Assembly (NCBI RefSeq): GCF_000015805.1
Contig: NC_009073.1
Span: 1,350,001-1,382,000 of the forward strand
Direction: 5' to 3'
Length of the DNA: 32,000 nucleotides
Source of the DNA: Pyrobaculum calidifontis JCM 11548
GTDB taxonomy: Archaea; Thermoproteota; Thermoprotei; Thermoproteales; Thermoproteaceae
Below the pieces are notes generated by a model that worked only from the letters and a program-made list of their open reading frames with translations, had not been told where the DNA came from and searched no databases. This document shows positions 1 through 32,000 of the stretch, in pieces. Both the position numbers and the translations under genes were made by a program. Positions within the stretch are counted from its first letter, which is position 1. Every line of letters begins with the position of its first letter.

Positions 1-15
1 CCACTTGGGCCTGTG

Positions 16-35
16 CTTAAAAAGATTTATTCCAC
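16..35 (-). promoter_or_regulatory. GGAATAA-box plus TATA promoter pointing left, out of the window
   Basis: Minus strand reads GTGGAATAAATCTTTTTAAG. The driven gene would start left of position 1. Confidence 0.4.
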
Positions 36-58
36 TAATCTCGGAAAGACTTCCTCCA

Positions 59-77
59 GTGGAATAAGGTATATATA
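59..77 (+). promoter_or_regulatory. GGAATAA-box plus TATA promoter of the DsrE-like gene
   Basis: GTGGAATAAGGTATATATA. TATA is centred ~24 nt upstream of the ATG at 97. Confidence 0.5.
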
Positions 78-96
78 CATGCCCCAAGTCGCCCAC

Positions 97-447
97 ATGC
101 CGGATAAAGTGGCCTTCTTAGCCACAATGCCGCCTGCAGATGGGCCTAGAATTTCTACAATGCTCGGCTACGCCTTGGCAGCCGCCTCTATGGGATTCGA
201 GGTGTTGATTTTCTACACCTTGGACGCAGCCCACATAGTAAAAAAGAAAGTCTTTGAAAAACTAGACCCGCAGATTAGGGAGAGGTTTAAGCAGTGCATG
301 GACATGGGGTGTAAGATGTGGCTGTGCTCCTCGGCCGCGGCCACCTTCAACATAAAAGAGGACGAGGTAGTGGAGGGAGTCAAGATAATGGGCATAGCGA
401 GCTTCTACGAATACGCGGCTGAGGCCAAGGTTGTGCTCACTTGGTGA
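97..447 (+). CDS. DsrE/DsrF-like sulfur-relay family protein
   Basis: ORF-track 13..447 trimmed to the ATG at 97. The TATA tatatata at 70-77 is centred ~24 nt upstream, so the mRNA is leaderless. KVAFLATMPP...GFEVLIFYTLDA...WLCSSAA resembles the DsrE-like (COG2210-type) fold with a conserved Cys. Confidence 0.7.
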   Translation: MPDKVAFLATMPPADGPRISTMLGYALAAASMGFEVLIFYTLDAAHIVKKKVFEKLDPQIRERFKQCMDMGCKMWLCSSAAATFNIKEDEVVEGVKIMGIASFYEYAAEAKVVLTW

Positions 448-928
448 CCTCCACGGCGTCTACGTATCCAAACTTGTTTTTTAACTCTGCCAAGTACTCC
501 TCCGCCCTTTCTCTAATTAGCAAGGCCGCGATCTGGGCCCAGTTGAAGAAGCCCCACTCGAGGGGGACTGTGAACTTCACTGAGAGGAACCCGTAGAGGC
601 CGGACTCGTCGCATTTCACTGGGAATAGAGACATGGCGTAGTTGAGCCTGTACCCAGGCCAGGGGAGGTCCTCCACCTCGCCCAGGAGAGTGGTCTCCCC
701 CTCCGCGTCGGCGCAACCAGCGGTGGTAAAGACGCGTATGTTCAAGTCTATGAAGCCCATCTTGTACCTACTCCCGTCGAGGACCACCAAGGCGTAGAGG
801 TTGACGTCTCGGACCCAGAGGTGTAACTTTTCCGAGGGGTCTTGAAAGACGAGGACTTGGGGAAACTCCCGGAGGTAGACGGGGCGGGAAAAAGACCTTA
901 TCTTTTTTTCAAACTCCTCAAATTCCAT
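437..928 (-). CDS. Uncharacterised ~163-aa protein translationally coupled to dsrB copy 1 (orfX1)
   Basis: ORF-track 437..985 trimmed to the ATG at 928 (MEFEEFEKK...), which overlaps the dsrB1 stop by 11 nt. Divergent homolog of 7822..8322, sharing LFP(V/I)K...Y...KF and Y(L/F)xELK(N/K) blocks at matching positions. Confidence 0.6.
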   Translation of the reverse strand: MEFEEFEKKIRSFSRPVYLREFPQVLVFQDPSEKLHLWVRDVNLYALVVLDGSRYKMGFIDLNIRVFTTAGCADAEGETTLLGEVEDLPWPGYRLNYAMSLFPVKCDESGLYGFLSVKFTVPLEWGFFNWAQIAALLIRERAEEYLAELKNKFGYVDAVEVTK

Positions 929-2075
929 CTCTGAGCCGCGGGTAGACGTCGCCGCGGGATCTGTAGGTGAGGAACGTCCTGGCAAACTCAGGCACTCTCT
1001 GGTAGTAGTCTCTAACCTTGCCGAAGCCCAGCAGATCGAGGAACTTAGTCCACCCCACTCTCTCGATGAAGTCGGCGAGTCTCTCGCCGGGCTGGGCGTG
1101 CTGCCTCCACGTCTCTACTATGTGCTTTACCACGGCCACTATCTCCTCATACCTCGGCGGATTTGCGGGCAACCACGGTATCAACACCCGGCCCAGCCTG
1201 GGGCCAGTGCCAGTGTTAGACATCTTGCCGCCCACGAGTATTGACACGCCCACGTTTTCTGGGTCGTAGTCAAAGGCGTCGCAGTTCTCCTTACACCTGG
1301 CGCAGTTGATGCACTTTTCCCCAATTAGGACGAGCTTTACCTTGTCCCCCTCCCTCCTCAGAGAAAGGGCGCCGGTGGGGCAGACTTGGACTAGGAATAT
1401 CTGCGACTCCGGCAACTTGGCCAAGGCCTTAGGCGGCGGGAGACACATGGGGAGGACCTCCTCGCGTATCTTCGGCGGGGCGCCCCACTGGCCCACTATT
1501 GCTATATCTATAGCTGTGCCGCCAGCGCACATGGCCGGGCAACCGCTGACGAAGACCCTGAGCTTTGCGGGAAGCGGAATCTCGCCAGTGAAGTAGGGCT
1601 TCAGCGCATCGCCGAGGGCCTTGCTAATACTTGGGCTATCCACCACCGCGGTGGTGCACGTCAGATATGCAGTACAGCTGTTGATTCCCCACAAGGCGCC
1701 GCCCCAGCCTCCCACTGGGAAGCCCAGCTTCTCCACCTCCTCCTTGATCTTAAGCGCCTTCTCCAGAGAGTCTGTCAGAAACTCTATGTTGCCTGCCATG
1801 GTCACCCTCAGCGCGCCTATGCCCAACTTGTCCGCAATATCGGCAAATTTGTCCAACGTATCCGCCGAAAGCCTCGCGTTAGGCGGCAACGCGACTTTCA
1901 CAGTGAATATCCTCTCCCCAGTGGCAGAGACGTGCTCAATTATACCATTGCCATGGAACTTCCTATCCACCCACTTTCCATAGTTCCTGAGTATGGCCTC
2001 GGGCAGAAACTTCTCTAAGTCGACGGGGAAGACCTTCTGCAACCTCTCAGCCTTAGACGGGGCGGCGGCGGTCAT
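918..2075 (-). CDS. dsrB: Dissimilatory sulfite reductase-type protein, beta subunit (copy 1)
   Basis: Siroheme/[4Fe-4S] motifs CTAYLTC (Cx5C) and SGCPAMC (Cx3C). Ferredoxin insert CPTGA...CINCARCKENC. 4-nt overlap with dsrA1. Confidence 0.85.
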   Translation of the reverse strand: MTAAAPSKAERLQKVFPVDLEKFLPEAILRNYGKWVDRKFHGNGIIEHVSATGERIFTVKVALPPNARLSADTLDKFADIADKLGIGALRVTMAGNIEFLTDSLEKALKIKEEVEKLGFPVGGWGGALWGINSCTAYLTCTTAVVDSPSISKALGDALKPYFTGEIPLPAKLRVFVSGCPAMCAGGTAIDIAIVGQWGAPPKIREEVLPMCLPPPKALAKLPESQIFLVQVCPTGALSLRREGDKVKLVLIGEKCINCARCKENCDAFDYDPENVGVSILVGGKMSNTGTGPRLGRVLIPWLPANPPRYEEIVAVVKHIVETWRQHAQPGERLADFIERVGWTKFLDLLGFGKVRDYYQRVPEFARTFLTYRSRGDVYPRLRDGI

Positions 2076-3316
2076 ACCCCCACCTTGCCCTTGAGCTCTT
2101 CCACCAGCTTTAGGTACATGTCTCTCTCCTCCTTGGGCAACACTGCGTAGGGCACGTCGTCCGGCGTCTTGGCAATGGACTCGGGCATGCCCTCAAGCTT
2201 AATCCCAGCCTTCTCAATGAACTTGTCCAGCCCAGTCACCAAAATGTAGTCGCCGAGCCTGTACTTGGGCTGAGCCTCGGCCTCCCAGGGGGCAATGACC
2301 TTGAAGGTGAGGTCTATGGCCTCCTTCACCTGGTCCGGCCTTAGGTAGCCGATGAACCAGCCTAGCTTAGGCCCATACCTCCCCTTAACTCCGCCCCCAA
2401 TTACTACAGCGACTTTCCTATTCTTGCCTGGCTTTATGGCTGGGAAGGCTGTGCGGATGCAGTGCATAGACTTTTTGCACTTGCTCCCATCAATCACGAG
2501 CTCTTTCTTCTCGGCGTCCCACCTAATGGCGCCGCTGGGGCAGTTAGCGGCAAGCTTCACCGGGTCCACAACCCCCCTCTCCACAAGCTCCCTAAACTTA
2601 GCCTGATCCACCTCAGGAGCACCCTCCCACACGCCAATGAAGCCTATGTCTGCCCTGTTGGCGCGGGCGCAGTCCAGAGGACAGCCAGATATTTTGATCT
2701 TGAACTTGTAGGGGTAGTTGGGCGTCGCTATGTTGTCGTTGACGCGTTTGTCTTTGTGAAACTCCGCGTACCACTTCAAGGTGTCGAAGAGGGCGAATTC
2801 GCATAGGGCGGGCCCGACGCAGGCGTTGAGGGCTCTTATGGCGTCTCCGCTGCCGCCTACGTCTGTGCCTATGGACCTAAGGGCGTCCACCATCTCCTCT
2901 GCCTTGTCGGGCGTTAGGTTGAGGACAAAGGCGCCGGTCTGCCCCACCACCTCTATAAGTCCCACTCCCAGCTCTCTGGAGATCTTTGTAATCTTTCTTA
3001 TGAAGTCGGTCTTCCAGAACTTGCCTGGGGTGTGGAAGACTCTGAAGTGCACCTCTACGCCGCCGCCTGGAACCCAGTCTCTGGCCCACCGGGATAATAC
3101 CCCCGTGTTTACATAGGCCACCTTGACGGCGCCGGGGCCCCAGGGGGACTTCCTAGCCGCGAGGCCCACGCCGTAGACTCTGAGCGGGTACTGGGTCTTC
3201 CTCAGCTCCGCCACGTGGCTCGGCCAAGGCCCCTTCTCAAGCTCTTTCAATATCTCCTCGGCCCTCTGTAGAAGCTGGTCGGGCGGCGGTAGGTTGGGCG
3301 GTGCTGACATGAGCAT
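2072..3316 (-). CDS. dsrA: Dissimilatory sulfite reductase-type protein, alpha subunit (copy 1)
   Basis: Motifs CVGPALC (Cx5C) and SGCPLDC (Cx3C), plus ferredoxin-like insert CPSGAIRW...CKKSMHC. The second ATG at 3310 fits the TATA spacing better. Confidence 0.85.
   Translation of the reverse strand: MLMSAPPNLPPPDQLLQRAEEILKELEKGPWPSHVAELRKTQYPLRVYGVGLAARKSPWGPGAVKVAYVNTGVLSRWARDWVPGGGVEVHFRVFHTPGKFWKTDFIRKITKISRELGVGLIEVVGQTGAFVLNLTPDKAEEMVDALRSIGTDVGGSGDAIRALNACVGPALCEFALFDTLKWYAEFHKDKRVNDNIATPNYPYKFKIKISGCPLDCARANRADIGFIGVWEGAPEVDQAKFRELVERGVVDPVKLAANCPSGAIRWDAEKKELVIDGSKCKKSMHCIRTAFPAIKPGKNRKVAVVIGGGVKGRYGPKLGWFIGYLRPDQVKEAIDLTFKVIAPWEAEAQPKYRLGDYILVTGLDKFIEKAGIKLEGMPESIAKTPDDVPYAVLPKEERDMYLKLVEELKGKVGV
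2424..2629. repeat. Near-identical 206-nt tract shared with 9771..9976 (dsrA ferredoxin-like insert)
   Basis: By-eye alignment shows about 5 mismatches in 206 nt, all synonymous. Flanking dsrA sequence is much more diverged. Confidence 0.8.
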
Positions 3317-3330
3317 ATCTACGTGCCCCC

Positions 3331-3350
3331 TTTTAAGCCCTATTCCTAAC
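3331..3350 (-). promoter_or_regulatory. GGAATA-box plus TATA promoter of dsrA copy 1
   Basis: Minus strand reads GTTAGGAATAGGGCTTAAAA, 18-24 nt upstream of the ATGs at 3316/3310. Confidence 0.5.
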
Positions 3351-3368
3351 CAACGTGTAACAACTGTT

Positions 3369-3842
3369 TTACACAGATGTACATACGACGCGCAGAGAGG
3401 CTTTTACCCTCTCTGCCACTGGCGAGAGGGCGGCCGCCAGCTCTCCGTCTATTAGCCCGCGTTTGACCAGGTATATGTACAAAAGCTCAACGTCGTTAAG
3501 CGGCATATCGGGCCTGTAGAGCTTAGCCACCTTCTCAACAAGCGCGAGGGCGCGCGGCCCGTCTAGGCCCCACTTCGAGGCCAGCTTATCCACTAAGTAC
3601 CGCCGGGGCCCCTCCCTCTGGATGAGGGCTATGATGCCCATGGGAGTGGCTTTGTAGACCCTCTGCCCCCTAGACGCCGCGGCTGAGGCCAAGAAGCCTC
3701 GCCTTTCGAGTTCCACCACCTTCTTGTAGGTGTAGGAGAAGAAGAGGCGGTTATCGACGGCTATCCTATAAGCTGTCACGGGCTCGCGCATGGCGACATA
3801 AGACAAGATTAGGTACTCCCTCTCGTCGAGTTTATCAAACAT
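3369..3842 (-). CDS. Winged-helix (wHTH) transcriptional regulator, archaeal type
   Basis: N-terminal YLILSYVAMREPVTAYRIAVDNRLFFSYTYKKVVELERRGFL looks like HTH plus wing. Paralog of 4167..4877. Its own promoter carries the GGAATAA box. Confidence 0.55.
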   Translation of the reverse strand: MFDKLDEREYLILSYVAMREPVTAYRIAVDNRLFFSYTYKKVVELERRGFLASAAASRGQRVYKATPMGIIALIQREGPRRYLVDKLASKWGLDGPRALALVEKVAKLYRPDMPLNDVELLYIYLVKRGLIDGELAAALSPVAERVKASLRVVCTSV

Positions 3843-3860
3843 GGAGGTAGGGAGGCAACA

Positions 3861-3880
3861 CTAATTATCTCTTATTCCGC
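3861..3880 (-). promoter_or_regulatory. GGAATAA-box plus TATA promoter of wHTH regulator 3369..3842
   Basis: Minus strand reads GCGGAATAAGAGATAATTAG. TATA is ~23 nt upstream of the ATG at 3842. Confidence 0.5.
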
Positions 3881-3946
3881 CGACGCGGCGGAAGTATTTC
3901 CCCCACCCTTGTAATAACGTTTATAACTATCCAACGGGGTAGGGCC

Positions 3947-4192
3947 ATGTTGACCTACGACGATGTGGTGTCCAAGTTCTGCCTCTGCGACATAGAGATA
4001 TACCTAAAAGTGAAAGACGGCGTGGTGGTCGCTCCCGCCCAGTACGCGGGGAAAAGGGCAGAGGAGGTCCTTAAGGCGGCGAAGGGCGTTGTAGTGAAGA
4101 CGGAGCAAGGCGGATACCTCCACTACTTCGTAATACGTAGGTCTGCCTACCTCAGGAAGACCGCAGTCAAGCCTGCCGCGGCCCTAGCCTAA
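3947..4192 (+). CDS. Small hypothetical protein (81 aa)
   Basis: ATG at 3947 lies 23 nt downstream of TATA tttataac (3920-3927). No recognisable domain. Confidence 0.4.
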   Translation: MLTYDDVVSKFCLCDIEIYLKVKDGVVVAPAQYAGKRAEEVLKAAKGVVVKTEQGGYLHYFVIRRSAYLRKTAVKPAAALA

Positions 4193-4877
4193 TTCTCCCA
4201 ACTATTTTTTCCATCAGCGTGGGGCAGGGGTCTAGGCTACAGTACTTGTCCCGCCCGCACATCTTACAATGGGCAGCGAAGAGCTTGTACCCACCGTCCT
4301 CTTTAAATAACACCGCCGTATACTCCTCATCTCTCACTATAAGCGCTTCGTCAAATATCTTCCTCACCAACGATATAACCGCATAGGCGGCCACTCTGCT
4401 GGCCAACACCGCGTCCCCCCTCTCCATCTGGGAAAAACACTTCTCAAGCCTATTCCCACACCTCGTGGCCAAGTAGGCTCCCACCAGCTCCAGCCCCTCG
4501 AGGGGGGCATCCCCTGCGGCCACCCTCCCGTAGAACTTCAGAAAGGCCTCCACCTCCTCGTCTGAGAAGGACTCCAGCCTAAGCCTCCGCTTGATCTTGG
4601 CCAAGATGAGGGACTTAGGCGCAGTGCCGTAGATCAGCGGGATTAAGAGCCCCCTCACCGTGGCGTAGTACACTGTGGATCTCCCAGCCGACGCGGGCTC
4701 GAGGAGGCGCTGCGCTACGAGCTTATTCACCTTTCTATACACATGAGAGAAGTGCATGTTGAGCCCCCGCGCCACTCTGTACATAGTAACAGGCTCGTTT
4801 ACGGCCACAAAGGACACCATGGCCCTAGCGGTTTCGTCGACCTTTACCCCAACAAGACTAGAAAGTTCGACCAACAT
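4167..4877 (-). CDS. wHTH transcriptional regulator with Cys-rich C-terminal domain
   Basis: N-terminal VAVNEPVTMYRVARGLNMHFSHVYRKVNKLVAQRLL is paralogous to 3369..3842. The C-terminal domain has Cx6C and CKMCGRDKYCSLDPC (Cx2C-x5-C-x4-C). Confidence 0.55.
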   Translation of the reverse strand: MLVELSSLVGVKVDETARAMVSFVAVNEPVTMYRVARGLNMHFSHVYRKVNKLVAQRLLEPASAGRSTVYYATVRGLLIPLIYGTAPKSLILAKIKRRLRLESFSDEEVEAFLKFYGRVAAGDAPLEGLELVGAYLATRCGNRLEKCFSQMERGDAVLASRVAAYAVISLVRKIFDEALIVRDEEYTAVLFKEDGGYKLFAAHCKMCGRDKYCSLDPCPTLMEKIVGRIRLGPRQA

Positions 4878-4959
4878 TAGTAATATGATAGCCGAGGTTA
4901 ATAAACGTTTCTAACAATAATGATCTATCACACAATTTTTTACAAACATACACGTGAAT

Positions 4960-5415
4960 CTATCCGGGCGCATGGTGTAAAAGCTTGTACATCTCCATAT
5001 ACCTCCTCTCGAGGATGTACGCTACTTTCCTAAACTTCTCCACGTCTATGTCGGTGACGCAGACGCAACCCACCTGCCCGCCGCTGGCCTCCACCATGAC
5101 CACTCTCCCCTCGGCCACTCCCAGGAGGATGGCCGACTCCTCGCCTCCATACAGCTCGACGTAGGGGGGCTCCACCGAGACGGGAGAGGCCTTAGACACG
5201 CAGTCGGGGTAGGCTGTGGCCTTGATGGCCTCCACTAGCTCCCCGTCTTCCAAGCACCGGGGCTCCCCCTCCCCCTCGAAGACGAGGAGGTCCCCCTTGA
5301 CCCAGAGCCCGTCCCAGAGGGCCATGTCGTAGCCGCTGGGCTTGCAGGGGCGGCCCCTGGCGCTTATCCATTTGGCCAACAGCTGGAAAAAGTCGGGTAT
5401 TGATACAACGCTCAC
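4960..5415 (-). CDS. Hypothetical Cys-containing protein (151 aa) downstream of tusA
   Basis: GTG start 8 nt after the tusA stop. No recognisable domain. Six Cys residues. Confidence 0.45.
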   Translation of the reverse strand: MSVVSIPDFFQLLAKWISARGRPCKPSGYDMALWDGLWVKGDLLVFEGEGEPRCLEDGELVEAIKATAYPDCVSKASPVSVEPPYVELYGGEESAILLGVAEGRVVMVEASGGQVGCVCVTDIDVEKFRKVAYILERRYMEMYKLLHHAPG

Positions 5416-5422
5416 ACGCCGC

Positions 5423-5650
5423 TTACTTGAGCCTGCGAACTACAATGCGTAGGTACCCCTCGGCGGTTTTCTCAGAGGAGACCACCTCGTGCCCCATGCG
5501 CTTGGCCCACGCCCTTATGTCTGGATCCGCCGCGGGGTCGGTGGCGAGGACCTCCAAGACGTCGCCCACGGGCACCTCGTTTATGGCCTTGGCAGTCTCC
5601 ATAACGGGGATAGGGCAGAACTTCCCCCTCACGTCCAACGTCTTGGGCAT
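5423..5650 (-). CDS. tusA: TusA/SirA-like sulfurtransferase
   Basis: ORF-track 5423..5737 trimmed to the ATG at 5650 (MPKTLDVRGKFCPIPV). Classic LDxRGxxCPxP motif. TATA is 24 nt upstream. Confidence 0.8.
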   Translation of the reverse strand: MPKTLDVRGKFCPIPVMETAKAINEVPVGDVLEVLATDPAADPDIRAWAKRMGHEVVSSEKTAEGYLRIVVRRLK

Positions 5651-5669
5651 AAGGTAAGGGGAGGCTACG

Positions 5670-5688
5670 TTTAAAAGCCTTATTCCAC
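5670..5688 (-). promoter_or_regulatory. GGAATAA-box plus TATA promoter of tusA 5423..5650
   Basis: Minus strand reads GTGGAATAAGGCTTTTAAA. TATA is ~24 nt upstream of the ATG. Confidence 0.55.
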
Positions 5689-5697
5689 AGCCCCTGG

Positions 5698-6126
5698 CTA
5701 CTTCTCGCTTACCTGTTTTAGGTTCTCCTCCATGCAACTGCCCATGGCCTTTAGCAGAGTCACCATGAGGCCCATGGCCTTCTGCACCTCTGGGTCACGC
5801 ATGGCGGAGAGGAGGCCGAAGAGCCCCACACGCGGCGCCCCGTCCTCGGCCACCTGTCTCAACGCCTTGCTGGCGCAGACCACGCCTCCCTGCATGGCGG
5901 CGCCCAAGGCGTTCAAGTCAGCCGAGTCCATTATGGACAACATGGAGATGAGCGGCGCCGCCACTTTGAACACCTGTATGTCCGCCATTAGGTGGGGCAA
6001 CTTCTCCAGCACGATCTTTACTGGGAGGAGGAGGGAGCTCAACTCCTCCACCTCCCTGCGCAGGGCCTGCACCTCCTGCAGAAGTCTCTCGTAGTCGGCC
6101 TTGGGTATTGTGACTACCTCGCTCAT
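5698..6126 (-). CDS. DUF1641-like protein (partner of SQR/NDH-II-type flavoproteins)
   Basis: C-terminal GLFGLLSAMRDPEVQKAMGLMVTLLKAMG resembles the DUF1641 signature. 4-nt overlap with the upstream flavoprotein gene. Confidence 0.6.
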   Translation of the reverse strand: MSEVVTIPKADYERLLQEVQALRREVEELSSLLLPVKIVLEKLPHLMADIQVFKVAAPLISMLSIMDSADLNALGAAMQGGVVCASKALRQVAEDGAPRVGLFGLLSAMRDPEVQKAMGLMVTLLKAMGSCMEENLKQVSEK

Positions 6127-7283
6127 GGCACTACCCCCAGAAGCCAGTTGAAGTACACTTTCTCAAACATCTCCTTGAACAATCGCGTCGCAGGTGCTGG
6201 CGGAAGGAACATGCAGTCGGGGTACGGCTTCTGCTTTTTCACAAACGGCGTGAAGTCGCAGGCAGCGGCCATTCCAAAGGCCCCCACGTCTAAGGCGCAT
6301 GTGCCAACAATTCTAAACGGGGGCTTCCCGAGGTATACGCCGAATAGGTCGGCGGCTATGTTGCTTATAACCCAGGGCATGTAGCTGTGTAGAATTGTCC
6401 CAGCCATCCCCACTGGGACGTTGGGAGCGGCAACGTCGCCTATTACGTATACGTCGTCGTATTTTGCGCTTCTAAAGTCGCCGTTGGCGGGGTTGCGAGG
6501 CGCCGCCCACCCATTTTTAGCCAAGTCACTGTTGAGCACGGGGTCCGGCGCCTTGTGCGGCGGGACAATAAAGGCCGCGTCGAACTTAAACTTCTCCCCG
6601 GTGGTGGTTTCCAGCTCGCTCTTGCCCAAGCTCTTGATTGCCGTGGACTGCCCCACGCCGACGTATTCAATCCCCAGCTGCTGTAGGAAGCCGGACATCC
6701 ACTTGGCCGCCATTGGGCCAAAGTTCTCAAAGGGCCTCTTGAGCGGGTGCACCACAGTTATCTTGACCTTGTCTCTCAGTCCCCGGGTTAGGTAGTAGAA
6801 GTGGGTAAGCATTGCCAGCTCGATGGGGGCTGGCGGACAGCGGTAGGGCAGAGAGTAAACGCCGATGACGATGTGCCCCTGCTTCACCTGGGCGAGGGCC
6901 TCGGCAACCTTGAGAGAAGGCTCTAGCTCCCACGTGTGGGGGAACCCAGTCTCTACGGTCTCTGCGCCGAGGGCCACCACCAACACGTCGTAGGTAAACT
7001 CCCCGGCCGTCGTCTTCACCTTCCTATTGGCCGCGTCTATGGCTGTCACCTTGGCCTTCACAAAATTTACCCCGTGGCGTTTTACGTGCTCAAGAGGGAC
7101 AGAGACTTCCTCCGGCCTCCTGTAGCCAAAAGCCACGTAGAGGTACGAAGGCCTAAAGTCCGTCCTATCCTTGGCGTCTATGAGCGTTATTTCCACATCC
7201 CCCGGCCCAAACCTCTCCCTAAGCTCCTTCACAGTCATTAAGCCGCCAGTTCCACCGCCCAGAACCAACACCTTTTTGGGCAT
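6123..7283 (-). CDS. sqr: Sulfide:quinone oxidoreductase-type FAD flavoprotein
   Basis: KVLVLGGGTGG Rossmann motif. Conserved-Cys contexts PYRCPPAPIE and GTCALDVG, plus VYVIGD. Start moved to the ATG at 7283 (TATA 24 nt upstream). Confidence 0.75.
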   Translation of the reverse strand: MPKKVLVLGGGTGGLMTVKELRERFGPGDVEITLIDAKDRTDFRPSYLYVAFGYRRPEEVSVPLEHVKRHGVNFVKAKVTAIDAANRKVKTTAGEFTYDVLVVALGAETVETGFPHTWELEPSLKVAEALAQVKQGHIVIGVYSLPYRCPPAPIELAMLTHFYYLTRGLRDKVKITVVHPLKRPFENFGPMAAKWMSGFLQQLGIEYVGVGQSTAIKSLGKSELETTTGEKFKFDAAFIVPPHKAPDPVLNSDLAKNGWAAPRNPANGDFRSAKYDDVYVIGDVAAPNVPVGMAGTILHSYMPWVISNIAADLFGVYLGKPPFRIVGTCALDVGAFGMAAACDFTPFVKKQKPYPDCMFLPPAPATRLFKEMFEKVYFNWLLGVVP

Positions 7284-7302
7284 AGACTTCACTTTCCAAA
7301 AA

Positions 7303-7320
7303 GTATTAAAGCATTATTTC
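7303..7320 (-). promoter_or_regulatory. Degenerate (GAAATAA) box plus TATA promoter of sqr
   Basis: Minus strand reads GAAATAATGCTTTAATAC. TATA is ~24 nt upstream of the ATG at 7283. Confidence 0.4.
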
Positions 7321-7369
7321 TCTCGTGTGGTAATAAAAATGTGAAAAATTGCCGGCGTTGTGGGAAGGA

Positions 7370-7792
7370 TTATATAAACAGAGTGACGGAGGCGTCCTTT
7401 GCCCTCTCGAGGAAGGTGGCGGCGCCCACCACCTCGTCCACGAAATCGGCGAGTTGCGCCTTGTCTTTTATGCCAAACATCTCCATGGTGGTAGAGCACG
7501 CGTAGACGCGTACGTTGCCCATGGACTTGGCTTGTCTTATAAGCTCGTGCCACGGCGGGAAGTTCATCTGCTTAACCGCCTGAGCCACCGCGGGGGCATA
7601 CTCTGCGAAGTCGGCCGAGATCTTCATCTGGGACAAGTTCTCCTTCCTAATGGCGTTTAGCCCCCAGAAGGTGAAAAAGAGCTCCACGTCCCAGCCCCCA
7701 GCGGCGGCCGCGCTCGAAAGAATGGCCACGGGGTACAGCTTGTCCACAGTGCCGCTCCACACGATTATTGCAAGCTTGTTTTTCTTTTCCAT
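7370..7792 (-). CDS. dsrE: DsrE3-type DsrE/DsrF-like sulfur carrier protein
   Basis: KLAIIVWSGTVDKLYPVAIL...VELFFTFWGLNAIRK...VYACSTTMEMFGI is typical of COG2210/DsrE3-like proteins with the active Cys. Confidence 0.75.
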   Translation of the reverse strand: MEKKNKLAIIVWSGTVDKLYPVAILSSAAAAGGWDVELFFTFWGLNAIRKENLSQMKISADFAEYAPAVAQAVKQMNFPPWHELIRQAKSMGNVRVYACSTTMEMFGIKDKAQLADFVDEVVGAATFLERAKDASVTLFI

Positions 7793-7810
7793 GCGAAAAA
7801 CTCTCTCTCT

Positions 7811-7830
7811 ATTAATAAGAGTTATTCCAC
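7811..7830 (-). promoter_or_regulatory. GGAATAA-box plus TATA promoter of dsrE 7370..7792
   Basis: Minus strand reads GTGGAATAACTCTTATTAAT and overlaps the stop codon of orfX2. TATA is ~23 nt upstream of the ATG. Confidence 0.55.
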
Positions 7831-8322
7831 GCCCTCAGTGGAAGTACTTGTCAACGCCTTTTTAAGCTCTAGGAAATACGCGTCGCTGTCTAGCTCGAAC
7901 TGGTCTATCAAGTCCTCAATGTTTCCAGCAGTTAAGTTTTCCACAAAGGTCTTAAACCCCATCGCGGCGTAGACCACCTCCCCCTCCTGTTTTATTGGGA
8001 AGAGGAAGGGCGCCGGGTTGCCGAACTTCTCCACAGAGAACCTAGTCGTGGCGTCCTCCAGCTCCTCCACGTTGGAGACGCCCTCAAGGCGCCTCACGTC
8101 GTCCAGGTTCAAGAAGGCCAAGGCGTAGCCCTCCTCAGTCTTCAAGGCAGTGACAAGGTAGGGCCTGGGCCTACCCGGGAGGGAGAGGATGTAGGTGGCC
8201 TCGGCCCCCTCCTCCAGCTTCGCCAGCTCGTGGACCAAGTCCTCTACCTCCCCCAGCTCCTCAACTCCGTGGTTAAACCTAAGCCTTAGTAAAAAGTCCC
8301 CAATTATGTCGTAGATGCTCAC
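7822..8322 (-). CDS. Uncharacterised ~166-aa protein translationally coupled to dsrB copy 2 (orfX2)
   Basis: 4-nt overlap with the dsrB2 stop. Divergent homolog of 437..928. Confidence 0.6.
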   Translation of the reverse strand: MSIYDIIGDFLLRLRFNHGVEELGEVEDLVHELAKLEEGAEATYILSLPGRPRPYLVTALKTEEGYALAFLNLDDVRRLEGVSNVEELEDATTRFSVEKFGNPAPFLFPIKQEGEVVYAAMGFKTFVENLTAGNIEDLIDQFELDSDAYFLELKKALTSTSTEGVE

Positions 8323-9419
8323 GCCAAGAACTGCCTTATGCCGAACTCGCCCTCAAATTTCACGGGCTTATTCCACTTGGTGACTGGGATGTTCAACATC
8401 TCGTAGAACTTCTCCATGCCAATTCTGTGCACCCAGTCGCCCAGCCTCTCCCCCTCCCTGGCGTTCTGCCTCCACACGTCGATTATCTTCTTCACCACGG
8501 CCACGATTTCCCTATACGCGGGCGGGATGGCTGGCACCCAGGGTATTACCTGCACCGAGGGGAGCGGGCCTCTGCCTGTGTTGCTCGCCTTGCCGCCTAT
8601 GAGCACGGCCACTCCGGCCTTGCTCTGGTCGAAGTCAATCCAGTCACAGACGTCGCGGCAGCGGCCGCAGGCGATGCACTTGGACCTAATTATGTCGAGG
8701 CCCACAGAGCCGTCGGGTTTTCCATACACCTTTATGGCGTTGGTGGGGCACACCTCGGCCACCTCTGGCACGTGGCCGGCCTCCAGGGCCTTGGCGGACT
8801 TGGGGAGGCAGAGTTTTATCCTCTCGGGGTCGTAGGTGGGGGCGTCTCCGTAGTGGCCCACCAGGTTTATGTCCGCTGTGAACCCGCCGCAACTGCTGGG
8901 GCAACCAGAGACGTTTATCCTAAGCTTCGCCGGGAGAGTTATCTCGCCTGTGAAGTAGGGCTTAAGCGCGTCGTAGAGAACCTTGGTAATGCTGGGCGCG
9001 TCCACCACCGCTGTGGTGCACGTCAGAAAGGCAGTACAGCTGTTTATAGACCATATGGTGGGGCCCCAGCCTCCCACTGGGAAGCCCAGCTTCTCCACGG
9101 CCTCCTTGATCTTAAGCGCGTTCTCTAGAGAGTCTGCCATGAACTCCACGTTTCCGTTTCTGGTAATCCTCAGCGCCCCGATGCCGTAGGTGTCAGCGAT
9201 TTCGACAAACTTCTTGAGAGTGTCGACGCTGACCCGGAAGTTGGGCGGCGTGCCCACCTTCACTGTGAATATCCTCTCCCCAGTGGCAGAGACGTGCTCA
9301 ATTATGCCGTAGCCGTGGAACTTCCTATCCACCCACTTGCCCAAATTCCGCTTCAGCGCCTCCGGCAGCCAGTCGGTGTAGGGTACTGGGAGCCTCTTCT
9401 TAAACCTCTCAGCGCTCAT
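8319..9419 (-). CDS. dsrB: Dissimilatory sulfite reductase-type protein, beta subunit (copy 2)
   Basis: CTAFLTC and SGCPSSC motifs. Ferredoxin insert CPTNA...CIACGRCRDVC. 4-nt overlap with dsrA2. Confidence 0.85.
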   Translation of the reverse strand: MSAERFKKRLPVPYTDWLPEALKRNLGKWVDRKFHGYGIIEHVSATGERIFTVKVGTPPNFRVSVDTLKKFVEIADTYGIGALRITRNGNVEFMADSLENALKIKEAVEKLGFPVGGWGPTIWSINSCTAFLTCTTAVVDAPSITKVLYDALKPYFTGEITLPAKLRINVSGCPSSCGGFTADINLVGHYGDAPTYDPERIKLCLPKSAKALEAGHVPEVAEVCPTNAIKVYGKPDGSVGLDIIRSKCIACGRCRDVCDWIDFDQSKAGVAVLIGGKASNTGRGPLPSVQVIPWVPAIPPAYREIVAVVKKIIDVWRQNAREGERLGDWVHRIGMEKFYEMLNIPVTKWNKPVKFEGEFGIRQFLA

Positions 9420-10654
9420 AGCTTGTACTCAGCCACTATCTTGTTGACCCAGTCTAGCCACATCTTCCTCTCCTCGTCGTCGAGCACCGCGCCCGCCCTA
9501 AGCGACGGGTGTAAGGTGGGCTTGCCCTGCGGCTTCACCTTCACCACCTCCTCGAGGTAGCGCTTGAAGCCTACCTTCATGATGAAGTCCCCAATCCTGT
9601 CCTTGTGCTTAACCATGCCCTTCTCCATGCCCTCCATCCAAGCCTCGACAGTCTTCACCACCCAGTCCGCGGCCTCCTTGTAGTCGTTGACTATGGCCAA
9701 GGGCTTGGACATCTTTCCGCCAAATCTGCCCTTGACGTGGCCGCCCACGAGCACCGCAATCTTCCTGTTTTTGCCTGGCTTTATGGCTGGGAAGGCTGTG
9801 CGGATGCAGTGCATAGACTTTTTGCACTTGCTCCCGTCTATCACGAGCTCTTTCTTCTCGGCGTCCCACCTAATGGCGCCGCTGGGACAATTGGCGGCAA
9901 GCTTCACCGGGTCCACAACCCCCCTCTCCACAAGCTCCCTAAACTTAGCCTGATCCACCTCAGGAGCACCCTCCCAGATGCCTATAAAGCCGAAGTCGGC
10001 GCGGTGCACTGCCCTAGTGCAGTCGAATGGGCATCCCGAGAACTTGGCCTTGAATTTGAAGGGGAACAGCTGGTTGCTCATCCACTCGTATATCTTGGGG
10101 TGGGTTAAGAAGTAGTCCCGCGCCGCGAGGGTGTCGTATAGGGCGAACTCGCAGAGGGCGGGCCCGACGCACGTGGCCAGCTCTCTGATGGTGTCGCCGG
10201 TGGCCCCCACGTCTGTTCCAATGGCCCTCAAGGCGTCGATGGCCTCATCCGCCTTCTCCGGCTGGATGGAGATAATCATCATCCCCTGTTGGCCGGCCAG
10301 CTCCACGAGGCCTAGGCCGTACTTTTCAATGAACTCGATCAGCTGGCGGAGCTTCTGCGTGGTGTATATCTGGCCCGAGGGCTGCCATACTCTGAAGTGG
10401 AGCTCCGCGTATTTTCCATCCCTGGTCCTCCTGGCGATGAAGCCAGTGTAGACGAACCGTATCTTGGCGGAGCCAGCGGCCCACATGGTCTTCCTAGCCG
10501 CCAGCCCCGCCCCGTAGGCGTCTATGGGGTAGTTGGTCTTCTTGAGCTCCGCCACGTGGCTCGGCCAAGGCCCCTTCTCGTAGTACTCAAGGATGCGGCG
10601 CCCCTCTTCTGCATATGCGTCAACAGTTAGGGGCTTTTTCTCAACAGTTTCCAT
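9416..10654 (-). CDS. dsrA: Dissimilatory sulfite reductase-type protein, alpha subunit (copy 2)
   Basis: CVGPALC and SGCPFDC motifs. The ferredoxin-like insert is identical to copy 1 over ~70 aa. TATA is 22 nt upstream of the ATG. Confidence 0.85.
   Translation of the reverse strand: METVEKKPLTVDAYAEEGRRILEYYEKGPWPSHVAELKKTNYPIDAYGAGLAARKTMWAAGSAKIRFVYTGFIARRTRDGKYAELHFRVWQPSGQIYTTQKLRQLIEFIEKYGLGLVELAGQQGMMIISIQPEKADEAIDALRAIGTDVGATGDTIRELATCVGPALCEFALYDTLAARDYFLTHPKIYEWMSNQLFPFKFKAKFSGCPFDCTRAVHRADFGFIGIWEGAPEVDQAKFRELVERGVVDPVKLAANCPSGAIRWDAEKKELVIDGSKCKKSMHCIRTAFPAIKPGKNRKIAVLVGGHVKGRFGGKMSKPLAIVNDYKEAADWVVKTVEAWMEGMEKGMVKHKDRIGDFIMKVGFKRYLEEVVKVKPQGKPTLHPSLRAGAVLDDEERKMWLDWVNKIVAEYKL
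9771..9976. repeat. Partner of the 2424..2629 near-identical tract
   Basis: Same as above. The antisense ORFs 2352..2606 and 9687..9953 give identical peptide strings across it. Confidence 0.8.
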
Positions 10655-10670
10655 GGTAACCCATGGTTTT

Positions 10671-10692
10671 GTTTAAAAATTCCTTATTCCCC
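10671..10692 (-). promoter_or_regulatory. GGAATAA-box plus TATA promoter of dsrA copy 2
   Basis: Minus strand reads GGGGAATAAGGAATTTTTAAAC. TATA is ~22 nt upstream of the ATG at 10654. Confidence 0.55.
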
Positions 10693-10736
10693 TTTTCTGT
10701 GCAATACAGCAATAAATACCCCACATAGGTATATAC

Positions 10737-11546
10737 ATGCCCACTGTGGTAATAACCTCGGGGAGGGCACACAAGGCGGACCTCCTGGCCAAGATGTTGA
10801 CCAGGGCAGGCATAGAGCCTGTCTACCTCCCCGTGGTAAAGATAGGAGAGGCCGGGGGTGCGGACGTGGCGAAGTTCATCGACGAGATATCCCACTTCGA
10901 CGTCTTCATATTCATGACTGGGCAGTCGGTTGCAAGCTTAGTGCAAGAGGCTAAGAGGGCTGGGCTAGAGCAGAGGCTTAGGGAGGCCCTCTCCAGGATG
11001 ACTATTCTGTGTAGGGGCAGCAAGGCCGCTGGCAACGTGAAATCTCTCCTAGGCCTCACCTGCGCCGTGGTGGAGGAGACCTCGGAGGAGCTGTTGAAGG
11101 TTGCTGAGAGAACGCTTGAGGGGAAGAGGGTGGCCATATCGTTCTACGGGTACCTAGACGACGAGTTTCTGCGGGAGGTGCAGAAGAGGGCCGCAGAGGT
11201 GAAGTACATACAGACCTACAGGACAGAGCTTGAGGAAAATGCGGCAGAGATAGCGAAGCTGGTCTTGGCGGGGGAGGCAGACGTGGTGGTCTTCACAAGC
11301 GCTCTGGCCTGCAACAGCTTTTTCACACAGCTCAGCGCCCTAGGCCTAGCCGAAAAAGTGGCCAACCGGTTTAGGTCGGGCGCCGTTAAGCTGGCGGCGG
11401 TGGGGCCAGTCACGGCAGAAGAGTGCAAAAAATTTGGCGTAGAGCCGCACATTGTGCCAGAAAAGCCCTTCTTGGCGTATCTCGGCGAGGCCATCATAAG
11501 GCACTTAAAACCAACGCTGAACACCGACAGCGTGAGGACACAATAG
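10737..11546 (+). CDS. hemD: Uroporphyrinogen-III synthase (HemD-like)
   Basis: Two-lobed pattern VVITSGR...FDVFIFMTGQSV and ADVVVFTSALACNSF...LAAVGPVTA is typical of HemD. TATA aataaata is 22 nt upstream. Confidence 0.6.
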   Translation: MPTVVITSGRAHKADLLAKMLTRAGIEPVYLPVVKIGEAGGADVAKFIDEISHFDVFIFMTGQSVASLVQEAKRAGLEQRLREALSRMTILCRGSKAAGNVKSLLGLTCAVVEETSEELLKVAERTLEGKRVAISFYGYLDDEFLREVQKRAAEVKYIQTYRTELEENAAEIAKLVLAGEADVVVFTSALACNSFFTQLSALGLAEKVANRFRSGAVKLAAVGPVTAEECKKFGVEPHIVPEKPFLAYLGEAIIRHLKPTLNTDSVRTQ

Positions 11547-11553
11547 CGGCCTC

Positions 11554-12948
11554 TCAGCCTGCGCAACAGGAGAGTTTTGTCACATCTTTGTAGAAGGCCA
11601 GCGCGGCTAGTCTGGCGGCTTCGCCGAAGGTGGGAAACGCGGGTATCATATCAGCAATGTCGTCCACCGTTAGGCCGTGGGCCACCGCCATGGCGAAGAT
11701 GTGTATCAGCTCCTCTGCCTGCGGCGCGGCGGCCACCGCGCCGGCTATTTTCCCGCCGCGCATGGAGATGCGCCACGTCTGGGGGTAGGTGTTTATCTTT
11801 ATGAAGCCGTCCAGGCGCCCGGAGGCCCACGCGGCGGCCACCGCGGATACGGGGGCCAGCCGGCAGACGCAACCCACTCCGCTTTTCAACATGTCCTCCT
11901 CCCTCATCCCCACGGAGGCCACGGGTGGGTCTGTGAAGACGACGCGGGGGACGTGCAGTGGGTTAAACCTGGCGTCGCCCCCTAGCGCGTTTATGGCCGC
12001 CACCACGCCCTGCCTCGCCGCGGCGTTTTCTAGATATCTCCCGCCGGGCAGTCCCCCCGTGACGTCCCCCGCCGCATATACTCCGGGGAGGCTGGTCTCC
12101 ATCCTCTCGTTCACCTTCACCGAGCCCTCCGGGTTCAGCTCCACGAGCCCCCCGGCTGCCTCTGAGTTCGGCCTTCTCCCAGCGGCGATGAAGAGAGCCT
12201 CTCCCCTCGCCCTAGACCCCTCCCGCCCCACCACCTCCACGCCGCCGTCCACGCGCCGCACTGCCACAGCCTCGTCGTGTATCACCTCGACCCCCTCCTC
12301 CCTCAGCACCTCCTCCACGAAGTGGGACGCCACCTCCTCCTCGTACTTCAACAGTCTGCCCCTCGTGAATATGGCGGTCTTAACCCCCAGCCTGTTGAGG
12401 GCTTGGGCCAGCTCCACGGACACGGCGCCGCCGCCTATGAACACCACGCTGGAGGGCTCCCCAAGCTCAAACAAGCTCTCGTTGGTGTAGTACCTCACCT
12501 CCTCCAGCCCCTTTATCGCCGGGACGGCGGGCCTGGCCCCCGTGGCTATCAACACCCGCCTGGCCTCTATCGTCCTATCCCCCACCTTTACCGCGTTGGC
12601 AGAGGCGAGAACGCCGAAGCCCTCAACGTAGTCTATGCCGTAGTACTCCAGGAGGTCTATGTACTTCTCCTGCCTAAGCCTCTCCACCACGCCGGCGGCG
12701 CCCCTCAAGAGGTCCCCAAGGCGGACCTCCACCGTTGCCTTGACGCCGGGGTAGTACCCCATCTTCGCCCTGTGGACAACCTCAGCCGCCTTGGCCAAGT
12801 ACTTGGTGGGGACACACCCCACGTTGACACAGGTCCCCCCGGGGGGCAGGCCGGCGTTAACCATGACCACCTTGGCGCCCAGCTCAGCCGCCTTTATAGC
12901 CGCGGCAAAGCCCGCGGAGCCTCCCCCCAAGACGCAGAGGTCGTACAC
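11554..12948 (-). CDS. merA: Mercuric reductase-type class I pyridine nucleotide-disulfide oxidoreductase (core MerA, no NmerA domain)
   Basis: GGGSAG FAD motif. Redox centre GGTCVNVGCVPTK. C-terminal KLSCCAG vicinal Cys pair characteristic of MerA. Confidence 0.7.
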   Translation of the reverse strand: MYDLCVLGGGSAGFAAAIKAAELGAKVVMVNAGLPPGGTCVNVGCVPTKYLAKAAEVVHRAKMGYYPGVKATVEVRLGDLLRGAAGVVERLRQEKYIDLLEYYGIDYVEGFGVLASANAVKVGDRTIEARRVLIATGARPAVPAIKGLEEVRYYTNESLFELGEPSSVVFIGGGAVSVELAQALNRLGVKTAIFTRGRLLKYEEEVASHFVEEVLREEGVEVIHDEAVAVRRVDGGVEVVGREGSRARGEALFIAAGRRPNSEAAGGLVELNPEGSVKVNERMETSLPGVYAAGDVTGGLPGGRYLENAAARQGVVAAINALGGDARFNPLHVPRVVFTDPPVASVGMREEDMLKSGVGCVCRLAPVSAVAAAWASGRLDGFIKINTYPQTWRISMRGGKIAGAVAAAPQAEELIHIFAMAVAHGLTVDDIADMIPAFPTFGEAARLAALAFYKDVTKLSCCAG

Positions 12949-12951
12949 GCC

Positions 12952-13329
12952 CTAGCCCTCCCCCCTGTTTATATTCCTTACGCACGCCAAGGCCCTTTCC
13001 ACAAAGGACCTGGCGGCTCTGTCGAAGAACTCCTTTCCAAGGAAGTTCAAGAGGCCCGTCTGCCTCCCCTTGAACCGCCACTTGCCCCCCGCCACGGAGA
13101 GCTCGAAGTTGTTCACAGTGCCCAGCCCCTCCAGCCTCCCCTCTAAGACGAGGGGGCTCTGGGAGAGGACGCGGAGGTAGAGCTTGACCTCCCCCGCGCC
13201 GAATGGCCCAGAGGCGGCGTAGACGCGGTACTCCCCCTCCTGCCCCCTAGGCGTAAATCCGAGGCACTGCGCCATTTCGTCTACGTCCACGTGGGACAGC
13301 TCGGCCTCCCCCTCGTAGTAGAGCTCCAC
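12952..13329 (-). CDS. Hypothetical protein (125 aa) immediately upstream of merA
   Basis: 3-nt gap to the merA start and 12-nt gap after the hemD-like gene. No recognisable domain. Confidence 0.45.
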   Translation of the reverse strand: MELYYEGEAELSHVDVDEMAQCLGFTPRGQEGEYRVYAASGPFGAGEVKLYLRVLSQSPLVLEGRLEGLGTVNNFELSVAGGKWRFKGRQTGLLNFLGKEFFDRAARSFVERALACVRNINRGEG

Positions 13330-13341
13330 GGGGGCAGAAGT

Positions 13342-14049
13342 CTACCCCCTTATAAGCGATGCCACGAACTTCGCCACGTCGCCCAGCCTCCCCGAGGGCG
13401 GCACCACCGCCTCTATGCCGTACTTGGCCAAGGCCTTTGCCACCGCGGGGCCCGCCGCCACGTTTACGGCGCGCCTCAGCCTCTCCGCCACGGGGAGGCC
13501 GTAGGGGTTCTCCACGGCGTACTCCACAGCCACCCCGCTGAAGAAGACGTACACGTCGCCGCCGGGCTCCACGAGCAGGCGCATCTTGTCCAAGTCCTCT
13601 GGAACGGCGTCGTAGAGCTGGAAGTGGGCCACTGAGCCGCACAGCGCCTCAAGCGCCTCGGCCAACTCCCTGTGGAACTCTCCGTGGTGAAACACCACGG
13701 CGGCGCCGCAGCCCCTAGCCCACGCCGCCACCTCCTCCCAAGTCTGGCCAGGGTAGGCCTCGACCCCGAACTTGTTCTTCACCATGACAGCCCCCTTCGC
13801 CCCCTCCGCCGTGGCCACAGCCCTGCCCGCAAACAATGCGCCTGCCCCATGCAACACCTCGGCCAACCTATACGCAACGGCCCCCGAGACAAAAACCACG
13901 TGGGTAGCCCCCGCCAAGGCCTTCGCCACCTCCTCCGCAGAGATAGACCGAGGCACCAGCTTCACCACCGGCGCCGCCACGACTCTCTCCCGCCCCAGCA
14001 CTCTCACAAACAGCTCCACCGCCCTGGGACTAGTCACCACCACCCGCAC
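13342..14049 (-). CDS. HemD-like (uroporphyrinogen-III synthase family) protein, second copy
   Basis: GTG start. VVVTSPRA...THVVFVSGAVAYRL...DVYVFFSGVAVEYA...VAAGPAVAKAL follows the HemD two-lobe pattern. Weak family, so the call is tentative. Confidence 0.45.
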   Translation of the reverse strand: MRVVVTSPRAVELFVRVLGRERVVAAPVVKLVPRSISAEEVAKALAGATHVVFVSGAVAYRLAEVLHGAGALFAGRAVATAEGAKGAVMVKNKFGVEAYPGQTWEEVAAWARGCGAAVVFHHGEFHRELAEALEALCGSVAHFQLYDAVPEDLDKMRLLVEPGGDVYVFFSGVAVEYAVENPYGLPVAERLRRAVNVAAGPAVAKALAKYGIEAVVPPSGRLGDVAKFVASLIRG

Positions 14050-14168
14050 GGCGTAACTGCGATATTACGAGAAAAAGCTATCGCGCCCAACGGCGTCCAG
14101 CCAACGCCGCGGCCGTGCAGGCTCGGCCAACCCCAGCCACGGCAGTAGAGCGCCGGGTGAGCGTTGGG

Positions 14169-14774
14169 CTACTTTGCCTCCCTCTCCCTGGCCTTTACCA
14201 CCAAGATTCCGGGGGCCGTCACTTGTTCCACCACCTCGTAGCCGTAGGAGTCGAAGAGGCATTTAGCCGCGGCGGCGTTTACCTCCACGGCCTCCAAGCT
14301 GTAGCCCACTCCTACTATCTCCAAAACCGCCTCGCCCTTCGACACCTTGAGCTCAAAACGCTTCGCGGGGACTATCTTGGCCAAGTAGGGCACGAGCTGG
14401 GACACCTCCTCTAGCCCTCCGAAGGTGGCCCTCAAGTAGCTACCCAGCATCCTCCCCGCCTCGCACCAGACCTTAAGCGCGCCCTCCTTGTCCTTCCTGT
14501 AGTGCTCAGCCACGATTGAGTCGAGGAGGCGGCCTGGGATAGGCACAATCTCCAGCTCCACCATCAGCTTGTAGAACTGGAGGAGCTCCCTTATCTGCGA
14601 GACCCTGTACCCCGCCTTGACTGCCTCAAGCCCCACTGTGAGTATGTCGTTGGCAAGGGCGAACTGGGTCATGCCGAGGGACTCCGCCACGTTCCCCAAC
14701 TCCTCAGCCACCTCCCTAGCCACAGCTATGTTTACCCTATCCCTCTTTACACTCACATGTCCACTAATACCCAC
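14169..14774 (-). CDS. RHH-like N-terminal domain protein, paralog A of an uncharacterised family
   Basis: Homologous to 28235..28807 (RVNIAVAREVAEEL.../...YKLMVELEIVPIPGRLLD versus FRLVELALAFDVVPVPLPLLE). An in-frame GTG at 14756 fits the TATA spacing better than 14774. Confidence 0.5.
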   Translation of the reverse strand: MGISGHVSVKRDRVNIAVAREVAEELGNVAESLGMTQFALANDILTVGLEAVKAGYRVSQIRELLQFYKLMVELEIVPIPGRLLDSIVAEHYRKDKEGALKVWCEAGRMLGSYLRATFGGLEEVSQLVPYLAKIVPAKRFELKVSKGEAVLEIVGVGYSLEAVEVNAAAAKCLFDSYGYEVVEQVTAPGILVVKAREREAK

Positions 14775-14784
14775 CTATATAAAC
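14775..14784. promoter_or_regulatory. Shared TATA element (ctatataaac) between divergent RHH-like gene and PaREP1 gene
   Basis: Only 23 nt separate the two annotated starts. This single A/T-rich box is the only candidate TATA for both. Confidence 0.35.
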
Positions 14785-14797
14785 TTTACAGATACAC

Positions 14798-15340
14798 ATG
14801 TACACCGGCTCGCCCAGCCGAGACAAGCTTATAAGGCACACCGCACTGCCGCACGTGGAAGAGCTCGCCAAGCCTTGGCTTAACCTTGAGGCGTACAGAG
14901 AGGCCAGAGTCAGGGAGGCCGTGTACGAGGCCGAGCTGGCTGAGGAGTTTCTCAAAAGTGGGCTAGTCAGAAACGCCGCTGGGAAGGCCTTCCAGGCGTG
15001 GAAGTCCCTCCTGGGCGCACTGCTGGTCGATAAGATTGAGGAGGTGGAGAAGGCGTACCCCGGCGTTGTGAGAATCAGGGAGGGGAAGAGGATTAAGAAG
15101 GCCCTTTGGGTCATAGCGCTGGTGCCCACTTCCCAGATGAAAAAGCTCGCCCAACTCCTCGGCGGCGAGGAAAGCGCCTTGACATCTATAGCGCTAGACC
15201 TACACAGCTACCAGTACAACGGCCCAGACCCAGAGGGAATATACAGCCCATACCCAGACGAGAAGAGCGCGCAGAGAGATGTAGAAATCCTCGTCGGCAA
15301 AGTCAAAGAATATGTTGCAAAGCTTCCCCGTCGGAGCTAG
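14798..15340 (+). CDS. PaREP1-family protein
   Basis: LAKPWLNLEAY...AELAEEFLKSGLVRNAAGKAFQAWKSLLGALL resembles the PaREP1 repeated-protein family of Pyrobaculum and other Crenarchaeota. Confidence 0.55.
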   Translation: MYTGSPSRDKLIRHTALPHVEELAKPWLNLEAYREARVREAVYEAELAEEFLKSGLVRNAAGKAFQAWKSLLGALLVDKIEEVEKAYPGVVRIREGKRIKKALWVIALVPTSQMKKLAQLLGGEESALTSIALDLHSYQYNGPDPEGIYSPYPDEKSAQRDVEILVGKVKEYVAKLPRRS

Positions 15341-15373
15341 ACGCCGCGCGGCTACGTTAAGACACAAAGCATT

Positions 15374-15422
15374 GGTCTATCTCTAACCTCTGCCTAGTGC
15401 GGTTAGTCGCCCACGGTAGACC
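15374..15422. other. Nested hairpin in a convergent intergenic region
   Basis: GGTCTA (15374-15379) pairs with TAGACC (15417-15422). Inner stem CTAACC (15383-15388) pairs with GGTTAG (15401-15406). Confidence 0.3.
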
Positions 15423-15551
15423 AAGAGCCCATCTTATCCTGGAGACCCGAGCCGTAGAGAAGCACGTCACTACAGCAACCATGGACGGCGGAGACCCAGC
15501 GTAGGGGACCCCGTGAAGCACGACTCGTCTGGCGCCGGCGGCCCAGGCGCA

Positions 15552-15773
15552 CTACCCTTGCCCCTTCTTCCTTACGTACACCACATAGCCGCCCCCGGCC
15601 TCCTCCACCCTTTCCACCTTGTACTCGAGCAGAGGCAACATGACTCTGAGCGTCTTTACGCAGTCTTCGTCGTCTGTGACCACCTGGAGCTCCCCCGGGC
15701 TCTTCTCCATTATGGCTGAGAGGGCTTGTTGAGCCGGCTCGGGGCAGGGCCTCCCCCTGATGTCTAAGATCAT
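15552..15773 (-). CDS. TusA/SirA-like sulfurtransferase
   Basis: MILDIRGRPCPEP motif. The start overlaps the stop of the SelD-like gene by 4 nt. Confidence 0.7.
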   Translation of the reverse strand: MILDIRGRPCPEPAQQALSAIMEKSPGELQVVTDDEDCVKTLRVMLPLLEYKVERVEEAGGGYVVYVRKKGQG

Positions 15774-17473
15774 AAAATTTCAAAGTCTTTGAACTCCCCC
15801 AAATACCTTTCCCACTGGGTCTCTGCCACTCTACACCTCTCCCTCCCCCTGCAGGCCTCCTCTGCGAATTTCCTAATGGCGTCTGCGTCGCCCTCCACAA
15901 CCACCTCCACGCGGCCGTCGGGGAGATTTCTAGCGTAGCCCGTCAAGCCCAGCACCCGGGCCCTAGACCTTAGGTAGGGCCTATAGCCCACACCCTGCAC
16001 GTCCCCCTCCACGTAGATCCTAGCCCTCGCCGGCTTGGCCACCCCCAGCCCCGCAAGGATGGGCGCCTGGGCGGCCAACTTCTCCTTGAGCTTTCTATTG
16101 GATATGTAGGACAGGGCCTCCGGGGGGACGTGGAGCCGCCCCTCGCCTCTGCCCACCACTCTGCCCACCACCCTGGGGGATAGGTGGGGGATCTTGGACA
16201 GCTCCTTCACCACCTCCTCTGCCAGAGACTCGTGGAGGAACAGGGCCACCGCGCCGTTGGTCCCCGCGGTGGCGTCGGGCATAATGTAGAAGTCTGCGGC
16301 GAATTTAGAGAGCTTGGGGTTGAGGAGGGGCACTTCGAACAGCTCTATGTCTACCCCGGCCTTCTCCGCCACCTCTTTAAAGACGAAGATCCCGGGCCCC
16401 GAGACGTCTATCGTCGCGGCTATGTGATCCTCAGCCCTAAACCTCTCCCCCAGCCCCGGCAGGTGGCGGTATATCACCTTGGCCACCTCGGCGTTGGGAG
16501 TGGCCATAAGCTCGAGGACTCTCCTCTTCTCTCTCTCAAACTCCTCAAGGGGCATCACCGAGGACTCGAAGGCCTTTAGAAGCTCCTCGTCTGCGTGGAT
16601 GGCCACGTAGGTGGTGAAGTAGGCAAGTTCCCCGAAGGGCCTAGTGACCACCACCACGAACCCTCTGTCCAACTCTCTGTAGAAGGTGGGGGGCTCCCTG
16701 TCCAGGTAGCCCCACGCCGTGGCGCCCAGGAGGAGGTAGCCCCGGCGGGGGAGGGGGGCCTCCACCACTTTGCCCAGCCTAGAGGCGTGGGCTAGGTAGC
16801 TCTTCTCCACCCCCTCGTACCAGCGCTCAGGCGCGTCGTATATGGGGGCTATGTGGACGTCTTTGTAGACGCCTTTGACGTAGAGGTCGTTGAGGGCGTT
16901 GTTTATCGCCACGGCCACCTGGAGTGGGGAGTCCAAGTCCTCGGAGGGGTCTATCACTTGGATAGTGTCGTTGTTGGCGAGGATGTAGCCCCCCTCGCCG
17001 TAGGTCTTTAAGAAGTCTACCATGAAGAACTCCGCGCCCTGCTTCGTGCTCACTATGCTGTGCCCCTTGCCGAGCCACACCCTGTGCCGGGTGGAGCCAA
17101 GCGCCTTGTAGAGCCTCGCGGCGTACTCGGCGAATCTCTCCGCCGAAGCGGCCTTGGCCATGTAGAGTTGCACAAGCACCACCGCCAGAGAGGGGGCAAA
17201 GGACTCCACAGCCGCGGCGTCGAGCTGTGGGTTCTCCACGTCGAGGAAGACCCTCATCAGCTGGGCCTCCTCCCCCCTTACAATGGCCGCGTCCTCCCTG
17301 GGGGCAATGACTAGGTTGAGCTTCGACACCTCGTCCCTCAGGAGCTGGATGGCGGGGTACAACACGTCGTAGAGGTCCACCTTCACAGAGCAACCAAGCG
17401 AGAGAGACTCCAGGGCGATGCCCGCCTCGCGGTACAGCTTGACCCTCTCCCTAAAACGCTCGATTGGGCTCAT
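15770..17473 (-). CDS. SelD-like (PurM/AIR-synthase-related superfamily) protein fused to a C-terminal acylphosphatase domain
   Basis: SelD-like blocks: LGCSVKV, REDAAIV, AINNALNDLYVKG, VTRPFG, IDVSGPGI, DATAGTNGAVALF. C-terminal YVEGDVQGVGYR...GYARNLPDGRVEVVVEG is an acylphosphatase signature with the catalytic Arg and Asn. Confidence 0.65.
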   Translation of the reverse strand: MSPIERFRERVKLYREAGIALESLSLGCSVKVDLYDVLYPAIQLLRDEVSKLNLVIAPREDAAIVRGEEAQLMRVFLDVENPQLDAAAVESFAPSLAVVLVQLYMAKAASAERFAEYAARLYKALGSTRHRVWLGKGHSIVSTKQGAEFFMVDFLKTYGEGGYILANNDTIQVIDPSEDLDSPLQVAVAINNALNDLYVKGVYKDVHIAPIYDAPERWYEGVEKSYLAHASRLGKVVEAPLPRRGYLLLGATAWGYLDREPPTFYRELDRGFVVVVTRPFGELAYFTTYVAIHADEELLKAFESSVMPLEEFEREKRRVLELMATPNAEVAKVIYRHLPGLGERFRAEDHIAATIDVSGPGIFVFKEVAEKAGVDIELFEVPLLNPKLSKFAADFYIMPDATAGTNGAVALFLHESLAEEVVKELSKIPHLSPRVVGRVVGRGEGRLHVPPEALSYISNRKLKEKLAAQAPILAGLGVAKPARARIYVEGDVQGVGYRPYLRSRARVLGLTGYARNLPDGRVEVVVEGDADAIRKFAEEACRGRERCRVAETQWERYLGEFKDFEIL

Positions 17474-17715
17474 CGCACCTTCCTAATCACAATGCGCCAC
17501 ACCCCCCTCTCCACCTCGAAGACCCCCACCACCTCTTGCCCCTCCCGCCTAGCCACTGCAGGCACGTTTTCACACGACGGCGGATTGTCGGTAATGACCT
17601 CCAAAACCTCCCCCACCGCCATCTCCCTCAGCGCTTTCACAGTGGCCAACTGGGGGTAGGGACACACGTACCCCCTGAGGTCAAGCACCCTCTTGCCCAC
17701 CTCCTTCACAGCCAT
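17470..17715 (-). CDS. tusA: TusA-like sulfurtransferase (two-Cys subtype)
   Basis: ORF-track 17470..17832 trimmed to the ATG at 17715 (MAVKEVGKRVLDLRGYVCPYP). Second Cys in TDNPPSCENV. The stop overlaps the start of the SelD-like gene by 4 nt. Confidence 0.8.
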   Translation of the reverse strand: MAVKEVGKRVLDLRGYVCPYPQLATVKALREMAVGEVLEVITDNPPSCENVPAVARREGQEVVGVFEVERGVWRIVIRKVR

Positions 17716-17727
17716 GGGCAAATGTGG

Positions 17728-17739
17728 GGATATAAAAGG
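17728..17739. promoter_or_regulatory. TATA element (ggatataaaagg) upstream of tusA 17715, possibly bidirectional
   Basis: Minus strand reads CCTTTTATATCC, ~19 nt upstream of the ATG at 17715. It lacks the GGAATAA box. A near-palindromic A/T core could also fire rightwards. Confidence 0.4.
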
Positions 17740-17765
17740 TGTTGCAAATGTGCAAAAAAGACACT

Positions 17766-18085
17766 TCAGTTGCAGTACGCGGCGAGCATGCTGACCCCCG
17801 GCCACGGGACGGCGTAGTCCACTACCTCGCACCGCCGGGGCTTCACCGCGCCGAGGAGGACGGCCAGCGTCTTAAGCTCCCCCTCGGGCTGGGCCTCGCC
17901 GAAGCCCGGAAGAGAGTCTAGGCGCGGGATGCACTCAACACGCCCGCCTCTAAGCGCTTAGATGTTACAGCTACCTCCAGGTCCGCCAGCTGGTCTGCCT
18001 GGGTCACCACGCCACTTTTGACGCCAAGACTGGGCGAGTGGCGATGCACCCCAACCACGGCGAGGCGAGGACGTTGCCGAGGCAT
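17766..18085 (-). pseudogene. Possible frameshifted remnant of a small gene upstream of tusA
   Basis: Two adjacent minus-strand frames give protein-like text: [48 protein letters not shown]..., then ...[57 protein letters not shown] with a stop at 17766. No intact ORF and no TATA. Confidence 0.2.
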
Positions 18086-18126
18086 CAAACCAGGGTGGTG
18101 GACGGAGTAGTCTACGTGAGAGTGCC

Positions 18127-18432
18127 ATGGTGAGGGCGGCGGCCGCCAAGCTGGGGGAGCTACCCGACAAAAGGCCTGTTCCCAAGACGGTGGAGGCCAC
18201 GCCGCTCGTCCTCGTCCGCGACGGCGAAAGAGTATACTGCGCCTACGGCATATGTCCACACGGCAGGTGGCTCCTCAGCCTCGGCGACTATAAGGAGGGC
18301 AAACTGAGGTGCAAGGGCCACGGCTCCGTCTACGACTTGGCCACCGGCGCGGGGGAGCTCAACGGCTACCCGCTTCAGATAAAGGCGTACAAGGCCGAGG
18401 TCGTGGGCGACAGCGTGTACGTGGAGGTTTAA
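18127..18432 (+). CDS. Small Rieske [2Fe-2S] domain protein
   Basis: CPHGRW-x-CKGHGS, that is CxH-x16-CxxH. Confidence 0.75.
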   Translation: MVRAAAAKLGELPDKRPVPKTVEATPLVLVRDGERVYCAYGICPHGRWLLSLGDYKEGKLRCKGHGSVYDLATGAGELNGYPLQIKAYKAEVVGDSVYVEV

Positions 18433-18515
18433 CCCCCCGCCGAGCCTGCGGATCTGTCAAAAGGCTTTCTGCCAGCTATGTTCAAAAATCTTTAATTGTA
18501 CAAGACGGTAGTTAC

Positions 18516-19412
18516 ATGGCTCGGGTTGTGCATGTTTTGAGGGGTAATTGGACGCGGGATGGGGCGGGGGTTAGGCTTTACAGAGTCTTTGGGGGGCCCA
18601 CTCTTGCAGAGCTCACCGACCCCTTCCTCCTCTTAGACCACTTCGGGTCGCGGTATCCCCATGAGTACTTAATGGGCTTTCCCTGGCACCCCCACAGGGG
18701 GATTCAGACGGTGACGTACCTCCTCAAGGGCGAGGTCCGCCACGCCGACTCCATGGGGTATAGAGGGGTCCTGGGGGCCGGCGACCTCCAGTGGATGACT
18801 GCCGGGAGCGGGATATTCCACGAGGAGATGCCCCGGCCTGGGAGGGCGAGGGTGGGGGATAGGGAGGTGGAGAACCCAGAGGTGTCTGCGTTCCAGCTTT
18901 GGGTAAACTTGCCCAGGGCCTTGAAGATGTCCGACCCTGAGTATAAGAACGTCAAGGCTAGTAGCGTGCCCAGGGTGGTGGCTGATGGGGGAGCCGTAGT
19001 TAAGGTGGTGGCGGGGAGGGTATACGAGCCGGGGACTGGGGTGGTGGAGGGCCCCGTCTCTGGGCTAAAGGTGCCCGTGGTGTACATGGACGTGGCAGTG
19101 GCTGAGGGGGCCTTCTTCCGCTTCGCCACAAGGGAGGGGCACACAGTGTTGGCCTACGTCTTCGAGGGCGCGGTTGACTTCAACGGCCGCCGCGTATCGG
19201 CGGGGGAGCTCGCGGTGTTCAACAGAGAGGGGGGCGAGGTGGAGGCGAGGGGGGTTGGCAGATTTCTCCTCCTCTCTGGCCGGCCTCTGGAGGAGCCCAT
19301 AGCGTGGTGGGGGCCCATAGTCATGAATACGTGGGATGAGATTCTGGAGGCTAGGCGGGAGCTGGCCGAGGGGATTTTTGTGAAAAAGGGGGCCCGCGTG
19401 GTGGATCTATGA
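18516..19412 (+). CDS. Pirin-family (cupin) protein
   Basis: ORF-track 18309..19412 trimmed to the ATG at 18516 (TATA-like aaaaatctttaatt ~25 nt upstream). FPWHPHRGIQTVTYLL...HEE metal-binding motif of pirins. Confidence 0.85.
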   Translation: MARVVHVLRGNWTRDGAGVRLYRVFGGPTLAELTDPFLLLDHFGSRYPHEYLMGFPWHPHRGIQTVTYLLKGEVRHADSMGYRGVLGAGDLQWMTAGSGIFHEEMPRPGRARVGDREVENPEVSAFQLWVNLPRALKMSDPEYKNVKASSVPRVVADGGAVVKVVAGRVYEPGTGVVEGPVSGLKVPVVYMDVAVAEGAFFRFATREGHTVLAYVFEGAVDFNGRRVSAGELAVFNREGGEVEARGVGRFLLLSGRPLEEPIAWWGPIVMNTWDEILEARRELAEGIFVKKGARVVDL

Positions 19413-20215
19413 TGCTCTTGGCCACAGAGACCGGGGTCTACGACTTGGGGGGCTCGCTCAAATGTTGCAGAGAGCTCGACGTAAACGACCTCTACTTCGG
19501 GGAGAGGGCGTACATATGCGCTTGGCAGGGGCTCTACGTGGAGGTGGGCGGGAGGCTGGAGAGGCTTGCCGAGAGGCAGTGCTGGCGCCTTTTTAAGTGG
19601 GGCGGGGAGGTGCTGGCCGCCTTGGAGGGCCCCATTGTCTACAACGCCGACAGGGGCAGAGTGGCCGCGGACTACAGGGGCTATGCCAAGGAGCTGGGCT
19701 GGCACTTCTTCTACGGGGAGCCACACATAACGGACTTCGCCGTTTACAAGGGCGAGGTGGTGGCGACGGTGGAGGTGGGGCACCTCCTCTCAGGCCCCTC
19801 CCCCCAGGAGCTGAGGCCGACCGGGTTTGAGGAGGATTTGCACAACCTCCTCCCCCTGGGGGATAGGCTTCTGATAGCGGCCGCAGGCGGCGTCTACTAC
19901 ACCGACGACTTGGCCCAGTTCAAGCGGGCGGCCGGGGGCTATTGCCACGCCTTGTCTGCCGCGGGAGGCTCGGTGGCGGCGCACCTCAAGTCTAAAAGGC
20001 CCATAATTGTGTCGAGGGATAGAGGGGAGAGCTGGCAAAACCTCGGCCTAGAGCTGCCGCCCCCCGACTACGGGACCACTGGCCTCCTCTGCGAAGGGGG
20101 GAGGTGCATCTACTCCACCACTTACACCTACGCCGTCAACGTCGAGAGGGCCTCCGCCGAGAGGCTCCTCGGGCCTCACCCAACGACCAGGAGGGTGGTA
20201 TTAGCCAAGGAGTAG
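19409..20215 (+). CDS. Hypothetical beta-propeller-like protein with Asp-box
   Basis: ATGA overlap with the pirin gene. SRDRGESW fits the BNR/Asp-box pattern SxDxGxxW. Repetitive beta-strand-like segments. Confidence 0.45.
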   Translation: MMLLATETGVYDLGGSLKCCRELDVNDLYFGERAYICAWQGLYVEVGGRLERLAERQCWRLFKWGGEVLAALEGPIVYNADRGRVAADYRGYAKELGWHFFYGEPHITDFAVYKGEVVATVEVGHLLSGPSPQELRPTGFEEDLHNLLPLGDRLLIAAAGGVYYTDDLAQFKRAAGGYCHALSAAGGSVAAHLKSKRPIIVSRDRGESWQNLGLELPPPDYGTTGLLCEGGRCIYSTTYTYAVNVERASAERLLGPHPTTRRVVLAKE

Positions 20216-20251
20216 AGAATTGCGTTTATAAACCCCAGCCAGCGTGTCAAC

Positions 20252-21436
20252 GTGGCCCAGAGGCTGTACCTCCTAACCATATTCGCCCTATCTGCGGCCC
20301 TCTTGTACATGCAGTTTGCGCCTTCTGGCGGAGAAGTGGGCGACGACTTGTACATAGTGGTGGGGGGAAATCCCCCCTCGGTGGCAGTTTTCAACGGCAG
20401 CAAGTTCCTAGGGGGGTCTTACCTCTACGACGCAGATCCCTACTTCCCCATGTACGACAGCTTTCTATACGGGGACTTCCTCCTGGTGTTCCAAGGCGAG
20501 GCGGGCTCCATAATCTACATCTACAACATCTCCGACTTTAAGAAAGTGTATGGCACAGTGCACGCCCCAAGCAATGTGAGCCACCTCCTCTACGGGGAGC
20601 TTGGGCTGGCCCCCCTGGTGGGCTCCACGTTGTACATAGCGGTGTCCAACTTCGCCGAGAAGCGAGGCTACGTATGCGCGCTGGATTTAGACGCGCTTCT
20701 GCTCAAGGAGTGCATAAGCGTTGGGATGTACCCCCACGCCCCCATAAAGGTGGGCGACGTGGTGGTGGCTCCGACAATTAGGGAGCCGAGGCTGGTCTTT
20801 TACAGCCCCTCCAATGGCTCTCTAAGGGTTATATCGCCGCGGTACGACTGGCCCATATTCGTCAATACCCACGACGTGTTGAGATACACCCAGCTCTCCT
20901 TCCACATGATTACCACAGACGGTCGGTACATATACGGCGAGGGGCACTTGGTGGAGCCTGGCACAAGGTTCGCGGTGGGGGTGCACTCCCACGCCCTTGT
21001 GGTGGCCATGGACTTGAGCGGGAGAGTTGTGTCGGTGGCTCCCACCAACGCCCCGCCGCCCGGCCTCCCCGGCCTCGCCGTGTGCAACGGCAAGCTCTAC
21101 GCCACCTCGCCAGTGGAGGGGCTAGTGTACGTATTTGAAGTCCCCTCGCTGAAGCTGGTAAAGACCATTAAGACGGGGGGCGTTCCGTGGGGCGCCTTTG
21201 CCAACCCCAAGTGTACGGCGGTCTATGTCACAGACATCGTAGGGGGGAGAGTGCTCGTGATTGACGTTAGGAGAGACGAAGTGGCAAAGGTAGTGAAGAC
21301 CCCCATGCTCTGGCCACACACCGTCATCTTTGTGGACAAGGAGGTAGTGGAGAAGATGGACATACAGCCCGAGGTCAAGTTCAAGCCCTTGGAGATACCG
21401 CCCTATCTCTACTGCGGCGATGCTCCCCCCAGTTGA
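20252..21436 (+). CDS. Signal-anchored YVTN-type beta-propeller repeat protein
   Basis: GTG start 24 nt after TATA tttataaa (20225-20232). Hydrophobic N-terminus LYLLTIFALSAALLY. Repeats such as LYATSPVEGLVYVFEVPSLKLVKTIKTGGVPWGAF and AVYVTDIVGGRVLVIDVRRDEV. Confidence 0.55.
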   Translation: MAQRLYLLTIFALSAALLYMQFAPSGGEVGDDLYIVVGGNPPSVAVFNGSKFLGGSYLYDADPYFPMYDSFLYGDFLLVFQGEAGSIIYIYNISDFKKVYGTVHAPSNVSHLLYGELGLAPLVGSTLYIAVSNFAEKRGYVCALDLDALLLKECISVGMYPHAPIKVGDVVVAPTIREPRLVFYSPSNGSLRVISPRYDWPIFVNTHDVLRYTQLSFHMITTDGRYIYGEGHLVEPGTRFAVGVHSHALVVAMDLSGRVVSVAPTNAPPPGLPGLAVCNGKLYATSPVEGLVYVFEVPSLKLVKTIKTGGVPWGAFANPKCTAVYVTDIVGGRVLVIDVRRDEVAKVVKTPMLWPHTVIFVDKEVVEKMDIQPEVKFKPLEIPPYLYCGDAPPS

Positions 21437-22178
21437 GCCCGCCTTGTTGATTACGCTTGGCGCGCTGGGCGGCGCGGCGGCCTTTGCCCACTTGGCCTCG
21501 CCCAAGTGGGCGGCTTTTGCGGGAGGGGTTGTTTTACACATGGCGCTAGTCCAAGCGTTTCTAGCGGCGTCTTTCGTCAAATCCCTCGCCGTAGTGGCCC
21601 CAGTGAACTTAATCCCCTTGTTCATCCTCGGCGTATTTACCACATCTGCGGCATTCATGCTGGGGGTAATCGCAACAATAAAGTGGGGGGAGAGGCACCT
21701 CTACCTCCCTCTGGCCCTCTCAGCGGCTCTTTTGGCAAACAAGGCCCCCGCCGTAGAGGCGCTTCAAACATACGGCGTAGACGTCACCTATCTGGGCTAT
21801 GTGGCATACGGCATGCTCCTAGCCGCCTCCGCCTCTGCCGTCTCCCACAACCTAGCACTTAGGCTGCCCTCCGCCTACCCCCTCGCCTTTGCGGTCGCCG
21901 CGCTTTTAGGCAACTTAGCCTACGCCGCAACCCCCAACCTCCTATACTCCGAGGGCCTCCTCTACTACATGTTCACCACGGCCAACCTCTACTCTTTCAA
22001 CTCGGCTATGATGGTGTACCTAGGCTTTAGAAACAACGTGGCGGCCTTGGGCAAAATGGGCGGCTTTAAGTCCACCAAGTTTTGGCTCTACCTCCTCCTT
22101 GGAAACCTCGCTTACGGCCTTGTGGAAGTGTTATTCATGATTAAGAACCCACAGGTTCACGACCTTTTACACAGATGA
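21420..22178 (+). CDS. Integral membrane protein (~8 predicted TM helices), unknown family
   Basis: Hydrophobic throughout. Its stop overlaps the start of the Tat-flavoprotein gene (ATGA). The true start is uncertain. Confidence 0.5.
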   Translation: MLPPVEPALLITLGALGGAAAFAHLASPKWAAFAGGVVLHMALVQAFLAASFVKSLAVVAPVNLIPLFILGVFTTSAAFMLGVIATIKWGERHLYLPLALSAALLANKAPAVEALQTYGVDVTYLGYVAYGMLLAASASAVSHNLALRLPSAYPLAFAVAALLGNLAYAATPNLLYSEGLLYYMFTTANLYSFNSAMMVYLGFRNNVAALGKMGGFKSTKFWLYLLLGNLAYGLVEVLFMIKNPQVHDLLHR

Positions 22179-23374
22179 AGAGGCGCGACCTCCTAAAGCT
22201 CGCCCCCTTGCCCCTCTTAGCCGCGTTGTTGCCCCTAATCTGGCCCAGGGGGCGCCCGGGGGCAGACGTCAAGGCTAAGGTCTTGGTGGTTGGGAAAGGC
22301 ATTGCCGGCAGCATGGTGAAAATGATCTTAGACAGCCACGGTGTGGGGGCCACGGTGCTTGAGTGTTCAGACGCGGCTCTGCCCGGGCCTGGGAAAGTGG
22401 ACGTGGCCCTGGGGCTCGCCGACGCGGGAGACCTCCTAGTCCACTTAGGCGTCGGCGGCGGCGTGGTGAAGACCTGCGCCACGGGCATAGACCCCGACAA
22501 CCGCCTCGTCTACACAGACACCAGGGTGTACTCCTACGACATCCTCTTCTTGACGCCGGGCGTGGTCTTCGACTACGGCGCAGTGGAGGTCAAGGGCAGA
22601 GTGGACAACTTTACCCCCTACGAGTTAGGCTCGGCGCTGGCCAAGAGGGAGCTGAGCGCCGGGCGCTACGTGATTGTACACCCCAATTTGCCCTACCGGT
22701 GCACCTCGGCGCCCTACGAGTTCGCCCTCCTCCTAGACTGGAGACTTAGGGAGGAGGGGAAGCCCCACAGCGTCACCATAATCTCGCAGGTGGGGAAGAT
22801 CCCGGCCGTCTTTGAAAAATATATCTCACAGATGGGGGAGCTCGTGTGGAAAATACTGGAGGAGAGGGGTGTCGAGTACATAAACGCCGAGGTAGAGCTC
22901 GTGGATGGGGAAAACAAGGTGGTGCACCTCTCCACTGGGGAGAAGGTTCCCTTCGACTACCTCACCTTAGTGCCCCCCAATAAGGCTCCTAGGTTTATCT
23001 CAGCTGTGTCAAACGCCGAGGGGTTCTACGTGGAGGTAGACGAAAGGATGAGGCACCCCAAGTACAGAGATATCTACGTGGCGGGAGACGCGGTTTGGCA
23101 CGTGGTTAAGACAGGATGGGCCGCGGCCACCGAGGCCGCCATAGCCGCCGCGTGGGCGCTCGAGGACTTAGGCATAAGCGTGGAGAAGCCCAAGGAGATA
23201 TACAGCGAAGATGCTATAAGGATAACCCCAGACCTGGGGATTAGGGGGGCGAAGAGGTGGTACCCAATATACGGCGATGTTTACTGGCGGCAGATAGAGG
23301 GCCCAAGCCCAGAGGTCGTGGAGGCGAAGAAAAAAACAATAGAGTTCTTCCGACAGTTGCTAAAATACTACTAG
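22175..23374 (+). CDS. Tat-signal SQR/flavocytochrome-c-sulfide-dehydrogenase (FccB)-like flavoprotein
   Basis: MKRRDLLKLAPLPLLAALL twin-arginine signal. VLVVGKGIAGS FAD motif. PYRCTSAPYEF conserved-Cys context and YVAGDA motif. Confidence 0.7.
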   Translation: MKRRDLLKLAPLPLLAALLPLIWPRGRPGADVKAKVLVVGKGIAGSMVKMILDSHGVGATVLECSDAALPGPGKVDVALGLADAGDLLVHLGVGGGVVKTCATGIDPDNRLVYTDTRVYSYDILFLTPGVVFDYGAVEVKGRVDNFTPYELGSALAKRELSAGRYVIVHPNLPYRCTSAPYEFALLLDWRLREEGKPHSVTIISQVGKIPAVFEKYISQMGELVWKILEERGVEYINAEVELVDGENKVVHLSTGEKVPFDYLTLVPPNKAPRFISAVSNAEGFYVEVDERMRHPKYRDIYVAGDAVWHVVKTGWAAATEAAIAAAWALEDLGISVEKPKEIYSEDAIRITPDLGIRGAKRWYPIYGDVYWRQIEGPSPEVVEAKKKTIEFFRQLLKYY

Positions 23375-23731
23375 TCTGTCCACTTCCTCCAGGAAGGTGT
23401 ACATTGAGGTGACCTTGTCCACAAGCGCGGGGTCATACTCCTCCTCGGAGATTCCAAAGATCTTGCTGGCCGTTTCGCAGACGTATACCTTGACGCTCCC
23501 TATGGACTTCGCTGTAGAGAGCAGGGACTTCCAATCCACGCCCAACTCCACGATTCTCTTGTGCTCTGGCGAGGATAGGGGAGGGGCGTACTCTTTTTTA
23601 AACGCCTTGACAGCCTCCCCGGTGACGAATATGCTAACCTCCTCGCCCCTGGCCACCAGCGTAGACACAAGCGTGGCAAATTCGTACAGTCTCACAAAGT
23701 CGCCGCTCCCCACTATGATTCCAAAGGCCAT
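23360..23731 (-). CDS. dsrE: DsrE3-type DsrE/DsrF-like sulfur carrier protein
   Basis: ORF-track 23360..23755 trimmed to the ATG at 23731 (MAFGIIVGSGD). VKVYVCETASKIFGI Cys motif. TAATG junction with the upstream tusA. Confidence 0.75.
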   Translation of the reverse strand: MAFGIIVGSGDFVRLYEFATLVSTLVARGEEVSIFVTGEAVKAFKKEYAPPLSSPEHKRIVELGVDWKSLLSTAKSIGSVKVYVCETASKIFGISEEEYDPALVDKVTSMYTFLEEVDRLVVF

Positions 23732-23979
23732 TACCTCTCTATCACAATGCGCCAAACGCCCTTCTCAGGCATGTCCATGGCGACGACTTTGCTACCGTTT
23801 CTCTCAGCCACAGACTTTATATTGTCGCAGGAGGGAGGGTTGTCTGTGTACACCACCAGGACCTCACCCTTCTTAATGCTCTTAAGCGCCTGTGCCGTAT
23901 ACATCTGGGGGTAGGGGCACACAAAGCCCTTTAAATCTAGCTCGTACTTCCCATCCCCAATCTTCTTCAAGCTGGGCAT
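23731..23979 (-). CDS. tusA: TusA-like sulfurtransferase (two-Cys subtype)
   Basis: ATG at 23979 (MPSLKK...). LDLKGFVCPYPQ plus TDNPPSCDNI. Paralog of 17470..17715. GGAATAA-TATA promoter at 24001-24018. Confidence 0.8.
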   Translation of the reverse strand: MPSLKKIGDGKYELDLKGFVCPYPQMYTAQALKSIKKGEVLVVYTDNPPSCDNIKSVAERNGSKVVAMDMPEKGVWRIVIER

Positions 23980-24000
23980 GCCGACCCCCATTTTGCACAA

Positions 24001-24018
24001 TTTTAATCATTATTCCAC
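24001..24018 (-). promoter_or_regulatory. GGAATAA-box plus TATA promoter of the tusA-dsrE3 pair
   Basis: Minus strand reads GTGGAATAATGATTAAAA. TATA is ~25 nt upstream of the ATG at 23979. Confidence 0.55.
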
Positions 24019-24186
24019 AGCTTGTAAAAAATATTCTCAATCACCTAGTTAACAACACTTAAAGCCAAATCTGACAGACAATGCCATGATAACCTGCGCA
24101 CATGTAGATAGACGAAGGGCAAAACGTATTAATGTGCAAAAAATTCACATAGATAAAAGAAAATATGTAAAAATAGAGGCGGGACT

Positions 24187-25209
24187 ATGGCGGAGTTAGG
24201 GCTGGGAGTCCCCACGCCGAGGAAGTACTGGATCGCTTTGGGTCTTGTGGTAGGCGTAGTGGTGGGGCTGGTAATTGGCTACTATTTAAACGCGGCCACG
24301 CTTCAGTACGCCTATAGGTTGCTTGAATCTGCTCAACAGCCTCCTCCCGACGTATACGTCGTGGCCCTCTCTCCTAAGGGTGCGGCGTTTTTCCTAACCG
24401 CCATGGGCACGCCCATAACCACTGCGCAGTGGAGCGGCGGGGCGGCGAGGGTGGCCGGGGCCTATAGGGACATGTATATAGCCTACGACGGGGACCGGGG
24501 AAAAATCTTCCAGATAACCCAGGGCCTTGAGATTAAGAACGTGGTGTATATTGATGGCCTTGTGGGAGTGTACCTAGACGAAAAGGGCGGCTACATATAT
24601 GCCTTGTCTAGAGATAAACTGTATAAGATATCGGCGGATACTCTTGACATAGTTAAATCGGTGGAAGTGCCCAACGGCGTGTATATCGCCGGCGTAAACG
24701 AGCCTTCGACAGTGGTGTACGTGCTGACGGAGAGGTCCCTCGTCAAATTCGACGGAGATTTAAACAAGTTGGGAGAGGTGGCCGTCTCGGGCAAGTCGTT
24801 GTTTGTTGGAGTGCTCTACTTCTTCGTCGGCGGCGACGGCTTTGTAAAATCCTTTGACAAATCTAATAGGCAGATAGCCGAGGTTAAATTGGATGGCGGC
24901 GTGTCTCAACTCTTGGCCTGCCGCGGGATACTGCTTGCTTCCACAGACGGCGGCGTATATGCGGTGTCTATACCAGATCTAAGAGTTATAAAGAGACTAG
25001 ACGCGAGGGGCATTTTGTATGCTGACCCCACTTGCAGTGTAGTATACGCAGTGGAGGACTCCAAGGCCACCGTGATACTGATACCGTCTTTAAACACGCA
25101 TGTGGTCAATCTGCCGGAGCCCCTCGACGGCTTGATATTTAGAACGGGCGCCGGCGCCGCGCTGGGCGGAGGAGCCGCGAGAAAAGTGGCCCTGGCCTGC
25201 GGAGGGTAG
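24187..25209 (+). CDS. Membrane-anchored beta-propeller-like protein
   Basis: N-terminal TM segment YWIALGLVVGVVVGLVIGYYL, then repeated strand blocks (GGYIYALSRDKLYKISADTLDIVKSVEV, GGVYAVSIPDLRVIKRL, VVYAVEDSKATVILIPSL). Confidence 0.5.
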   Translation: MAELGLGVPTPRKYWIALGLVVGVVVGLVIGYYLNAATLQYAYRLLESAQQPPPDVYVVALSPKGAAFFLTAMGTPITTAQWSGGAARVAGAYRDMYIAYDGDRGKIFQITQGLEIKNVVYIDGLVGVYLDEKGGYIYALSRDKLYKISADTLDIVKSVEVPNGVYIAGVNEPSTVVYVLTERSLVKFDGDLNKLGEVAVSGKSLFVGVLYFFVGGDGFVKSFDKSNRQIAEVKLDGGVSQLLACRGILLASTDGGVYAVSIPDLRVIKRLDARGILYADPTCSVVYAVEDSKATVILIPSLNTHVVNLPEPLDGLIFRTGAGAALGGGAARKVALACGG

Positions 25210-25211
25210 CC

Positions 25212-26558
25212 ATGAGGGCGGCAACTATACTCATAGCCGTCTTGGTCGTGGCCCTGGTGATACTTGCGGCGTTATACACCTCGGCCACACAAGAGTTGGC
25301 CTCTGCCCGGGGAGAGGTTGAAAAGGCTAAGCAGGAGGCGGCGCAGGCAAGTAAACAGGCTGAGGAGCTTAGGGGGCAGTTGACCCAGCTTCAGAACAGG
25401 CTGAACGAGCTACAGTCGAGGCTAGCCGAGGCTCAGAAGACCATAGAAGCGCTGAGGGGACAAGCGCAACCCATTGCTGGCTACATGTACGCCCTTGTGG
25501 TTGACACTGTAGGCGGTAGCGACGAGTTGTTTATATATGTGATCGACCCCCGCACCAACGACCTCGTCGTCAAAATACCTCTAAGAGATAGACTGCCAGC
25601 AGACGTATATACGCTTATGAGAAACGCCTCACTGAGGCTTGTCTCCCCCTCCACGCTAGAGGTCTGGATGCCGCGGTATTATACGCAGCCGGGGCAGTAC
25701 CTCTATATCCTATACGAGGGGCCGTGGGGGTCCTATGTGGCGGCCCTAGATCCCAAGGACTTCTCCTTGGTGAAGAACGTGAAGATCTACGACAAGTACA
25801 CTAGACAGTACGGCGGCATATCGCCTGATGGGAAGCTCCTAGTGGTTGCGCAACGCCAGGCGCAACAGATAGTCTACCTAGACGCCAAGACTTTGGATGT
25901 GATAAGAGCGGTGAAGACTGACGCCAATCCGTGCGACGTGGCGCCTTCGCCCGACGGAAACTACTTCGCCATTCCTGTGAGGGCCGACGGGGCAGAGGGC
26001 AAGCCTGAATACGTTTTGATCATCGACCGGGAGGGGAGGGAGGTGGCGCGCGCCTACTTTAGAAGGCCTGGCGAGGCTGGGCCTCCCACGGAGCCCTCCA
26101 TGACCTACTGGACGCTCGACGGGAAATATGTATTACTGCAGGGGGAGGCTAGGCCCTATGAGGCAGTGGTGGAGGTGGACGTTGCGGCTAAGTCGGCGAG
26201 AATTGTAAAGGAGGTGAGCTACCCCTCTGGCACCGTGGCGTTTATGGCTGAGGAGCATCCCATGGCCAAGGGCGAGGTCTGGGTGGTGGTGAGAGGTGCG
26301 GGGGTCTATGTCAGATCGCCGCCGCCAGAGTACAGGGAAATCACGCGCGTTGCCACGGCTATAGACGTTAAGGGCATTGTACAAGGCGCATTTAGCCCAG
26401 ATGGGCGCTATTTCTACGTCGTGGGATCTGGCGGCATAGATGTAATTGACGTGGCGGCTAAGTCCGTGGTAAAGACTATAAAGGCTAAGTCGGCTGTGTG
26501 GATCATTGCAATACCCAGCGGCGAGTGGCTATACTATAGCGGAGTGTTGAGAGGGTGA
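25212..26558 (+). CDS. Membrane-anchored coiled-coil plus YVTN-type beta-propeller protein
   Basis: TM segment ILIAVLVVALVILAALY. About 60 aa of coiled coil (EKAKQEAAQASKQAEELRGQLTQLQNRLNELQSRLAEAQ). YVTN-like repeats ISPDGKLLVVAQ...IVYLDAKTLDVIRAVKT, PSPDGNYFAIPV, FSPDGRYFYVVGSGGIDVIDVAAKSVVKTI. Confidence 0.6.
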   Translation: MRAATILIAVLVVALVILAALYTSATQELASARGEVEKAKQEAAQASKQAEELRGQLTQLQNRLNELQSRLAEAQKTIEALRGQAQPIAGYMYALVVDTVGGSDELFIYVIDPRTNDLVVKIPLRDRLPADVYTLMRNASLRLVSPSTLEVWMPRYYTQPGQYLYILYEGPWGSYVAALDPKDFSLVKNVKIYDKYTRQYGGISPDGKLLVVAQRQAQQIVYLDAKTLDVIRAVKTDANPCDVAPSPDGNYFAIPVRADGAEGKPEYVLIIDREGREVARAYFRRPGEAGPPTEPSMTYWTLDGKYVLLQGEARPYEAVVEVDVAAKSARIVKEVSYPSGTVAFMAEEHPMAKGEVWVVVRGAGVYVRSPPPEYREITRVATAIDVKGIVQGAFSPDGRYFYVVGSGGIDVIDVAAKSVVKTIKAKSAVWIIAIPSGEWLYYSGVLRG

Positions 26559-27805
26559 CCATGTCGAGGGTAAAGGACTTCTTGGTAAAGCCCTGGCGGC
26601 CTGAGGTGGCTGGGCTGGTCATCGGCATTGTAGCCTCTCTTCAGATACTTGTGATTAGATCGCCGTGGTATATCACAGGCCCCGAGACTCAGTTCGGCGG
26701 CTGGCTCCTCAAGACTTTGACTCTAGGCGCCGTGAAGGTGGATCTGTGGGACTACTTCAACCCAAGCTCCCCCATGTTTGTGGCAAAGGCCCTGGGGCCG
26801 CTGGAGAACCCCGGCTTTCAAATAGTGCTCGGCTTCATGCTGGGGGCCGCGATAGCCAAGGCGCTCCAGGGCGCGTGGCGTCTCCGGTGGCCCGCCAACT
26901 GGGGTGTGGTGATTACGTCGATTATCGGGGGCTTGCTCTTGGGCTTCGGCGCCAGGCTCGCCCTGGGTTGCAACGTGGGGAACTTCTTCGCCACCGTGCA
27001 GAGCCTTGTGTTCTCCGGCTTCGTCTTCTTCCTCGGCATGGCCATGGGGACATACGTAGCCACGTTCCTCATAGAGACGTGGCTCATGGATAGAATAGCC
27101 AAGACGAGACCCATTAGGATATCCATCGGAGGCAACGTAGACAATCGCAAGGTCTTGGCCACGGCTGTGGCTATAACGGCGGCTCTATCTCTATACTGGT
27201 GGCAAATAGGCGTGATGGCAGGCCTTCTCTATCTGCTGTTCGGGGTGGCGTACGGCTTCGCGGGGGCGAAGGCGGATATATGCTTTACCTCCATGTTGAG
27301 AGACGGCTTCTGGAGCCGGCTGGCCCCCTACGGCGCAAACGCCAGGGCCGTGGCCATAGCCCTCTCCATAACCATAACGGCGAACTTAGTGCTCAAATAC
27401 GGCGTCGGCTACAGCTACAGCGAGTTTCTATTCCCAGTGGGCATTCACACGTTGCTTGGCGGCTTCCTATTCGGCATAGGCATGGTCCTAGTGGCTGGGT
27501 GTAGCTTCAGCTCCGCGTATAGAAGCGGCGAGGGGAGCATACCGCACTTAATCGCATGGATATTCATGATAATCGGGATGACGCTCTTGGCATATGTATG
27601 GCCCTTCTTCTACACTACTGCCGTGGCCCTTAGCCCAGTGTTAACACTGCCCGAGATGCTCCACGGCAATGTGGCCGCCGCGGCGGCCCTCGGCTACCTC
27701 TTCTGCCTATTCCTAGCCCTCTACCCAAGTATCCGCGACGGCACTATACAACTAAGCCAATTAAACATAAAACTGCCAAAGCTACTAATAACTAGGTCTA
27801 AATAA
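26555..27805 (+). CDS. YeeE/YedE-family membrane transporter (thiosulfate/sulfur-compound uptake family)
   Basis: Polytopic membrane protein with the family's Cys-containing helix motifs ARLALGCNVGNFF and VLVAGCSFSSAYRSGEG. 4-nt overlap with the preceding gene. Confidence 0.75.
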   Translation: MTMSRVKDFLVKPWRPEVAGLVIGIVASLQILVIRSPWYITGPETQFGGWLLKTLTLGAVKVDLWDYFNPSSPMFVAKALGPLENPGFQIVLGFMLGAAIAKALQGAWRLRWPANWGVVITSIIGGLLLGFGARLALGCNVGNFFATVQSLVFSGFVFFLGMAMGTYVATFLIETWLMDRIAKTRPIRISIGGNVDNRKVLATAVAITAALSLYWWQIGVMAGLLYLLFGVAYGFAGAKADICFTSMLRDGFWSRLAPYGANARAVAIALSITITANLVLKYGVGYSYSEFLFPVGIHTLLGGFLFGIGMVLVAGCSFSSAYRSGEGSIPHLIAWIFMIIGMTLLAYVWPFFYTTAVALSPVLTLPEMLHGNVAAAAALGYLFCLFLALYPSIRDGTIQLSQLNIKLPKLLITRSK

Positions 27806-27857
27806 CCCCCTTTTCCCAAGAGAGAAATCTTTTTATCTACAAACTCCCAACTTACCT

Positions 27858-28238
27858 ATGAAGTGTGGAGAAATTGCCTCTAGGCCTCCCATCACCATTA
27901 CCCCAGACAAGACGCTGGAGGAGGCCGTAGAACTTCTCTCAAAACACGACGTTGGGATACTAGTGGTAGTGGATAGAGAAAACCCAAGGAAGCCCATCGG
28001 CGTGATATCGGAGAGAGACGTGGTAAGAGCCCTGGCCTGGAAGGCGCCTCTCACAGTCACCGTGAGAGAGGTCGCCACCACCGCGGGGCTCATATACGTC
28101 TATGTAGACGAGCCGCTGGAGGAGGCGGCCAAGAAGATGGAAAAACACCGCATAAGACATGTACTCGTGCTGGAAAGAAGCGGAGATCTATACGGCGTCA
28201 TATCTATAAGAGACCTGCTTAAACACTGCAAACTCTAG
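27858..28238 (+). CDS. CBS-domain pair protein
   Basis: Two CBS repeats (ITITPDKTLEEAVELLSKHDVGILVVVD...IGVISERDVV and YVYVDEPLEEAAKKMEKHRIRHVLVLE...YGVISIRDLL). Confidence 0.8.
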   Translation: MKCGEIASRPPITITPDKTLEEAVELLSKHDVGILVVVDRENPRKPIGVISERDVVRALAWKAPLTVTVREVATTAGLIYVYVDEPLEEAAKKMEKHRIRHVLVLERSGDLYGVISIRDLLKHCKL

Positions 28239-28807
28239 CTGTTGCACTCTATCTCTGCTGTTATTACGTTTTTCTCCGTGGTGATTTTTGGCTGGCATTT
28301 CCATTGTCGTATGGCTTCTTCTGCGAATGTGGCTAGGCATTTTGCCGACTTTTCGCCGGGGGCTATGAAGACTATTCGCCACGTCTCTCCCCGGCGGGTG
28401 AAGCTTAGGCGGGCTGTGGGGAATAGGGCGAAGAACTGAGCCGCCGTCTGTACCAGCTCTGGGAAGGTGAGGCGGGCAGAGGCCAGTTGGCCAAACCTTG
28501 CCCCCATCTCTCTCAGCGCCTTAGCCACGTCTCCGTCTTCACACACTCCCCACTTCTCGGCAAAGAGCTCCAAAAGCGGAAGAGGCACGGGGACGACGTC
28601 GAAGGCAAGGGCAAGCTCCACCAGCCTAAACATCTCTAAACCCCTAGAAGGAGAAATACCACGACGAAAAAGCTCCACAGCAAGACGAAGAGAGTCTGAG
28701 GCTAGGCGTACTACGGAGTATCCTTGTATCTTTGCCATTTCAGAAAATTCGCGTGCCGCATCAGCCTCCACGGGCACTGTAGTTCGGCGGGTCTTTCCGT
28801 GTATCAT
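28235..28807 (-). CDS. RHH-like N-terminal domain protein, paralog B of an uncharacterised family
   Basis: Homolog of 14169..14774. Its start overlaps the hemA stop by 4 nt. Confidence 0.5.
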   Translation of the reverse strand: MIHGKTRRTTVPVEADAAREFSEMAKIQGYSVVRLASDSLRLAVELFRRGISPSRGLEMFRLVELALAFDVVPVPLPLLELFAEKWGVCEDGDVAKALREMGARFGQLASARLTFPELVQTAAQFFALFPTARLSFTRRGETWRIVFIAPGEKSAKCLATFAEEAIRQWKCQPKITTEKNVITAEIECNS

Positions 28808-29946
28808 GCGTAAGCAGACTTGAGAACTTGCAATAAGCCTTCGGCTACCGCAAGGTCTTTCACAGCAACTTCTTTTATGTAGTTCACCAGGGGCAGGAGA
28901 GTCCTCTTGACAGTCGACATGGCGGCAAGCCTGGCCGGCCCTCCCCCGGCCCTCTCCCCCTCCTCCTCAGCCACTGCAAACCACTTCTTCAGCAAGGCGG
29001 ACATCTCCAACTCCACCCACCTCCTCCTAAGGACTTCCTCGAGACGCGCCACTTCCTCTTCCACAATTTTCTCTGCCTTGGACACCTCCTCAGCCCTCTG
29101 CCTATTAAACTCCTCAGCCAACTCTCTCAAGTGGTCCAGCGTAACAACCTCCACTGGCAGATTCGGCGCAGTGTTGCGGGGCACGCCCAAGTCTACCACT
29201 AGCTTAACCCTAGAGCCGGGGGGCACGTACACGACTACGGGCTCGAAGGAGGAGACGGCCGTGTAGACTACGTCGAACTCCCTGAGGCACCACTCCACGT
29301 TTTCGCTTGTGAGAGGCCTCACCTCTACGCCCAGGTCGGCGGCCTTCTCCACAGTGCGATTAACCACAGCCACCCGCCTCACCCCTGCGTCTATGAGCTC
29401 TTTAACAACTCCGCGGCCCACTGCCCCAGCCCCTATGACGCATACCGAGATCTCCCGCAGTGGAAGACGGCGGCTTAGATACACAATTGAGAGAGAGCCG
29501 AGACCTCTGGGCCCTCTAGAGATCCCCGTCTCTGTCCTCACCCGCTTCCCCACAGCCACGGCCCTCTCTACCACGGTCTTGAGAAGACCTCTGAGATTCC
29601 CCCTCCTCACTTGCGACTCGTAGGCCTCCTCCAGCTGGCCCAAGACGTCTGTCTCGCCTATGAGCATGGACTCAAGGCCGGCGGCCACTCTAAACAAATG
29701 CCTCGCCGCCTCAACGCCTCTGAACTCCGCCACTTTTTCAACGTAGGGACCGTAAGACCGCTTAATGTGTTCCGCTGGGCCAGCGTCGGCGTCGTATAGG
29801 TACACCTCAACCCTGTTACACGTGTGAAAGACAAAGGCTTGGACGTTGTAACAGGTCTTGTGCACATTTCTGGAAATTTCGGACAGCTCGTCCACACTGA
29901 GTCGCTTATGCGAAAGCGATAAGGCGTACAACTTGTCTACAAGCAT
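28804..29946 (-). CDS. hemA: Glutamyl-tRNA reductase
   Basis: ORF-track 28804..30177 trimmed to the ATG at 29946 (MLVDKLYALSLSHK). HTCNRVEVY active-site Cys, GLESMLIGETDVLGQL, and NAD motif VIGAGAVG. Confidence 0.85.
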   Translation of the reverse strand: MLVDKLYALSLSHKRLSVDELSEISRNVHKTCYNVQAFVFHTCNRVEVYLYDADAGPAEHIKRSYGPYVEKVAEFRGVEAARHLFRVAAGLESMLIGETDVLGQLEEAYESQVRRGNLRGLLKTVVERAVAVGKRVRTETGISRGPRGLGSLSIVYLSRRLPLREISVCVIGAGAVGRGVVKELIDAGVRRVAVVNRTVEKAADLGVEVRPLTSENVEWCLREFDVVYTAVSSFEPVVVYVPPGSRVKLVVDLGVPRNTAPNLPVEVVTLDHLRELAEEFNRQRAEEVSKAEKIVEEEVARLEEVLRRRWVELEMSALLKKWFAVAEEEGERAGGGPARLAAMSTVKRTLLPLVNYIKEVAVKDLAVAEGLLQVLKSAYA

Positions 29947-31043
29947 AGCCCCAAGAAGTAGACCCCCGCCGCCACTGAGAGGACGCCGATTGCCACCTCG
30001 ACCCACCTCCCGCCTTTTATGTACTTCGCCACTCCCCGCACCACGGCGTATACGGCTGCGGCGAGGCCTAGGCCGTAGAGCAGAAGCGCGGCAAAGAGGG
30101 CGAGGTAGTTCCCGGCAAGCGACGCCAGCGCCACCACTGTGGCAAACCCGGCGTAGGGGAGAATACAGGGAGTCCACACAGCGCCTAGAGAAAAGCCGAA
30201 GAGGAAGTCGCCGGCAGAGCCAAGCCGCTTAAAGGCGAAAGTCTGCAACCTAGAGACAGCGGCGGCGTATTTGACGCTCAGCCTCTCCACGAGGAGGACA
30301 GCCCCCAGCAGTAGCAGAGCCACCCCGCCCACCGCGAGAAAGACCTGCCTAGCATACGCAACTGCGCCTCCCACCGCCGCCACAGCCACGCCAACGGCGG
30401 CGTAGGACAAGACCATCCCCAGAAGCACCTTGGGCAAACTCCGCCGCGCAAAATGTGTCACGGCGGCGACGCCTAGCACTGGGAGAACGCAGGGAGAAAA
30501 CGCGCTGGCGACGCCTAGCACAAACGCAGACAGCAAAGCGGCATACGGGAAGGCGTCGCCGCCCTCTTGCACGCCCTTGGGAGAGAGAAATTCCACAAAC
30601 ACACGCTTTAGGTCAACCCCAGGAGGCACGTCCGCCCCCGTCCAAAAGCCCAGTAGCCTAATCCTCCCGCCCTCCGCCACCCCTATTACCACCGTGGGCG
30701 TGCCCGGGATTAAAAAAGTCCTCTCACCCCTAACCACGTAGTATTTCACAACCCCGTGATCCACATACGCCACCTGCCCATCCACCACTACGTCAATGCC
30801 GCTTATACGCGCCCTAGATAAATCAAGGGTGTAGAGGCTGTACTTCGACATTAAGGCGGCGACTTCCCCATCTGAGAAAAGCGCCTCAAGCCTCTTACAC
30901 TCCTCACACCCAGGCTGGTATATGTACAGCAGGAAGGTGCCGTTGACCTCGTAAGGCGACTCCACCTCTTGAAACACGAGAAGGCCCTTCTGCAGAGCTA
31001 AGGCCAAAGCGGCGAGAACTAAGACGAGCAGTACCTGCCTCAT
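29937..31043 (-). CDS. ccdA: Thioredoxin-like domain fused to CcdA/DsbD-type thiol:disulfide transmembrane electron transporter
   Basis: Signal peptide. QPGCEECK CxxC thioredoxin-like domain. Membrane domain with SPCVLP and TPCILP, the paired Cys motifs of CcdA/DsbD. Confidence 0.7.
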   Translation of the reverse strand: MRQVLLVLVLAALALALQKGLLVFQEVESPYEVNGTFLLYIYQPGCEECKRLEALFSDGEVAALMSKYSLYTLDLSRARISGIDVVVDGQVAYVDHGVVKYYVVRGERTFLIPGTPTVVIGVAEGGRIRLLGFWTGADVPPGVDLKRVFVEFLSPKGVQEGGDAFPYAALLSAFVLGVASAFSPCVLPVLGVAAVTHFARRSLPKVLLGMVLSYAAVGVAVAAVGGAVAYARQVFLAVGGVALLLLGAVLLVERLSVKYAAAVSRLQTFAFKRLGSAGDFLFGFSLGAVWTPCILPYAGFATVVALASLAGNYLALFAALLLYGLGLAAAVYAVVRGVAKYIKGGRWVEVAIGVLSVAAGVYFLGLCL

Positions 31044-31612
31044 AGCCTATCCAACAGCCCCGCCACTACTATCCCTATCGCAGTTGTAAAAACTGCGGCA
31101 AGCCACGCCGGGGCCCCCTCTACCACCATCGCCAACGGGGGCAGGGCCAAGACTGCGGTCATTGCAGTAGCTGCGGGCGGGGGCAAGCCGCCGTATACCG
31201 CGAAGAGCGCCGCCAACGCGGCCAGAGTAGACATAAGAAACGCCGCCGCGGCGGCGAGTGGGGCGAGGGAGAGGTCAATGAAGAGGGAGGAGAGGGCCGT
31301 GGAGGCCATGGACAAGGCGCTTGTGACAACGAGTTTTGAGACGTAGACCCCGCTGTGCCCCGCGTAGTAGACAAGGCCCTCCAACACGCCGCGGTCCCAG
31401 TCTCTAATGACGTAGAGATACGCCGAGAGCTGCGAGGCCAAAAACGCCACGAGAAAGACTGCGTATCTCCCAGCGTAAGACCCCACTACCCCAGCCGCCA
31501 GAGAGGCCACGAAGAGAAACACAAGCTCCTCCACTCTCCTAGCCGCCGCCTTGAAGTCGGCCTTAACTACCTCCAGCATACTGAACATCCTCAATCCTGA
31601 CCTCATGCCCAA
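31040..31612 (-). CDS. Membrane protein, possible CcmB-like ABC heme-exporter permease
   Basis: Polytopic. VIRDWDRGVLEGL resembles the CcmB DxxDGxLE motif. Lies between an ABC ATPase and ccdA. The start is uncertain (alternatives at 31588 and 31579). Confidence 0.35.
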   Translation of the reverse strand: MGMRSGLRMFSMLEVVKADFKAAARRVEELVFLFVASLAAGVVGSYAGRYAVFLVAFLASQLSAYLYVIRDWDRGVLEGLVYYAGHSGVYVSKLVVTSALSMASTALSSLFIDLSLAPLAAAAAFLMSTLAALAALFAVYGGLPPPAATAMTAVLALPPLAMVVEGAPAWLAAVFTTAIGIVVAGLLDRL

Positions 31613-32000
31613 TCCCCAGGGGGAATGGGGAGGTGAGGAGGGCGGCCCCCCTCTCCTTCAACAAGTCTAACAACTCGCCTCTCGCCTCCTCGTCGAGGCC
31701 CGTGGTAGGCTCGTCGATTACGAGGTTGGGGGGGTCGGGGAGGAGGGCTCTCACCACGTCTACCCGCCTCCTCCACCCAAAGCTAAGCGCCTTGACAGGC
31801 TTGTCCAACACCTTGCAGACGCCCAGGGGACAGCCCACAAGCCTCCCGCCGGACAGCTTGGCAAAAAGCTTCAAGTTCTCTCGGACAGTGAGCTCTGGGT
31901 AGAGCATGGGCGTGTGGAATACCACGCCTAAGACGCTGGCGGGCACCCTGGGCCTTCTCCCGTCGACCAGCACCTCCCCCCGAGAGGGCTCCAACACCCC
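31563..32000 (-). CDS. ABC transporter ATP-binding protein, partial (N-terminus outside window), CcmA-like context
   Basis: Degenerate signature LSFGWRRRV, Walker B LVIDEPTTGLD, Q-loop region. The ORF runs off the window end. Confidence 0.65.
   Translation of the reverse strand, partial: GVLEPSRGEVLVDGRRPRVPASVLGVVFHTPMLYPELTVRENLKLFAKLSGGRLVGCPLGVCKVLDKPVKALSFGWRRRVDVVRALLPDPPNLVIDEPTTGLDEEARGELLDLLKERGAALLTSPFPLGIGHEVRIEDVQYAGGS

Follow-up and report, generated by a model that had tools for sequence, protein, structure and literature searches.

A nine-nucleotide box, GTGGAATAA, recurs just upstream of the TATA box at sulfur-gene promoters of the hot-spring archaeon Pyrobaculum calidifontis (phylum Thermoproteota). 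On balance, sequence comparisons favor its assignment as an operator half-site for a dimeric winged-helix regulator of a locally encoded family, which would co-regulate a sulfur island, most likely as an activator. The box would be the half nearer the promoter in an operator with dyad symmetry, ideally TTCCAC-N7-GTGGAA. The distal half would usually be degenerate and keep, counted from the box's first G, a T at -12 and a C at -8, and the 3′ end of the box would merge into a BRE-like AATAA immediately before the TATA box.

The analyzed DNA, referred to as the window, is a 32,000-nt stretch of P. calidifontis JCM 11548 (NC_009073.1:1350001-1382000). Contigs of the same organism extend it 9.9 kb leftward into a 41.9-kb (~42-kb) composite, a sulfur island, within which 27 promoters were compared, 11 with the box and 16 without; the comparison covers this one island only. 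Several of the sulfur genes are duplicated, with two copies of dsrAB and three each of tusA, dsrE, and sqr. Register was measured from the second ATG (3310), the called start of dsrA1, and from ATG 23979 for tusA3. All nine sites reported by an earlier sequence-only reading were found again at the same coordinates and in the same orientation, and one exact copy that it had missed was added. The sites in the window are the following:

27..35, minus strand: dsrC box, GTGGAATAA, first G 39 nt before the dsrC ATG, TATA box at about 16-24; the dsrC gene itself is immediately left of the window
59..67, plus strand: dsrE box, GTGGAATAA, first G 38 nt before ATG 97; gene at 97-447
3340..3348, minus strand: dsrA1B1 degenerate box, TAGGAATAG, 38 nt before the second ATG
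3872..3893, minus strand: perfect dyad in the wHTH157 promoter, TTCCGCC-gcgtc-GGCGGAATAA, matching the exact-dyad pattern
5680..5688, minus strand: tusA-hyp151 box, GTGGAATAA, conserved in a roughly 88%-identical strain (L018)
7314..7322, minus strand: weak variant at sqr-DUF1641, GAGAAATAA, two mismatches, register correct
7822..7843, minus strand: perfect dyad at dsrE2, TTCCAC-tgagggc-GTGGAATAA, matching the exact-dyad pattern
8368..8376, minus strand: intragenic exact GTGGAATAA within the 3′ end of the dsrB2 coding sequence (codons K-W-N-K)
10684..10692, minus strand: dsrA2B2 box, GGGGAATAA, in the promoter divergent from hemD
24010..24018, minus strand: tusA3-dsrE3 box, GTGGAATAA, 39 nt before its ATG

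The site at 27-35, previously ascribed to a gene outside the window, serves dsrC. Together with the box at 59-67 it forms the perfect inverted pair described before, TTATTCCAC-N23-GTGGAATAA, in the divergent dsrC/dsrE promoter region, where TTCC/GGAA pairs also occur at other spacings (N9 and N6). The dsrE2 dyad covers the end of an upstream open reading frame (7822-8322), including its stop codon and the codons before it. The intragenic copy at 8368-8376 has no TATA box and is in the wrong register, with the next start codon 54 nt away, and is probably a chance or non-promoter occurrence. Left of the window, the box is found in the same register at genes for a DsrK/HdrD-like protein (GTGGAATAA), a DsrM-like protein (GTGGAATAA), and a third SQR, SQR3 (AGGGAATAA).

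The window contains six copies of the exact 9-mer where 0.11 would be expected by chance, a count reached in none of 100 shuffles; the composite contains eight (0.17 expected). Allowing up to one mismatch yields 12 matches in the window (4.0 expected), seven of which are promoter sites and one the intragenic copy. Of the 11 GGAATAA heptamers in the composite, 10 stand at the promoter position. A spacing of 2-4 nt from the TATA box had been proposed for the element; a sharper invariant is the distance between its first G and the curated start codon, which is 38-39 nt in 11 of 11 cases. When the box promoters are aligned, the box contains 14.1 bits over nine positions, compared to 9.7 bits over the next 14 positions, the TATA region, and information falls to about zero directly outside these two segments. 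A basal element would not ordinarily be more conserved than the TATA region, and at several box promoters the TATA box itself is poor (GATAATTAG, ATTAAAAT).

The distribution of the element within the island appears to follow gene function. In the 42-kb sulfur island, box promoters drive ten sulfur genes and one regulator, and the non-box promoters drive five sulfur-related and 11 other genes (Fisher p = 0.005). Had the box been the general promoter consensus, it would be expected throughout; instead, GNGG and GNGGAATAA are absent from 16 of the 27 promoters in the 42-kb composite, and the promoters that the sequence-only reading listed as lacking the box (hemD, pirin, propeller, CBS, PaREP1, and tusA 17715) do lack it. 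The similarity among boxes could in principle have been inherited with the promoters of duplicated genes, given that many box genes are paralogs and that dsrA1 and dsrA2 share a recent gene-conversion tract, or could reflect chance. Yet no duplicated flanks remain around the aligned boxes, the non-paralogous genes dsrC, dsrM, dsrK-like, and wHTH157 carry the element, the paralogs tusA2 and sqr2 do not, and chance predicts a mere 0.11-0.17 copies. These data largely refute inheritance and chance, which we regard as very improbable.

A more substantial alternative makes the box a BRE, extended or optimal, that is recognized by TFB, perhaps by one of two TFB paralogs; it would mark strong or paralog-specific promoters of sulfur genes expressed at high levels, with no dedicated regulator. 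The box spans -39 to -30, overlapping the place where a BRE canonically lies. With respect to the TATA box it keeps a strict orientation and register, as a core-promoter element does, and most sites are single and non-palindromic. Like the archaeal BRE, the element is purine- or A-rich, fixed in orientation, and directly upstream of TATA. Many of the 16 non-box promoters contain a loose A-rich, BRE-like stretch at -35 to -31 (for example AGAAA or AATAAC) with which the AATAA of the box aligns, and AATAA-type sequences precede many dsr-cluster TATA boxes in related species. Both tfb1 and tfb2 are present in all sequenced Pyrobaculum (PMC3388794).

The extent of the conserved sequence, however, appears to exceed what a BRE would account for. 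TFB contacts roughly 6-7 bp upstream of the TATA box. Box positions 5-9 fall within about 7 bp of TATA, as expected of a BRE, but positions 1-4 lie further upstream; the GNGG is 8-11 bp and a conserved T about 24 bp from TATA, so that GNGG, T(-12), and C(-8) together reach 8-24 bp upstream, probably beyond the TFB contacts. Ten of 11 promoters have the T at -12 (p about 1e-3 after correction, with the T content of local promoters taken as the background), and seven of 11 have the C at -8. Also at odds with a pure BRE are the greater conservation of the box relative to TATA, its presence at a weakly expressed type of gene, a regulator, and its absence from the 16 neighboring promoters. Because those 16 promoters lack GNGG while many are A-rich at the AATAA position, the box is probably composite, the 3′ AATAA corresponding to the BRE and the 5′ GNGG to the specific part. 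AATAA coincides with the BRE position, and part of the conservation could stem from TFB. Of the two earlier proposals, a strong BRE and a regulator site defining a sulfur regulon, the second is favored by GNGG, T(-12), and the dyads described below, with the refinement that the box is composite, and a purely TFB-based explanation appears quite unlikely.

Dyad symmetry provides the second line of evidence for a regulator. The mirror-match score of the box promoters peaks at spacers of 5-7 nt, and the window holds two exact matches to TTCCNC-N7-GNGGAA (0.04 expected), one each in the wHTH157 and dsrE2 promoters. These two perfect dyads are matching symmetric variants, TTCCGC/GCGGAA and TTCCAC/GTGGAA, respectively. 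The distal half-site is poor or degenerate in nine of the 11 box promoters of this organism. A fixed-spacing inverted repeat recurs across promoters, as expected of an operator for a dimeric factor.

This arrangement recurs in related genomes. In a Vulcanisaeta sp. AZ3 MAG, the promoters of the SQR3 homolog, dsrC, and dsrM contain TTCCAC-N7-GTGGAATAA, TTCTAC-N7-GTGTAATAA, and TTTTAC-N7-GTGAAATAA, respectively, and N7 spacing is seen at three of five dsr-cluster promoters in L009. A Pyrobaculum MAG (L007) has a single dyad, TTTCAC-N7-GTGCAT, common to the divergent dsrE and dsrC promoters, each half lying 38 nt from its own ATG. Perfect dyads with a fixed N7 spacer recur in three organisms, a symmetry that monomeric, oriented TFB does not need; the reach to T(-12) and the dyads fit a dimeric regulator instead. 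In another Pyrobaculum species (L011), GGAA-type boxes have an extra A and TTCC-N9-GGAA spacing, and a second class of sulfur promoters uses GTTAATAA; judged from these sequences, the genus does not have a single uniform form of the element.

The operator would most likely be bound by one or both of two paralogs encoded in the window (33% identity, E = 3e-15):

3369..3842, minus strand: wHTH157, the short paralog, with a winged-helix and a helical domain and no C-terminal cysteine motif; dyad on its own promoter
4167..4877, minus strand: wHTH236, the long paralog, with a C-terminal C-x2-C-x5-C-x4-C motif

Their family has about 20 representatives, and members adjoin dsr genes in five other lineages (L008, L009, L010, L011-L016, and L021/L022); none is found within the 21 kb of L007, though the dyad is present there. 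In profile searches, the family matched no Pfam or NCBIfam model, the best Pfam scores falling below threshold (MarR_2, 13.2 bits against a cutoff of 27; TrmB, 12.2 bits against 25.6), and a PDB profile search with the candidate regulator gave a best E value of 0.049. The winged-helix label given to both genes by the sequence-only reading accordingly holds only at the level of the fold. In its AF2 model, wHTH236 has an N-terminal winged helix predicted with confidence (residues 10-120, pLDDT above 90), with an H-H-H-beta hairpin succession at residues 15-72 (pLDDT above 90). Besides this single N-terminal wHTH, it has a further helical domain and, at the C terminus, a Cys-rich beta domain. The top Foldseek matches of the model are all wHTH regulators, dimeric MarR and ArsR/SmtB proteins (ZitR 6fi9, CzrA, SmtB), at probability 1.0 but with weak scores (E = 5e-3 to 5e-2, TM about 0.3 on the query). 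Those families are dimeric and bind inverted repeats, as proposed here; in contrast to them, wHTH236 carries the additional helical and Cys-rich domains. Between the two paralogs, wHTH236 would be the better candidate for the box-binding factor, because wHTH157 is a pseudogene in the diverged strain L018 while the tusA box persists there. Autoregulation of wHTH157 would be compatible with the box on its promoter; the wHTH236 promoter has no GNGG box.

The operator would be centered some 46 nt ahead of the start codon, with transcripts presumed to be leaderless, and would place the dimer on the upstream side of the BRE, away from the TATA box and the start site. Activation appears most likely because the orientation and register of the proximal half-site are invariant, the half-site abuts the BRE, and the dimer would lie upstream of it; the factor would most likely stabilize or recruit TFB/TBP. 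Among archaeal activators, Ptr2 and TFB-RF1 recruit TBP or TFB from sites immediately upstream of the BRE. The box resembles their sites in abutting the upstream side of the BRE with a geometry fixed to the core promoter, a likeness of position, not of evident homology, from which activation is inferred here.

The main variant of this model retains the operator and the regulator family but reverses the sign: a repressor occupying GTGGAATAA would compete with TFB for overlapping bases and block it at the BRE until a sulfur or redox signal arrives. The proximal half-site does overlap the BRE-like AATAA. MarR and ArsR/SmtB proteins, the nearest relatives by structure, are in most cases repressors released by a ligand or metal, and negative autoregulation would agree with the presence of the box at the regulator's own gene. 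Archaeal repressors, on the other hand, commonly cover the TATA box or the start site, and a dimer centered at about -46 would lie upstream of the BRE. Occlusion would need neither an invariant orientation nor a 38-39-nt register (11/11), and the poor TATA boxes suggest promoters in need of assistance, not of blocking. Both repression and activation are known for SurR, a wHTH protein of archaea that responds to sulfur (PMC12162507), and repression is given some weight here, although we consider it unlikely.

The SurR regulon of the Thermococcales, defined by the motif GTTn3AAC(n5GTT), covers many promoters of sulfur and energy metabolism, including its own (PMC12162507), and offers the nearest functional parallel: a winged-helix, cysteine-bearing regulator (here a candidate) at sulfur promoters of a hyperthermophilic archaeon, with sites by or over the BRE/TATA. 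The two systems nonetheless differ. GTTn3AAC occurs four times in the analyzed DNA against 4.6 expected and at none of the box promoters, the local wHTH proteins match no ArsR or HTH_20 Pfam model, and the single wHTH of the candidate differs from the ArsR-type double wHTH of SurR, whose sensor CxxC lies inside the N-terminal wHTH; the cysteines of the local proteins are central and C-terminal, including the C-x2-C-x5-C-x4-C motif. SurR is euryarchaeal and targets hydrogenase and MBS, in contrast to dsr, tusA, dsrE, and sqr in this member of the Thermoproteota.

The glycolytic motif of the Thermococcales, TATCAC-N5-GTGATA, is read by the dimeric wHTH protein TrmBL1/Tgr, with an effect that depends on its position relative to BRE/TATA. 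It shares with the box operator a hexamer inverted repeat ending in CAC...GTG, but the half-site, the spacer (N7 rather than N5), and the regulon differ, the candidate has no sugar-binding domain, and the very weak Pfam TrmB hit of wHTH236 (E = 0.17) is far from the family threshold.

If the favored model applies, at least 11 units of the island would be co-regulated through this operator: dsrA1B1, dsrA2B2, the dsrC operon, dsrE, dsrE2, tusA, tusA3-dsrE3, dsrK-like, sqr3, dsrM, and wHTH157. The four-cysteine C-terminal motif of wHTH236 could then sense redox state or sulfur.

The gene labels that the sequence-only reading had assigned across the window (58.6% GC) were borne out by Pfam.

Genes of the window as labelled by Pfam
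97-447: DsrE
918-3316: DsrB1/DsrA1
5423-5650: TusA
5698-7283: DUF1641 and SQR
7370-7792: DsrE2
8319-10654: DsrB2/DsrA2
Also labelled: HemD, pirin, a second TusA, an SQR-like protein, a TusA3-DsrE3 pair, a sulfur transporter, a CBS protein and HemA

Metagenome contigs from hot springs (JGI 3300030446; ENA PRJEB12287) match the window exactly, and the DsrA1 of the window shares 81% identity with that of a Pyrobaculum MAG. Contigs that extend to the left match it with 0 mismatches across a 10.4 kb overlap and add 9.9 kb (to -9903), giving a composite of 41.9 kb in which the gene behind the site running from 35 to 16 is dsrC, followed by dsrN-like and methylase genes. The two dsrA paralogs share a tract of ~205 nt with 5 mismatches (2424-2629 and 9771-9976), corresponding to ~75 identical residues in the ferredoxin-like insert of proteins that are only 53% identical overall; at the sequence level, this looks like recent gene conversion. 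Downstream of tusA2, in an operon without the box, the gene at 15770-17473 encodes a fusion of 567 aa in which an acylphosphatase domain is joined to a SelD-related 'putative sulfur metabolism protein' (NCBIfam NF038049, E = 1e-199). From 28235, past the CBS gene, the window carries hyp190 and hemA where other strains carry different genes, with a DUF1122 protein (locus L027, 8602-10218), and many contigs stop or diverge at this point, which suggests a strain-variable junction. A search with the product of 31040-31612 found no record of this protein.

All nine copies of the 9-nt box quoted in the sequence-only reading were recovered with coordinates and strand correct, as was the perfect inverted pair at 27-67. 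The exact sequence GTGGAATAA occurs six times in the window against 0.11 expected, a count reached in 0 of 100 shuffles, and allowing one mismatch yields 12 matches against 4.0 expected; in the 41.9-kb composite, there are 8 exact 9-mers against 0.17 expected. Three more box promoters lie to the left of the window, at a DsrK/HdrD-like gene (GTGGAATAA), a DsrM-like gene (GTGGAATAA) and a third SQR (AGGGAATAA), and across the composite the heptamer GGAATAA stands at the promoter position in 10 of 11 cases. With curated starts (for dsrA1 the second ATG, the start given in public contigs; for tusA3 the ATG at 23979), the distance from the box's first G to the initiation codon is 38 or 39 nt in all 11 promoters, with a T-rich TATA region at +12 to +18 counted from the same G. 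One additional exact copy, absent from the earlier list, falls in the last codons of dsrB2 (8368-8376, minus strand; K-W-N-K), where there is no TATA box and the next start codon is 54 nt away; it was treated as a chance or non-promoter occurrence. An Rfam search of the window returned no match, and the boxes are therefore not part of a known RNA element. Two further sequences recur between TATA and ATG: CCTCCC(c)TTACCT in the tusA and wHTH157 promoters (~5651-5669 and 3843-3861), and CCCAAGT at equal distance in the divergent dsrC (~-1 to -15, left of the window) and dsrE (82-96) promoters. These may represent a second element or chance.

The box was compared with 16 other TATA-bearing promoters from the same 42 kb, aligned on their start codons. 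GNGG at -39 to -36 is present in 0 of the 16, whereas many of them carry an A-rich stretch (AGAAA, AATAAC or GAGAAAT) at -35 to -31, the position of AATAA in the box. The box is hence read as a composite, in which AATAA is probably the TFB recognition element (BRE) or a good version of it and GNGG is the portion specific to this promoter class. Intermediate promoters exist at sqr (GAGAAATAA) and hyp81 (TTGTAATAA). In the box promoters, the box holds 14.1 bits over 9 positions, compared to 9.7 bits over the 14 positions of the spacer and TATA region, and the flanks carry essentially zero information, which rules out copied promoter cassettes. The promoters with a box drive 10 sulfur genes and 1 regulator; the 16 without it divide into those of 5 sulfur-related genes and of 11 others (Fisher p = 0.005, within one sulfur island). 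As regards the general consensus, no tRNA genes were present in any locus examined, and a literature search for a Pyrobaculum BRE consensus found none in text form.

Two box promoters contain perfect inverted repeats with identical spacing.

Perfect inverted repeats in the window
3872-3893: TTCCGCC-gcgtc-GGCGGAATAA, wHTH157 promoter
7822-7843: TTCCAC-tgagggc-GTGGAATAA, dsrE2 promoter, the whole dyad within the 3' end of the upstream ORF

The pattern TTCCNC-N7-GNGGAA accounts for 2 occurrences against 0.04 expected, and its variable second position changes symmetrically in both halves of the dyad. More generally, 10 of 11 promoters have T at -12 from the first G of the box, mirroring box position 5, which is always A (P ~5e-5 at 30% T in local promoter DNA; ~1e-3 after correction for 24 positions), and C at -8 in 7 of 11 mirrors that first G. 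Over all promoters, the mirror-match score is maximal at spacers of 5-7 nt, and the conserved positions of this dyad extension are found 20-24 bp ahead of the TATA box. Divergent promoters explain the inverted pair at 27-67 and that between aprB and hyp302 in another Pyrobaculum (L011). The same explanation was rejected for 3872-3893 and 7822-7843 because no start codon lies 38 nt from the opposite-strand half and the second repeat is inside the upstream ORF, whose end (7822-8322) reads V-E-stop through the dsrE2 box GTGGAATAA (7822-7830).

The main true rival is that the box is an extended BRE, or one specific to a TFB paralog, and the presence of both tfb1 and tfb2 in Pyrobaculum (PMC3388794) lends it some plausibility. 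Such an element would account for the fixed register and orientation but leaves unexplained the dyads, T(-12) and a conservation of the box that exceeds that of TATA, and we regard it as unlikely. The element was also examined in relatives, for which four DsrA-related loci from genome collections and the loci around wHTH236 homologs were used. In a Vulcanisaeta sp. AZ3 MAG (L009), G[TG][GT]NAATAA is found at five dsr-cluster promoters, three of which have the N7 dyad.

Dyads in the Vulcanisaeta sp. AZ3 MAG
SQR3 homolog promoter: TTCCAC-atttaat-GTGGAATAA
dsrC promoter: TTCTAC-gtacaat-GTGTAATAA
dsrM promoter: TTTTAC-gtattat-GTGAAATAA

A Pyrobaculum MAG (L007) has one dyad, TTTCAC-catcggc-GTGCAT, common to its divergent dsrE and dsrC promoters, with each half 38 nt from its own ATG. 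Another Pyrobaculum species (L011-L016) shows GG at -37 and then A(A)ATAA before dsrC, dsrM, aprB, a tusA and a YeiH-like gene, a spacing of TTCC-N9-GGAA at dsrM, and GTTAATAA in a second class of sulfur promoters; its non-sulfur promoters (for example, AhpC) have GAACAAC or AATAAC without GG. Only loose variants were seen in P. oguniense and a Thermoproteaceae MAG (L010), and the tusA box is unchanged in a strain of ~88% identity (L017/L018). Boxes of the form GG-A(A)ATAA in Pyrobaculum genomes other than that of the window (L011 13540-13640 and 16100-16140; L008 19410-19450) precede aprBA, a divergent hypothetical gene and a YeiH-like (PF03601) transporter adjoining sat, and on this sequence basis the related regulon there may include sulfate-reduction genes.

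Candidates for the regulator are two winged-helix proteins of the window, the short paralog wHTH157 (3369-3842, minus strand) and the long paralog wHTH236 (4167-4877, minus strand). Neither has a significant match in Pfam or NCBIfam. For wHTH157, a search of the genome contigs found no relative and a word-indexed protein search returned only copies at least 95% identical, but an exhaustive HMMER search overturned its status as an orphan, linking it to wHTH236 (33% identity over 129 residues, E = 3e-15) and about 20 representatives. Those of checkable source are of Pyrobaculum/Vulcanisaeta type (Thermoproteaceae), and a narrower family alignment led to 4 metagenome loci, one on a 138-kb contig of the window organism. 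Invariant across the family is a recognition-helix region with GP-x-T-x-Y and F-S-x-x-Y-[RK]-K. The long forms add two central cysteines and a C-terminal C-x2-C-G-x3-Y-C-x4-C (in wHTH236, within residues 140-218), a possible sensor of the metal, Fe-S or thiol kind. AlphaFold2 predicts for wHTH236 (mean pLDDT 79.9, >90 at residues 10-120, low confidence in the Cys-motif region) a canonical winged helix, then a helical domain and a small beta domain. Among PDB structures, dimeric MarR and ArsR/SmtB regulators match this model best, with E-values that are weak (5e-3 to 5e-2).

A family HMM identified members directly adjoining dsr genes in five sets of related loci (L008, L009, L010, L011/L013/L022 and L021) and no member within the 21 kb of L007. 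In L017 (1626-2079) and L018 (2017-2470), the wHTH157 homolog is frameshifted and split across several frames, and its promoter no longer has a TATA box or a distal half-site, TTCCGC having become TTTTGC. Since these loci keep wHTH236 intact and the tusA box conserved, wHTH236 is the better candidate for the primary factor, and wHTH157 may be a paralog with an accessory or competing role, itself under box control. An uncharacterised protein of ~150 aa, hyp151, is paired with a regulator-family gene in several lineages.

hyp151 genes
Window: 4960-5415
L011: 10721-11155
L022: 1945-2328
L021: 1151-1360

Another small gene, hyp81 (3947-4192, plus strand), converges on wHTH236 with a 26-nt overlap at its 3' end; it is conserved in L007 (54%) and L017 (77%), and its promoter carries the near-box TTGTAATAA.

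The earlier proposal, in which a shared regulator site defines a sulfur regulon and a wHTH gene regulates itself, is partly supported by the register, the dyads and the neighbouring promoters that lack the box. It is refined here to a composite of half-site and BRE within a dyad operator, with wHTH236 as the likelier factor. A dimer of the wHTH family would bind TTnnAC-N7-GTGGAA, centred ~46 nt before the start codon, its proximal subunit would abut the BRE and TFB, and the cysteine motif would detect redox state or sulfur. The transcripts would be leaderless, as reported for Pyrobaculum in work cited in PMC6028130. Activation by recruitment or stabilisation of TFB/TBP is on balance favoured over repression because the geometry is stereospecific, the dimer would sit upstream of the BRE rather than over TATA or the start, and several box promoters have a poor TATA.

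In function, the element resembles a transcription-factor operator that has been joined to a BRE. Its half-site style is like that of the TrmBL1 TGM motif, and its BRE-adjacent placement is like that of Ptr2 and TFB-RF1, which are activators that bind next to the BRE. The known system that comes nearest in function is SurR's sulfur regulon in Thermococcales (PMC12162507); membership in it was rejected, as the SurR motif was not found at the box promoters, and SurR and the window proteins are unrelated at the Pfam level. The box promoters belong to none of these systems, and the regulator protein family is uncharacterised. Literature searches found no account of the box motif, this protein family or a crenarchaeal dsr regulator, and one with the motif sequence as a string had no relevant match. 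To our knowledge, the regulation of archaeal dissimilatory sulfite reductase clusters is essentially uncharted.

More tentatively, the four-Cys wHTH family, so far of Pyrobaculum/Vulcanisaeta type, may be the master regulator of dissimilatory sulfur metabolism (dsr) in those crenarchaea, with wHTH236 as the sensor and wHTH157 as a sensor-less form, in which the BRE-fused half-site places a subunit against TFB and switches the island on in response to a redox or sulfane-sulfur signal. If true, Archaea would gain their first defined dsr regulon and regulator, and the joined half-site and BRE would be an activation device found in nature. If our reading is right, it would provide a compact cis-code, T-N11-GNGGAATAA at -38, a candidate family of regulators whose cysteines plausibly form a sensor, and a clear case for studying how a BRE-adjacent archaeal factor communicates with TFB. 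The list of co-regulated genes would tie the function-unassigned hyp151, hyp166, hyp182/163 and DUF1641 to sulfur metabolism, and the code would aid in predicting sulfur-responsive genes in hot-spring metagenomes.

Follow-up and report, generated by a model that had tools for sequence, protein, structure and literature searches.

The stretch analysed here (the window, 32,000 nt), from the genome of Pyrobaculum calidifontis, an aerobic archaeon of hot springs, carries two sets of genes for sulfite reductase-type enzymes, which raises the question of why both are kept and with which partners they would work. The two dsrA-dsrB-orfX modules share one orientation and lie, as originally predicted, at 437–3316 (copy 1, dsrA1-dsrB1-orfX1) and 7822–10654 (copy 2, dsrA2-dsrB2-orfX2), with a start-to-start spacing of 7347 nt. 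All six ORFs are intact and on the minus strand. A comparison of DsrA across 29 genomes of the family gave three score classes, named class I (P. islandicum-type), class II (copy 1) and class III (copy 2). The genes of the two modules are:

437–928, minus strand: orfX1, 163 aa, ATG at 928, overlapping the dsrB1 end by 11 nt
918–2075, minus strand: dsrB1, class II DsrB, 385 aa, ATGA overlap with dsrA1; TIGR02066, 456.8 bits
2072–3316, minus strand: dsrA1, class II DsrA, 414 aa; TIGR02064, 434.5 bits, above cut-off
7822–8322, minus strand: orfX2, 166 aa, GTG start, GTGA overlap with dsrB2
8319–9419, minus strand: dsrB2, class III DsrB, 366 aa, ATGA overlap with dsrA2; TIGR02066, 359.5 bits
9416–10654, minus strand: dsrA2, class III DsrA, 412 aa; TIGR02064, 330.7 bits, below cut-off

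The overlapping gene junctions are as first described at 2072–2075 and 9416–9419 (both ATGA) and at 918–928 (11 nt), but the one at 8319–8322, reported as ATGA, is GTGA because the start codon of orfX2 is GTG. Both DsrB proteins exceed the NCBIfam equivalog cut-off (341.5 bits for TIGR02066, dsrB). DsrA2 scores below the corresponding value for dsrA (392.85 bits for TIGR02064), and its match is full-length (positions 2–393 of 402). DsrA1 and DsrA2 share 53% identity, DsrB1 and DsrB2 60%, and the genome encodes no NIR_SIR-domain proteins other than these four subunits.

The cysteine pairs Cx5C...Cx3C are present in all four subunits (CVGPALC/CPLDC, CVGPALC/CPFDC, CTAYLTC/CPAMC and CTAFLTC/CPSSC), and the siroheme-[4Fe-4S] cysteines of the DsrA subunits fall in the invariant columns C166, C172, C212 and C216. 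Their occurrence in both A and B, which had been pointed out at first, is the norm for DsrAB and no peculiarity of this locus. DsrA1 also retains the catalytic Arg/Lys residues when compared with Archaeoglobus fulgidus DsrA (3mm5_A): R92, R161, K204 and K206 align to the segments FHTMR, GSDLR and YKFKIK, which, in the numbering we assume, hold the sulfite-binding residues of that enzyme. This Arg/Arg/Lys/Lys set is invariant across classes I–III, including DsrA2, where motifs and catalytic residues are likewise intact. The ferredoxin insert of DsrA is different. Both copies read CKKSMHC, with Ser replacing the middle Cys of the CX2CX2C found in A. fulgidus (CVRCMHC), D. gigas (CTRCMHC) and the P. 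islandicum-type class I (CKKCMYC), while DsrB1 and DsrB2 keep the full CX2CX2CX3C ferredoxin motif. The change is compatible with membership of the DsrAB family, since the DsrA of the Vulcanisaeta type also lacks the middle Cys (CLKAMNC). Each module looks to encode a complete, catalytically competent alpha/beta siroheme sulfite reductase.

Classes II and III are found together in at least nine Pyrobaculum/Thermoproteus genomes, and class III is present in 11 of the 13 genomes with class II, the two exceptions being MAGs (80% and 93% complete); these counts span related genomes and are not independent. The distance between the two classes is 1–12 kb in all eight complete genomes or single contigs where it could be judged, P. 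calidifontis included. The aprA gene occurs in every class II/III genome, within about 10 kb in eight of them, and is absent from the three genomes having class I only. Class I is absent from P. calidifontis and from one further genome (G001). In another (G002) the dsrA of class II is disrupted and those of classes I and III remain intact, which suggests that class II overlaps functionally with class I and not with class III. DsrA1 is 80–82% identical to its orthologues (dN/dS 0.05–0.09) and DsrA2 77–79% (dN/dS 0.10–0.18); dN/dS is 0.07–0.11 for DsrB1 and about 0.05–0.18 over all four subunits, values that point to strong purifying selection on both copies.

Phylogenetic placement put both copies in a Thermoproteales archaeal clade and showed that they are not recent in-paralogues; the DsrAB tree was built without oxidative-type references, and the nearest relatives of both copies are all of the archaeal reductive type. 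Copy 1 groups with the P. islandicum type and copy 2 with the Vulcanisaeta-type enzyme. In the DsrB tree, class III (dsrB2) and the Vulcanisaeta-type sequences are grouped with support values of 99/98, and monophyly of classes I, II and III received a p-AU of 0.03, for a group that was named after a quick tree had been seen. Trees from concatenated sequences are distorted by mosaic dsrA genes. The duplication is ancient, preceding the split of Pyrobaculum and Thermoproteus. It is probably also older than the split from Vulcanisaeta, an age that is only moderately supported because the Thermoproteales DsrAB clade is rooted on a very long branch (1.8–2.3 substitutions per site) and because of the late choice of the AU group.

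One near-identical segment is present once in each dsrA copy:

2421–2629, minus strand: gene-conversion tract in dsrA1, ferredoxin-insert codons (about aa 230–298)
9768–9976, minus strand: partner tract in dsrA2, a direct repeat of 2421–2629

Over these 209 nt the two genes differ at six positions (97% identical), and third-codon-position identity is 80–100% within the tract versus 25–67% elsewhere. Homogenisation of the DsrA ferredoxin insert is seen in seven of eight genomes, with recurrent gene conversion holding the inserts of the two copies identical. A common redox or docking partner may be the reason. In P. calidifontis the tracts are direct and not inverted repeats.

The original prediction noted that dsrC, dsrMK, apr and sat were missing and that the companions of the modules were instead DsrE, TusA, SQR and YeeE. 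This is literally true inside the 32 kb, and does not hold for the genome, where DsrC, DsrN, DsrK, DsrM, AprBA and Sat are all encoded just outside the window. Within it lie two genes each for TusA, for DsrE-family proteins and for SQR/FCSD-type flavoproteins, together with one YeeE-type transporter. Features flanking or separating the modules are:

13–447, plus strand: DsrE-family gene (PF02635, E 3e-22), convergent with orfX1 and divergent from dsrC outside the window
3369–7792, minus strand: inter-module spacer with two genes lacking a Pfam match, then orf151, tusA, DUF1641, an SQR-type flavoprotein and a DsrE-family gene
10737–14049: two hemD-like genes (PF02602; 10737–11546, plus strand, and 13342–14049, minus strand) with a disulfide-reductase-type flavoprotein between them

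A search of the whole genome found dsrC and dsrMK beside the window. The only full-scoring DsrC (G000:1349664–1349966) lies 35 nt ahead of the window's first base, and its C-terminus (...GACKVAGAPKPTGCV) has both C-terminal cysteines, spaced Cx10C. The genes dsrN, dsrK, dsrM, aprBA and sat all lie within 18 kb. The DsrK-like protein (CCG domain plus Fe-S) and DsrM-like protein (NarI family) are adjacent as well, and a third SQR-type gene sits between dsrK and dsrM. Sat matches PF01747 (218.7 bits), AprA matches TIGR02061 above its cut-off (719.3 bits) and AprB matches PF12139, giving a complete sulfate-reduction gene set in the genome (Sat, AprBA, DsrABC and DsrMK). The genome gave no match to DsrD (PF08679) at E<=1, and orfX occupies its position. 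DsrH (PF04077) had none at E<=0.1, and the DsrE-family genes occur only singly; a DsrEFH complex is therefore lacking. The order dsrC-dsrE1-orfX1-dsrB1-dsrA1 is kept in relatives, as is the adjacency of hemD1/hemD2 to the class III dsrA, and the hemD-like genes next to dsrA2 would fit a supply of siroheme. Upstream of both dsrA genes there is a GGAATA-type box beside a TATA-like element, which hints at co-regulation rather than at different growth modes.

The proteins orfX1 and orfX2 have no BLASTP similarity to each other (E 0.12). Their family profiles are nevertheless collinear (hhalign 75.6%, E 2.4e-5), and their AF2 models (pLDDT 93.4 and 91.5) have a largely similar order of helices and strands, so that the two can be regarded, at the level of profiles, as remote homologues. 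The predicted alpha/beta fold had no PDB match at E<=0.001, and orfX1 had no match in Pfam and matched only 15 clusters among 1.84 billion representative proteins. Homologues of orfX1 in relatives lie after class II and also class I dsrB, and orfX2 is kept after class III dsrB in six relatives. The position directly after dsrB, with translational coupling, recalls the DsrD of bacterial sulfate reducers, which is half as long and is said to be an allosteric activator of DsrAB. Given this placement, a DsrAB-binding accessory role for orfX is a reasonable guess.

Taken together, these results make it rather likely that the twin class II/III dsrAB-orfX modules specify isoenzymes of the sulfite/DsrC-trisulfide step in one APS-linked pathway, probably a non-respiratory one in this organism. 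Copies 1 and 2 would be the class II and class III members of a twin arrangement conserved in Pyrobaculum and Thermoproteus, each providing one siroheme sulfite reductase and a small lineage-specific accessory protein (orfX). A single DsrC, the DsrMK membrane module and DsrN would serve both enzymes, within one supercluster that also comprises AprBA, Sat, the siroheme-synthesis genes and the sulfur carriers (DsrE, TusA, SQR-type flavoprotein and YeeE). It is the location of these partners in one supercluster that argues for isoenzymes of one pathway over stand-alone enzymes independent of DsrC. The view that both copies are complete, are not recent in-paralogues and are retained together across the family was borne out, and strong purifying selection with near-constant joint retention makes non-redundant roles plausible. 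None of S0, thiosulfate, sulfate and sulfite supports respiration in P. calidifontis (PMC1974809), which leaves room for an oxidative or assimilatory role, and its standard aerobic medium contains 0.3% thiosulfate (PMC9245690). As the P. islandicum-type class I is missing as well, we lean towards a non-respiratory function, either thiosulfate/sulfide oxidation or detoxification, or sulfur assimilation. The AprBA of Pyrobaculum may be non-functional (Meyer and Kuever, PMC2211403), in which case the claim of a complete pathway would be weakened.

A possible, though distinctly less probable, explanation is that class II/III DsrAB run in reverse in aerobic or nitrate-respiring Pyrobaculum, converting thiosulfate or sulfide to sulfate. 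Sulfane sulfur, taken from thiosulfate by YeeE/TusA uptake or from sulfide by the SQR-type flavoproteins, would pass from TusA to DsrE to DsrC, and DsrAB would oxidise it to sulfite; conversion to sulfate by AprBA and Sat would follow, and DsrMK would deliver electrons to the quinone pool. Each isoenzyme might be suited to its own direction, opposite to that of the other, or to its own sulfur donor, and their common docking surface might be the homogenised ferredoxin insert. The carrier, flavoprotein and transporter genes of the window, the SQR-type gene between dsrK and dsrM, and the missing DsrD all agree with this, as does the purifying selection, which implies that the genes are in use. 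P. aerophilum reportedly uses thiosulfate as an electron donor. P. calidifontis, for its part, respires none of the four sulfur compounds yet is grown aerobically with thiosulfate, and like G001 has no class I enzyme. Against an oxidative direction stand the lack of DsrH, and hence of DsrEFH, and the position of both copies in the archaeal reductive-type clade beside the DsrAB of Vulcanisaeta, a genus reportedly capable of sulfate reduction (PMC7174415). Since a DsrE-like gene is also found in the Vulcanisaeta dsr locus, DsrE is no marker of oxidation. The twin locus occurs, moreover, in G002 and G025, taken as the anaerobes P. arsenaticum and Thermoproteus tenax, and growth of the latter on sulfate has been reported (PMC3189178). 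Archaeal Dsr pathways have so far been solely reductive according to a review (PMC10591310). If it were true, an oxidative Dsr pathway would be on record for archaea for the first time, made of reductive-type enzymes without DsrEFH.

It is unlikely that the modules are simply interchangeable and do the same job as a matter of redundancy or dosage. They have DsrC, DsrMK and DsrN in common, as well as identical active-site residues, an identical DsrA ferredoxin insert and similar promoter boxes, all of which favour such a relation. However, the subunits are only 53–60% identical after a split at least as old as the Pyrobaculum/Thermoproteus pair, each copy has its own diverged orfX, and both are retained in 11 of the 13 class II genomes. 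The broken class II dsrA of G002, beside intact class I and class III genes, also speaks against it.

The idea of sulfite reductases without DsrC, DsrMK, Apr or Sat, each acting directly on TusA- or DsrE-bound persulfide or trisulfide and one copy per substrate, was suggested by the sulfur-carrier genes between and around the modules; the gene context largely refutes it, and it is now very improbable. It presupposes a lack of dsrC and dsrMK, true only within the window, whereas 35 nt beyond it there is a canonical DsrC that has both redox cysteines, in a conserved gene order (dsrC-dsrE-orfX1-dsrB1-dsrA1), DsrK, DsrM and DsrN are adjacent, and both DsrA copies keep the sulfite-binding Arg/Lys residues. 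A pseudogene among the two copies, or an assembly artefact behind the pair, could be imagined from the sub-threshold score of DsrA2 and the near-identical 209-nt tract, but was ruled out with near certainty by open frames with intact motifs, dN/dS of 0.05–0.18, the presence of the pair in many independent assemblies and strong divergence, third-position identity of only 25–67% outside the tract (synonymous sites near saturation) excluding an assembly duplication.

Multiple DsrAB copies in these genera are already known. In the portions drawn on here, Blank (Archaea 2012:843539, PMC3512248) describes, for most Pyrobaculum/Thermoproteus genomes, linked DsrA-DsrB copies numbering as many as three, one of the three being missing in only a subset, ascribes them to ancestral duplications followed by losses, and regards a linkage of DsrAB with SseA and SQR as possible for P. 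calidifontis. The three copies are monophyletic in that account, whereas the DsrB tree here places class III with the Vulcanisaeta type (p-AU 0.03 against monophyly), and the same portions make no mention of class II–III linkage, aprA co-distribution, the orfX genes or gene conversion. The dissimilatory siroheme sulfite reductase-type protein of P. islandicum (Molitor et al. 1998, as cited in PMC10504309) corresponds to class I. It falls into the archaeal reductive-type clade as well, is 68–72% (A) and 75–76% (B) identical to copy 1 and, like copy 1, has an orfX1-like gene after its dsrB. Class I differs in its DsrA insert, which is a full CX2CX2C (G004, G005 and G025) and not CX2SX2C as in both P. 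calidifontis copies, and in its locus, which is equipped with a separate dsrC, dsrM and dsrK and shows no linkage to apr or sat. The Vulcanisaeta-type DsrAB, which the DsrB tree shows as the closest outgroup of copy 2, shares with it the lack of the middle Cys and comes from a locus holding dsrM, dsrK, a DsrE-like gene and dsrC. It is present as one copy per genome (PMC3512248), is followed by an unrelated 223-aa ORF in place of orfX, and has no more than about 51% (A) and 62% (B) identity to copy 2. Duplicates held partly identical by recombination within one genome are familiar from tufA/tufB-type genes, but here homogenisation is limited to the DsrA ferredoxin insert and the rest of each gene is about 50% identical. 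Two diverged dsrAB sets are likewise found in a cultivated bacterium, Moorella thermoacetica (PMC10504309), which, like P. calidifontis, reduces neither sulfate nor sulfite. Its copies are found in separate parts of the genome and fall into two distinct major clades (bacterial reductive and basal), unlike those of P. calidifontis, which are both of archaeal type, lie 7 kb apart, have one DsrC between them and exchange sequence.

Pyrobaculum calidifontis carries two intact, conserved and linked DsrAB isoenzymes that share one DsrC, DsrMK and DsrN, together with a full Sat-Apr-Dsr gene set. The genome is a single contig of 2,009,313 bp, of which the window takes in positions 1,350,001-1,382,000, and the two modules, each with the order dsrA-dsrB-orfX, are made up as follows.

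dsrA1: nt 2072-3316, minus strand, DsrA by Pfam and NCBIfam
dsrB1: nt 918-2075, minus strand, DsrB by Pfam and NCBIfam
orfX1: nt 437-928, minus strand, small gene directly after dsrB1
dsrA2: nt 9416-10654, minus strand, DsrA by Pfam and NCBIfam
dsrB2: nt 8319-9419, minus strand, DsrB by Pfam and NCBIfam
orfX2: nt 7822-8322, minus strand, small gene directly after dsrB2

The copies share 53% (DsrA1/DsrA2) and 60% (DsrB1/DsrB2) identity, and DsrA2, at 330.7 bits, falls below the dsrA equivalog cut-off of 392.85. The overlapping gene junctions of the original prediction were confirmed, except that the dsrB2/orfX2 junction (nt 8319-8322) reads GTGA rather than ATGA, a GTG start codon overlapping the TGA stop. 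The Cx5C...Cx3C motifs that it reported are indeed present in all four subunits; their occurrence in both A and B is the ordinary DsrAB state and no peculiarity. Alignment with Archaeoglobus fulgidus DsrA shows that DsrA1 and DsrA2 both keep the basic residues of its sulfite-binding segments. A search of the whole genome returned no NIR_SIR-domain proteins besides the four Dsr subunits, so a siroheme-type assimilatory sulfite or nitrite reductase distinct from these is absent from the organism.

Within the window no dsrC had been visible, but the flanking DNA shows that the modules are not enzymes without DsrC. A dsrC gene stops just 35 nt short of where the window begins, and its product has both redox cysteines with Cx10C spacing. 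Farther upstream, within 18 kb, are genes for a DsrN of the cobyrinic-acid-diamide-synthase type, a tetrapyrrole methylase, DsrK-like and DsrM-like proteins and an SQR-type flavoprotein with a DUF1641 gene, as well as aprB, aprA (719 bits, above cut-off) and sat. The window itself also encodes two DsrE-family genes, two TusA genes, two SQR/FCSD-type flavoproteins, a YeeE-type transporter, two hemD-like genes and hemA. Given these neighbours, both modules are parts of a single large Sat-Apr-Dsr supercluster that brings its own siroheme supply. Only one full-scoring DsrC was found in the genome, and genome-wide searches found neither DsrD nor DsrH.

When 29 genomes of the family were searched with TIGR02064, the dsrA model, three score classes emerged: class I (about 500-570 bits), the P. 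islandicum type, which is absent from P. calidifontis; class II (about 370-445 bits), which includes copy 1; and class III (about 315-350 bits), which includes copy 2. Class I alone occurs in G004 and G005 (presumably P. islandicum and P. neutrophilum), classes II and III alone in P. calidifontis and G001 (which we take to be P. aerophilum), and all three in G002, G006 and G025 (P. oguniense in the case of G006; G002 and G025 are assumed to be P. arsenaticum and Thermoproteus tenax). Class III accompanies class II in 11 of 13 genomes, the two exceptions being metagenome-assembled genomes that are 80% and 93% complete, and the two classes lie 1-12 kb apart in all eight complete genomes or single contigs that could be judged, P. 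calidifontis included. An aprA gene is present in every class II/III genome, within about 10 kb of the pair in eight, and is missing from all three class-I-only genomes. The conserved order in relatives is dsrC, dsrE, orfX1-dsrB1-dsrA1, methylase, dsrN, dsrK, SQR, DUF1641, hemD, dsrA2-dsrB2-orfX2, tusA, dsrM. Among eight genomes, the modules lie on the same strand only in P. calidifontis, and on opposite strands in G001, G002, G003, G006, G012, G017 and G025. Pcal_1456/1457 and PAE2597/2596 are reported orthologues that lack a counterpart in P. islandicum (PMC3388794).

The relationship between the classes was assessed with a DsrB tree rooted on bacterial sequences. DsrB alone was used, and G001 and G017, two genomes with obvious mosaics, were left out, because their mosaic dsrA genes bridge classes II and III and distort a concatenated DsrA+DsrB tree, which was dropped for inference. 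Both copies belong to the Thermoproteales clade: copy 1 sits with classes I and II, and copy 2 is in class III, which groups with Vulcanisaeta-type sequences (99/98 support). Forcing all Pyrobaculum and Thermoproteus copies into one clade cost 11.9 log-likelihood units (p-AU 0.03), figures to be read, like the tree, with the very long stem of the clade in mind and with the tested group having been named after a quick tree was seen. The divergence of classes II and III is thus likely, though not certain, to be older than the Vulcanisaeta split.

Against this background of divergence, one stretch of the two dsrA genes is nearly identical. Between nt 2421-2629 and nt 9768-9976 there are only 6 differences in 209 positions, and third-codon-position identity reaches 80-100% inside the tract vs 25-67% elsewhere in dsrA. 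What the tract encodes is the DsrA ferredoxin insert. Of eight genomes that have both class II and class III, seven show 96-100% identity in this insert between their own two paralogues, while it varies from genome to genome, a pattern of concerted evolution through recurrent conversion. The identical region of G001 is longer, starting at the insert, taking in the rest of dsrA and extending over the first half of dsrB, and in G017 (probably also G013) the dsrA halves have been swapped between modules. In the chimeric genes (L016, the G017 locus, nt 6301-8648 and 12458-14658; L027, the G013 locus, nt 3992-5197), the join lies at the ferredoxin insert: the N-terminal half comes from one class, the C-terminal half and the dsrB from the other. 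A dsrB patch in P. calidifontis (nt 1700-1820 and 9060-9180; DsrB1 residues 101-140) also has raised third-codon-position identity, 80-85%, and probably reflects conversion that was older or covered a shorter stretch. Since the dsrA tracts are direct repeats in this species, a crossover between them would delete the 7.3-kb spacer and not invert it. The spacer carries tusA, an SQR-type gene, a DsrE-family gene and two putative regulator genes.

Compared with orthologues in three other genomes, dN/dS (with dS near saturation) was 0.05-0.09 for dsrA1, 0.07-0.11 for dsrB1, 0.10-0.18 for dsrA2, 0.08-0.11 for dsrB2 and 0.18-0.44 for orfX1 and orfX2. Neither copy is in decay, and an assembly duplication or a pseudogene is ruled out by these ratios and by the third-codon-position divergence outside the tract. 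Some relatives do carry damaged genes. In G002 an apparent frameshift breaks the class II dsrA (locus L008, nt 13830-14929) into ORFs of 116 and 271 aa, with classes I and III intact in that genome. In G001, an in-frame TAG in aprA (G001:C1:1529072-1530910) and a truncated orfX1 homologue of 88 aa (locus L007, nt 2344-2610) suggest that the pathway has partly decayed in this strain. About 20 kb from its class I locus, G006 has a fourth dsrA/dsrB/dsrC set (G006:C1:819740-821552) that is degenerate and interrupted by in-frame stops.

The products of orfX1 and orfX2 (163 and 166 aa) match no Pfam or NCBIfam family. Homologues of orfX1 follow class II and class I dsrB, and those of orfX2 follow class III dsrB. 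The two family profiles align collinearly (hhalign, 75.6% probability, E 2.4e-5), and the AlphaFold models (pLDDT 93.4 for orfX1, 91.5 for orfX2) have largely the same order of helices and strands; homology of the families is taken from these two results. The ancestral unit was thus probably dsrA-dsrB-orfX. A profile search with orfX1 among 1.84 billion representatives found only 15 clusters and did not recover the orfX2 family. Foldseek comparison of both models with the PDB gave no match at E<=0.001, with TM-scores of at most about 0.4; weak matches to BirA, Arp2/3 p34, T3SS chaperones, YbjN, adenovirus knob and PR-10 were inconsistent between the models, and no fold was assigned. The orfX proteins represent a confidently predicted new fold tied to dsrB and are candidate DsrAB accessory factors; judged by position, they may be analogous to DsrD. 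Vulcanisaeta sp. JCM 14467 has no orfX after its dsrB, the position being taken by an unrelated, nameless ORF of 223 aa (locus L033, nt 6437-7108).

Both dsrA genes have a GGAATA-type box beside a TATA-like element, a shared arrangement that hints at co-regulation. Exact copies of GTGGAATAA occur within the 3' end of dsrB2 (nt 8368-8376), some 46 nt ahead of where orfX2 starts, and across the orfX2 stop codon (nt 7822-7830), just upstream of a DsrE-family gene. These are possible internal promoters, the window holding 12 matches at <=1 mismatch vs 4.0 expected by chance.

Because the split is old and the copies are retained together, we infer that their roles are non-redundant. P. aerophilum has been described as able to use thiosulfate as an electron donor. 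For the DsrAB of P. calidifontis, an oxidative, detoxifying or assimilatory role is an attractive possibility. The host uses O2 or nitrate as electron acceptor, and not S0, thiosulfate, sulfate or sulfite (Galperin 2007, PMC1974809), is routinely grown in air with 0.3% thiosulfate (PMC9245690), lacks the class I enzyme and possesses SQR, TusA, DsrE and YeeE genes. However, DsrEFH is lacking, the phylogeny is of the reductive type, AprBA functionality has been doubted (PMC2211403), and anaerobes share the locus, among them T. tenax, for which growth on sulfate is reported (PMC3189178). The puzzle is that strong purifying selection maintains a full Sat-Apr-Dsr set, with two sulfite reductases, in an aerobe for which no sulfur compound can serve in respiration. 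Archaeal Dsr pathways are currently regarded as only reductive, a view that would be put to the test by resolving the direction of the two enzymes and how they share the work.

DsrAB is the standard marker by which dissimilatory sulfur metabolism is traced and dated. Pyrobaculum and Thermoproteus lie near the base of its tree with up to three paralogues that exchange segments, which can distort trees built from single or concatenated copies, as happened here. In the ferredoxin insert, both P. calidifontis DsrA proteins contain CKKSMHC (CX2SX2C; nt 2459-2479 and 9806-9826, DsrA1 C280-C286 and the DsrA2 equivalent), the middle residue being Ser, in contrast to Cys in A. fulgidus, D. gigas and the P. 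islandicum-type class I and Ala in Vulcanisaeta-type DsrA. The absence of this Cys makes the Fe-S content of the insert uncertain, and a filter demanding CX2CX2C in DsrA (the method of PMC12948486) would discard both copies. Multiple DsrAB copies in Pyrobaculum and Thermoproteus, and their link to sulfur genes in P. calidifontis, were described in Blank 2012 (PMC3512248), and the Pyrobaculum paralogues were passed over by later reviews. What appears to be new to the literature is that classes II and III are linked with apr and sat, that the ferredoxin insert has been homogenised separately in each genome, that the insert carries CX2SX2C, that there are two orfX families and that class III has its affinity with Vulcanisaeta-type sequences. 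On the last point the results differ from the tree in Blank 2012, where the three copies are drawn as monophyletic, whereas here class III joins the Vulcanisaeta type.

Follow-up and report, generated by a model that had tools for sequence, protein, structure and literature searches.

The two dsrA paralogs of P. calidifontis share a 206-nt tract that is nearly identical in both copies and lies within otherwise strongly diverged genes. Comparison of the sequences with those of related genomes indicates that the tract is most probably the product of recurrent gene conversion, i.e., homologous recombination without crossover, between dsrA paralogs in the Pyrobaculum/Thermoproteus family. According to this reading, about 210–220 nt encoding the ferredoxin domain of DsrA would have been overwritten repeatedly by the other copy. 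The ferredoxin domain would evolve in concert, while the remainder of each gene would retain its paralog identity.

Two dsrA paralogs and their near-identical segment

The analysed stretch of 32,000 nt (the window) contains two dsrAB operons located on the minus strand and designated type 1 and type 2 (Table 1). The genome of P. calidifontis (G000) is a single contig of 2,009,313 bp and encodes exactly two dsrA and two dsrB genes, against one dsrC gene, which was found slightly upstream of the window. The type 1 DsrA protein showed 80–82% identity to its orthologs in related genomes. The second DsrA missed the curated equivalog cut-off of TIGR02064, yet dsrA was far ahead as its top family, and because of this combination the gene was labelled dsrA-like type 2. 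Its product is 53% identical to the type 1 protein and 74–80% identical to type-2 orthologs. The TIGR02066 model (NCBIfam) was passed by both DsrB proteins.

The operons are separated and flanked by genes for TusA, a DUF1641 protein, a Pyr_redox_2/FCSD-like flavoprotein, a DsrE-like protein and HemD, and the region was therefore considered a sulfur-metabolism island. A BLASTP comparison of the small ORFs located 3' of each dsrB (437–985 and 7822–8322) revealed no significant mutual similarity, so these ORFs were placed outside the converted unit. The two operons of G000 are in direct orientation, with the dsrB2-dsrA2-hemD block inverted relative to P. oguniense. The relative orientation of the two operons is inverted in most of the genomes possessing both.

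Table 1. Positions of the dsr genes, the putative converted tracts and the short identical patches in the window
Feature	Position	Strand	Remarks
dsrB type 1 (385 aa), with short, probably converted patches	918–2075	minus	TIGR02066, 456.8 bits
dsrA type 1 (414 aa)	2072–3316	minus	TIGR02064, 434.5 bits, above the cut-off of 392.85
dsrB type 2 (366 aa), with short, probably converted patches	8319–9419	minus	TIGR02066, 359.5 bits
dsrA-like type 2 paralog (412 aa)	9416–10654	minus	TIGR02064, 330.7 bits, below 392.85
Putative converted tract, dsrA type 1 copy (codons 230–298, predicted inserted ferredoxin domain)	2424–2629	minus	5/206 mismatches to 9771–9976
Putative converted tract, dsrA type 2 copy	9771–9976	minus	98% identity to 2424–2629
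35-nt exact patch, dsrA type 1 (EKGPWPSHVAEL)	3204–3238	minus	0/35 mismatches to 10545–10579
35-nt exact patch, dsrA type 2	10545–10579	minus	partner of 3204–3238
dsrB patch (ALKIKE.VEKLGFPVGGWG region, DsrB aa ~97–124)	1701–1736, partner 9063–9098	minus	36-nt exact run
dsrB patch (IIEHVSATGERIF region, DsrB aa ~34–60)	1903–1943, partner 9265–9305	minus	41-nt exact run

The preliminary description of this DNA had reported about five differences in the 206-nt tract, all of them synonymous, with identity falling to roughly 50% upstream and 30% downstream. The comparison of the two copies bore this out. Exactly five mismatches were found (2489 A/G, 2492 A/T, 2540 G/A, 2543 G/A and 2546 A/G), each in a third codon position and silent, and the 69 encoded residues are identical in both proteins. 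Outside the tract the identity of the DsrA proteins was 50% for aa 30–224 and 35% for aa 302–410. At the nucleotide level, the 97.6% identity of the tract contrasted with 61% in the N-terminal and 52% in the C-terminal flank. A maximal-scoring-segment search recovered the limits of both copies to the base, and these two were the only copies of the tract in the genome. Identical codons were used for 63 of the 69 conserved residues in the tract versus 55% of the conserved residues outside it (binomial P = 5e-11), an excess that excludes chance as the source of the similarity.

The five differences fall in two runs of adjacent codons, one of two codons (2489–2492) and the other of three (2540–2546), which represents significant clustering (P = 7e-4 for two or fewer clusters). 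Runs of triplet-spaced differences of a like kind were detected in genomes G001 and G010. The two-run pattern would be better explained by patchy, short-patch resolution of a heteroduplex than by five separate mutations.

The position of the tract in the protein was deduced from alignments with proteins of known structure. The tract aligned to residues ~238–304 of A. fulgidus DsrA (3mm5_A), which bear the CP...CxxCxxC cluster motif. Residue 229 of DsrA was aligned with residue 485 of Fsr (7npa_A), at which the inserted ferredoxin domain of Fsr begins (PMC10229431). The 158 positions of the Pfam NIR_SIR model stretched over 219 residues, which corresponds to an insertion of about 65 aa. Both DsrA and DsrB consist of three domains, of which the third, ferredoxin-like one interrupts domain 2 between two of its strands (bioRxiv 10.1101/2021.12.28.474277). 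As placed by these alignments, the tract is the predicted inserted ferredoxin domain of DsrA within a few residues, in agreement with the initial assignment of this segment to the ferredoxin-like insert. In DsrB, the counterpart domain is among the most diverged parts between the two paralogs.

The atypical cysteine pattern pointed out previously was also evident. The four-Cys set of [4Fe-4S] ligands is absent (C259 ... C280-K-K-S283-M-H-C286), with CKKSMHC occurring here versus CVRCMHC in A. fulgidus DsrA. In the two paralogs, as in every type-1 and type-2 relative, serine takes the place of the middle Cys. G007, G017 and G024 possess a third paralog, in which the middle Cys is kept (CKKCMYC).

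Homogenisation of the same segment in related genomes

DsrA was searched for in 41 related genomes and then in 29 genomes of the family. Both dsrA types were present in 11 genomes, six of them single-contig and four MAGs, and the within-genome dsrA pairs of all 11 were compared on codon alignments. For the four MAGs, collapse or faulty joining of a 200-nt repeat is conceivable.

The same segment (DsrA residues ~224–299) was homogenised in 10 of the 11 genomes, with an identity of 94–100% between the copies of one genome and a different sequence in each genome. No mismatches between the two copies were found in G002 (Pyrobaculum oguniense TE7, 0/224), G004 (0/220), G005 (0/224) and G024 (0/202). 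Besides G000 (5/206), low numbers of mismatches characterized G012 (2/183), G001 (5/215), G008 (5/162) and G010 (7/123, with the tract cut by a contig end). In G013, an exact run of 1,016 nt extended from dsrA codon ~201 to dsrB codon 124. The exception was G018, a member of another genus, in which the ferredoxin domain was not homogenised (69% DNA and 68% protein identity) except for a 47-nt patch. The starts of the tracts clustered at dsrA nt 671–703 and the complete ends at nt 864–896. Tract boundaries specific to one lineage, a question raised in the preliminary description, were not found: the same domain has been homogenised independently in the 10 genomes.

Inspection of the nucleotide alignment revealed, genome after genome, genome-specific variants common to both paralogs. 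A 2-codon deletion is present in both copies of G013 and again in both copies of G024. The pair of G002 and G005 was especially informative, as their flanks are 94–95% identical and their tracts only 91%, with 100% identity of the tract within each genome, so homogenisation has proceeded separately since the recent split of the two. The data require a minimum of eight independent homogenisations.

Maximum-likelihood trees were constructed for the N flank (aa 30–222), the tract (aa 228–297) and the C flank (aa 303–410). The flank trees split a type-2 clade from a clade of type-1 (and third-paralog) sequences with a support of 96/94 for the N flank and 100/99 for the C flank. The tract tree paired the sequences by genome (G000 100/100, G001 100/100, G012 100/97, G004 99/96 and G024 89/69), and the tract rows were identical within G002, G005 and G013. 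In the AU test, monophyly of type 2 was rejected for the tract (p 2e-6), and a clade formed by the G000 pair was rejected for the flanks (p 3e-32 for N and p 5e-8 for C). All close relatives of G000 are homogenised as well, and the donor of its tract was therefore sought by comparison with the third paralog and with the G018 pair, which is not converted; at that depth the tract tree gave no resolution.

The longest tract was found in G013, in which type-2 sequence occupies the type-1 locus between dsrA aa 201 and dsrB aa 124, and the end of the 1,016-nt run coincides precisely with the boundary at dsrB aa 124. The type-2 locus of this genome is intact, which indicates a non-reciprocal event. 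Two MAGs contained dsrA genes with flanks of different type. According to the flank trees, one gene of G001 combines a type-1 N flank with a type-2 C flank and is followed by dsrB type 2, and the other combines a type-2 N flank with a type-1 C flank and is followed by dsrB type 1. The latter arrangement was also detected in G012, the other copy of which is broken by a contig end in the tract. These chimeras, joined at the tract, look reciprocal, with mis-assembly at the repeat being possible. Since the two operons face in opposite directions in most genomes, a crossover in the tract would invert the interval between them and give the arrangement observed in G001 and G012. In G000, where the operons are direct, it would remove the 7.3 kb that separate the copies.

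Shorter tracts were identified in dsrB across genomes, at aa 34–60, 97–124 and 132–152. The identity between the two dsrB copies of a genome was 0.80–1.0 in these tracts and exceeded the cross-genome means for type-1/type-2 comparisons (0.72–0.83; for aa ~34–60 the mean was 0.78, with the same within-genome range). As in dsrA, the tracts contained genome-specific variants common to both copies of a genome, which in the case of the segment of aa ~97–124 were noticed in seven genomes.

Limits of the tract and alternative explanations

The confinement of conversion to one domain may be explained by the distribution of homology along the genes. In the unconverted G018 pair, the ferredoxin domain is 68% identical at the protein level versus 46% and 35% in the flanks, which points to this domain as the intrinsically least diverged part of the protein. 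Strand exchange may be seeded in the ferredoxin domain as the sole long stretch with enough homology. Each conversion would reset the identity to 100% and make the next one easier, and the island of identity would perpetuate itself. The heteroduplex would halt, or the recombinants would be purged, where the type-specific flanks begin. Such type-specific edges were observed as I/L vs F at codon 224, V vs I at 302, G vs H at 309, together with an indel of one codon located 5 codons upstream. We infer that a neutral, self-perpetuating island could account for the boundaries of the tract. The clustering of boundaries within ~10–30 nt across lineages could equally result from selection against chimeras or from selection for identity.

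A possible but rather unlikely alternative is that conversion serves only as the mechanism and that identity as such is favoured, as both DsrAB isoenzymes would have to fit one partner. This partner could be the one DsrC, an electron donor used in common or mixed heterotetramers, and function rather than homology would determine the boundaries. The coincidence of the tract with a structural domain is consistent with this proposal, as is the recurrence of its boundaries within ~10–30 nt in lineages converted independently. It also agrees with the presence of two DsrAB pairs and one DsrC gene in the genome and with the fairly fast evolution of the domain between species (dN/dS of 0.05–0.24, at or above the N-terminal region), yet with identity within genomes. 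However, the ferredoxin domains of G018 have retained only 68% protein and 69% DNA identity, so identity is not obligatory, which also bears on the docking surface shared by both enzymes that the preliminary description had put forward as a possibility. G013 tolerates a far longer conversion, of 1,016 nt, which reaches into dsrB. Moreover, the tract has drifted to 94–97% in G008 and G010, and the like short tracts of dsrB lie at merely conserved segments, as predicted by homology-limited conversion.

It appears still less probable that the ferredoxin domain is a selected shared module for a partner used by both isoenzymes (the sole DsrC or one electron donor) and, in addition, a natural crossover point. 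If this were the case, crossover would exchange the N-terminal halves and the accompanying promoters against the C-terminal half and dsrB, and hybrid sulfite reductases would arise (G001 and G012, with G013 as a non-reciprocal case).

Homology-limited, recurrent conversion was also confronted with explanations that do not involve repeated events. A single recent conversion peculiar to G000 is very improbable. No other genome has a tract resembling that of G000, and the event behind the 97.6% identity of the G000 tract was lineage-specific; nevertheless, a homogenised tract of its own is present in the same place in 10 of the 11 genomes with both paralogs, and the tract tree pairs genes by genome. 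A single event as the exclusive explanation was refuted by these two results. Independent homogenisation in so many genomes argues for recurrent concerted evolution and not for one recent event.

The preliminary description had left a choice between recombination and nucleotide-level constraint, and only the former held. The Nei–Gojobori dS between the two G000 copies was 0.13 in the tract and 1.0–1.1 in the flanks, so dS along the genes, a check suggested at that time, proved far from uniform. Across genomes the within-genome dS of the tract ranged from 0 to 0.41. The second suggested check, conservation of the tract between orthologs, showed that the DNA of the tract is not conserved between species: orthologous tracts displayed 67–87% DNA identity and a dS from ~0.25 to >2, like the flanks, and this divergence excludes nucleotide constraint as the cause of the similarity. 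It is therefore scarcely credible that an embedded RNA, an antisense gene or a regulatory element holds the copies alike, even though silent sites are identical within a genome and antisense ORFs (2352–2606 and 9687–9953) overlap both tracts. Such ORFs are a usual by-product of G+C-rich coding sequence, the orthologous tracts differ at 13–33% of DNA positions, and an Rfam search of positions 1–12000 of the window at E ≤ 1 matched no family. An embedded RNA or regulatory element was rejected on the basis of the last two results.

An assembly artefact, in which the assembler collapsed or copied a repeat, has a negligible probability: contigs do end inside the tract in two MAGs (G010 and G012), a sign that assemblers struggle with this repeat, but the copies in the complete single contig of G000 differ at five positions and have different flanks, and the pattern is present in six independent single-contig genomes.

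Comparison with known systems and a second short patch

Recurrent, lineage-independent conversion of parts of genes among crenarchaeal chaperonin (thermosome) paralogs, with conflicting trees of gene segments, was reportedly described by Archibald and Roger (2002, J Mol Biol 316:1041). The dsrA case resembles the thermosome in the recurrence of part-gene conversion between crenarchaeal paralogs. In contrast to the thermosome, the dsrA tract comprises one discrete inserted domain of ~70 residues with sharp, recurring boundaries between paralogs that are otherwise 35–50% identical, and candidate crossover products (chimeras) occur at the same site. In Salmonella tufA/tufB and in rRNA operons, RecA-type ectopic conversion maintains the identity of the duplicates in each genome, with divergence between species. 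There, whole and functionally equivalent genes are homogenised, whereas in dsrA a single domain of functionally diverged paralogs is affected.

Homologous recombination in Sulfolobus acidocaldarius is characterized by short-patch, uncoordinated resolution of mismatches (Mao & Grogan 2012, PMC3367456). Short patches of this kind would leave islands such as 2489–2492 and 2540–2546 in the tract. The S. acidocaldarius work concerned laboratory transformation with short donor DNAs, whereas the dsrA tract would represent natural ectopic conversion of chromosomal paralogs.

Multiple dsrAB operons per genome, one of them branching deeply, have been reported for genes that are otherwise single-copy (2015, PMC4351914). 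The genomes described here resemble these cases in having more than one dsrAB operon per genome; recombination between the copies is not mentioned there. The main literature on dsrAB phylogeny and evolution was searched for recombination or conversion involving the dsrA copies of Pyrobaculum, and none was mentioned. Concerted evolution by gene conversion is a known process, apparently undescribed for dsrAB.

The dsrAB genes are a standard marker for sulfite/sulfate reducers, and archaeal (Thermoproteales) sequences near the root of DsrAB trees have been used to discuss the origin of sulfur respiration (PMC4351914, PMC7174415 and PMC12948486). In these genomes, about one-sixth of dsrA reflects genome history instead of paralog history, and some genes are half-and-half chimeras. 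Full-length trees, clades defined by identity thresholds and dating that include Pyrobaculum/Thermoproteus therefore mix two signals. The tract also offers an unusually clean natural case of single-domain conversion, with about ten replicates that share their boundaries. The case comes from hyperthermophilic archaea, a group about whose recombination systems little is known in vivo. Furthermore, it marks which part of DsrA is interchangeable between diverged isoenzymes and which is not.

Apart from the main tract, the dsrA paralogs of P. calidifontis share a second patch, described initially as a 35-nt identical stretch and recovered here as an exact 35-mer (Table 1). The codons of this patch are not identical in other genomes, and for this reason it represents either a lineage-specific short patch or a chance match at a conserved motif.

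Residual mismatches and a short patch in the P. calidifontis dsrA copies

The five mismatches between the two copies of the tract (window 2489, 2492, 2540, 2543 and 2546) were located at the third positions of two adjacent and three adjacent codons. For five mismatches placed at random, grouping into two clusters at most was obtained with P = 7e-4. Triplet-spaced runs of mismatches of a similar kind were also detected in the tracts of two other compared genomes, G001 (a metagenome-assembled genome, MAG) and G010. The clustering by codon together with these runs suggests that the mismatches resulted from patchy (discontinuous) conversion and not from independent mutations.

A second stretch of identity, 35 nt long, was found in dsrA and is listed below together with the cluster motif of the inserted ferredoxin domain. 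In the other genomes, the conserved codons of this patch showed silent-site differences between the paralogs. The identity is probably the effect of a short conversion specific to the P. calidifontis lineage, with chance identity at a conserved motif being a possible alternative.

Sequence features of the two dsrA copies (window coordinates)
Feature	Type-1 copy	Type-2 copy	Strand	Remarks
Exact 35-nt patch EKGPWPSHVAEL	3204-3238	10545-10579	-	Identical between paralogs only in P. calidifontis
Motif CKKSMHC, DsrA codons 280-286 of both copies	2462-2482	9809-9829	-	Sequence alignment

Conversion, chimeras and interrupted reading frames in related genomes

A long exact identity concerned G013, assembled as a single contig of 2,222,430 bp, in which 1,016 nt were shared by the two dsr operons (L020:1125-2140 versus locus L041). 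The region extended from about codon 201 of dsrA to codon 124 of dsrB, hence the type-1 locus encodes a hybrid DsrA as well as a hybrid DsrB. The third dsrA paralog of G024 was about 70% identical to type 1 (L043 versus L012), and its codons at aa 231-252 (about 66 nt) were nearly the same as those in the homogenised tract of this genome, which indicates that the third copy occasionally joins in conversion. In G033, a member of a different family of the same order, two further dsrAB copies (L024 versus L047) showed long runs of identical codons interspersed with diverged segments, in dsrA as well as in dsrB. Mosaic conversion among dsr paralogs seems to be general in the order.

Reciprocal dsrA chimeras with the junction in the tract were identified in two MAGs, G001 (loci L021 and L045) and G012 (L044 and L022; one copy broken by a contig end inside the tract). 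One arrangement combined an N-terminal type-1 and a C-terminal type-2 part with type-2 dsrB, the other an N-terminal type-2 and a C-terminal type-1 part with type-1 dsrB. Such chimeras could be explained either by an inversion through a crossover in the tract or by mis-assembly of the MAGs. The N-type-2 dsrA copy of G001 contained an in-frame TGA.

In the complete genome G005, the type-1 dsrA (L040, G005:C1:1107776-1108926) consisted of two separate reading frames, one covering aa 29-140 and the other aa 138-412, owing to either a sequencing error or a frameshift. Its tract nonetheless matched that of the type-2 copy at 224/224 positions.

Cluster motif, operon orientation and distant homologs

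All type-1 and type-2 DsrA proteins had Ser where the standard CxxCxxC has its second Cys. The third paralog of G007, G017 and G024 had Cys at this position, Ala was present in G027, G030 and G031, which belong to other families, and in one of the two G033 copies, and the remaining G033 copy had Ser. The type of cluster in the ferredoxin domain is therefore uncertain.

The dsrB2-dsrA2-hemD block (window ~8300-13000) of P. calidifontis was inverted relative to that of Pyrobaculum oguniense TE7 (L048), so that its two dsr operons form direct repeats. In all other genomes with both operons on one contig, they were inverted (divergent or convergent). The only DsrC-family gene of P. calidifontis was located just before the window (G000:C1:1349664-1349966), the number of DsrAB pairs being two.

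DsrA homologs encoded in two loci of Thermoplasmata/Thermoplasmatota MAGs (L051 and L052) were 56-58% identical to the type-2 paralog, matching it as closely as type 1 does (53-55%), and were nearer to type 2 than the DsrA proteins from other families of the order.

Follow-up and report, generated by a model that had tools for sequence, protein, structure and literature searches.

A SelD-like-acylphosphatase fusion protein encoded between two TusA carriers in Pyrobaculum calidifontis is assigned to a published family with a putative role in sulfur activation

In selenium-using bacteria, the gene for the selenophosphate synthetase SelD (SEPHS; selenide, water dikinase, EC 2.7.9.3) is linked to those for YedE and YedF, and some true SelDs occur as selenocysteine forms. 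In the synthesis of the [NiFe]-hydrogenase cyanide ligands, HypE makes a thiocyanate on its C-terminal Cys and the acylphosphatase domain of HypF uses carbamoyl phosphate; to our knowledge, no pairing of an acylphosphatase with a PurM-fold enzyme is well understood apart from HypF with HypE. YeeD (TsuB) has been reported to decompose thiosulfate. A family of SelD-like proteins was described computationally by Li et al. (2014, BMC Genomics 15:908; PMC4210487), who found all Thermoproteales SelD-like proteins fused to an acylphosphatase-like domain, reported SirA(TusA)-like neighbours, and remarked that stand-alone acylphosphatases lack a known physiological substrate. They proposed that the enzyme synthesizes thiophosphate and that the acylphosphatase hydrolyses an acyl-(thio)phosphate. 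At NCBI the family is curated under the accession NF038049, a 2026 review calls the function of SelD-like proteins 'speculated', and our literature search found no biochemical or genetic data on any member.

The window analysed here, a 32,000-nucleotide stretch of the P. calidifontis JCM 11548 genome, carries a three-gene cassette of this kind on its minus strand. An ORF check located an upstream TusA gene (TusA-U, 17470-17715), an ORF of 567 amino acids (15770-17473) and a downstream TusA gene (TusA-D, 15552-15773), all three where a first-pass annotation, made from the sequence alone, had placed them. As that annotation also held, both gene junctions are 4-nt overlaps: ATGA can be read at each, and the 567-aa protein is translationally linked to the two carriers through them. 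The TATA-like TTTTATAT (17730-17737, minus strand), directly 5' of the first gene, is a candidate archaeal promoter of the operon. The cassette is real. Because the identical protein recurs, with the same context, on 13 independent metagenome contigs and 18 other Thermoproteaceae loci (L001-L018) share the fused SelD-like-acylphosphatase architecture, the fusion is not a frameshift or other artefact of sequencing or assembly. On balance, and with modest confidence, we read the cassette as an ordinary Thermoproteaceae member of the SelD-like family that encodes a putative ATP-dependent sulfur-activating enzyme working in a TusA-type persulfide relay.

Residues 1-470 of the 567-aa protein (16064-17473, minus strand) form a predicted SelD-related, ATP-utilising domain of the PurM superfamily, as judged from NF038049, Foldseek and an AF2 model of the protein (mean pLDDT 90). 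When the whole protein was searched, residues 5-467 matched NF038049 ("SelD-related putative sulfur metabolism protein", SelD_rel_HyperS) with 663.6 bits; the N-terminal 470 aa alone scored 664.6 bits and covered model positions 1-464/465, the curated equivalog cutoff being 250 bits. By these matches the protein classes as a typical member of the published family, with which it shares the full-length match, the C-terminal acylphosphatase fusion, SirA/TusA and small DsrE-like partners and sulfur-gene surroundings; we found no essential difference from the proteins of Li et al. (2014). By sequence profile and fold, the characterised family nearest to the domain is SelD, with HypE and ThiL behind it. 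The family profile matched PDB entries of SelD at 1.7e-5, HypE at 0.076 and PurM at 0.2, and Foldseek ranked SelD first (2.7e-15, 3fd5), HypE second (2.5e-12) and ThiL behind them (5e-11), with approximately 306-336 of the approximately 470 residues superposing on SelD, HypE or ThiL. The HypE model TIGR02124 gave 12 bits (E 0.07) against a cutoff of 251.6. By each of the three measures (profile versus PDB, Foldseek, NCBIfam) SelD thus comes ahead of its rivals HypE, PurM and ThiL, in agreement with the first-pass annotation, and because it ranks first and the catalytic Cys and Lys are conserved, reassigning the domain to one of the other three families is not warranted. SelD itself is distant: the identity is only 15-19% over approximately 310 residues, the SelD equivalog cutoff was missed (PRK14105, 31.8 bits versus 291), and the SelD model TIGR00476 did not match the domain at E≤10.

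To compare active sites, we removed the family-specific insertion described below from the family alignment, whereupon hhalign matched the family to residues 10-337 of E. coli SelD (289 columns, E 3.3e-5; E. coli sequence checked against PDB 3u0o), which upholds the block-by-block correspondence proposed earlier. The G27-C28-S-V-K31 loop (17381-17395, minus strand) corresponds to the G16-C17-G-C-K20 loop of E. coli SelD with the catalytic Cys/Sec and Lys, and the pairs of equivalent residues (protein/E. coli) are C28/C17, K31/K20, D61/D51, N192/N87, D196/D91 and D356/D227, the last four aligning with Asp or Asn ligands of ATP and metal in SelD. The residue facing E. coli Asp68 is N168, which directly precedes D169; this stretch of the alignment is of low confidence. 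All of G27, C28, K31, D61, D169, N192, D196 and D356 are invariant in the 28 aligned members (28/28), fused and unfused. The low pLDDT of residues 26-28 (<50) in the model would fit a mobile loop around C28. Like SelD, the protein thus has a two-domain PurM-superfamily fold, an N-terminal Gly-Cys-x-x-Lys loop, counterparts of Asp51, Asn87, Asp91 and Asp227, and a C-terminal GTNG/TSGG motif.

This retention of the catalytic Cys-x-x-Lys and the metal ligands, in a protein whose closest characterised family is SelD, could speak for a cryptic selenium trait, namely a divergent selenophosphate synthetase whose YeeE/YedE-like and YedF-like partners would bring in selenium and pass it on for a selenium-dependent product not yet recognised. 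We consider this improbable. The protein missed the cutoffs of the SelD models, and Li et al. (2014, PMC4210487) found Sulfolobales and Thermoproteales to be without a known selenium-utilisation trait. A selenocysteine form is nowhere indicated: none of the 81 SelD-like ORFs is interrupted by an in-frame stop codon at the active-site position, and 164/169 full-length family members carry Cys there, within GCxxK. No genes for SelA/SepSecS, SelB, tRNA-Sec, SelU or selenium-cofactor/selenoneine synthesis were seen in the 32-kb window and the ±8-10-kb loci.

Unlike SelD, the protein contains an insertion, is fused to an acylphosphatase and lies among genes for sulfur rather than selenium metabolism. 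The insertion, put at roughly 100 aa after the first SelD block by the first-pass annotation, is real and spans about 90-100 aa (residues ~71-160; 16994-17263, minus strand); in the family alignment it separates the first two strands that bear an Asp in the SelD core. It has its own invariant residues (R74, F114, G135-K136-G137-H138-S139-I140, which we call the GKGHS motif, and D153), and no internal duplication was detectable behind it (hhalign E 0.15). Because the score for the SelD model lies far under its cutoff and the ~90-aa insertion brings this motif, the chemistry could differ from that of SelD. The invariant K136, H138 and S139 would suggest catalytic or binding functions beyond those of SelD, and ATP might then be spent on another sulfur-relay step that yields no free thiophosphate: release or reduction of a TusA-bound thiosulfonate or persulfide, sulfur loading of the second TusA, the two-Cys TusAs serving as a thiol/disulfide switch, or a ThiL-like phosphorylation of a small molecule. 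We regard such a role as rather unlikely. The full SelD active-site set is conserved, which argues for a SelD-type phosphoryl transfer to a chalcogen, and ThiL and PurM are farther from the domain than SelD by profile, Foldseek and NCBIfam alike.

The C-terminal part of the protein is the complete acylphosphatase domain that the first-pass annotation had recognised (residues 479-567; 15773-16039, minus strand). It includes the VQGVGYR phosphate-binding loop and the catalytic Asn in ARNLPDG, and residues 485-566 matched Pfam Acylphosphatase PF00708 with 78.9 bits (gathering threshold 22.5). The domain fell short of the NCBIfam equivalogs for stand-alone acylphosphatases (best PRK14433, 74.7 bits versus a cutoff of 100), a shortfall that is expected because the domain is fused and that does not contradict its membership. 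It has the same phosphate-binding loop and catalytic Asn as the stand-alone enzymes of Sulfolobus solfataricus (AcP, 2bjd), Thermus (1ulr) and Pyrococcus (1w2i); phmmer against PDB gave 1ulr and 2bjd at approximately 1e-15, and Foldseek superposed it on 2bjd with a TM score of 0.82 and 43% identity. Unlike these enzymes, it is fused behind a 470-aa enzyme, or in other archaea encoded just downstream of it. All 54 fused or adjacent acylphosphatase modules (54/54) retain both the catalytic Arg and the catalytic Asn. Because the linker to the SelD-like domain (residues 470-478) has pLDDT values below 50 in the AF2 model, the model does not fix how the two domains are arranged.

Across the 81 loci compared, the acylphosphatase is fused in 19 and encoded by a separate gene directly downstream in 33 (52/81 together). 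The separate gene occurs in Desulfurococcales, Acidilobales, Pyrodictiaceae, Ignisphaera, Thermofilaceae, Hydrothermarchaeales and others. This fusion or immediate succession points to a dedicated partnership with the SelD-like enzyme. The remaining 29/81 loci, including all Sulfolobales, are without a linked acylphosphatase, which indicates that the core reaction can do without it; this dispensability also speaks for ATP use in another relay step.

A PurM-fold ATP enzyme, an acylphosphatase module and a cysteine-borne substrate are also what HypE and the HypF acylphosphatase domain have in common with the cassette. By analogy, the acylphosphatase might take carbamoyl phosphate, and the PurM-fold domain might perform an ATP-dependent dehydration or activation of a group carried by a TusA cysteine. 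Similarity to the HypF acylphosphatase domain is detectable (4g9i, E 1.9e-6), and HypE is the second-best fold match. Nevertheless, we judge this reading highly improbable: the HypE profile score is negligible, the acylphosphatase is nearest to the stand-alone archaeal and bacterial enzymes and not to HypF, and Pfam and NCBIfam searches detected no Zn-finger, YrdC or Kae1-like domain in the 567-aa protein. In addition, the invariant Cys lies in the SelD-type N-terminal loop, whereas that of HypE is C-terminal; the 28-member alignment of the SelD-like domain shows no conserved C-terminal Cys.

The two flanking genes encode TusA-like sulfur carriers with the CPxP cysteine, as noted in the first reading; both exceed the gathering threshold of Pfam TusA PF01206 (28.6 bits). 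TusA-U (17470-17715, minus strand; 81 aa from the ATG at 17715) scored 86.1 bits, has CPYP, and belongs to the YedF/YeeD subgroup. Its start may be this ATG or a GTG at 17709, 17700 or 17688, the gene caller having picked a 72-aa form. Its best NCBIfam match was YedF PRK11018 (60.2 bits, under the cutoff of 79), that to YeeD-TsuB NF041048 was weaker (29.3 bits, under 147.5), and its closest PDB relatives are TM0983, Ta1170, YedF (1je3) and the YeeE-YeeD of S. thermophila (8k1r). It is thus close to the carriers of the YeeE/YeeD (TsuA/TsuB) and bacterial YedE/YedF pairs, from which it differs by an additional Cys at the site of a Lys in YeeD and of an Ile in YedF. This second Cys, in 'DNPPSCENVP', lies 30 residues beyond the CPYP cysteine and is kept in 31/36 upstream TusAs. 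TusA-D (15552-15773, minus strand; 73 aa) scored 52 bits with a CPEP cysteine, matched E. coli TusA weakly (E 3e-3) and missed the YedF cutoff (23.1 bits versus 79). It too has a second Cys, in 'TDDEDC', 28 residues beyond the first, and 20/33 downstream TusAs have one at +28/+29. The match of TusA-U to YedF, the best in NCBIfam, and to the YedF structure 1je3 speaks for selenium, its position under the YedF cutoff against it; the second Cys in most TusAs and the relationship of TusA-U to YeeD/TsuB would suit ATP use in another relay step.

The two carriers differ in how widely they accompany the enzyme. The upstream TusA is adjacent on the same strand in 13 of the 19 fused loci and divergent in 3 more, so that this neighbour is well conserved; the downstream TusA is present in only 2 of the 19 (the window and Thermoproteus sp. 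AZ2), but in other orders it recurs behind the acylphosphatase where that is a gene of its own. Of all 81 loci, 59 have a same-strand TusA gene as direct neighbour of the SelD-like gene, and 70 have one no farther than 5 kb off.

The surroundings of the cassette are rich in sulfur genes. Besides DsrAB-like, DsrE2 and SQR-like genes, the window contains a YeeE/YedE-type sulfur transporter (Sulf_transp, 26555-27805, plus strand; Pfam PF04143, 144.6 bits) 9.1 kb from the SelD-like gene, which bears out the distance of 9 kb given before and sets it apart from adjacent YeeE/YeeD-type pairs. YeeE genes lie within 5 kb of the SelD-like gene in 24 other loci, mostly just upstream, and a Desulfurococcales genome has a tight YeeE-TusA-SelD-like-TusA operon. 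A second U-type two-Cys TusA gene (23731-24000) overlaps a small DsrE-like gene (23360-23755) on the minus strand; this pair (23360-24000) corresponds to the 'SirA-like + Prx-like COG2210' genes whose co-occurrence with the SelD-like gene was reported by Li et al. (2014). A DsrE-like neighbour was found in 12 loci, and rhodanese, DsrE, SQR-like or sulfite-reductase genes often adjoin the SelD-like gene, as in Stygiolobus (TusA-SQR-like-DsrE-DUF1641-SelD-like) and a thaumarchaeon (SelD-like-TusA-sulfite reductase); sHdr/LbpA-like genes are near it in another locus (L031). The core order that recurs among the 81 loci is YeeE, YeeD/YedF-like TusA, SelD-like enzyme, acylphosphatase (fused or separate) and second TusA. 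The YeeE-TusA-SelD-like operon does mirror the bacterial YedE/YedF/SelD association and so counts for a selenium trait, but every neighbourhood is made of sulfur genes (DsrAB, DsrE, SQR, rhodanese, sulfite reductase, sHdr-like). These contexts, met in every lineage surveyed, support sulfur activation.

For the preferred reading, ATP-dependent sulfur activation, the following course can be envisaged. Sulfane sulfur, from thiosulfate entering through YeeE, from polysulfide or from sulfide, would form a persulfide on the CPYP cysteine of TusA-U, and the persulfide sulfur would pass to Cys28 in the mobile loop of the SelD-like domain. By analogy with SelD, the sulfur would attack the γ-phosphate of ATP to give thiophosphate or a thiophosphorylated intermediate, and the ADP would be split into AMP and Pi. 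The acylphosphatase may bind or hydrolyse a mixed anhydride of the product, for example an acyl-thiophosphate to be turned into a thiocarboxylate, or may proofread a phospho-intermediate, and TusA-D would carry the sulfur onward. Against this, we know of no thiophosphate consumer in biology and of no established metabolic role for thiophosphate, and a thiophosphate product would leave no obvious role for the fused phosphatase-type domain, which could even be futile. A bolder version, which we hold to be doubtful, has sulfane sulfur delivered by TusA turned by the SelD-like enzyme into thiophosphate or a bound thiophosphoryl species, which would be a general donor of activated sulfur for archaea without cysteine desulfurase-based sulfur mobilisation; the acylphosphatase would cleave acyl-thiophosphate to thiocarboxylate, and the two-Cys TusAs would load and unload. 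Thiophosphate formation and the acylphosphatase step are the hypothesis of Li et al. (2014, PMC4210487), which the first-pass annotation repeated in its thiophosphate-like reading and did not originate.

Altogether, the cassette is of a kind already known, published in 2014 and built into NCBI annotation. The first-pass annotation was right about the SelD-type domain, the complete acylphosphatase, the TusA flanks and the sulfur-rich setting; the novelty that it implied is unsupported because family, fusion, TusA neighbours and thiophosphate hypothesis were all in print, the architecture having been described by Li et al. (2014), although not characterised biochemically. What is new here are the counts of fused and adjacent acylphosphatases over 81 loci, the recurrent gene order, the second TusA Cys and the family members in mesophilic Thaumarchaeota. 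The published picture needs to be updated accordingly: the family reaches beyond Sulfolobales and Thermoproteales and beyond hyperthermophiles, the link to the acylphosphatase holds in more orders, and YeeE and rhodanese are frequent partners. The gene order, the catalytic Arg and Asn of the acylphosphatase (100% conserved), the second TusA Cys, the GKGHS motif and the Thaumarchaeota members are sharper targets for experiments, and orthologues are present in genetically tractable Sulfolobales. If the bolder version of sulfur activation is true, it would be a sulfur counterpart of the selenophosphate pathway with a new activated-sulfur metabolite, and would give an acylphosphatase its first physiological role.

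Three minus-strand ORFs make up the cassette: TusA-U, the upstream TusA (17470-17832 in its longest form), the 567-aa SelD-like/acylphosphatase protein (15770-17473), and TusA-D, the 73-aa downstream TusA (15552-15773). The first-pass annotation had read these ORFs correctly, and direct reading of the sequence showed an ATGA overlap at each of the two junctions. A TATA-like TTTTATAT, picked out by eye on the same strand at 17737-17730, lies directly 5' of the ATG at 17715, and its position fits the shorter TusA-U gene that had been proposed to start there; GTG codons at 17709, 17700 and 17688, the last of them chosen by the gene caller, are also possible starts. Pfam TusA matched both small proteins (86 and 52 bits) and Pfam Acylphosphatase matched residues 485-566 of the large protein (78.9 bits), on which AIRS_C reached a sub-threshold 14.5 bits. 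A sequencing or assembly frameshift artefact, the origin of the fusion that the first-pass annotation had kept in reserve, is excluded because the identical protein with its neighbours occurs on 13 independent metagenome contigs and the fusion is found in 18 other genomes.

Residues 5-467 of the large protein matched the whole of NCBIfam model NF038049 (SelD_rel_HyperS, 'SelD-related putative sulfur metabolism protein'; cutoff 250 bits) with 664 bits. This model represents the 'SelD-like' family that Li, Jiang, Ni, Liu and Zhang described in Sulfolobales and Thermoproteales (BMC Genomics 2014, 15:908; PMC4210487). In the NCBIfam search, the N-terminal 470 residues scored 31.8 bits with SelD PRK14105 (cutoff 291) and 12 bits with HypE, and no match to ThiL or PurM was obtained. 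A single-sequence phmmer search of the PDB with the large protein matched through the acylphosphatase domain alone. A profile of 28 family sequences searched against the PDB placed human SelD/SEPHS1 at the top (E 1.7e-5), followed by HypE (0.076) and PurM (0.2). An AlphaFold2 model built from the 28-sequence family alignment (mean pLDDT 90, pTM 0.79) was compared with the PDB using Foldseek, which returned SelD structures (2.7e-15 to approximately 1e-12), then HypE (2.5e-12) and then ThiL (approximately 5e-11), with about 306-336 of the approximately 470 residues of the SelD-like domain superposing on these structures. SelD is the closest characterised family to the N-terminal domain, ahead of HypE, ThiL and PurM in the NCBIfam, profile and structure searches, which bears out the SelD likeness first noticed by eye. 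The large protein is not a SelD orthologue; it is an ordinary member of a family already described and curated.

The alignment of 28 members (12 fused and 16 unfused) contains a large invariant set: G27, C28, V30, K31, D33, R59 and D61; N167, N168, D169, T170, N192 and D196; and T354, D356, G359, P360, G361, T402, G404, T405, N406 and G407. Aligning the full-length family with E. coli SelD by hhalign (sequence checked against PDB 3u0o) covered only the middle of the protein, residues 188-384, because an insertion breaks the alignment. When residues 71-160 were left out, the family aligned from residue 21 onward with SelD 10-337 over 289 columns (E 3.3e-5). This alignment pairs G27-C28-S-V-K31 with SelD G16-C17-G-C-K20, and D61, N192, D196 and D356 with D51, N87, D91 and D227, respectively; SelD Asp68 falls opposite N168, one residue ahead of D169, in a low-confidence stretch. 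In the AlphaFold2 model, pLDDT was below 50 solely at residues 26-28 and in the linker 470-478, and the low value at the loop bearing the Cys would be compatible with mobility. The GCxxK motif is present in 164 of 169 full-length family members, very divergent ones included. The other five (P0134, P0141 and three more) have GCSVE, with Glu in place of Lys, and also lack the GKGHS, NNDT and GTNG motifs; they may be catalytically inactive paralogues. The approximately 90-aa insertion is family-specific and has invariant residues of its own (R74, F114, G135-K136-G137-H138-S139-I140 and D153). Its homology to the remainder of the SelD-like domain was not detectable, and an internal duplication of the PurM N-domain is unsupported (hhalign E 0.15-0.22).

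The acylphosphatase domain is of the usual stand-alone type: phmmer gave approximately 1e-15 to the Thermus (1ulr) and Sulfolobus (2bjd) enzymes and 1.9e-6 to the acylphosphatase domain of HypF, and Foldseek superposed the C-terminal domain on 2bjd with a TM score of 0.82 and 43% identity. Carbamoyl chemistry of the HypE/HypF kind, to which the weaker matches of both domains might point, we consider highly improbable. None of the 54 acylphosphatase modules fused or adjacent to SelD-like genes has lost the phosphate-loop Arg or the catalytic Asn. Scanning one genome per species gave 80 loci, and linkage was surveyed in these and the window (81 loci) by ORF-level phmmer and clustering. The acylphosphatase is fused to the SelD-like protein in 19/81 (Thermoproteus, Pyrobaculum, Caldivirga, Vulcanisaeta and Thermocladium). 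In 33/81 it is a separate gene directly 3' on the same strand, mostly at 0-28 nt (Desulfurococcaceae, Acidilobaceae/Caldisphaera, Pyrodictiaceae, Ignisphaera, Thermofilaceae, Hydrothermarchaeales, Methanomethylicia and some Thaumarchaeota), and no linked acylphosphatase was found in the other 29, including all Sulfolobales and marine Thaumarchaeota. Because separate adjacent genes are spread across these lineages, the linkage is far older and broader than the fusion.

Three proteins or loci stood apart. Every Thermoproteaceae locus carries the fusion except that of Thermocladium modestius JCM 10088 (L019, 8001-9700), where a 397-aa SelD-like ORF is followed 91 nt later by a separate 116-aa acylphosphatase ORF; this split may reflect a frameshift, a pseudogene or a sequencing error. 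P0042, a 382-aa protein annotated as CbiX plus acylphosphatase on a 3475-nt JGI contig, is approximately 100% identical to window protein residues 326-567 in its C-terminal part. We rejected it as a variant architecture, since an actinobacterial-style CbiX N-terminus is joined at a short locally similar stretch on this 3.5-kb contig, and it is probably a metagenome assembly chimera. P0254 (447 aa) has an acylphosphatase domain (356-445) after a repeat-rich N-terminus with many 'GDGxxD' repeats; it is an unrelated fusion that matched through the acylphosphatase part alone.

A TusA gene adjoins the SelD-like gene on the same strand in 59/81 loci and lies within 5 kb in 70/81. The order seen in the window, TusA, SelD-like, acylphosphatase, TusA, recurs in six unfused loci; a downstream TusA is limited, among fused loci, to the window and Thermoproteus sp. 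AZ2. A member of the YedF/YeeD subgroup that scores under the curated YedF and YeeD cutoffs, TusA-U is strongly conserved ('LDxRGYxCPYP...TDNPPSCENVP'); among solved structures, TM0983, Ta1170, E. coli YedF and the Spirochaeta thermophila YeeE-YeeD fusion come closest to it. The upstream type has a second Cys at +30 from the CPxP Cys in 31/36 proteins, a position occupied by Lys in YeeD and TM0983 and by Ile in YedF, whereas the downstream type (CP[EKQ]P...TDDExC) has it at +28/+29 in 20/33; TusA proteins of the thaumarchaeal CPWP type lack a second Cys. These two-Cys carriers and the GKGHS insertion hint at a different ATP-dependent relay step or another phosphoryl acceptor, which we regard as unlikely.

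Genes found repeatedly near the SelD-like gene across the 81 loci encode YeeE/Sulf_transp (24 loci), a rhodanese with two domains (21), a small protein of the DsrE-like kind (12) and an SQR-like flavoprotein (7). A Desulfurococcales genome has a tight operon of YeeE, TusA, SelD-like and TusA; Stygiolobus (L086) has TusA, SQR-like, DsrE, DUF1641 and SelD-like genes in one operon; and a groundwater thaumarchaeon has SelD-like, TusA and sulfite reductase genes divergent from a rhodanese-TusA pair. The window itself holds DsrAB-like, DsrE2, two SQR-like, four TusA-like and YeeE genes. A second two-Cys TusA of the upstream type ('CPYP...TDNPPSCDN', 23731-24000, minus strand) overlaps a small DsrE-like gene (23360-23755, minus strand). 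This pair, 6 kb from the cassette and adjoining an SQR-like gene (22175-23374), corresponds to the SirA-like and 'Prx-like COG2210' pair that co-occurs with SelD-like genes in Li et al. 2014. Directly downstream of the DsrA/DsrB-like pair (9416-10654 and 8319-9419), and likewise on the minus strand, are TusA (5423-5737), DUF1641 (5698-6126), SQR-like (6123-7292) and DsrE2 (7370-7792) genes, a set matching that of the Stygiolobus operon. Between two HemD-like (uroporphyrinogen-III synthase) genes (10737-11546, plus strand; 13342-14049, minus strand) lie the gene for a pyridine-nucleotide disulfide oxidoreductase that has a dimerisation domain (11554-12948, minus strand) and a conserved 125-aa ORF without family (12952-13329, minus strand); these genes (10737-14049) may be tied to siroheme supply for the adjoining sulfite reductase. 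On the plus strand, a gene of the PaREP1/PaREP8 family (14798-15340), repeat proteins typical of Thermoproteaceae, follows the cassette directly and is kept in this place in metagenome copies L081-L083. In seven loci from Caldisphaera, Acidilobus and Hestiella (L027, L032, L044, L062, L076, L079 and L080), an approximately 390-aa PLP-dependent PALP protein (CysK/CysM-like) and a calcineurin-like phosphoesterase are encoded beside the SelD-like operon on the other strand, which hints at a tie to cysteine synthesis in Acidilobales.

The SelD-like family is small: among 1.84 billion cluster representatives, just 41 proteins matched at E<=1e-30; the looser limit of E<=1e-10 gave 186, a count that includes acylphosphatase-only matches. 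NF038049 is still the top match of divergent members. The soil form of Nitrososphaeraceae (cluster P0189, 262 members) scores 226 bits, slightly below the cutoff, which is why it carries a hypothetical annotation. Divergent genes also occur in marine Thaumarchaeota (L057, L065, L066, L069, L073 and L074), in the order SelD-like, TusA, TusA, rhodanese and without acylphosphatase. The 'hyperthermophile' label is too narrow for a family with these mesophilic members, and, contrary to what Li et al. stated in 2014 (PMC4210487), Desulfurococcales do have the gene, as the present loci show. The sole locus with a bacterial label, L031 (4600-13300 of a 406-kb contig in a MAG labelled Acidobacteriota), could be a lateral acquisition by a bacterium or an archaeal contig that was binned wrongly. 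Its order is HdrC-like, thioredoxin-like, GcvH/LbpA-like, DsrE-like, LplA-like (lipoate-ligase-like), ArsR, SelD-like, TusA, rhodanese, acylphosphatase, TusA, membrane protein and SQR-like, which ties the SelD-like gene to an sHdr-LbpA-type sulfur-oxidation set.

The novelty implied for the cassette and for a thiophosphate-like chemistry falls away, because both were published by Li et al. 2014 (PMC4210487). These authors pointed out the conserved Cys and the metal ligands, the acylphosphatase-like domain fused to every Thermoproteales member, SirA-like (TusA) and 'Prx-like' COG2210 neighbours and nearby DSR and rhodanese genes. They suggested that the SelD-like protein makes a thiophosphate compound and that the acylphosphatase hydrolyses an acyl-(thio)phosphate. 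Full-text literature searches turned up no experimental work on the family, and a May 2026 review still calls its function 'speculated'. Li et al. did not close off a role in selenium metabolism. We consider a cryptic selenium trait improbable. Sulfolobales, Caldivirga, Vulcanisaeta and Thaumarchaeota have the SelB-like factor aSelBL (Atkinson et al. 2011), which Pyrobaculum and Thermoproteus lack; because both of these carry the fusion, aSelBL is ruled out as an obligate partner. With the domain identity, conserved catalytic set, operon structure and sulfur contexts observed here, we lean towards a SelD-type, ATP-dependent activation of sulfane sulfur that a TusA relay supplies as the best-supported reading. 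Sulfur would pass from YeeE or another source to TusA-U and on to Cys28, and the acylphosphatase would act in the same pathway; thiophosphate as the specific product is a tentative suggestion. Our analysis adds the wider acylphosphatase and TusA linkage, the recurrent neighbours and the broader distribution to a cassette of an already known kind, whose biochemistry stays attractive.

Follow-up and report, generated by a model that had tools for sequence, protein, structure and literature searches.

A putatively exported flavoprotein of the FccB/SQR superfamily with a single redox cysteine is encoded together with a degenerate ZIP relative in a gene module of Pyrobaculum calidifontis

To our knowledge, the oxidation and mobilisation of extracellular reduced sulfur by archaea is poorly understood beyond the Sulfolobales, and we know of no mechanism by which Pyrobaculum, which appears to lack Sox, feeds sulfur to YeeE, TusA, DsrE and Dsr. 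The question of whether a flavoprotein may serve such a step is raised by a stretch of 32,000 nt from the hot-spring archaeon P. calidifontis JCM 11548 (NC_009073.1, positions 1,350,001-1,382,000; hereafter the window, to which all coordinates refer). In a preliminary description, three overlapping genes of the window had been proposed to encode a cytochrome-free sulfide dehydrogenase facing the outside of the cell.

The three ORFs are present on the forward strand and encode a 394-aa propeller-type protein (20252-21436, GTG start), a 252-aa membrane protein with approximately eight transmembrane segments (21420-22178; the 8-TM protein) and a 399-aa flavoprotein (22175-23374). The first two genes overlap by 17 nt and the last two by 4 nt (ATGA). 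Orthologues of all three were identified in four other genomes at 34-53% identity, which shows that they are genes and not chance ORFs. A TATA-like box, TTTATAAA, was read from the sequence on the same strand at 20226-20233, 18 nt upstream of the GTG codon, and this spacing agrees with a leaderless archaeal transcript, as had been suggested. The second SQR that had been noted in the window, with its DUF1641 partner (6123-7292 and 5698-6126, respectively), is real and is a distant paralogue of the flavoprotein.

The flavoprotein begins with MKRRDLLKLAPLPLLAALL, followed by the FAD motif GKGIAG (residues 40-45); the predicted Tat signal spans residues 1 to about 30. None of the five aligned members of the family departs from M1, R3, R4 and L7, and every orthologue in the alignment starts with M-(K/R)-R-R-(D/E)-(F/L)-L, the family being so small (five species plus metagenome fragments, with closely related host genomes) that conservation statistics are weak. 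The sequence KRRD(L/F)LK and a 15-residue hydrophobic region correspond to the Tat consensus (S/T)RRxFLK, and the NCBIfam model TAT_signal_seq (TIGR01409) matches three of the five members. The N-terminus is the same as the FCSD-like consensus, MKRRDLLKLA, and the profile alignment starts at residue 1. Loss of the arginine pair in orthologues, or a true start downstream of it, had been named as grounds for rejecting export. The pair is invariant, the sole upstream ATG overlaps the stop codon of the 8-TM gene, and a start at an internal TTG or GTG codon would truncate the first Rossmann strand. Since the genome also encodes TatC (146 bits) and TatA (66 bits), Tat export of the flavoprotein is likely.

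By its Pfam/NCBIfam and PDB profile matches and its position in the tree, the flavoprotein is a member of the FccB/SQR superfamily. The best PDB profile matches were the FccB structures 1fcd (1e-22), 3vrd and 5n1t, followed by human SQOR (1e-18), and Foldseek returned the same set with the flavoprotein model, both AlphaFold models being poor (pLDDT 49 and 53). With FccB it shares the fold, the position of the Tat signal right before the FAD Rossmann strand and the active-site motif P-(Y/F)-R-C-x-x-x-P-Y-E; no second, NAD-type GxGxxG motif was read in the sequence, in keeping with the absence of an NAD(P)H site from FccB. A GD motif is found at residues 304-305. The cysteine context PYRCTSAPYEF, described earlier, is present, and LPYRCTSAPYE is invariant among the orthologues. 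The likeness proposed at the outset holds at the level of the superfamily, within which the family forms a separate clade (100/100), whose stem measures 1.64 substitutions per site, and has one redox cysteine. The score for NF049943 (SQR_III_seleno) was 80.6 bits against a cut-off of 525 bits, and every curated SQR threshold lies far above the flavoprotein.

That cysteine, C176, is equivalent to Cys161 of FccB and Cys160 of SQR. It is the sole invariant cysteine of the family, and seven of the eight members contain no other. The alignments revealed no equivalent of Cys337, which forms the FccB disulfide with Cys161. Of the SQR pair Cys160/Cys356 of A. ferrooxidans, or the triad that includes Cys128, the Cys160 equivalent alone is retained. 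With one of the two redox cysteines kept, the flavoprotein should be unable to run the canonical FCSD/SQR disulfide mechanism alone. It differs from FccB also in that an invariant Gly occupies the place of the FAD-linking Cys42 (8-alpha-S-cysteinyl-FAD); here the FCSD-like segment FVSCPLSN aligns with VGPAKED of the flavoprotein. The C-terminal flavin-binding and cytochrome-interface domain PF09242, present in the FCSD-like hits P0006-P0009, is absent; the FCSD profile alignment ends before this region, which is replaced by an unrelated tail of 67 residues, unique to the family and rich in aromatic and basic residues. In the last 70 residues, Trp, Tyr, Lys and Arg are abundant and the hydrophobic moment is 0.5-0.7 (95th percentile of the core, 0.42), which fits an interfacial or partner-binding surface. 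This amphipathic terminus could bind the membrane, as in SQRs (types I-VI; 3hyv, 3t2z, human SQOR 6oi5), with which the flavoprotein shares the superfamily and the fold. SQRs, in contrast, have two or three catalytic cysteines and are monotopic and self-sufficient, whereas the flavoprotein is predicted to be exported by Tat and is encoded with an integral membrane partner.

This partner, the 8-TM protein, had been described as belonging to an unknown family, possibly with an NrfD/PsrC-, DoxD- or DsbB-like fold. Pfam, NCBIfam and PDB sequence searches assigned it to no family and gave no link to these folds, and the ZIP model PF02535 does not match. Profile comparison led to a different answer: hhalign of the 8-TM family against crenarchaeal ZIPs gave 98.9% probability (E 2.8e-17, 200 columns), the family profile matched canonical ZIP paralogues of the same genomes at 1e-14 to 1e-19, and BLASTP against the ZIP of its own genome showed 28% identity over 212 aa. 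On this homology, the 8-TM protein is a degenerate offshoot of the crenarchaeal ZIP metal transporters. It shares with ZIPs (Zrt/Irt-like, ZupT, BbZIP 5tsa) about eight TM segments and the motifs TS, N, GG, FW, G and E aligned with ZIP TM3, TM7 and TM8. Unlike in ZIPs, neither of the two HNxxEG metal motifs (assigned to TM4 and TM5 by analogy with BbZIP) is intact in any of six orthologues, whereas the bona fide ZIP paralogue of the same genome keeps HNVAEG and HNFTEG, and a canonical ZIP is present beside the 8-TM protein in every host genome examined. In the 8-TM protein an H-N dipeptide at 153-154 is found without the Glu, the alignment of the central part being ambiguous. The residues invariant in the family are His40, Lys54, Thr75-Ser76, Asn206, Glu236 and a C-terminal P..H, of which His40 (in His40-Met41), Lys54 and the P..H are peculiar to it; no conserved set of transmembrane His residues for haem was found in it.

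Descent from an unrelated transporter, combined with a lack of synteny, had been given as a result that would speak against the pairing. The descent proved true, and the synteny was found everywhere: in all five genomes carrying the pair, the stop of the 8-TM gene and the start of the flavoprotein gene overlap by 4 bp. This invariant translational coupling, which sets the 8-TM family apart from the ZIP transporters, suggests that the 8-TM protein is a stoichiometric partner of the flavoprotein. Any quinone site in such a degenerate ZIP relative would have to have arisen anew.

Both genes of the pair are part of an eight-gene module that also comprises three anchored propeller-type proteins, two of them Cys-tailed, as well as YeeE, TusA and DsrE. 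Downstream of the flavoprotein gene, the reverse strand encodes a DsrE-family sulfurtransferase (23360-23755; PF02635, 54% identity with its syntenic counterpart in P. ferrireducens) and the sulfur carrier TusA (23731-24000; PF01206, 1.2e-19, syntenic). On the forward strand, these are followed by the genes of a 340-aa TM-anchored protein (24187-25209), in which a Gly/Ala-rich linker precedes an invariant C-terminal ALACGG, a 448-aa protein (25212-26558) with a TM anchor, a coiled-coil stalk, a YVTN propeller and one invariant Cys (ANPCDVAPSPDG), and a YeeE/YedE-family sulfur transporter (26555-27805; PF04143, 6.6e-42) with 66% identical orthologues at all loci. YeeE, TusA, DsrE and the rest of the module were found at each of the five loci.

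The 394-aa protein has an N-terminal hydrophobic signal or anchor and a putative YVTN-type beta-propeller region. Its family profile gave a match (5e-15) to 1l0q, a YVTN propeller of the Methanosarcina S-layer. One clear YVTN unit (residues 276-346) aligns to every 1l0q blade, and TIGR02276 scored 25.2 bits (cut-off, 27.85 bits). Five Cys, six His and the C-terminal tail CGD(L/A/M)PP are invariant. Both Cys tails (ALACGG and CGDxPP) are thus constant among orthologues, and at E <= 0.01 the Cys-tailed proteins, including the 340-aa protein, match no Pfam or NCBIfam model, SoxY included. The 340-aa protein is a candidate sulfur-carrying arm and a candidate donor of a second thiol. The gene order propeller-8TM-flavoprotein that had been emphasised at first is limited to P. 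calidifontis; in the other four genomes the gene directly upstream of the 8-TM gene belongs to the 448-aa propeller family, and the 394-aa gene is located in a divergent YeeE operon. Of the original arrangement, only the coupling of the 8-TM and flavoprotein genes is strict.

The solid ZIP homology and the NCBI name of the P. aerophilum 8-TM orthologues ('ZIP family metal transporter') could point to a metal system, in which a ZIP-type cation importer receives a substrate prepared by the exported flavoprotein as an extracellular metal reductase or oxidase. The six invariant His of the 394-aa propeller would suit it, as would a SCO1/SenC copper-chaperone gene lying directly downstream of a 392-aa propeller gene at the P. 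aerophilum-type locus. This gene is not conserved at the other loci, all of which carry YeeE, TusA and DsrE; moreover, neither metal motif is intact, and LPYRCTSAPYE is a motif of sulfide enzymes. We regard such a metal system as very improbable.

Whether the electrons leave through a cytochrome is a separate matter. No ORF of at least 80 aa with a CxxCH motif was found in the whole window or at the four orthologous loci (17-20 kb fetched, with module genes within about 1.8 kb of one locus end), and so the earlier statement that no FccA gene is adjacent was correct. In Paracoccus, SoxF functions with no FccA fused to it or encoded next to it. The module was identified in five of 120 Thermoproteia species genomes, and among the 29 genomes of the family the same five, and no others, contain the 8-TM, flavoprotein and 394-aa families. 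Cytochrome c maturation (Ccm) genes are present in all five, compared to seven of the other 24, and their distance from the module is ~5 kb in T. uzoniensis and ~10 kb in P. calidifontis. Among cultured Thermoproteales, the respiratorily versatile species named in PMC4429474 as containing cytochrome c (T. uzoniensis, Pyrobaculum sp. 1860, P. oguniense and P. aerophilum) all carry the module. The label 'cytochrome-free' is therefore not established, since all five hosts make c-type cytochromes, and the co-occurrence gives equal support to a cytochrome acceptor encoded elsewhere. Together with the FccB profile matches, it would suit a classical FCSD/SoxF-type enzyme with such an acceptor, the 8-TM protein being an anchor or serving unrelated transport. 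The missing PF09242 domain, FAD-linking Cys and second redox Cys, the lack of CxxCH ORFs in the window and the fetched loci and the coupling to a probable stoichiometric partner all argue against this explanation, which we consider somewhat unlikely.

The loss of one catalytic Cys and the constant pairing with a ZIP-derived membrane protein indicate that the flavoprotein system probably handles extracellular sulfur in a manner not yet characterised. Our tentatively preferred reading, to which we give rather less than even weight, is an outward-facing sulfide or sulfane oxidoreductase that forms a fixed pair with the 8-TM protein and obtains its second thiol in trans. Here we infer that the flavoprotein is exported and part of a complex, and we likewise infer its substrate, the oxidative direction, the supply of a thiol in trans and the acceptor of the electrons. 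The flavoprotein would fold with FAD in the cytoplasm and be carried by the Tat machinery across the membrane to its outer face, where the signal may remain uncleaved and act as an anchor. The 8-TM protein, its metal site lost, would act as a membrane dock and possibly as an electron outlet to the quinone pool. Since only the Cys161/Cys160 equivalent is retained, we propose, by analogy with SoxY, that the second thiol comes from the tails ALACGG-COOH and CGDxPP of the anchored proteins. Sulfide or sulfane sulfur would be oxidised onto the carrier Cys as a persulfide, two electrons would flow via FAD to the respiratory chain, and the bound sulfur would be passed to YeeE and on to cytoplasmic TusA and DsrE. 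Human SQOR likewise passes sulfane sulfur to an external acceptor.

The same logic is found in the SoxF/SoxYZ and SoxT1A (YeeE-like)-TusA/DsrE3 route of Hyphomicrobium denitrificans (PMC11582611), which combines an exported FccB-like flavoprotein without a cytochrome of its own, a carrier bearing a Cys-Gly-Gly arm at its C-terminus, an importer of the YeeE family, and TusA and DsrE in the cytoplasm. The module differs in being archaeal, in lacking SoxXA, SoxB, SoxCD and SoxZ, in its single-Cys flavoprotein and ZIP-derived partner, and in the YVTN propeller repeat of the Cys-tailed 394-aa protein.

The oxidative direction is suggested by the restriction of the module to genomes with cytochrome c maturation genes, versatile respirers among them. 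Profile searches did not find the module in four other complete genomes of the genus or family (G093, G095, G096 and G116), which we take to be those of P. arsenaticum, P. islandicum, P. neutrophilum and T. tenax, strict sulfur respirers or anaerobes. The absence from G093 carries weight for this direction, as the P. arsenaticum genome is about 96% identical to that of module-bearing P. oguniense (PMC3558965). For the latter, sulfur, thiosulfate and disulfides can serve as electron acceptors (PMC3558965), and the ability of P. oguniense, P. ferrireducens and T. uzoniensis to reduce sulfur compounds as well counts against the oxidative reading. A reductive enzyme, passing quinol electrons through the flavoprotein to persulfides, polysulfides or disulfides on the Cys-tailed proteins, would either regenerate the carriers or set sulfide free from sulfur outside the cell. 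Single-Cys reductases of this fold class exist (the CoA-persulfide reductase 8a56 and CoA-disulfide reductases, which gave weaker profile and fold matches), dsr genes are present in the window, and a P. aerophilum-like metagenome contig (L002) carries sat-type genes. The conserved Cys is nevertheless at the SQR/FccB position and not at the N-terminal position of CoADR, and the module was not found in the four genomes presumed to be from sulfur respirers or anaerobes. It is present in both P. calidifontis and P. aerophilum, neither of which is known as a sulfur respirer. In our estimate, the reductive alternative is rather unlikely.

The strongest form of the preferred oxidative reading, a new architecture in which a single-Cys active site is completed by the Cys arm of a membrane-anchored propeller carrier, sulfide is oxidised directly onto this carrier and electrons reach quinones via a remodelled ZIP fold, is decidedly doubtful as a whole. 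The public names, 'FAD-dependent oxidoreductase' for the flavoprotein and 'ZIP family metal transporter' or 'hypothetical' for the 8-TM protein, hide the link between the two and would mislead inferences on metal transport. The combination of a single-Cys flavoprotein, a ZIP fold without its metal site and Cys-tailed carriers offers a testable candidate for the sulfur-feeding step. If the proposal is true, it would provide a new case in which a catalytic cysteine is contributed by another protein, the first ZIP scaffold recruited as a subunit of a redox complex, and a non-haem, non-Sox route for loading the YeeE importer.

Three overlapping open reading frames on the forward strand encode a propeller protein (394 aa, GTG start; 20252-21436), an 8-TM hydrophobic protein (252 aa; 21420-22178) and a flavoprotein (399 aa; 22175-23374), at exactly the coordinates proposed in the preliminary description. 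Each of the three products has orthologues in other genomes, at 34-53% identity, and all three were therefore accepted as real genes. The propeller and 8-TM genes have 17 nt in common, so that the 8-TM ATG falls within the codons of the propeller's conserved CGDAPPS tail, and the 8-TM and flavoprotein genes share 4 nt (ATGA). A TATA-like box (TTTATAAA; 20226-20233, forward strand) is located 18 nt 5' of the propeller GTG, a spacing that would fit a leaderless archaeal transcript of this gene.

The flavoprotein family is very small. Among 5.8 billion proteins, homologues formed just four other clusters, each with ~40% identity. True orthologues (E < 1e-75) were identified in 5 of 120 Thermoproteia species genomes, namely the one carrying the window (a single contig of 2,009,313 bp) and those of P. 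aerophilum IM2, P. ferrireducens, P. oguniense TE7 and Thermoproteus uzoniensis 768-20; all of the weaker matches in the 120 genomes (1e-20 to 1e-30) were ordinary SQR paralogues. The 8-TM and 394-aa propeller families occur in exactly the same genomes (5 of the 29 in the family), and a profile search of genome contigs with the 8-TM alignment returned one locus only, that of P. oguniense. A Pyrobaculum genome lacking the rest of the module has a 42-residue fragment (G103:C6:31902-32027) that shares 60% identity with the 394-aa propeller over residues 323-364 of the latter, and that may have been left behind when the module was lost.

Comparison of the loci revealed eight genes present in every one: TusA, DsrE, YeeE, the 394-aa propeller, an anchored 340-aa protein, a 448-aa protein (an anchor followed by a coiled coil and a propeller), the 8-TM protein and the flavoprotein. 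One operon of P. ferrireducens and T. uzoniensis consists of the 340-aa, 448-aa, 8-TM and flavoprotein genes in this order, with successive 4-bp overlaps, and a second, divergent one comprises TusA, DsrE, YeeE and the 394-aa gene; the gene order in P. aerophilum is the same. In P. oguniense the 448-aa, 8-TM and flavoprotein genes come after TusA and DsrE, and the 340-aa gene is grouped with YeeE and the 394-aa propeller. In the window, the 394-aa gene and the 340/448 pair have swapped places. The propeller, 8-TM and flavoprotein trio that had first been singled out is thus present here, but only as a local arrangement, the constant core being the 8-TM/flavoprotein pair. The upstream pirin and 268-aa genes were rejected as module members, since the other loci contain neither of them.

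The 394-aa protein has an N-terminal hydrophobic segment and at least one canonical YVTN unit, which matches all of the blades of 1l0q, an S-layer propeller of Methanosarcina (5e-15). Five Cys and six His are invariant in its family, as is the tail CGD(L/A/M)PP. In the P. aerophilum-type metagenome contig, the 392-aa propeller gene of the TusA-DsrE-YeeE-propeller operon has a SCO1/SenC copper-chaperone gene (L002:1191-1817) directly 3' of it, with a slight overlap between the two. Conservation of SCO1 does not extend to the other module loci; a copper centre in a propeller with six invariant His is conceivable. Members of the 340-aa family have a C-terminal Gly/Ala-rich linker followed by an invariant ALACGG-COOH, which recalls the GGCGG arm of SoxY. 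No SoxY-family match was obtained for the 340-aa protein in Pfam or NCBIfam.

Pfam matches within the flavoprotein were Pyr_redox_2 and FCSD_central, and the best NCBIfam match, SQR_III_seleno, scored 80.6 bits against a cut-off of 525. With the family profile, the best PDB matches were FccB subunits of flavocytochrome c sulfide dehydrogenase (FCSD) (1fcd, 1e-22; 3vrd; 5n1t), followed by human SQOR (1e-18) and the Acidianus and Aquifex SQRs. An AlphaFold2 model built from a 5-sequence alignment was poor (pLDDT 53), and Foldseek retrieved the same enzymes with it (TM ~0.5); the predicted fold confirms the SQR/FCSD class but is too coarse to tell FCSD and SQR apart or to define the C-terminal domain. 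Profile-profile alignment with FCSD-like proteins (probability 99.4%) starts at residue 1, the FCSD-like consensus having an identical N-terminus (MKRRDLLKLA), and stops at residue 332, immediately before the FCSD 'NTCYS' cysteine.

The second redox Cys of FCSD has no counterpart in the flavoprotein family, the position of the FAD-linking Cys is occupied by an invariant Gly, and PF09242 was not found by Pfam. The sole invariant Cys is C176, the equivalent of FccB Cys161 and SQR Cys160, and seven of the eight members have no other cysteine. The C-terminal 67 residues are unique to the family and rich in Trp, Tyr, Lys and Arg; they contain many invariant positions (YSED..R, RGAK.W.P.YG, WR) and have a hydrophobic moment above the 95th percentile of the protein core. 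The flavoprotein therefore differs from both FCSD and SQR in the cysteines and domains that define them. In a maximum-likelihood tree the family formed a 100/100 clade with a stem of 1.64, apart from both the SQR paralogues of Thermoproteia and the FCSD-like proteins. It is a deep subfamily, and a new one, within the FccB/SQR superfamily. The window's protein has the longest branch (1.03 substitutions per site), which is also the deepest, and branches outside the T. uzoniensis copy despite its Pyrobaculum host. Together with its extra cysteines (C64 and C101) and rearranged operon, both found in this copy only, this suggests accelerated evolution or transfer.

The Tat motif residues M1, R3, R4 and L7 are invariant, TIGR01409 detects the signal in three of five family members, and TatC and TatA genes are present at ~508 kb in the window's genome. 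A downstream start that would omit the RR signal was rejected: there is no in-frame ATG between the start codon and the Rossmann strand, and the TTG and GTG codons in this interval all lie within KVLVVG, so that their use would truncate the first Rossmann strand. Most orthologues have only ~8 residues between the hydrophobic region and the Rossmann strand, and a clear small-x-small cleavage site is lacking.

The 8-TM protein had no match in Pfam, NCBIfam or the PDB sequences, a word-based homologue search with it returned only itself, and its AlphaFold2 model (3-sequence alignment, pLDDT 49) was unusable, with no Foldseek hit at E < 0.001. A link to ZIP transporters emerged only when 1.84 billion representatives were searched exhaustively with a profile, which yielded four orthologues and a tail of remote matches with HNxGEG and HNxTEG motifs and a weak match to Pfam ZIP; one protein from this search, P0017, represents an additional 8-TM lineage. 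Profile-profile comparison of the orthologues with this remote group gave a probability of 98.9% (E 2.8e-17, 200 columns), and a search with the joint alignment retrieved proteins of Aeropyrum, Pyrobaculum and Thermoproteus named ZIP or ZupT transporters by NCBI, JGI and UniRef. In addition, the family profile matches the canonical ZIP paralogue of the window's and other genomes (1e-14 to 1e-19), and some P. aerophilum orthologues are labelled 'ZIP family metal transporter' by NCBI. On these grounds, ZIP homology was considered established.

The canonical ZIP of the window's genome has intact HNVAEG and HNFTEG, and each of the six 8-TM orthologues is without an intact copy of either HNxxEG motif; in the middle of the P. 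calidifontis protein, where the alignment is ambiguous, an H-N dipeptide is kept without the Glu. The 8-TM protein is thus a ZIP descendant that lacks an intact ZIP metal site. A metal reductase working with a ZIP importer is a distinctly improbable reading of the pair. Motifs shared with ZIP (T75, N206, G214-G215, F221-W222, G228 and E236) align with its TM3, TM7 and TM8; His40-Met41, Lys54, Pro61-Val62 and a C-terminal P..H are family-specific. Lys and Arg cluster in the loops that ZIP topology makes cytoplasmic, which would place both termini outward. An NrfD/PsrC-, DoxD-, DsbB- or NarI-like identity was rejected, as it has no sequence support and the ZIP ancestry is clear. A role as a haem-b anchor is unlikely, since the hydrophobic core contains a single invariant His, His40, and the second one (His247) is in the C-terminal tail. 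A quinone site is possible and would be new.

The trio had been proposed to be cytochrome-free. This holds for the locus, as no CxxCH ORF of at least 80 aa was found anywhere in the window or in four other module loci, but not for the organism: cytochrome c assembly genes are present in all five module genomes, compared to 7 of 24 other genomes of the family (hypergeometric chance ~0.007, an overstated value given that the genomes are related). In T. uzoniensis, CcmC/CcmF-like genes (PF01578) are separated from the module by ~5 kb (G117:C1:940380-941507; L030:9907-13014), and they lie ~10 kb downstream of it in the window's genome (G000:C1:1383032-1387317); in the other three genomes the maturation genes are 42-600 kb away. 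Genome G093, which we take to be that of P. arsenaticum, has neither the module nor cytochrome c maturation genes. The genome of P. arsenaticum, a strict anaerobe, shares ~96% identity with that of P. oguniense (PMC3558965). According to Kletzin et al. (PMC4429474), c-type cytochromes are confined, in the sequenced Thermoproteales, to T. uzoniensis and four to five Pyrobaculum species, and all of the species named there (T. uzoniensis, Pyrobaculum sp. 1860, P. oguniense and P. aerophilum) carry the module. A SoxF/FCSD-type enzyme using a cytochrome encoded elsewhere is a rather doubtful reading, for which these assembly genes speak and against which the missing FCSD cysteines do. The distribution of the module and of cytochrome c genes points to an oxidative role linked with high-potential respiration, with either quinone or cytochrome c as acceptor; the opposite direction, a quinol-fed reductive persulfide or disulfide reductase, is unlikely.

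Further sulfur-related genes were observed in these loci and in the window. After the module in the P. aerophilum-type contig (L002:9656-16326) come a lipoamide-dehydrogenase-like flavoprotein, an SQR with its DUF1641 partner, a CCG/Fe-S protein resembling HdrD together with a NarI-like cytochrome b, and finally ATP sulfurylase, so that the module is part of a larger sulfur island. In P. ferrireducens, ~1 kb past the gene for the 392-aa propeller, there are two short adjacent ORFs matching Oxidored_molyb (sulfite-oxidase/SoxC family; L001:395-863), which may be a split or mis-called gene. Within the window, the cytoplasmic SQR/DUF1641 genes and a DsrE2-like gene (7370-7792) are located between two separate dissimilatory sulfite-reductase-like gene pairs with NIR_SIR domains (918-3316 and 8319-10654, minus strand).

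No paper was found that mentions TUZN_1099 to TUZN_1105 or describes the 8-TM/flavoprotein pair, or the module in Pyrobaculum; in public annotation the names given are 'flavoprotein reductase, conjectural', 'FAD-dependent oxidoreductase', 'hypothetical protein' and 'ZIP family metal transporter'. From these observations, all at the level of genes, we infer the export of the flavoprotein, its complex, substrate and acceptor, and the direction of the reaction. The reading we tentatively prefer is an exported sulfide or sulfane-sulfur oxidoreductase docked on a ZIP-derived protein, with a thiol supplied in trans. The flavoprotein would be exported via Tat, possibly tethered by its uncleaved signal, and would dock on the 8-TM protein. 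Sulfide or sulfane sulfur would be oxidised by C176 together with a trans thiol from a Cys-tailed propeller protein, the resulting carrier persulfide would be handed to YeeE, TusA and DsrE, and the electrons would enter the respiratory chain. The 8-TM/flavoprotein pair represents an unusual and testable architecture.

Follow-up and report, generated by a model that had tools for sequence, protein, structure and literature searches.

The window, a stretch of 32,000 nucleotides of the Pyrobaculum calidifontis JCM 11548 genome, carries a module of eight genes: Prop3, Mem252, a flavoprotein, DsrE, TusA, P1, P2 and a YeeE-family channel (Table 1). P1, P2 and the channel gene are tightly packed. The TAG stop of P1 is followed by two nucleotides (cc) and the ATG of P2, and P2 shares the 4-nt GTGA with the channel gene; with the NCBI channel start (414 aa) this overlap becomes a 2-nt gap, and the packing is tight with either start. 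TusA and DsrE, whose probable starts (Met8 and Met9) follow those of orthologs, are divergent from P1 across an A/T-rich spacer of 186 bp (longest TusA ORF) or 207 bp (Met8). At its 3′ end DsrE runs convergently into the flavoprotein gene, the two sharing 15 nt. The preliminary description had recognized this packing and the divergent TusA–DsrE pair, and had read the three genes as a single-TM-anchored propeller, a YVTN propeller on a TM anchor and stalk, and a YeeE/YedE-family protein with GCNVG and AGCSFSS motifs; all of this holds up.

Table 1. Features of the eight-gene module and of the MerA gene, in positions of the window
Feature	Position	Strand	Description
MerA	11554-12948		active site C40/C45
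Prop3	20252-21436	+	394 aa; N-terminal signal/anchor and YVTN-like beta-propeller; ABO08890, annotated 'YncE family'
Mem252	21420-22178	+	252-aa polytopic membrane protein
Flavoprotein	22175-23374	+	FccB/SQR-like FAD flavoprotein, Tat signal; ABO08892
Flavoprotein Tat motif	22175-22198	+	M-K-R-R-D-L-L-K
Flavoprotein Cys176	22700-22702	+	HPxLPYRCTSAPYE
DsrE	23360-23731	-	DsrE-family, sulfurtransferase-like; probable start Met9 of longest ORF 23360-23755
TusA	23731-23979	-	TusA/YedF-like sulfur carrier; probable start Met8 of longest ORF 23731-24000
Spacer	23980-24186		A/T-rich divergent promoter spacer, TusA to P1; 64% A+T (207-bp version)
Palindromic hexamer	24048		GTTAAC
Palindromic hexamer	24128		ATTAAT
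P1	24187-25209	+	340-aa type-II membrane protein; ABO08895, annotated 'hypothetical'
P1 tail	25144-25206	+	residues 320-340, Gly/Ala-rich
P1 Cys338	25198-25200	+	tail cysteine
P1 stop	25207-25209	+	TAG, then cc and the P2 ATG at 25212
P2	25212-26558	+	448-aa membrane-anchored YVTN beta-propeller with helical stalk; ABO08896, 'hypothetical'
P2 TM and helix region	25212-25475	+	residues 1-88
P2 Cys241	25932-25934	+	DANPCDxAPSPDG
P2/channel overlap	26555-26558	+	GTGA
Channel	26555-27805	+	416 aa, YedE-like, YeeE/YedE (Sulf_transp) family; alternative start ATG 26561; ABO08897
Channel Cys139	26969-26971	+	GCNVG
Channel Cys243	27281-27283	+	pore cysteine
Channel Cys316	27500-27502	+	AGCSFSS

P1 has one TM-like segment (residues 16–34). 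An AF2 model (mean pLDDT 74.6, about 28 strands, alignment of five sequences), for which Foldseek returned beta-propellers only, predicts a roughly 7-bladed beta-propeller after one TM helix. The protein ends in a tail closing with R-K-V-A-L-A-C-G-G-COOH. This tail is predicted to be disordered (pLDDT below 50), though in a model built on five sequences low confidence need not mean flexibility. The family is small: 1.84 billion proteins yielded only 7 full-length cluster representatives. Every member has exactly three cysteines; besides the tail cysteine these are the invariant inner residues Cys245 and Cys283. All of the loci (16/16), and divergent members as well, keep the ALACG(G)-COOH terminus, and its cysteine is conserved even where the Gly/Ala-rich linker ahead of it varies.

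P2 combines a TM-like segment (residues 3–21) and a helix continuous across residues 2–84 with a propeller that exceeds the TIGR02276 YVTN repeat cutoff (36.1 versus 27.85 bits). The best Foldseek match of its model (pLDDT 83.9) is the archaeal S-layer YVTN propeller 1L0Q (E = 4e-15). Its sole cysteine, Cys241, is invariant, and exactly one cysteine is present in all 18 family members. Prop3 matches TIGR02276 at E = 1.2e-5, its profile finds 1L0Q in the PDB at 1.5e-15, and its orthologs are 48–53% identical in all loci. It has five invariant cysteines and a C-terminal tail, '[AYS]CGD..P(PS)', kept in 12/12 complete genes. P1 and Prop3 are distant paralogs (hhalign probability 86%, E = 4.9e-6), aligned across both internal Cys motifs. 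In P1, P2 and Prop3 alike the cysteines are invariant throughout, with none to spare in any family. The Cys tails of P1 and Prop3 are a new observation.

The channel belongs to Pfam Sulf_transp (E = 6.6e-42), and its orthologs are 65–67% identical in all loci. It is collinear with the NCBIfam YedE/FdhT model over residues 9–377 (1.4e-48), under the cutoff of that model (166 versus 350 bits), and matches the TsuA models partially (88 and 56 bits versus cutoffs of 400 and 645). Pore residues Cys139, Cys243 and Cys316 align with the three functional cysteines of S. thermophila YeeE, in an alignment that places the two halves in swapped order. TusA (Pfam TusA, 1.2e-19) has its active-site cysteine in CPYP; its best match is YedF both in NCBIfam (PRK11018, 5.8e-14) and in the PDB (E. 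coli YedF 1JE3, 1.1e-9), where StYeeD and TusA rank lower. DsrE (Pfam DsrE, 2.5e-9) has its conserved active-site cysteine in VYVCET, aligned with that of its best PDB match, 2QS7 (2.7e-9). Judged by these matches, all three proteins (channel, TusA, DsrE) resemble YedE/YedF and not TsuA/TsuB.

The only recognizable redox enzyme of the module is the flavoprotein. It matches Pfam Pyr_redox_2 and FCSD_central, NCBIfam SQR type III (1e-22) and, by profile, the FccB structures 5N1T (2.8e-22, aligned from the RR signal) and 1FCD (2.4e-20); the Tat motif is invariant among orthologs. Its single invariant cysteine, Cys176, aligns with FccB Cys161. The Glu of an invariant YSED takes the position of FccB Cys337, and Gly/Pro that of the FAD-linking Cys42. 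Of the two catalytic cysteines in FccB, the enzyme thus retains just one, a finding new here. No CxxCH, as expected of a cytochrome c partner, occurs anywhere in the module. Given these three absences, sulfide oxidation itself may be lacking. The Mem252 gene lies immediately ahead of the flavoprotein gene in all loci, their ends overlapping or abutting, and the pair is kept in every gene arrangement. Mem252 has at least 5 TM-like segments and no match in Pfam, NCBIfam or the PDB; its invariant residues include H40, K54, E236 and H247, and the window copy has no cysteine.

The linkage of propellers to YeeE, singled out beforehand for a check, is not unique to this genome. Clustered orthologs of P1, P2 and YeeE occur in P. 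ferrireducens, P. aerophilum, P. oguniense, T. uzoniensis, two MAGs and seven metagenome contigs. The unit is larger than the three-gene operon first proposed, and the roles of five of its genes, Prop3, Mem252 and the flavoprotein among them, had gone unrecognized. All eight genes stay together in every locus that contains P1 or P2 and has enough flank, about 15 loci in all (L001, L002, L004, L005, L028, L029, L034–L037 and L041 counted as full, L039 and L040 as partial). The loci show three gene orders and completely different flanks, and no neighbour outside the eight genes is conserved. The module is restricted to Thermoproteaceae, in Pyrobaculum and Thermoproteus only. In the common order YeeE lies in the TusA–DsrE operon, followed by Prop3, and P1 and P2 are co-operonic with Mem252 and the flavoprotein. 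The pairing of YeeE with propellers instead of TusA is therefore a rearrangement specific to P. calidifontis. Nevertheless, one or more propeller genes always adjoin YeeE: P2 in the window, and Prop3 in orders A and B. Decay seems to affect the module as a whole, since one locus (L030) has lost P1 and carries truncated YeeE and flavoprotein genes; the module is also dispensable, as two P. aerophilum assemblies have a broken flavoprotein gene. Both spacer hexamers recur in orthologous spacers: within two loci of about 13 kb each, both GTTAAC sites of L001, and the sole GTTAAC and both ATTAAT sites of L002, fall inside the 75–92-bp spacer. Neighbours in other genomes include sulfur-related genes (rhodanese, DsrE-like, a sulfite-oxidase-type Mo domain and extra FCSD-like/DUF1641 pairs). 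Our literature search found no paper on these genes or this arrangement.

Where do the propellers reside? Hydropathy, charge and the Tat signal of the partner flavoprotein indirectly support a location outside the cytoplasmic membrane. In each propeller the single hydrophobic segment is N-terminal and follows K/R, the flavoprotein carries its twin arginine, and Prop3 is enriched in N-X-S/T sequons (2–5 versus about 1 expected). The surface exposure initially proposed is doubtful, however. The ~66-residue P2 stalk measures about 10 nm and the S-layer canopy of Pyrobaculum is reported at 37 nm, so the S-layer would cover the propellers, which makes soluble substrates likelier than sulfur in solid or colloidal form.

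We propose that the module couples sulfur chemistry at the outer face of the cytoplasmic membrane to import through the YedE-like channel and a TusA/DsrE relay, a reading that we judge about evenly poised between right and wrong. The flavoprotein, exported by Tat, would dock on Mem252, through which its electrons would reach the quinone pool; this role for Mem252 is a guess, without homology to anything. The flavoprotein would oxidize sulfide or exchange sulfane sulfur. Because it has no second catalytic cysteine, its partner or acceptor thiol could be the C-terminal Cys arm of P1 and/or Prop3, with sulfur carried as a protein persulfide as on bacterial SoxY. The propellers beneath the S-layer would hand sulfur to the channel, and in the cytoplasm TusA and then DsrE would take it. 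There is precedent in the periplasmic Sox system, where sulfur passes from the SoxY Cys arm via the YeeE-like SoxT1A to cytoplasmic TusA/DsrE (PMC11582611, PMC5336275). It also weighs against this mechanism that the channel and TusA most resemble selenium-associated YedE/YedF, and that the hosts are of diverse physiology. P. calidifontis is an aerobic heterotroph in which sulfur oxidation is not known.

Alternatively, the propellers could be non-catalytic accessories (a scaffold, a substrate-binding 'receptor' or an assembly/stability factor) to a channel, TusA and DsrE that import sulfur as usual, their cysteines forming structural disulfides or binding metal rather than carrying sulfur. Foldseek matches are indeed to generic propellers only, including the scaffolds BamB and WD40 and the maturation factors NirF and NirN; the closest match of P2 is an S-layer YVTN domain, its stalk varies in length among orthologs like a spacer, and Cys245 and Cys283 of P1, one blade apart, could pair. 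We nonetheless consider this unlikely. A lone invariant cysteine on an unstructured tail cannot make a structural disulfide inside the fold of its own molecule. It is present in 16/16 P1 and 12/12 Prop3 genes despite the variable linker. The sole cysteine of P2 is likewise invariant, and the flavoprotein is short of its second catalytic cysteine.

The Cys-tailed outer proteins might instead pass a thiophilic metal or metalloid (for example Hg(II)), or selenium, via the channel to thiol carriers and a reductase such as MerA. The window contains a bona fide MerA (510 bits versus a cutoff of 454) that is itself Cys-tailed (LSCCAG-COOH), and MerA orthologs (60–65% identical) lie 0.1–0.5 kb past the flavoprotein gene in L004 and L028. 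The channel and TusA have their nearest relatives in YedE/YedF, which are tied to the use of selenium, and in M. maripaludis selenium is transported by a YedE-like protein. But MerA adjacency is confined to those 2 lineages; it is absent from L001, L002, L005, L029 and L039, and in the window MerA is 7 kb away. MerA and MerP work with paired cysteines, whereas the module tails have one each. Known mer systems involve neither an FccB/SQR-like flavoprotein nor a DsrE, the module's neighbours in other genomes are sulfur enzymes, and among archaea only methanogens are reported to use selenium in a SelD-dependent way. We regard this route as improbable.

Equally improbable, in our estimate, is flow in the opposite sense, with sulfane sulfur from DsrE/TusA exported through the channel and disposed of outside, in detoxification or sulfur reduction. 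Transport direction cannot be read from sequence, and among the hosts are anaerobes that reduce S0 and thiosulfate. An exporter role has also been proposed for YedE (PMC5322559). Against this, the characterized family members TsuA, SoxT1A and PmpAB-like proteins import, and P2 homologs named P. islandicum, P. neutrophilum or T. tenax are absent from the protein search matches, which argues weakly against a link to S0 respiration. Finally, that the adjacency is incidental and the propellers functionally unrelated to YeeE is very hard to credit: the P1–P2–YeeE operon is a lineage-specific order and the near-identical strains L031 and L032 differ again in gene order, but neighbourhood conservation effectively refutes it, the eight genes staying together through at least three orders, about 15 loci, two genera and wholly different flanks.

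How does the module compare with known systems? P2 and Prop3 share fold and repeat type with 1L0Q (the Methanosarcina mazei S-layer protein) and YncE. Unlike these, P2 has a TM helix, a helical stalk and the invariant Cys241 motif, Prop3 has five invariant cysteines and a Cys tail, and the gene context is sulfur-related. The flavoprotein shares with FccB/SoxF and SQR a Tat signal, the FAD-binding fold and P-[FY]-R-C-x-x-x-P-Y-E with the Cys161 equivalent, but differs from FccB in its Glu for Cys337, in lacking Cys42 and a cytochrome c subunit, and in its constant pairing with Mem252.

TsuA/TsuB (YeeE/YeeD; S. thermophila 6LEO, 8J4C) has a channel of the same Sulf_transp family with a TusA-like cytoplasmic partner, and St C22, C91 and C293 align to channel C243, C316 and C139. 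The channel here is permuted in domain order, about 70 residues longer and has extra extracytoplasmic partners. E. coli YedE/YedF is closer, providing the best full-length model for the channel and the best structural relative for TusA. Moreover, the two domains of TIGR03527-type YedF (SirA+DsrE) equal the adjacent TusA and DsrE genes, which lie next to the channel in the common order. However, module scores fall under the curated cutoffs (166 versus 350 bits; 51.5 versus 79), TusA and DsrE are separate genes, SelD-dependent selenium use is not reported for Crenarchaeota, and no known YedE system has propeller or flavoprotein partners.

The Sox/SoxYZ–SoxT1A–TusA/DsrE3 system of Hyphomicrobium denitrificans (PMC11582611) differs in its proteins: the module, which is archaeal, has no Sox proteins and no adjoining sHdr genes, its outer parts are beta-propellers and a one-Cys FccB-like flavoprotein, and its channel is YedE-like, of 414–416 aa, with swapped halves. 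The layout is nevertheless alike, with outer sulfur processing, a YeeE/YedE-family channel with conserved Cys and cytoplasmic TusA and DsrE, and the 'VTIGGC' arm of SoxY bears its carrier cysteine at the tail end, like the tails of P1 and Prop3. If our proposal is correct, the module would be an archaeal analogue of the path from Sox/SoxYZ through SoxT1A to TusA/DsrE.

The two anchored propeller genes P1 and P2 and the YedE-like Sulf_transp channel gene YeeE, which the preliminary description treated as a unit of three genes, belong to a larger set. We mapped all window proteins by tblastn onto contigs carrying P2 homologs (P. ferrireducens, T. uzoniensis, P. aerophilum, P. oguniense, two MAGs and seven metagenome contigs). 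Wherever the flanking sequence of a related locus suffices, the same eight genes, and these only, are clustered: P1, P2 and YeeE together with a third N-terminally anchored propeller protein (Prop3), a polytopic membrane protein (Mem252), a flavoprotein, DsrE and TusA. At least ten loci share order A (Prop3←YeeE←DsrE←TusA / P1→P2→Mem252→flavoprotein). P. oguniense has order B (Prop3←YeeE←P1 / TusA→DsrE→P2→Mem252→flavoprotein), a single inversion of A, and the window has order C (Prop3→Mem252→flavoprotein→ ←DsrE←TusA / P1→P2→YeeE). That the eight-gene set is kept through repeated rearrangement amid unrelated flanks argues strongly that it is a functional module. The module is restricted to Thermoproteaceae.

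Candidate additional members—genes for a CBS protein, a 190-aa ORF, pirin, a 268-aa ORF, HemA, a DsbD/CcdA-like protein and the 108–110-aa genes adjoining the flavoprotein in other loci—are not co-conserved. A P2 alignment search of genome contigs returned only P. oguniense and about 22 weak YVTN matches. These matches (L006–L027), YVTN propellers in MAGs that are 20–27% identical to P2 residues 176–430, have no YeeE, TusA, DsrE or flavoprotein homologs at their loci, and we therefore dropped them as generic YVTN proteins. Many of their hosts are sulfur-oxidising Gammaproteobacteria (Thiohalobacter, Chromatiaceae, Thioalkalispiraceae).

Features of the module and related loci (window positions unless a related locus is named)
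Feature	Locus	Position	Strand	Description
MerA	window	11554-12948	-	510 bits vs cutoff 454; active-site C40/C45; C-terminal Cys pair LSCCAG-COOH
Prop3	window	20252-21436	+	394 aa; N-terminal signal or anchor, YVTN similarity
Mem252	window	21420-22178	+	252-aa polytopic membrane protein
Flavoprotein	window	22175-23374	+	399 aa; N-terminus MKRRDLLK
TusA/P1 spacer	window	23980-24186	divergent	shared hexamers
TusA/P1 spacer	L001	4896-4970	divergent	shared hexamers
TusA/P1 spacer	L002	4884-4975	divergent	shared hexamers
TusA/P1 spacer	L004	4885-4976	divergent	shared hexamers
P1	window	24187-25209	+	340 aa; ABO08895, 'hypothetical protein'
P2	window	25212-26558	+	448 aa; ABO08896, 'hypothetical protein'
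YeeE	window	26555-27805	+	416 aa; ABO08897, 'YeeE/YedE family protein'

By exact sequence match the window belongs to Pyrobaculum calidifontis JCM 11548. P1, P2 and YeeE are indeed tightly packed on its + strand. P1 and P2 are separated by 2 nt (TAG-cc-ATG), and P2, which ends in TGA, runs 4 nt into YeeE as read from the GTG at 26555; the NCBI annotation starts YeeE at ATG 26561 (414 aa), leaving a 2-nt gap rather than an overlap. The proposal that YeeE is co-operonic with propellers and not with TusA holds for the window, but in the common order A YeeE lies within the TusA–DsrE operon. The supposed contrast with characterised TusA-paired systems is thus a local rearrangement. The linkage between YeeE and a propeller gene does extend beyond this genome: YeeE abuts Prop3 in orders A and B and P2 in order C. 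In the window the flavoprotein and DsrE genes are convergent with 3′ ends overlapping by 15 nt (23360–23374), a junction that stems from the window-specific rearrangement.

YeeE was correctly placed in the YeeE/YedE family (Pfam PF04143 Sulf_transp, 144.6 bits against a cutoff of 27, E = 6.6e-42). Its C243, C316 and C139 align to the three conserved functional pore cysteines of S. thermophila YeeE (StYeeE), C22, C91 and C293. The solved StYeeE fusion chain has alanine at position 22, presumably a C22A mutant. The TsuA models NF041049 and NF052577 match the window protein over the 85–173 region only, with scores (56.2 against 645 bits and 88.4 against 400) that do not reach their cutoffs, and TsuA/YeeE proteins are about 330–350 aa long as against 414–416 aa here. 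The YedE/FdhT model NF033796 is collinear with residues 9–377 (profile 2–363 of 387, E = 1.4e-48), although the score of 166 bits is under the cutoff of 350. The homologous halves are reversed relative to S. thermophila YeeE/TsuA (residues 81–202 correspond to St 236–351, and 227–341 to St 6–116), which suggests that PmpA-like and PmpB-like halves were fused independently in this protein, or in permuted order.

TusA matches PF01206 (70.3 bits against a cutoff of 28.6, E = 1.2e-19), and its CPxP active-site cysteine, in VCPYP, is kept in orthologs. This divergently transcribed protein is closest to E. coli YedF by both NCBIfam and PDB comparison (1JE3 ahead of YeeD and TusA). DsrE, named DsrE3 in the preliminary description, matches PF02635 at family level (37.7 bits against 22.7), and the cysteine in its VYVCET motif aligns to that of the S. 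solfataricus structure 2QS7. In the selenium-type YedF, a SirA/TusA and a DsrE domain are fused in one protein (PMC5322559), and the module core therefore reads as a YedE-like channel accompanied by a YedF split in two. The same paper reports archaeal SelD only from methanogens.

Palindromic hexamers of the form [GA]TTAA[CT] are common to the divergent TusA/P1 spacers (for example TGTTATTAAC and TGTTAACATGTTAACA) and are a candidate operator for both divergent operons. In about 13 kb of L001, a related locus, both GTTAAC sites fall within the spacer; in about 13 kb of L002 (T. uzoniensis), the single GTTAAC and the two ATTAAT sites do so (spacers of 75–92 bp). In the window spacer the two forms occur at 24048 (GTTAAC) and 24128 (ATTAAT).

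The module encodes three propellers. P1, described earlier as a propeller-like protein with a single membrane anchor, has one hydrophobic segment (residues 16–34) preceded by Arg/Lys. Its AlphaFold model, built from an alignment of five sequences only (mean pLDDT 74.6), has an N-terminal helix, about 28 β-strands and a low-confidence tail at residues 320–340. P1 has no match to the YVTN repeat profile TIGR02276; the propeller assignment comes solely from this predicted structure, which in Foldseek matches only β-propellers in the PDB, with no specific functional match. For P2, the anchor, stalk and YVTN propeller all bear out the first reading: a TM-like segment (residues 3–21) continues as a single long helix as far as residue 84, beyond which lies a propeller modelled with confidence (pLDDT 83.9). 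P2 passes TIGR02276 (36.1 against 27.85 bits), and its best Foldseek match (E = 4e-15) is 1L0Q, likewise a YVTN propeller, from an archaeal S-layer protein. Prop3 falls slightly under the same cutoff (25.2 bits), and its profile matches 1L0Q at 1.5e-15. Prop3 and P1 are distant paralogs (hhalign probability 86%, E = 4.9e-6), with two internal cysteine motifs, ACRG and DPxC[ST]xVY, inside the match. P2 shows no detectable sequence relationship to either protein (hhalign probability 3–7%).

Cysteine numbers are fixed by family—one in P2, three in P1 and five in Prop3—and none is spare. The sole P2 cysteine is C241, in DANPCDxAPSPDG. The P1 family is very small: word-indexed searches yielded one protein with a sequence query and four with an alignment query, and an exhaustive HMMER search of 1.84 billion proteins found seven full-length cluster representatives. 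All members end [AS]CG(G)-COOH. At the loci, the P1 C-terminus is R-[QK]-[IV]-A-L-A-C-G(-G)-stop in 16/16, preceded by a variable Gly/Ala-rich stretch, and that of Prop3 is [AYS]CGD..P(PS) in 12/12 complete genes. In SoxY the carrier cysteine sits on a C-terminal swinging arm (VTIGGC / GGCGG-COOH; PMC11237559). P1 does not belong to the SoxY family: it is a β-propeller, it has no Pfam or NCBIfam SoxY match, and the module has no SoxZ-like gene. The likeness is limited to the position of the tail cysteine and its glycine context, in a low-pLDDT tail, so P1 would be at most a SoxY analogue. P1 and Prop3 might be covalent sulfur carriers of a new, extracytoplasmic class, each a propeller body with a C-terminal cysteine 'arm', an idea we regard as unlikely. 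Alternatively, the propellers may be passive scaffolds or binding modules; the lack of a specific match in the P1 structure search speaks for this and the invariant tails speak against it, and we consider it unlikely too.

The flavoprotein profile aligns to the flavin subunit of flavocytochrome c sulfide dehydrogenase, FccB, from its twin-arginine signal onwards (5N1T, 2.8e-22; 1FCD, 2.4e-20), and also to SQRs. The twin-arginine (Tat) motif is invariant, and the FAD fold of the FccB/SoxF group is present. The equivalent of FccB Cys161 is kept (C176 in PYRCTSAPYE). The position of the second redox-active cysteine, C337, is the Glu of an invariant YSED, as extrapolated two residues past the alignment end (FccB N335, profile position 341), and that of the FAD-linking C42 is Gly/Pro. 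Whereas the FccAB holoenzyme has a cytochrome c subunit, no module protein contains a CxxCH motif. The flavoprotein gene always lies directly downstream of Mem252, which has no similarity in Pfam, NCBIfam or the PDB even at E ≤ 10.

Several indicators point to a predicted location of the propellers on the outer face of the membrane: N-terminal charge and hydrophobicity patterns, the flavoprotein's invariant Tat motif and the S-layer-type YVTN fold. A further one is that Prop3 has 2–5 N-glycosylation sequons against about one expected; P1 and P2 sequon counts do not discriminate location. These indicators agree with the extracytoplasmic position first proposed for the propellers, but exposure at the cell surface is doubtful. 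We estimate the P2 stalk at about 10 nm (some 66 helical residues at 0.15 nm per residue), and according to a recent preprint 37 nm separate the membrane from the S-layer in Pyrobaculum. The propellers would thus sit beneath the canopy, where soluble sulfide, polysulfide or thiosulfate is a likelier substrate than solid sulfur.

We propose that the module carries out extracytoplasmic sulfur processing and import, a reading to which we give about an even chance. Mem252 would be the probable anchor and electron outlet of the Tat-exported flavoprotein, whose Cys176 and FAD would react with sulfide or sulfane sulfur. Since the flavoprotein has no second cysteine, its partner or acceptor might be the tail cysteine of P1 and/or Prop3. 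Bound to protein as a persulfide, the sulfur could then reach the YedE-like channel, where three cysteines line the pore, and be handed to TusA and DsrE. The cysteine arm of P1/Prop3, together with complementation in trans of a one-cysteine flavoprotein, is the tentative part of this scheme and, taken by itself, unlikely.

Could the module instead handle a thiophilic metal or selenium? The window encodes a genuine MerA with its LSCCAG-COOH end, MerA orthologs (60–65% identical) lie 0.1–0.5 kb past the flavoprotein gene in two further lineages, represented by L004 (P. aerophilum) and L028, and the channel and TusA have YedE/YedF affinity. However, most loci lack the MerA linkage, the propeller tails carry a single cysteine each, and a flavoprotein with DsrE suits sulfur better; we judge a metal or selenium function very unlikely. 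Outward transport, with the sulfur route run in reverse of the import we favour, seems equally improbable. Incidental adjacency of propeller and YeeE genes is effectively refuted by its recurrence in every gene order, and its chance is slight indeed.

Extra FCSD/SQR-like flavoprotein genes adjoin the module in T. uzoniensis (L002 9282–12966), P. aerophilum (L004 11707–13299) and L028 (12203–13785), each paired with a small gene matched by Pfam PF07849 (listed as 'HMP'). The surroundings in L001 include rhodanese, DsrE-like and sulfite-oxidase-type Mo-domain genes. By these annotations, the module in the L001, L002, L004 and L028 genomes lies within a predicted sulfur-metabolism neighbourhood. 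In the window, a 368-aa protein encoded 2 kb from the module (29937–31043, −) has a signal sequence and a thioredoxin-like CEEC motif, besides a transmembrane domain that weakly matches DsbD/CcdA; its gene is unlinked in other genomes. In Sox systems, SoxV exports reducing power to extracytoplasmic cysteines, and by analogy this protein could do the same.

Some copies of the module are rearranged or decayed. Near-identical relatives of the window strain (L031, 2–2465; L032, 2–1870; JGI 3300005799) carry the orders YeeE→P2→CBS and P2→37-aa YeeE remnant→CBS, with P2 only 78–84% identical against 92–96% for the flanking YeeE and CBS genes. P2 is here diverging much faster than its flanks, or is being exchanged; gene order at the locus thus changes even between strains. 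L030 (4559–9575) has lost P1, and its YeeE and flavoprotein genes are both truncated; in L033 (2–4229) P1 is fragmented and the membrane protein is split; L041 (8001–10302) gives two separate tblastn pieces each for P1 and P2. Of the P. aerophilum assemblies (L003/L004 8048–9236), the flavoprotein gene is frameshifted in L004 and missing in L003, where PaREP2 genes lie just past the site. Some of this decay (L030, L033, L003/L004, L041) may be assembly indels.

To our knowledge, little is understood of the passage of sulfur compounds across archaeal membranes or of their fate beneath the S-layer, and in bacteria we know of only one worked-out route, from Sox/SoxYZ through SoxT1A to TusA/DsrE. 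The parts—YedE-like channel, TusA, DsrE and FccB-like flavoprotein—are already known, as is outside processing that feeds a YeeE-type channel. What is new, as far as the searched literature shows, is the eight-gene architecture, together with the three families of propellers, their cysteine tails and the one-cysteine flavoprotein with its membrane partner. Literature searched by gene family, organism and locus tag held no mention of these genes, of the module or of a propeller–YeeE/YedE association, in agreement with the initial impression of novelty. The module gives context to four protein families now annotated 'hypothetical' or generic 'YncE', and it exposes two specific, testable features: the cysteine-bearing tail at the C-terminus and the absence of one catalytic cysteine from a flavoprotein that resembles sulfide dehydrogenase. 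If the cysteine-arm idea, unlikely as it is, were right, the P1/Prop3 arm would supply that missing cysteine in trans, and archaea would have a Sox-independent route in which sulfide is oxidised beneath the S-layer and protein-bound sulfane sulfur is delivered to a YedE-like channel. YedE/YedF-type systems would, judging by homology, be found also outside selenium-using organisms.

In the bacterial route, Sox reactions that take place in the periplasm, on the cysteine arm of SoxY, lead to the YeeE-like SoxT1A and then to cytoplasmic TusA/DsrE (PMC11582611, PMC5336275, PMC11237559). As P1 is not a SoxY homolog, the likeness to that route is one of design only: the module is a compact, defined and testable candidate for an archaeal counterpart of Sox/SoxT1A, assembled from unrelated parts.
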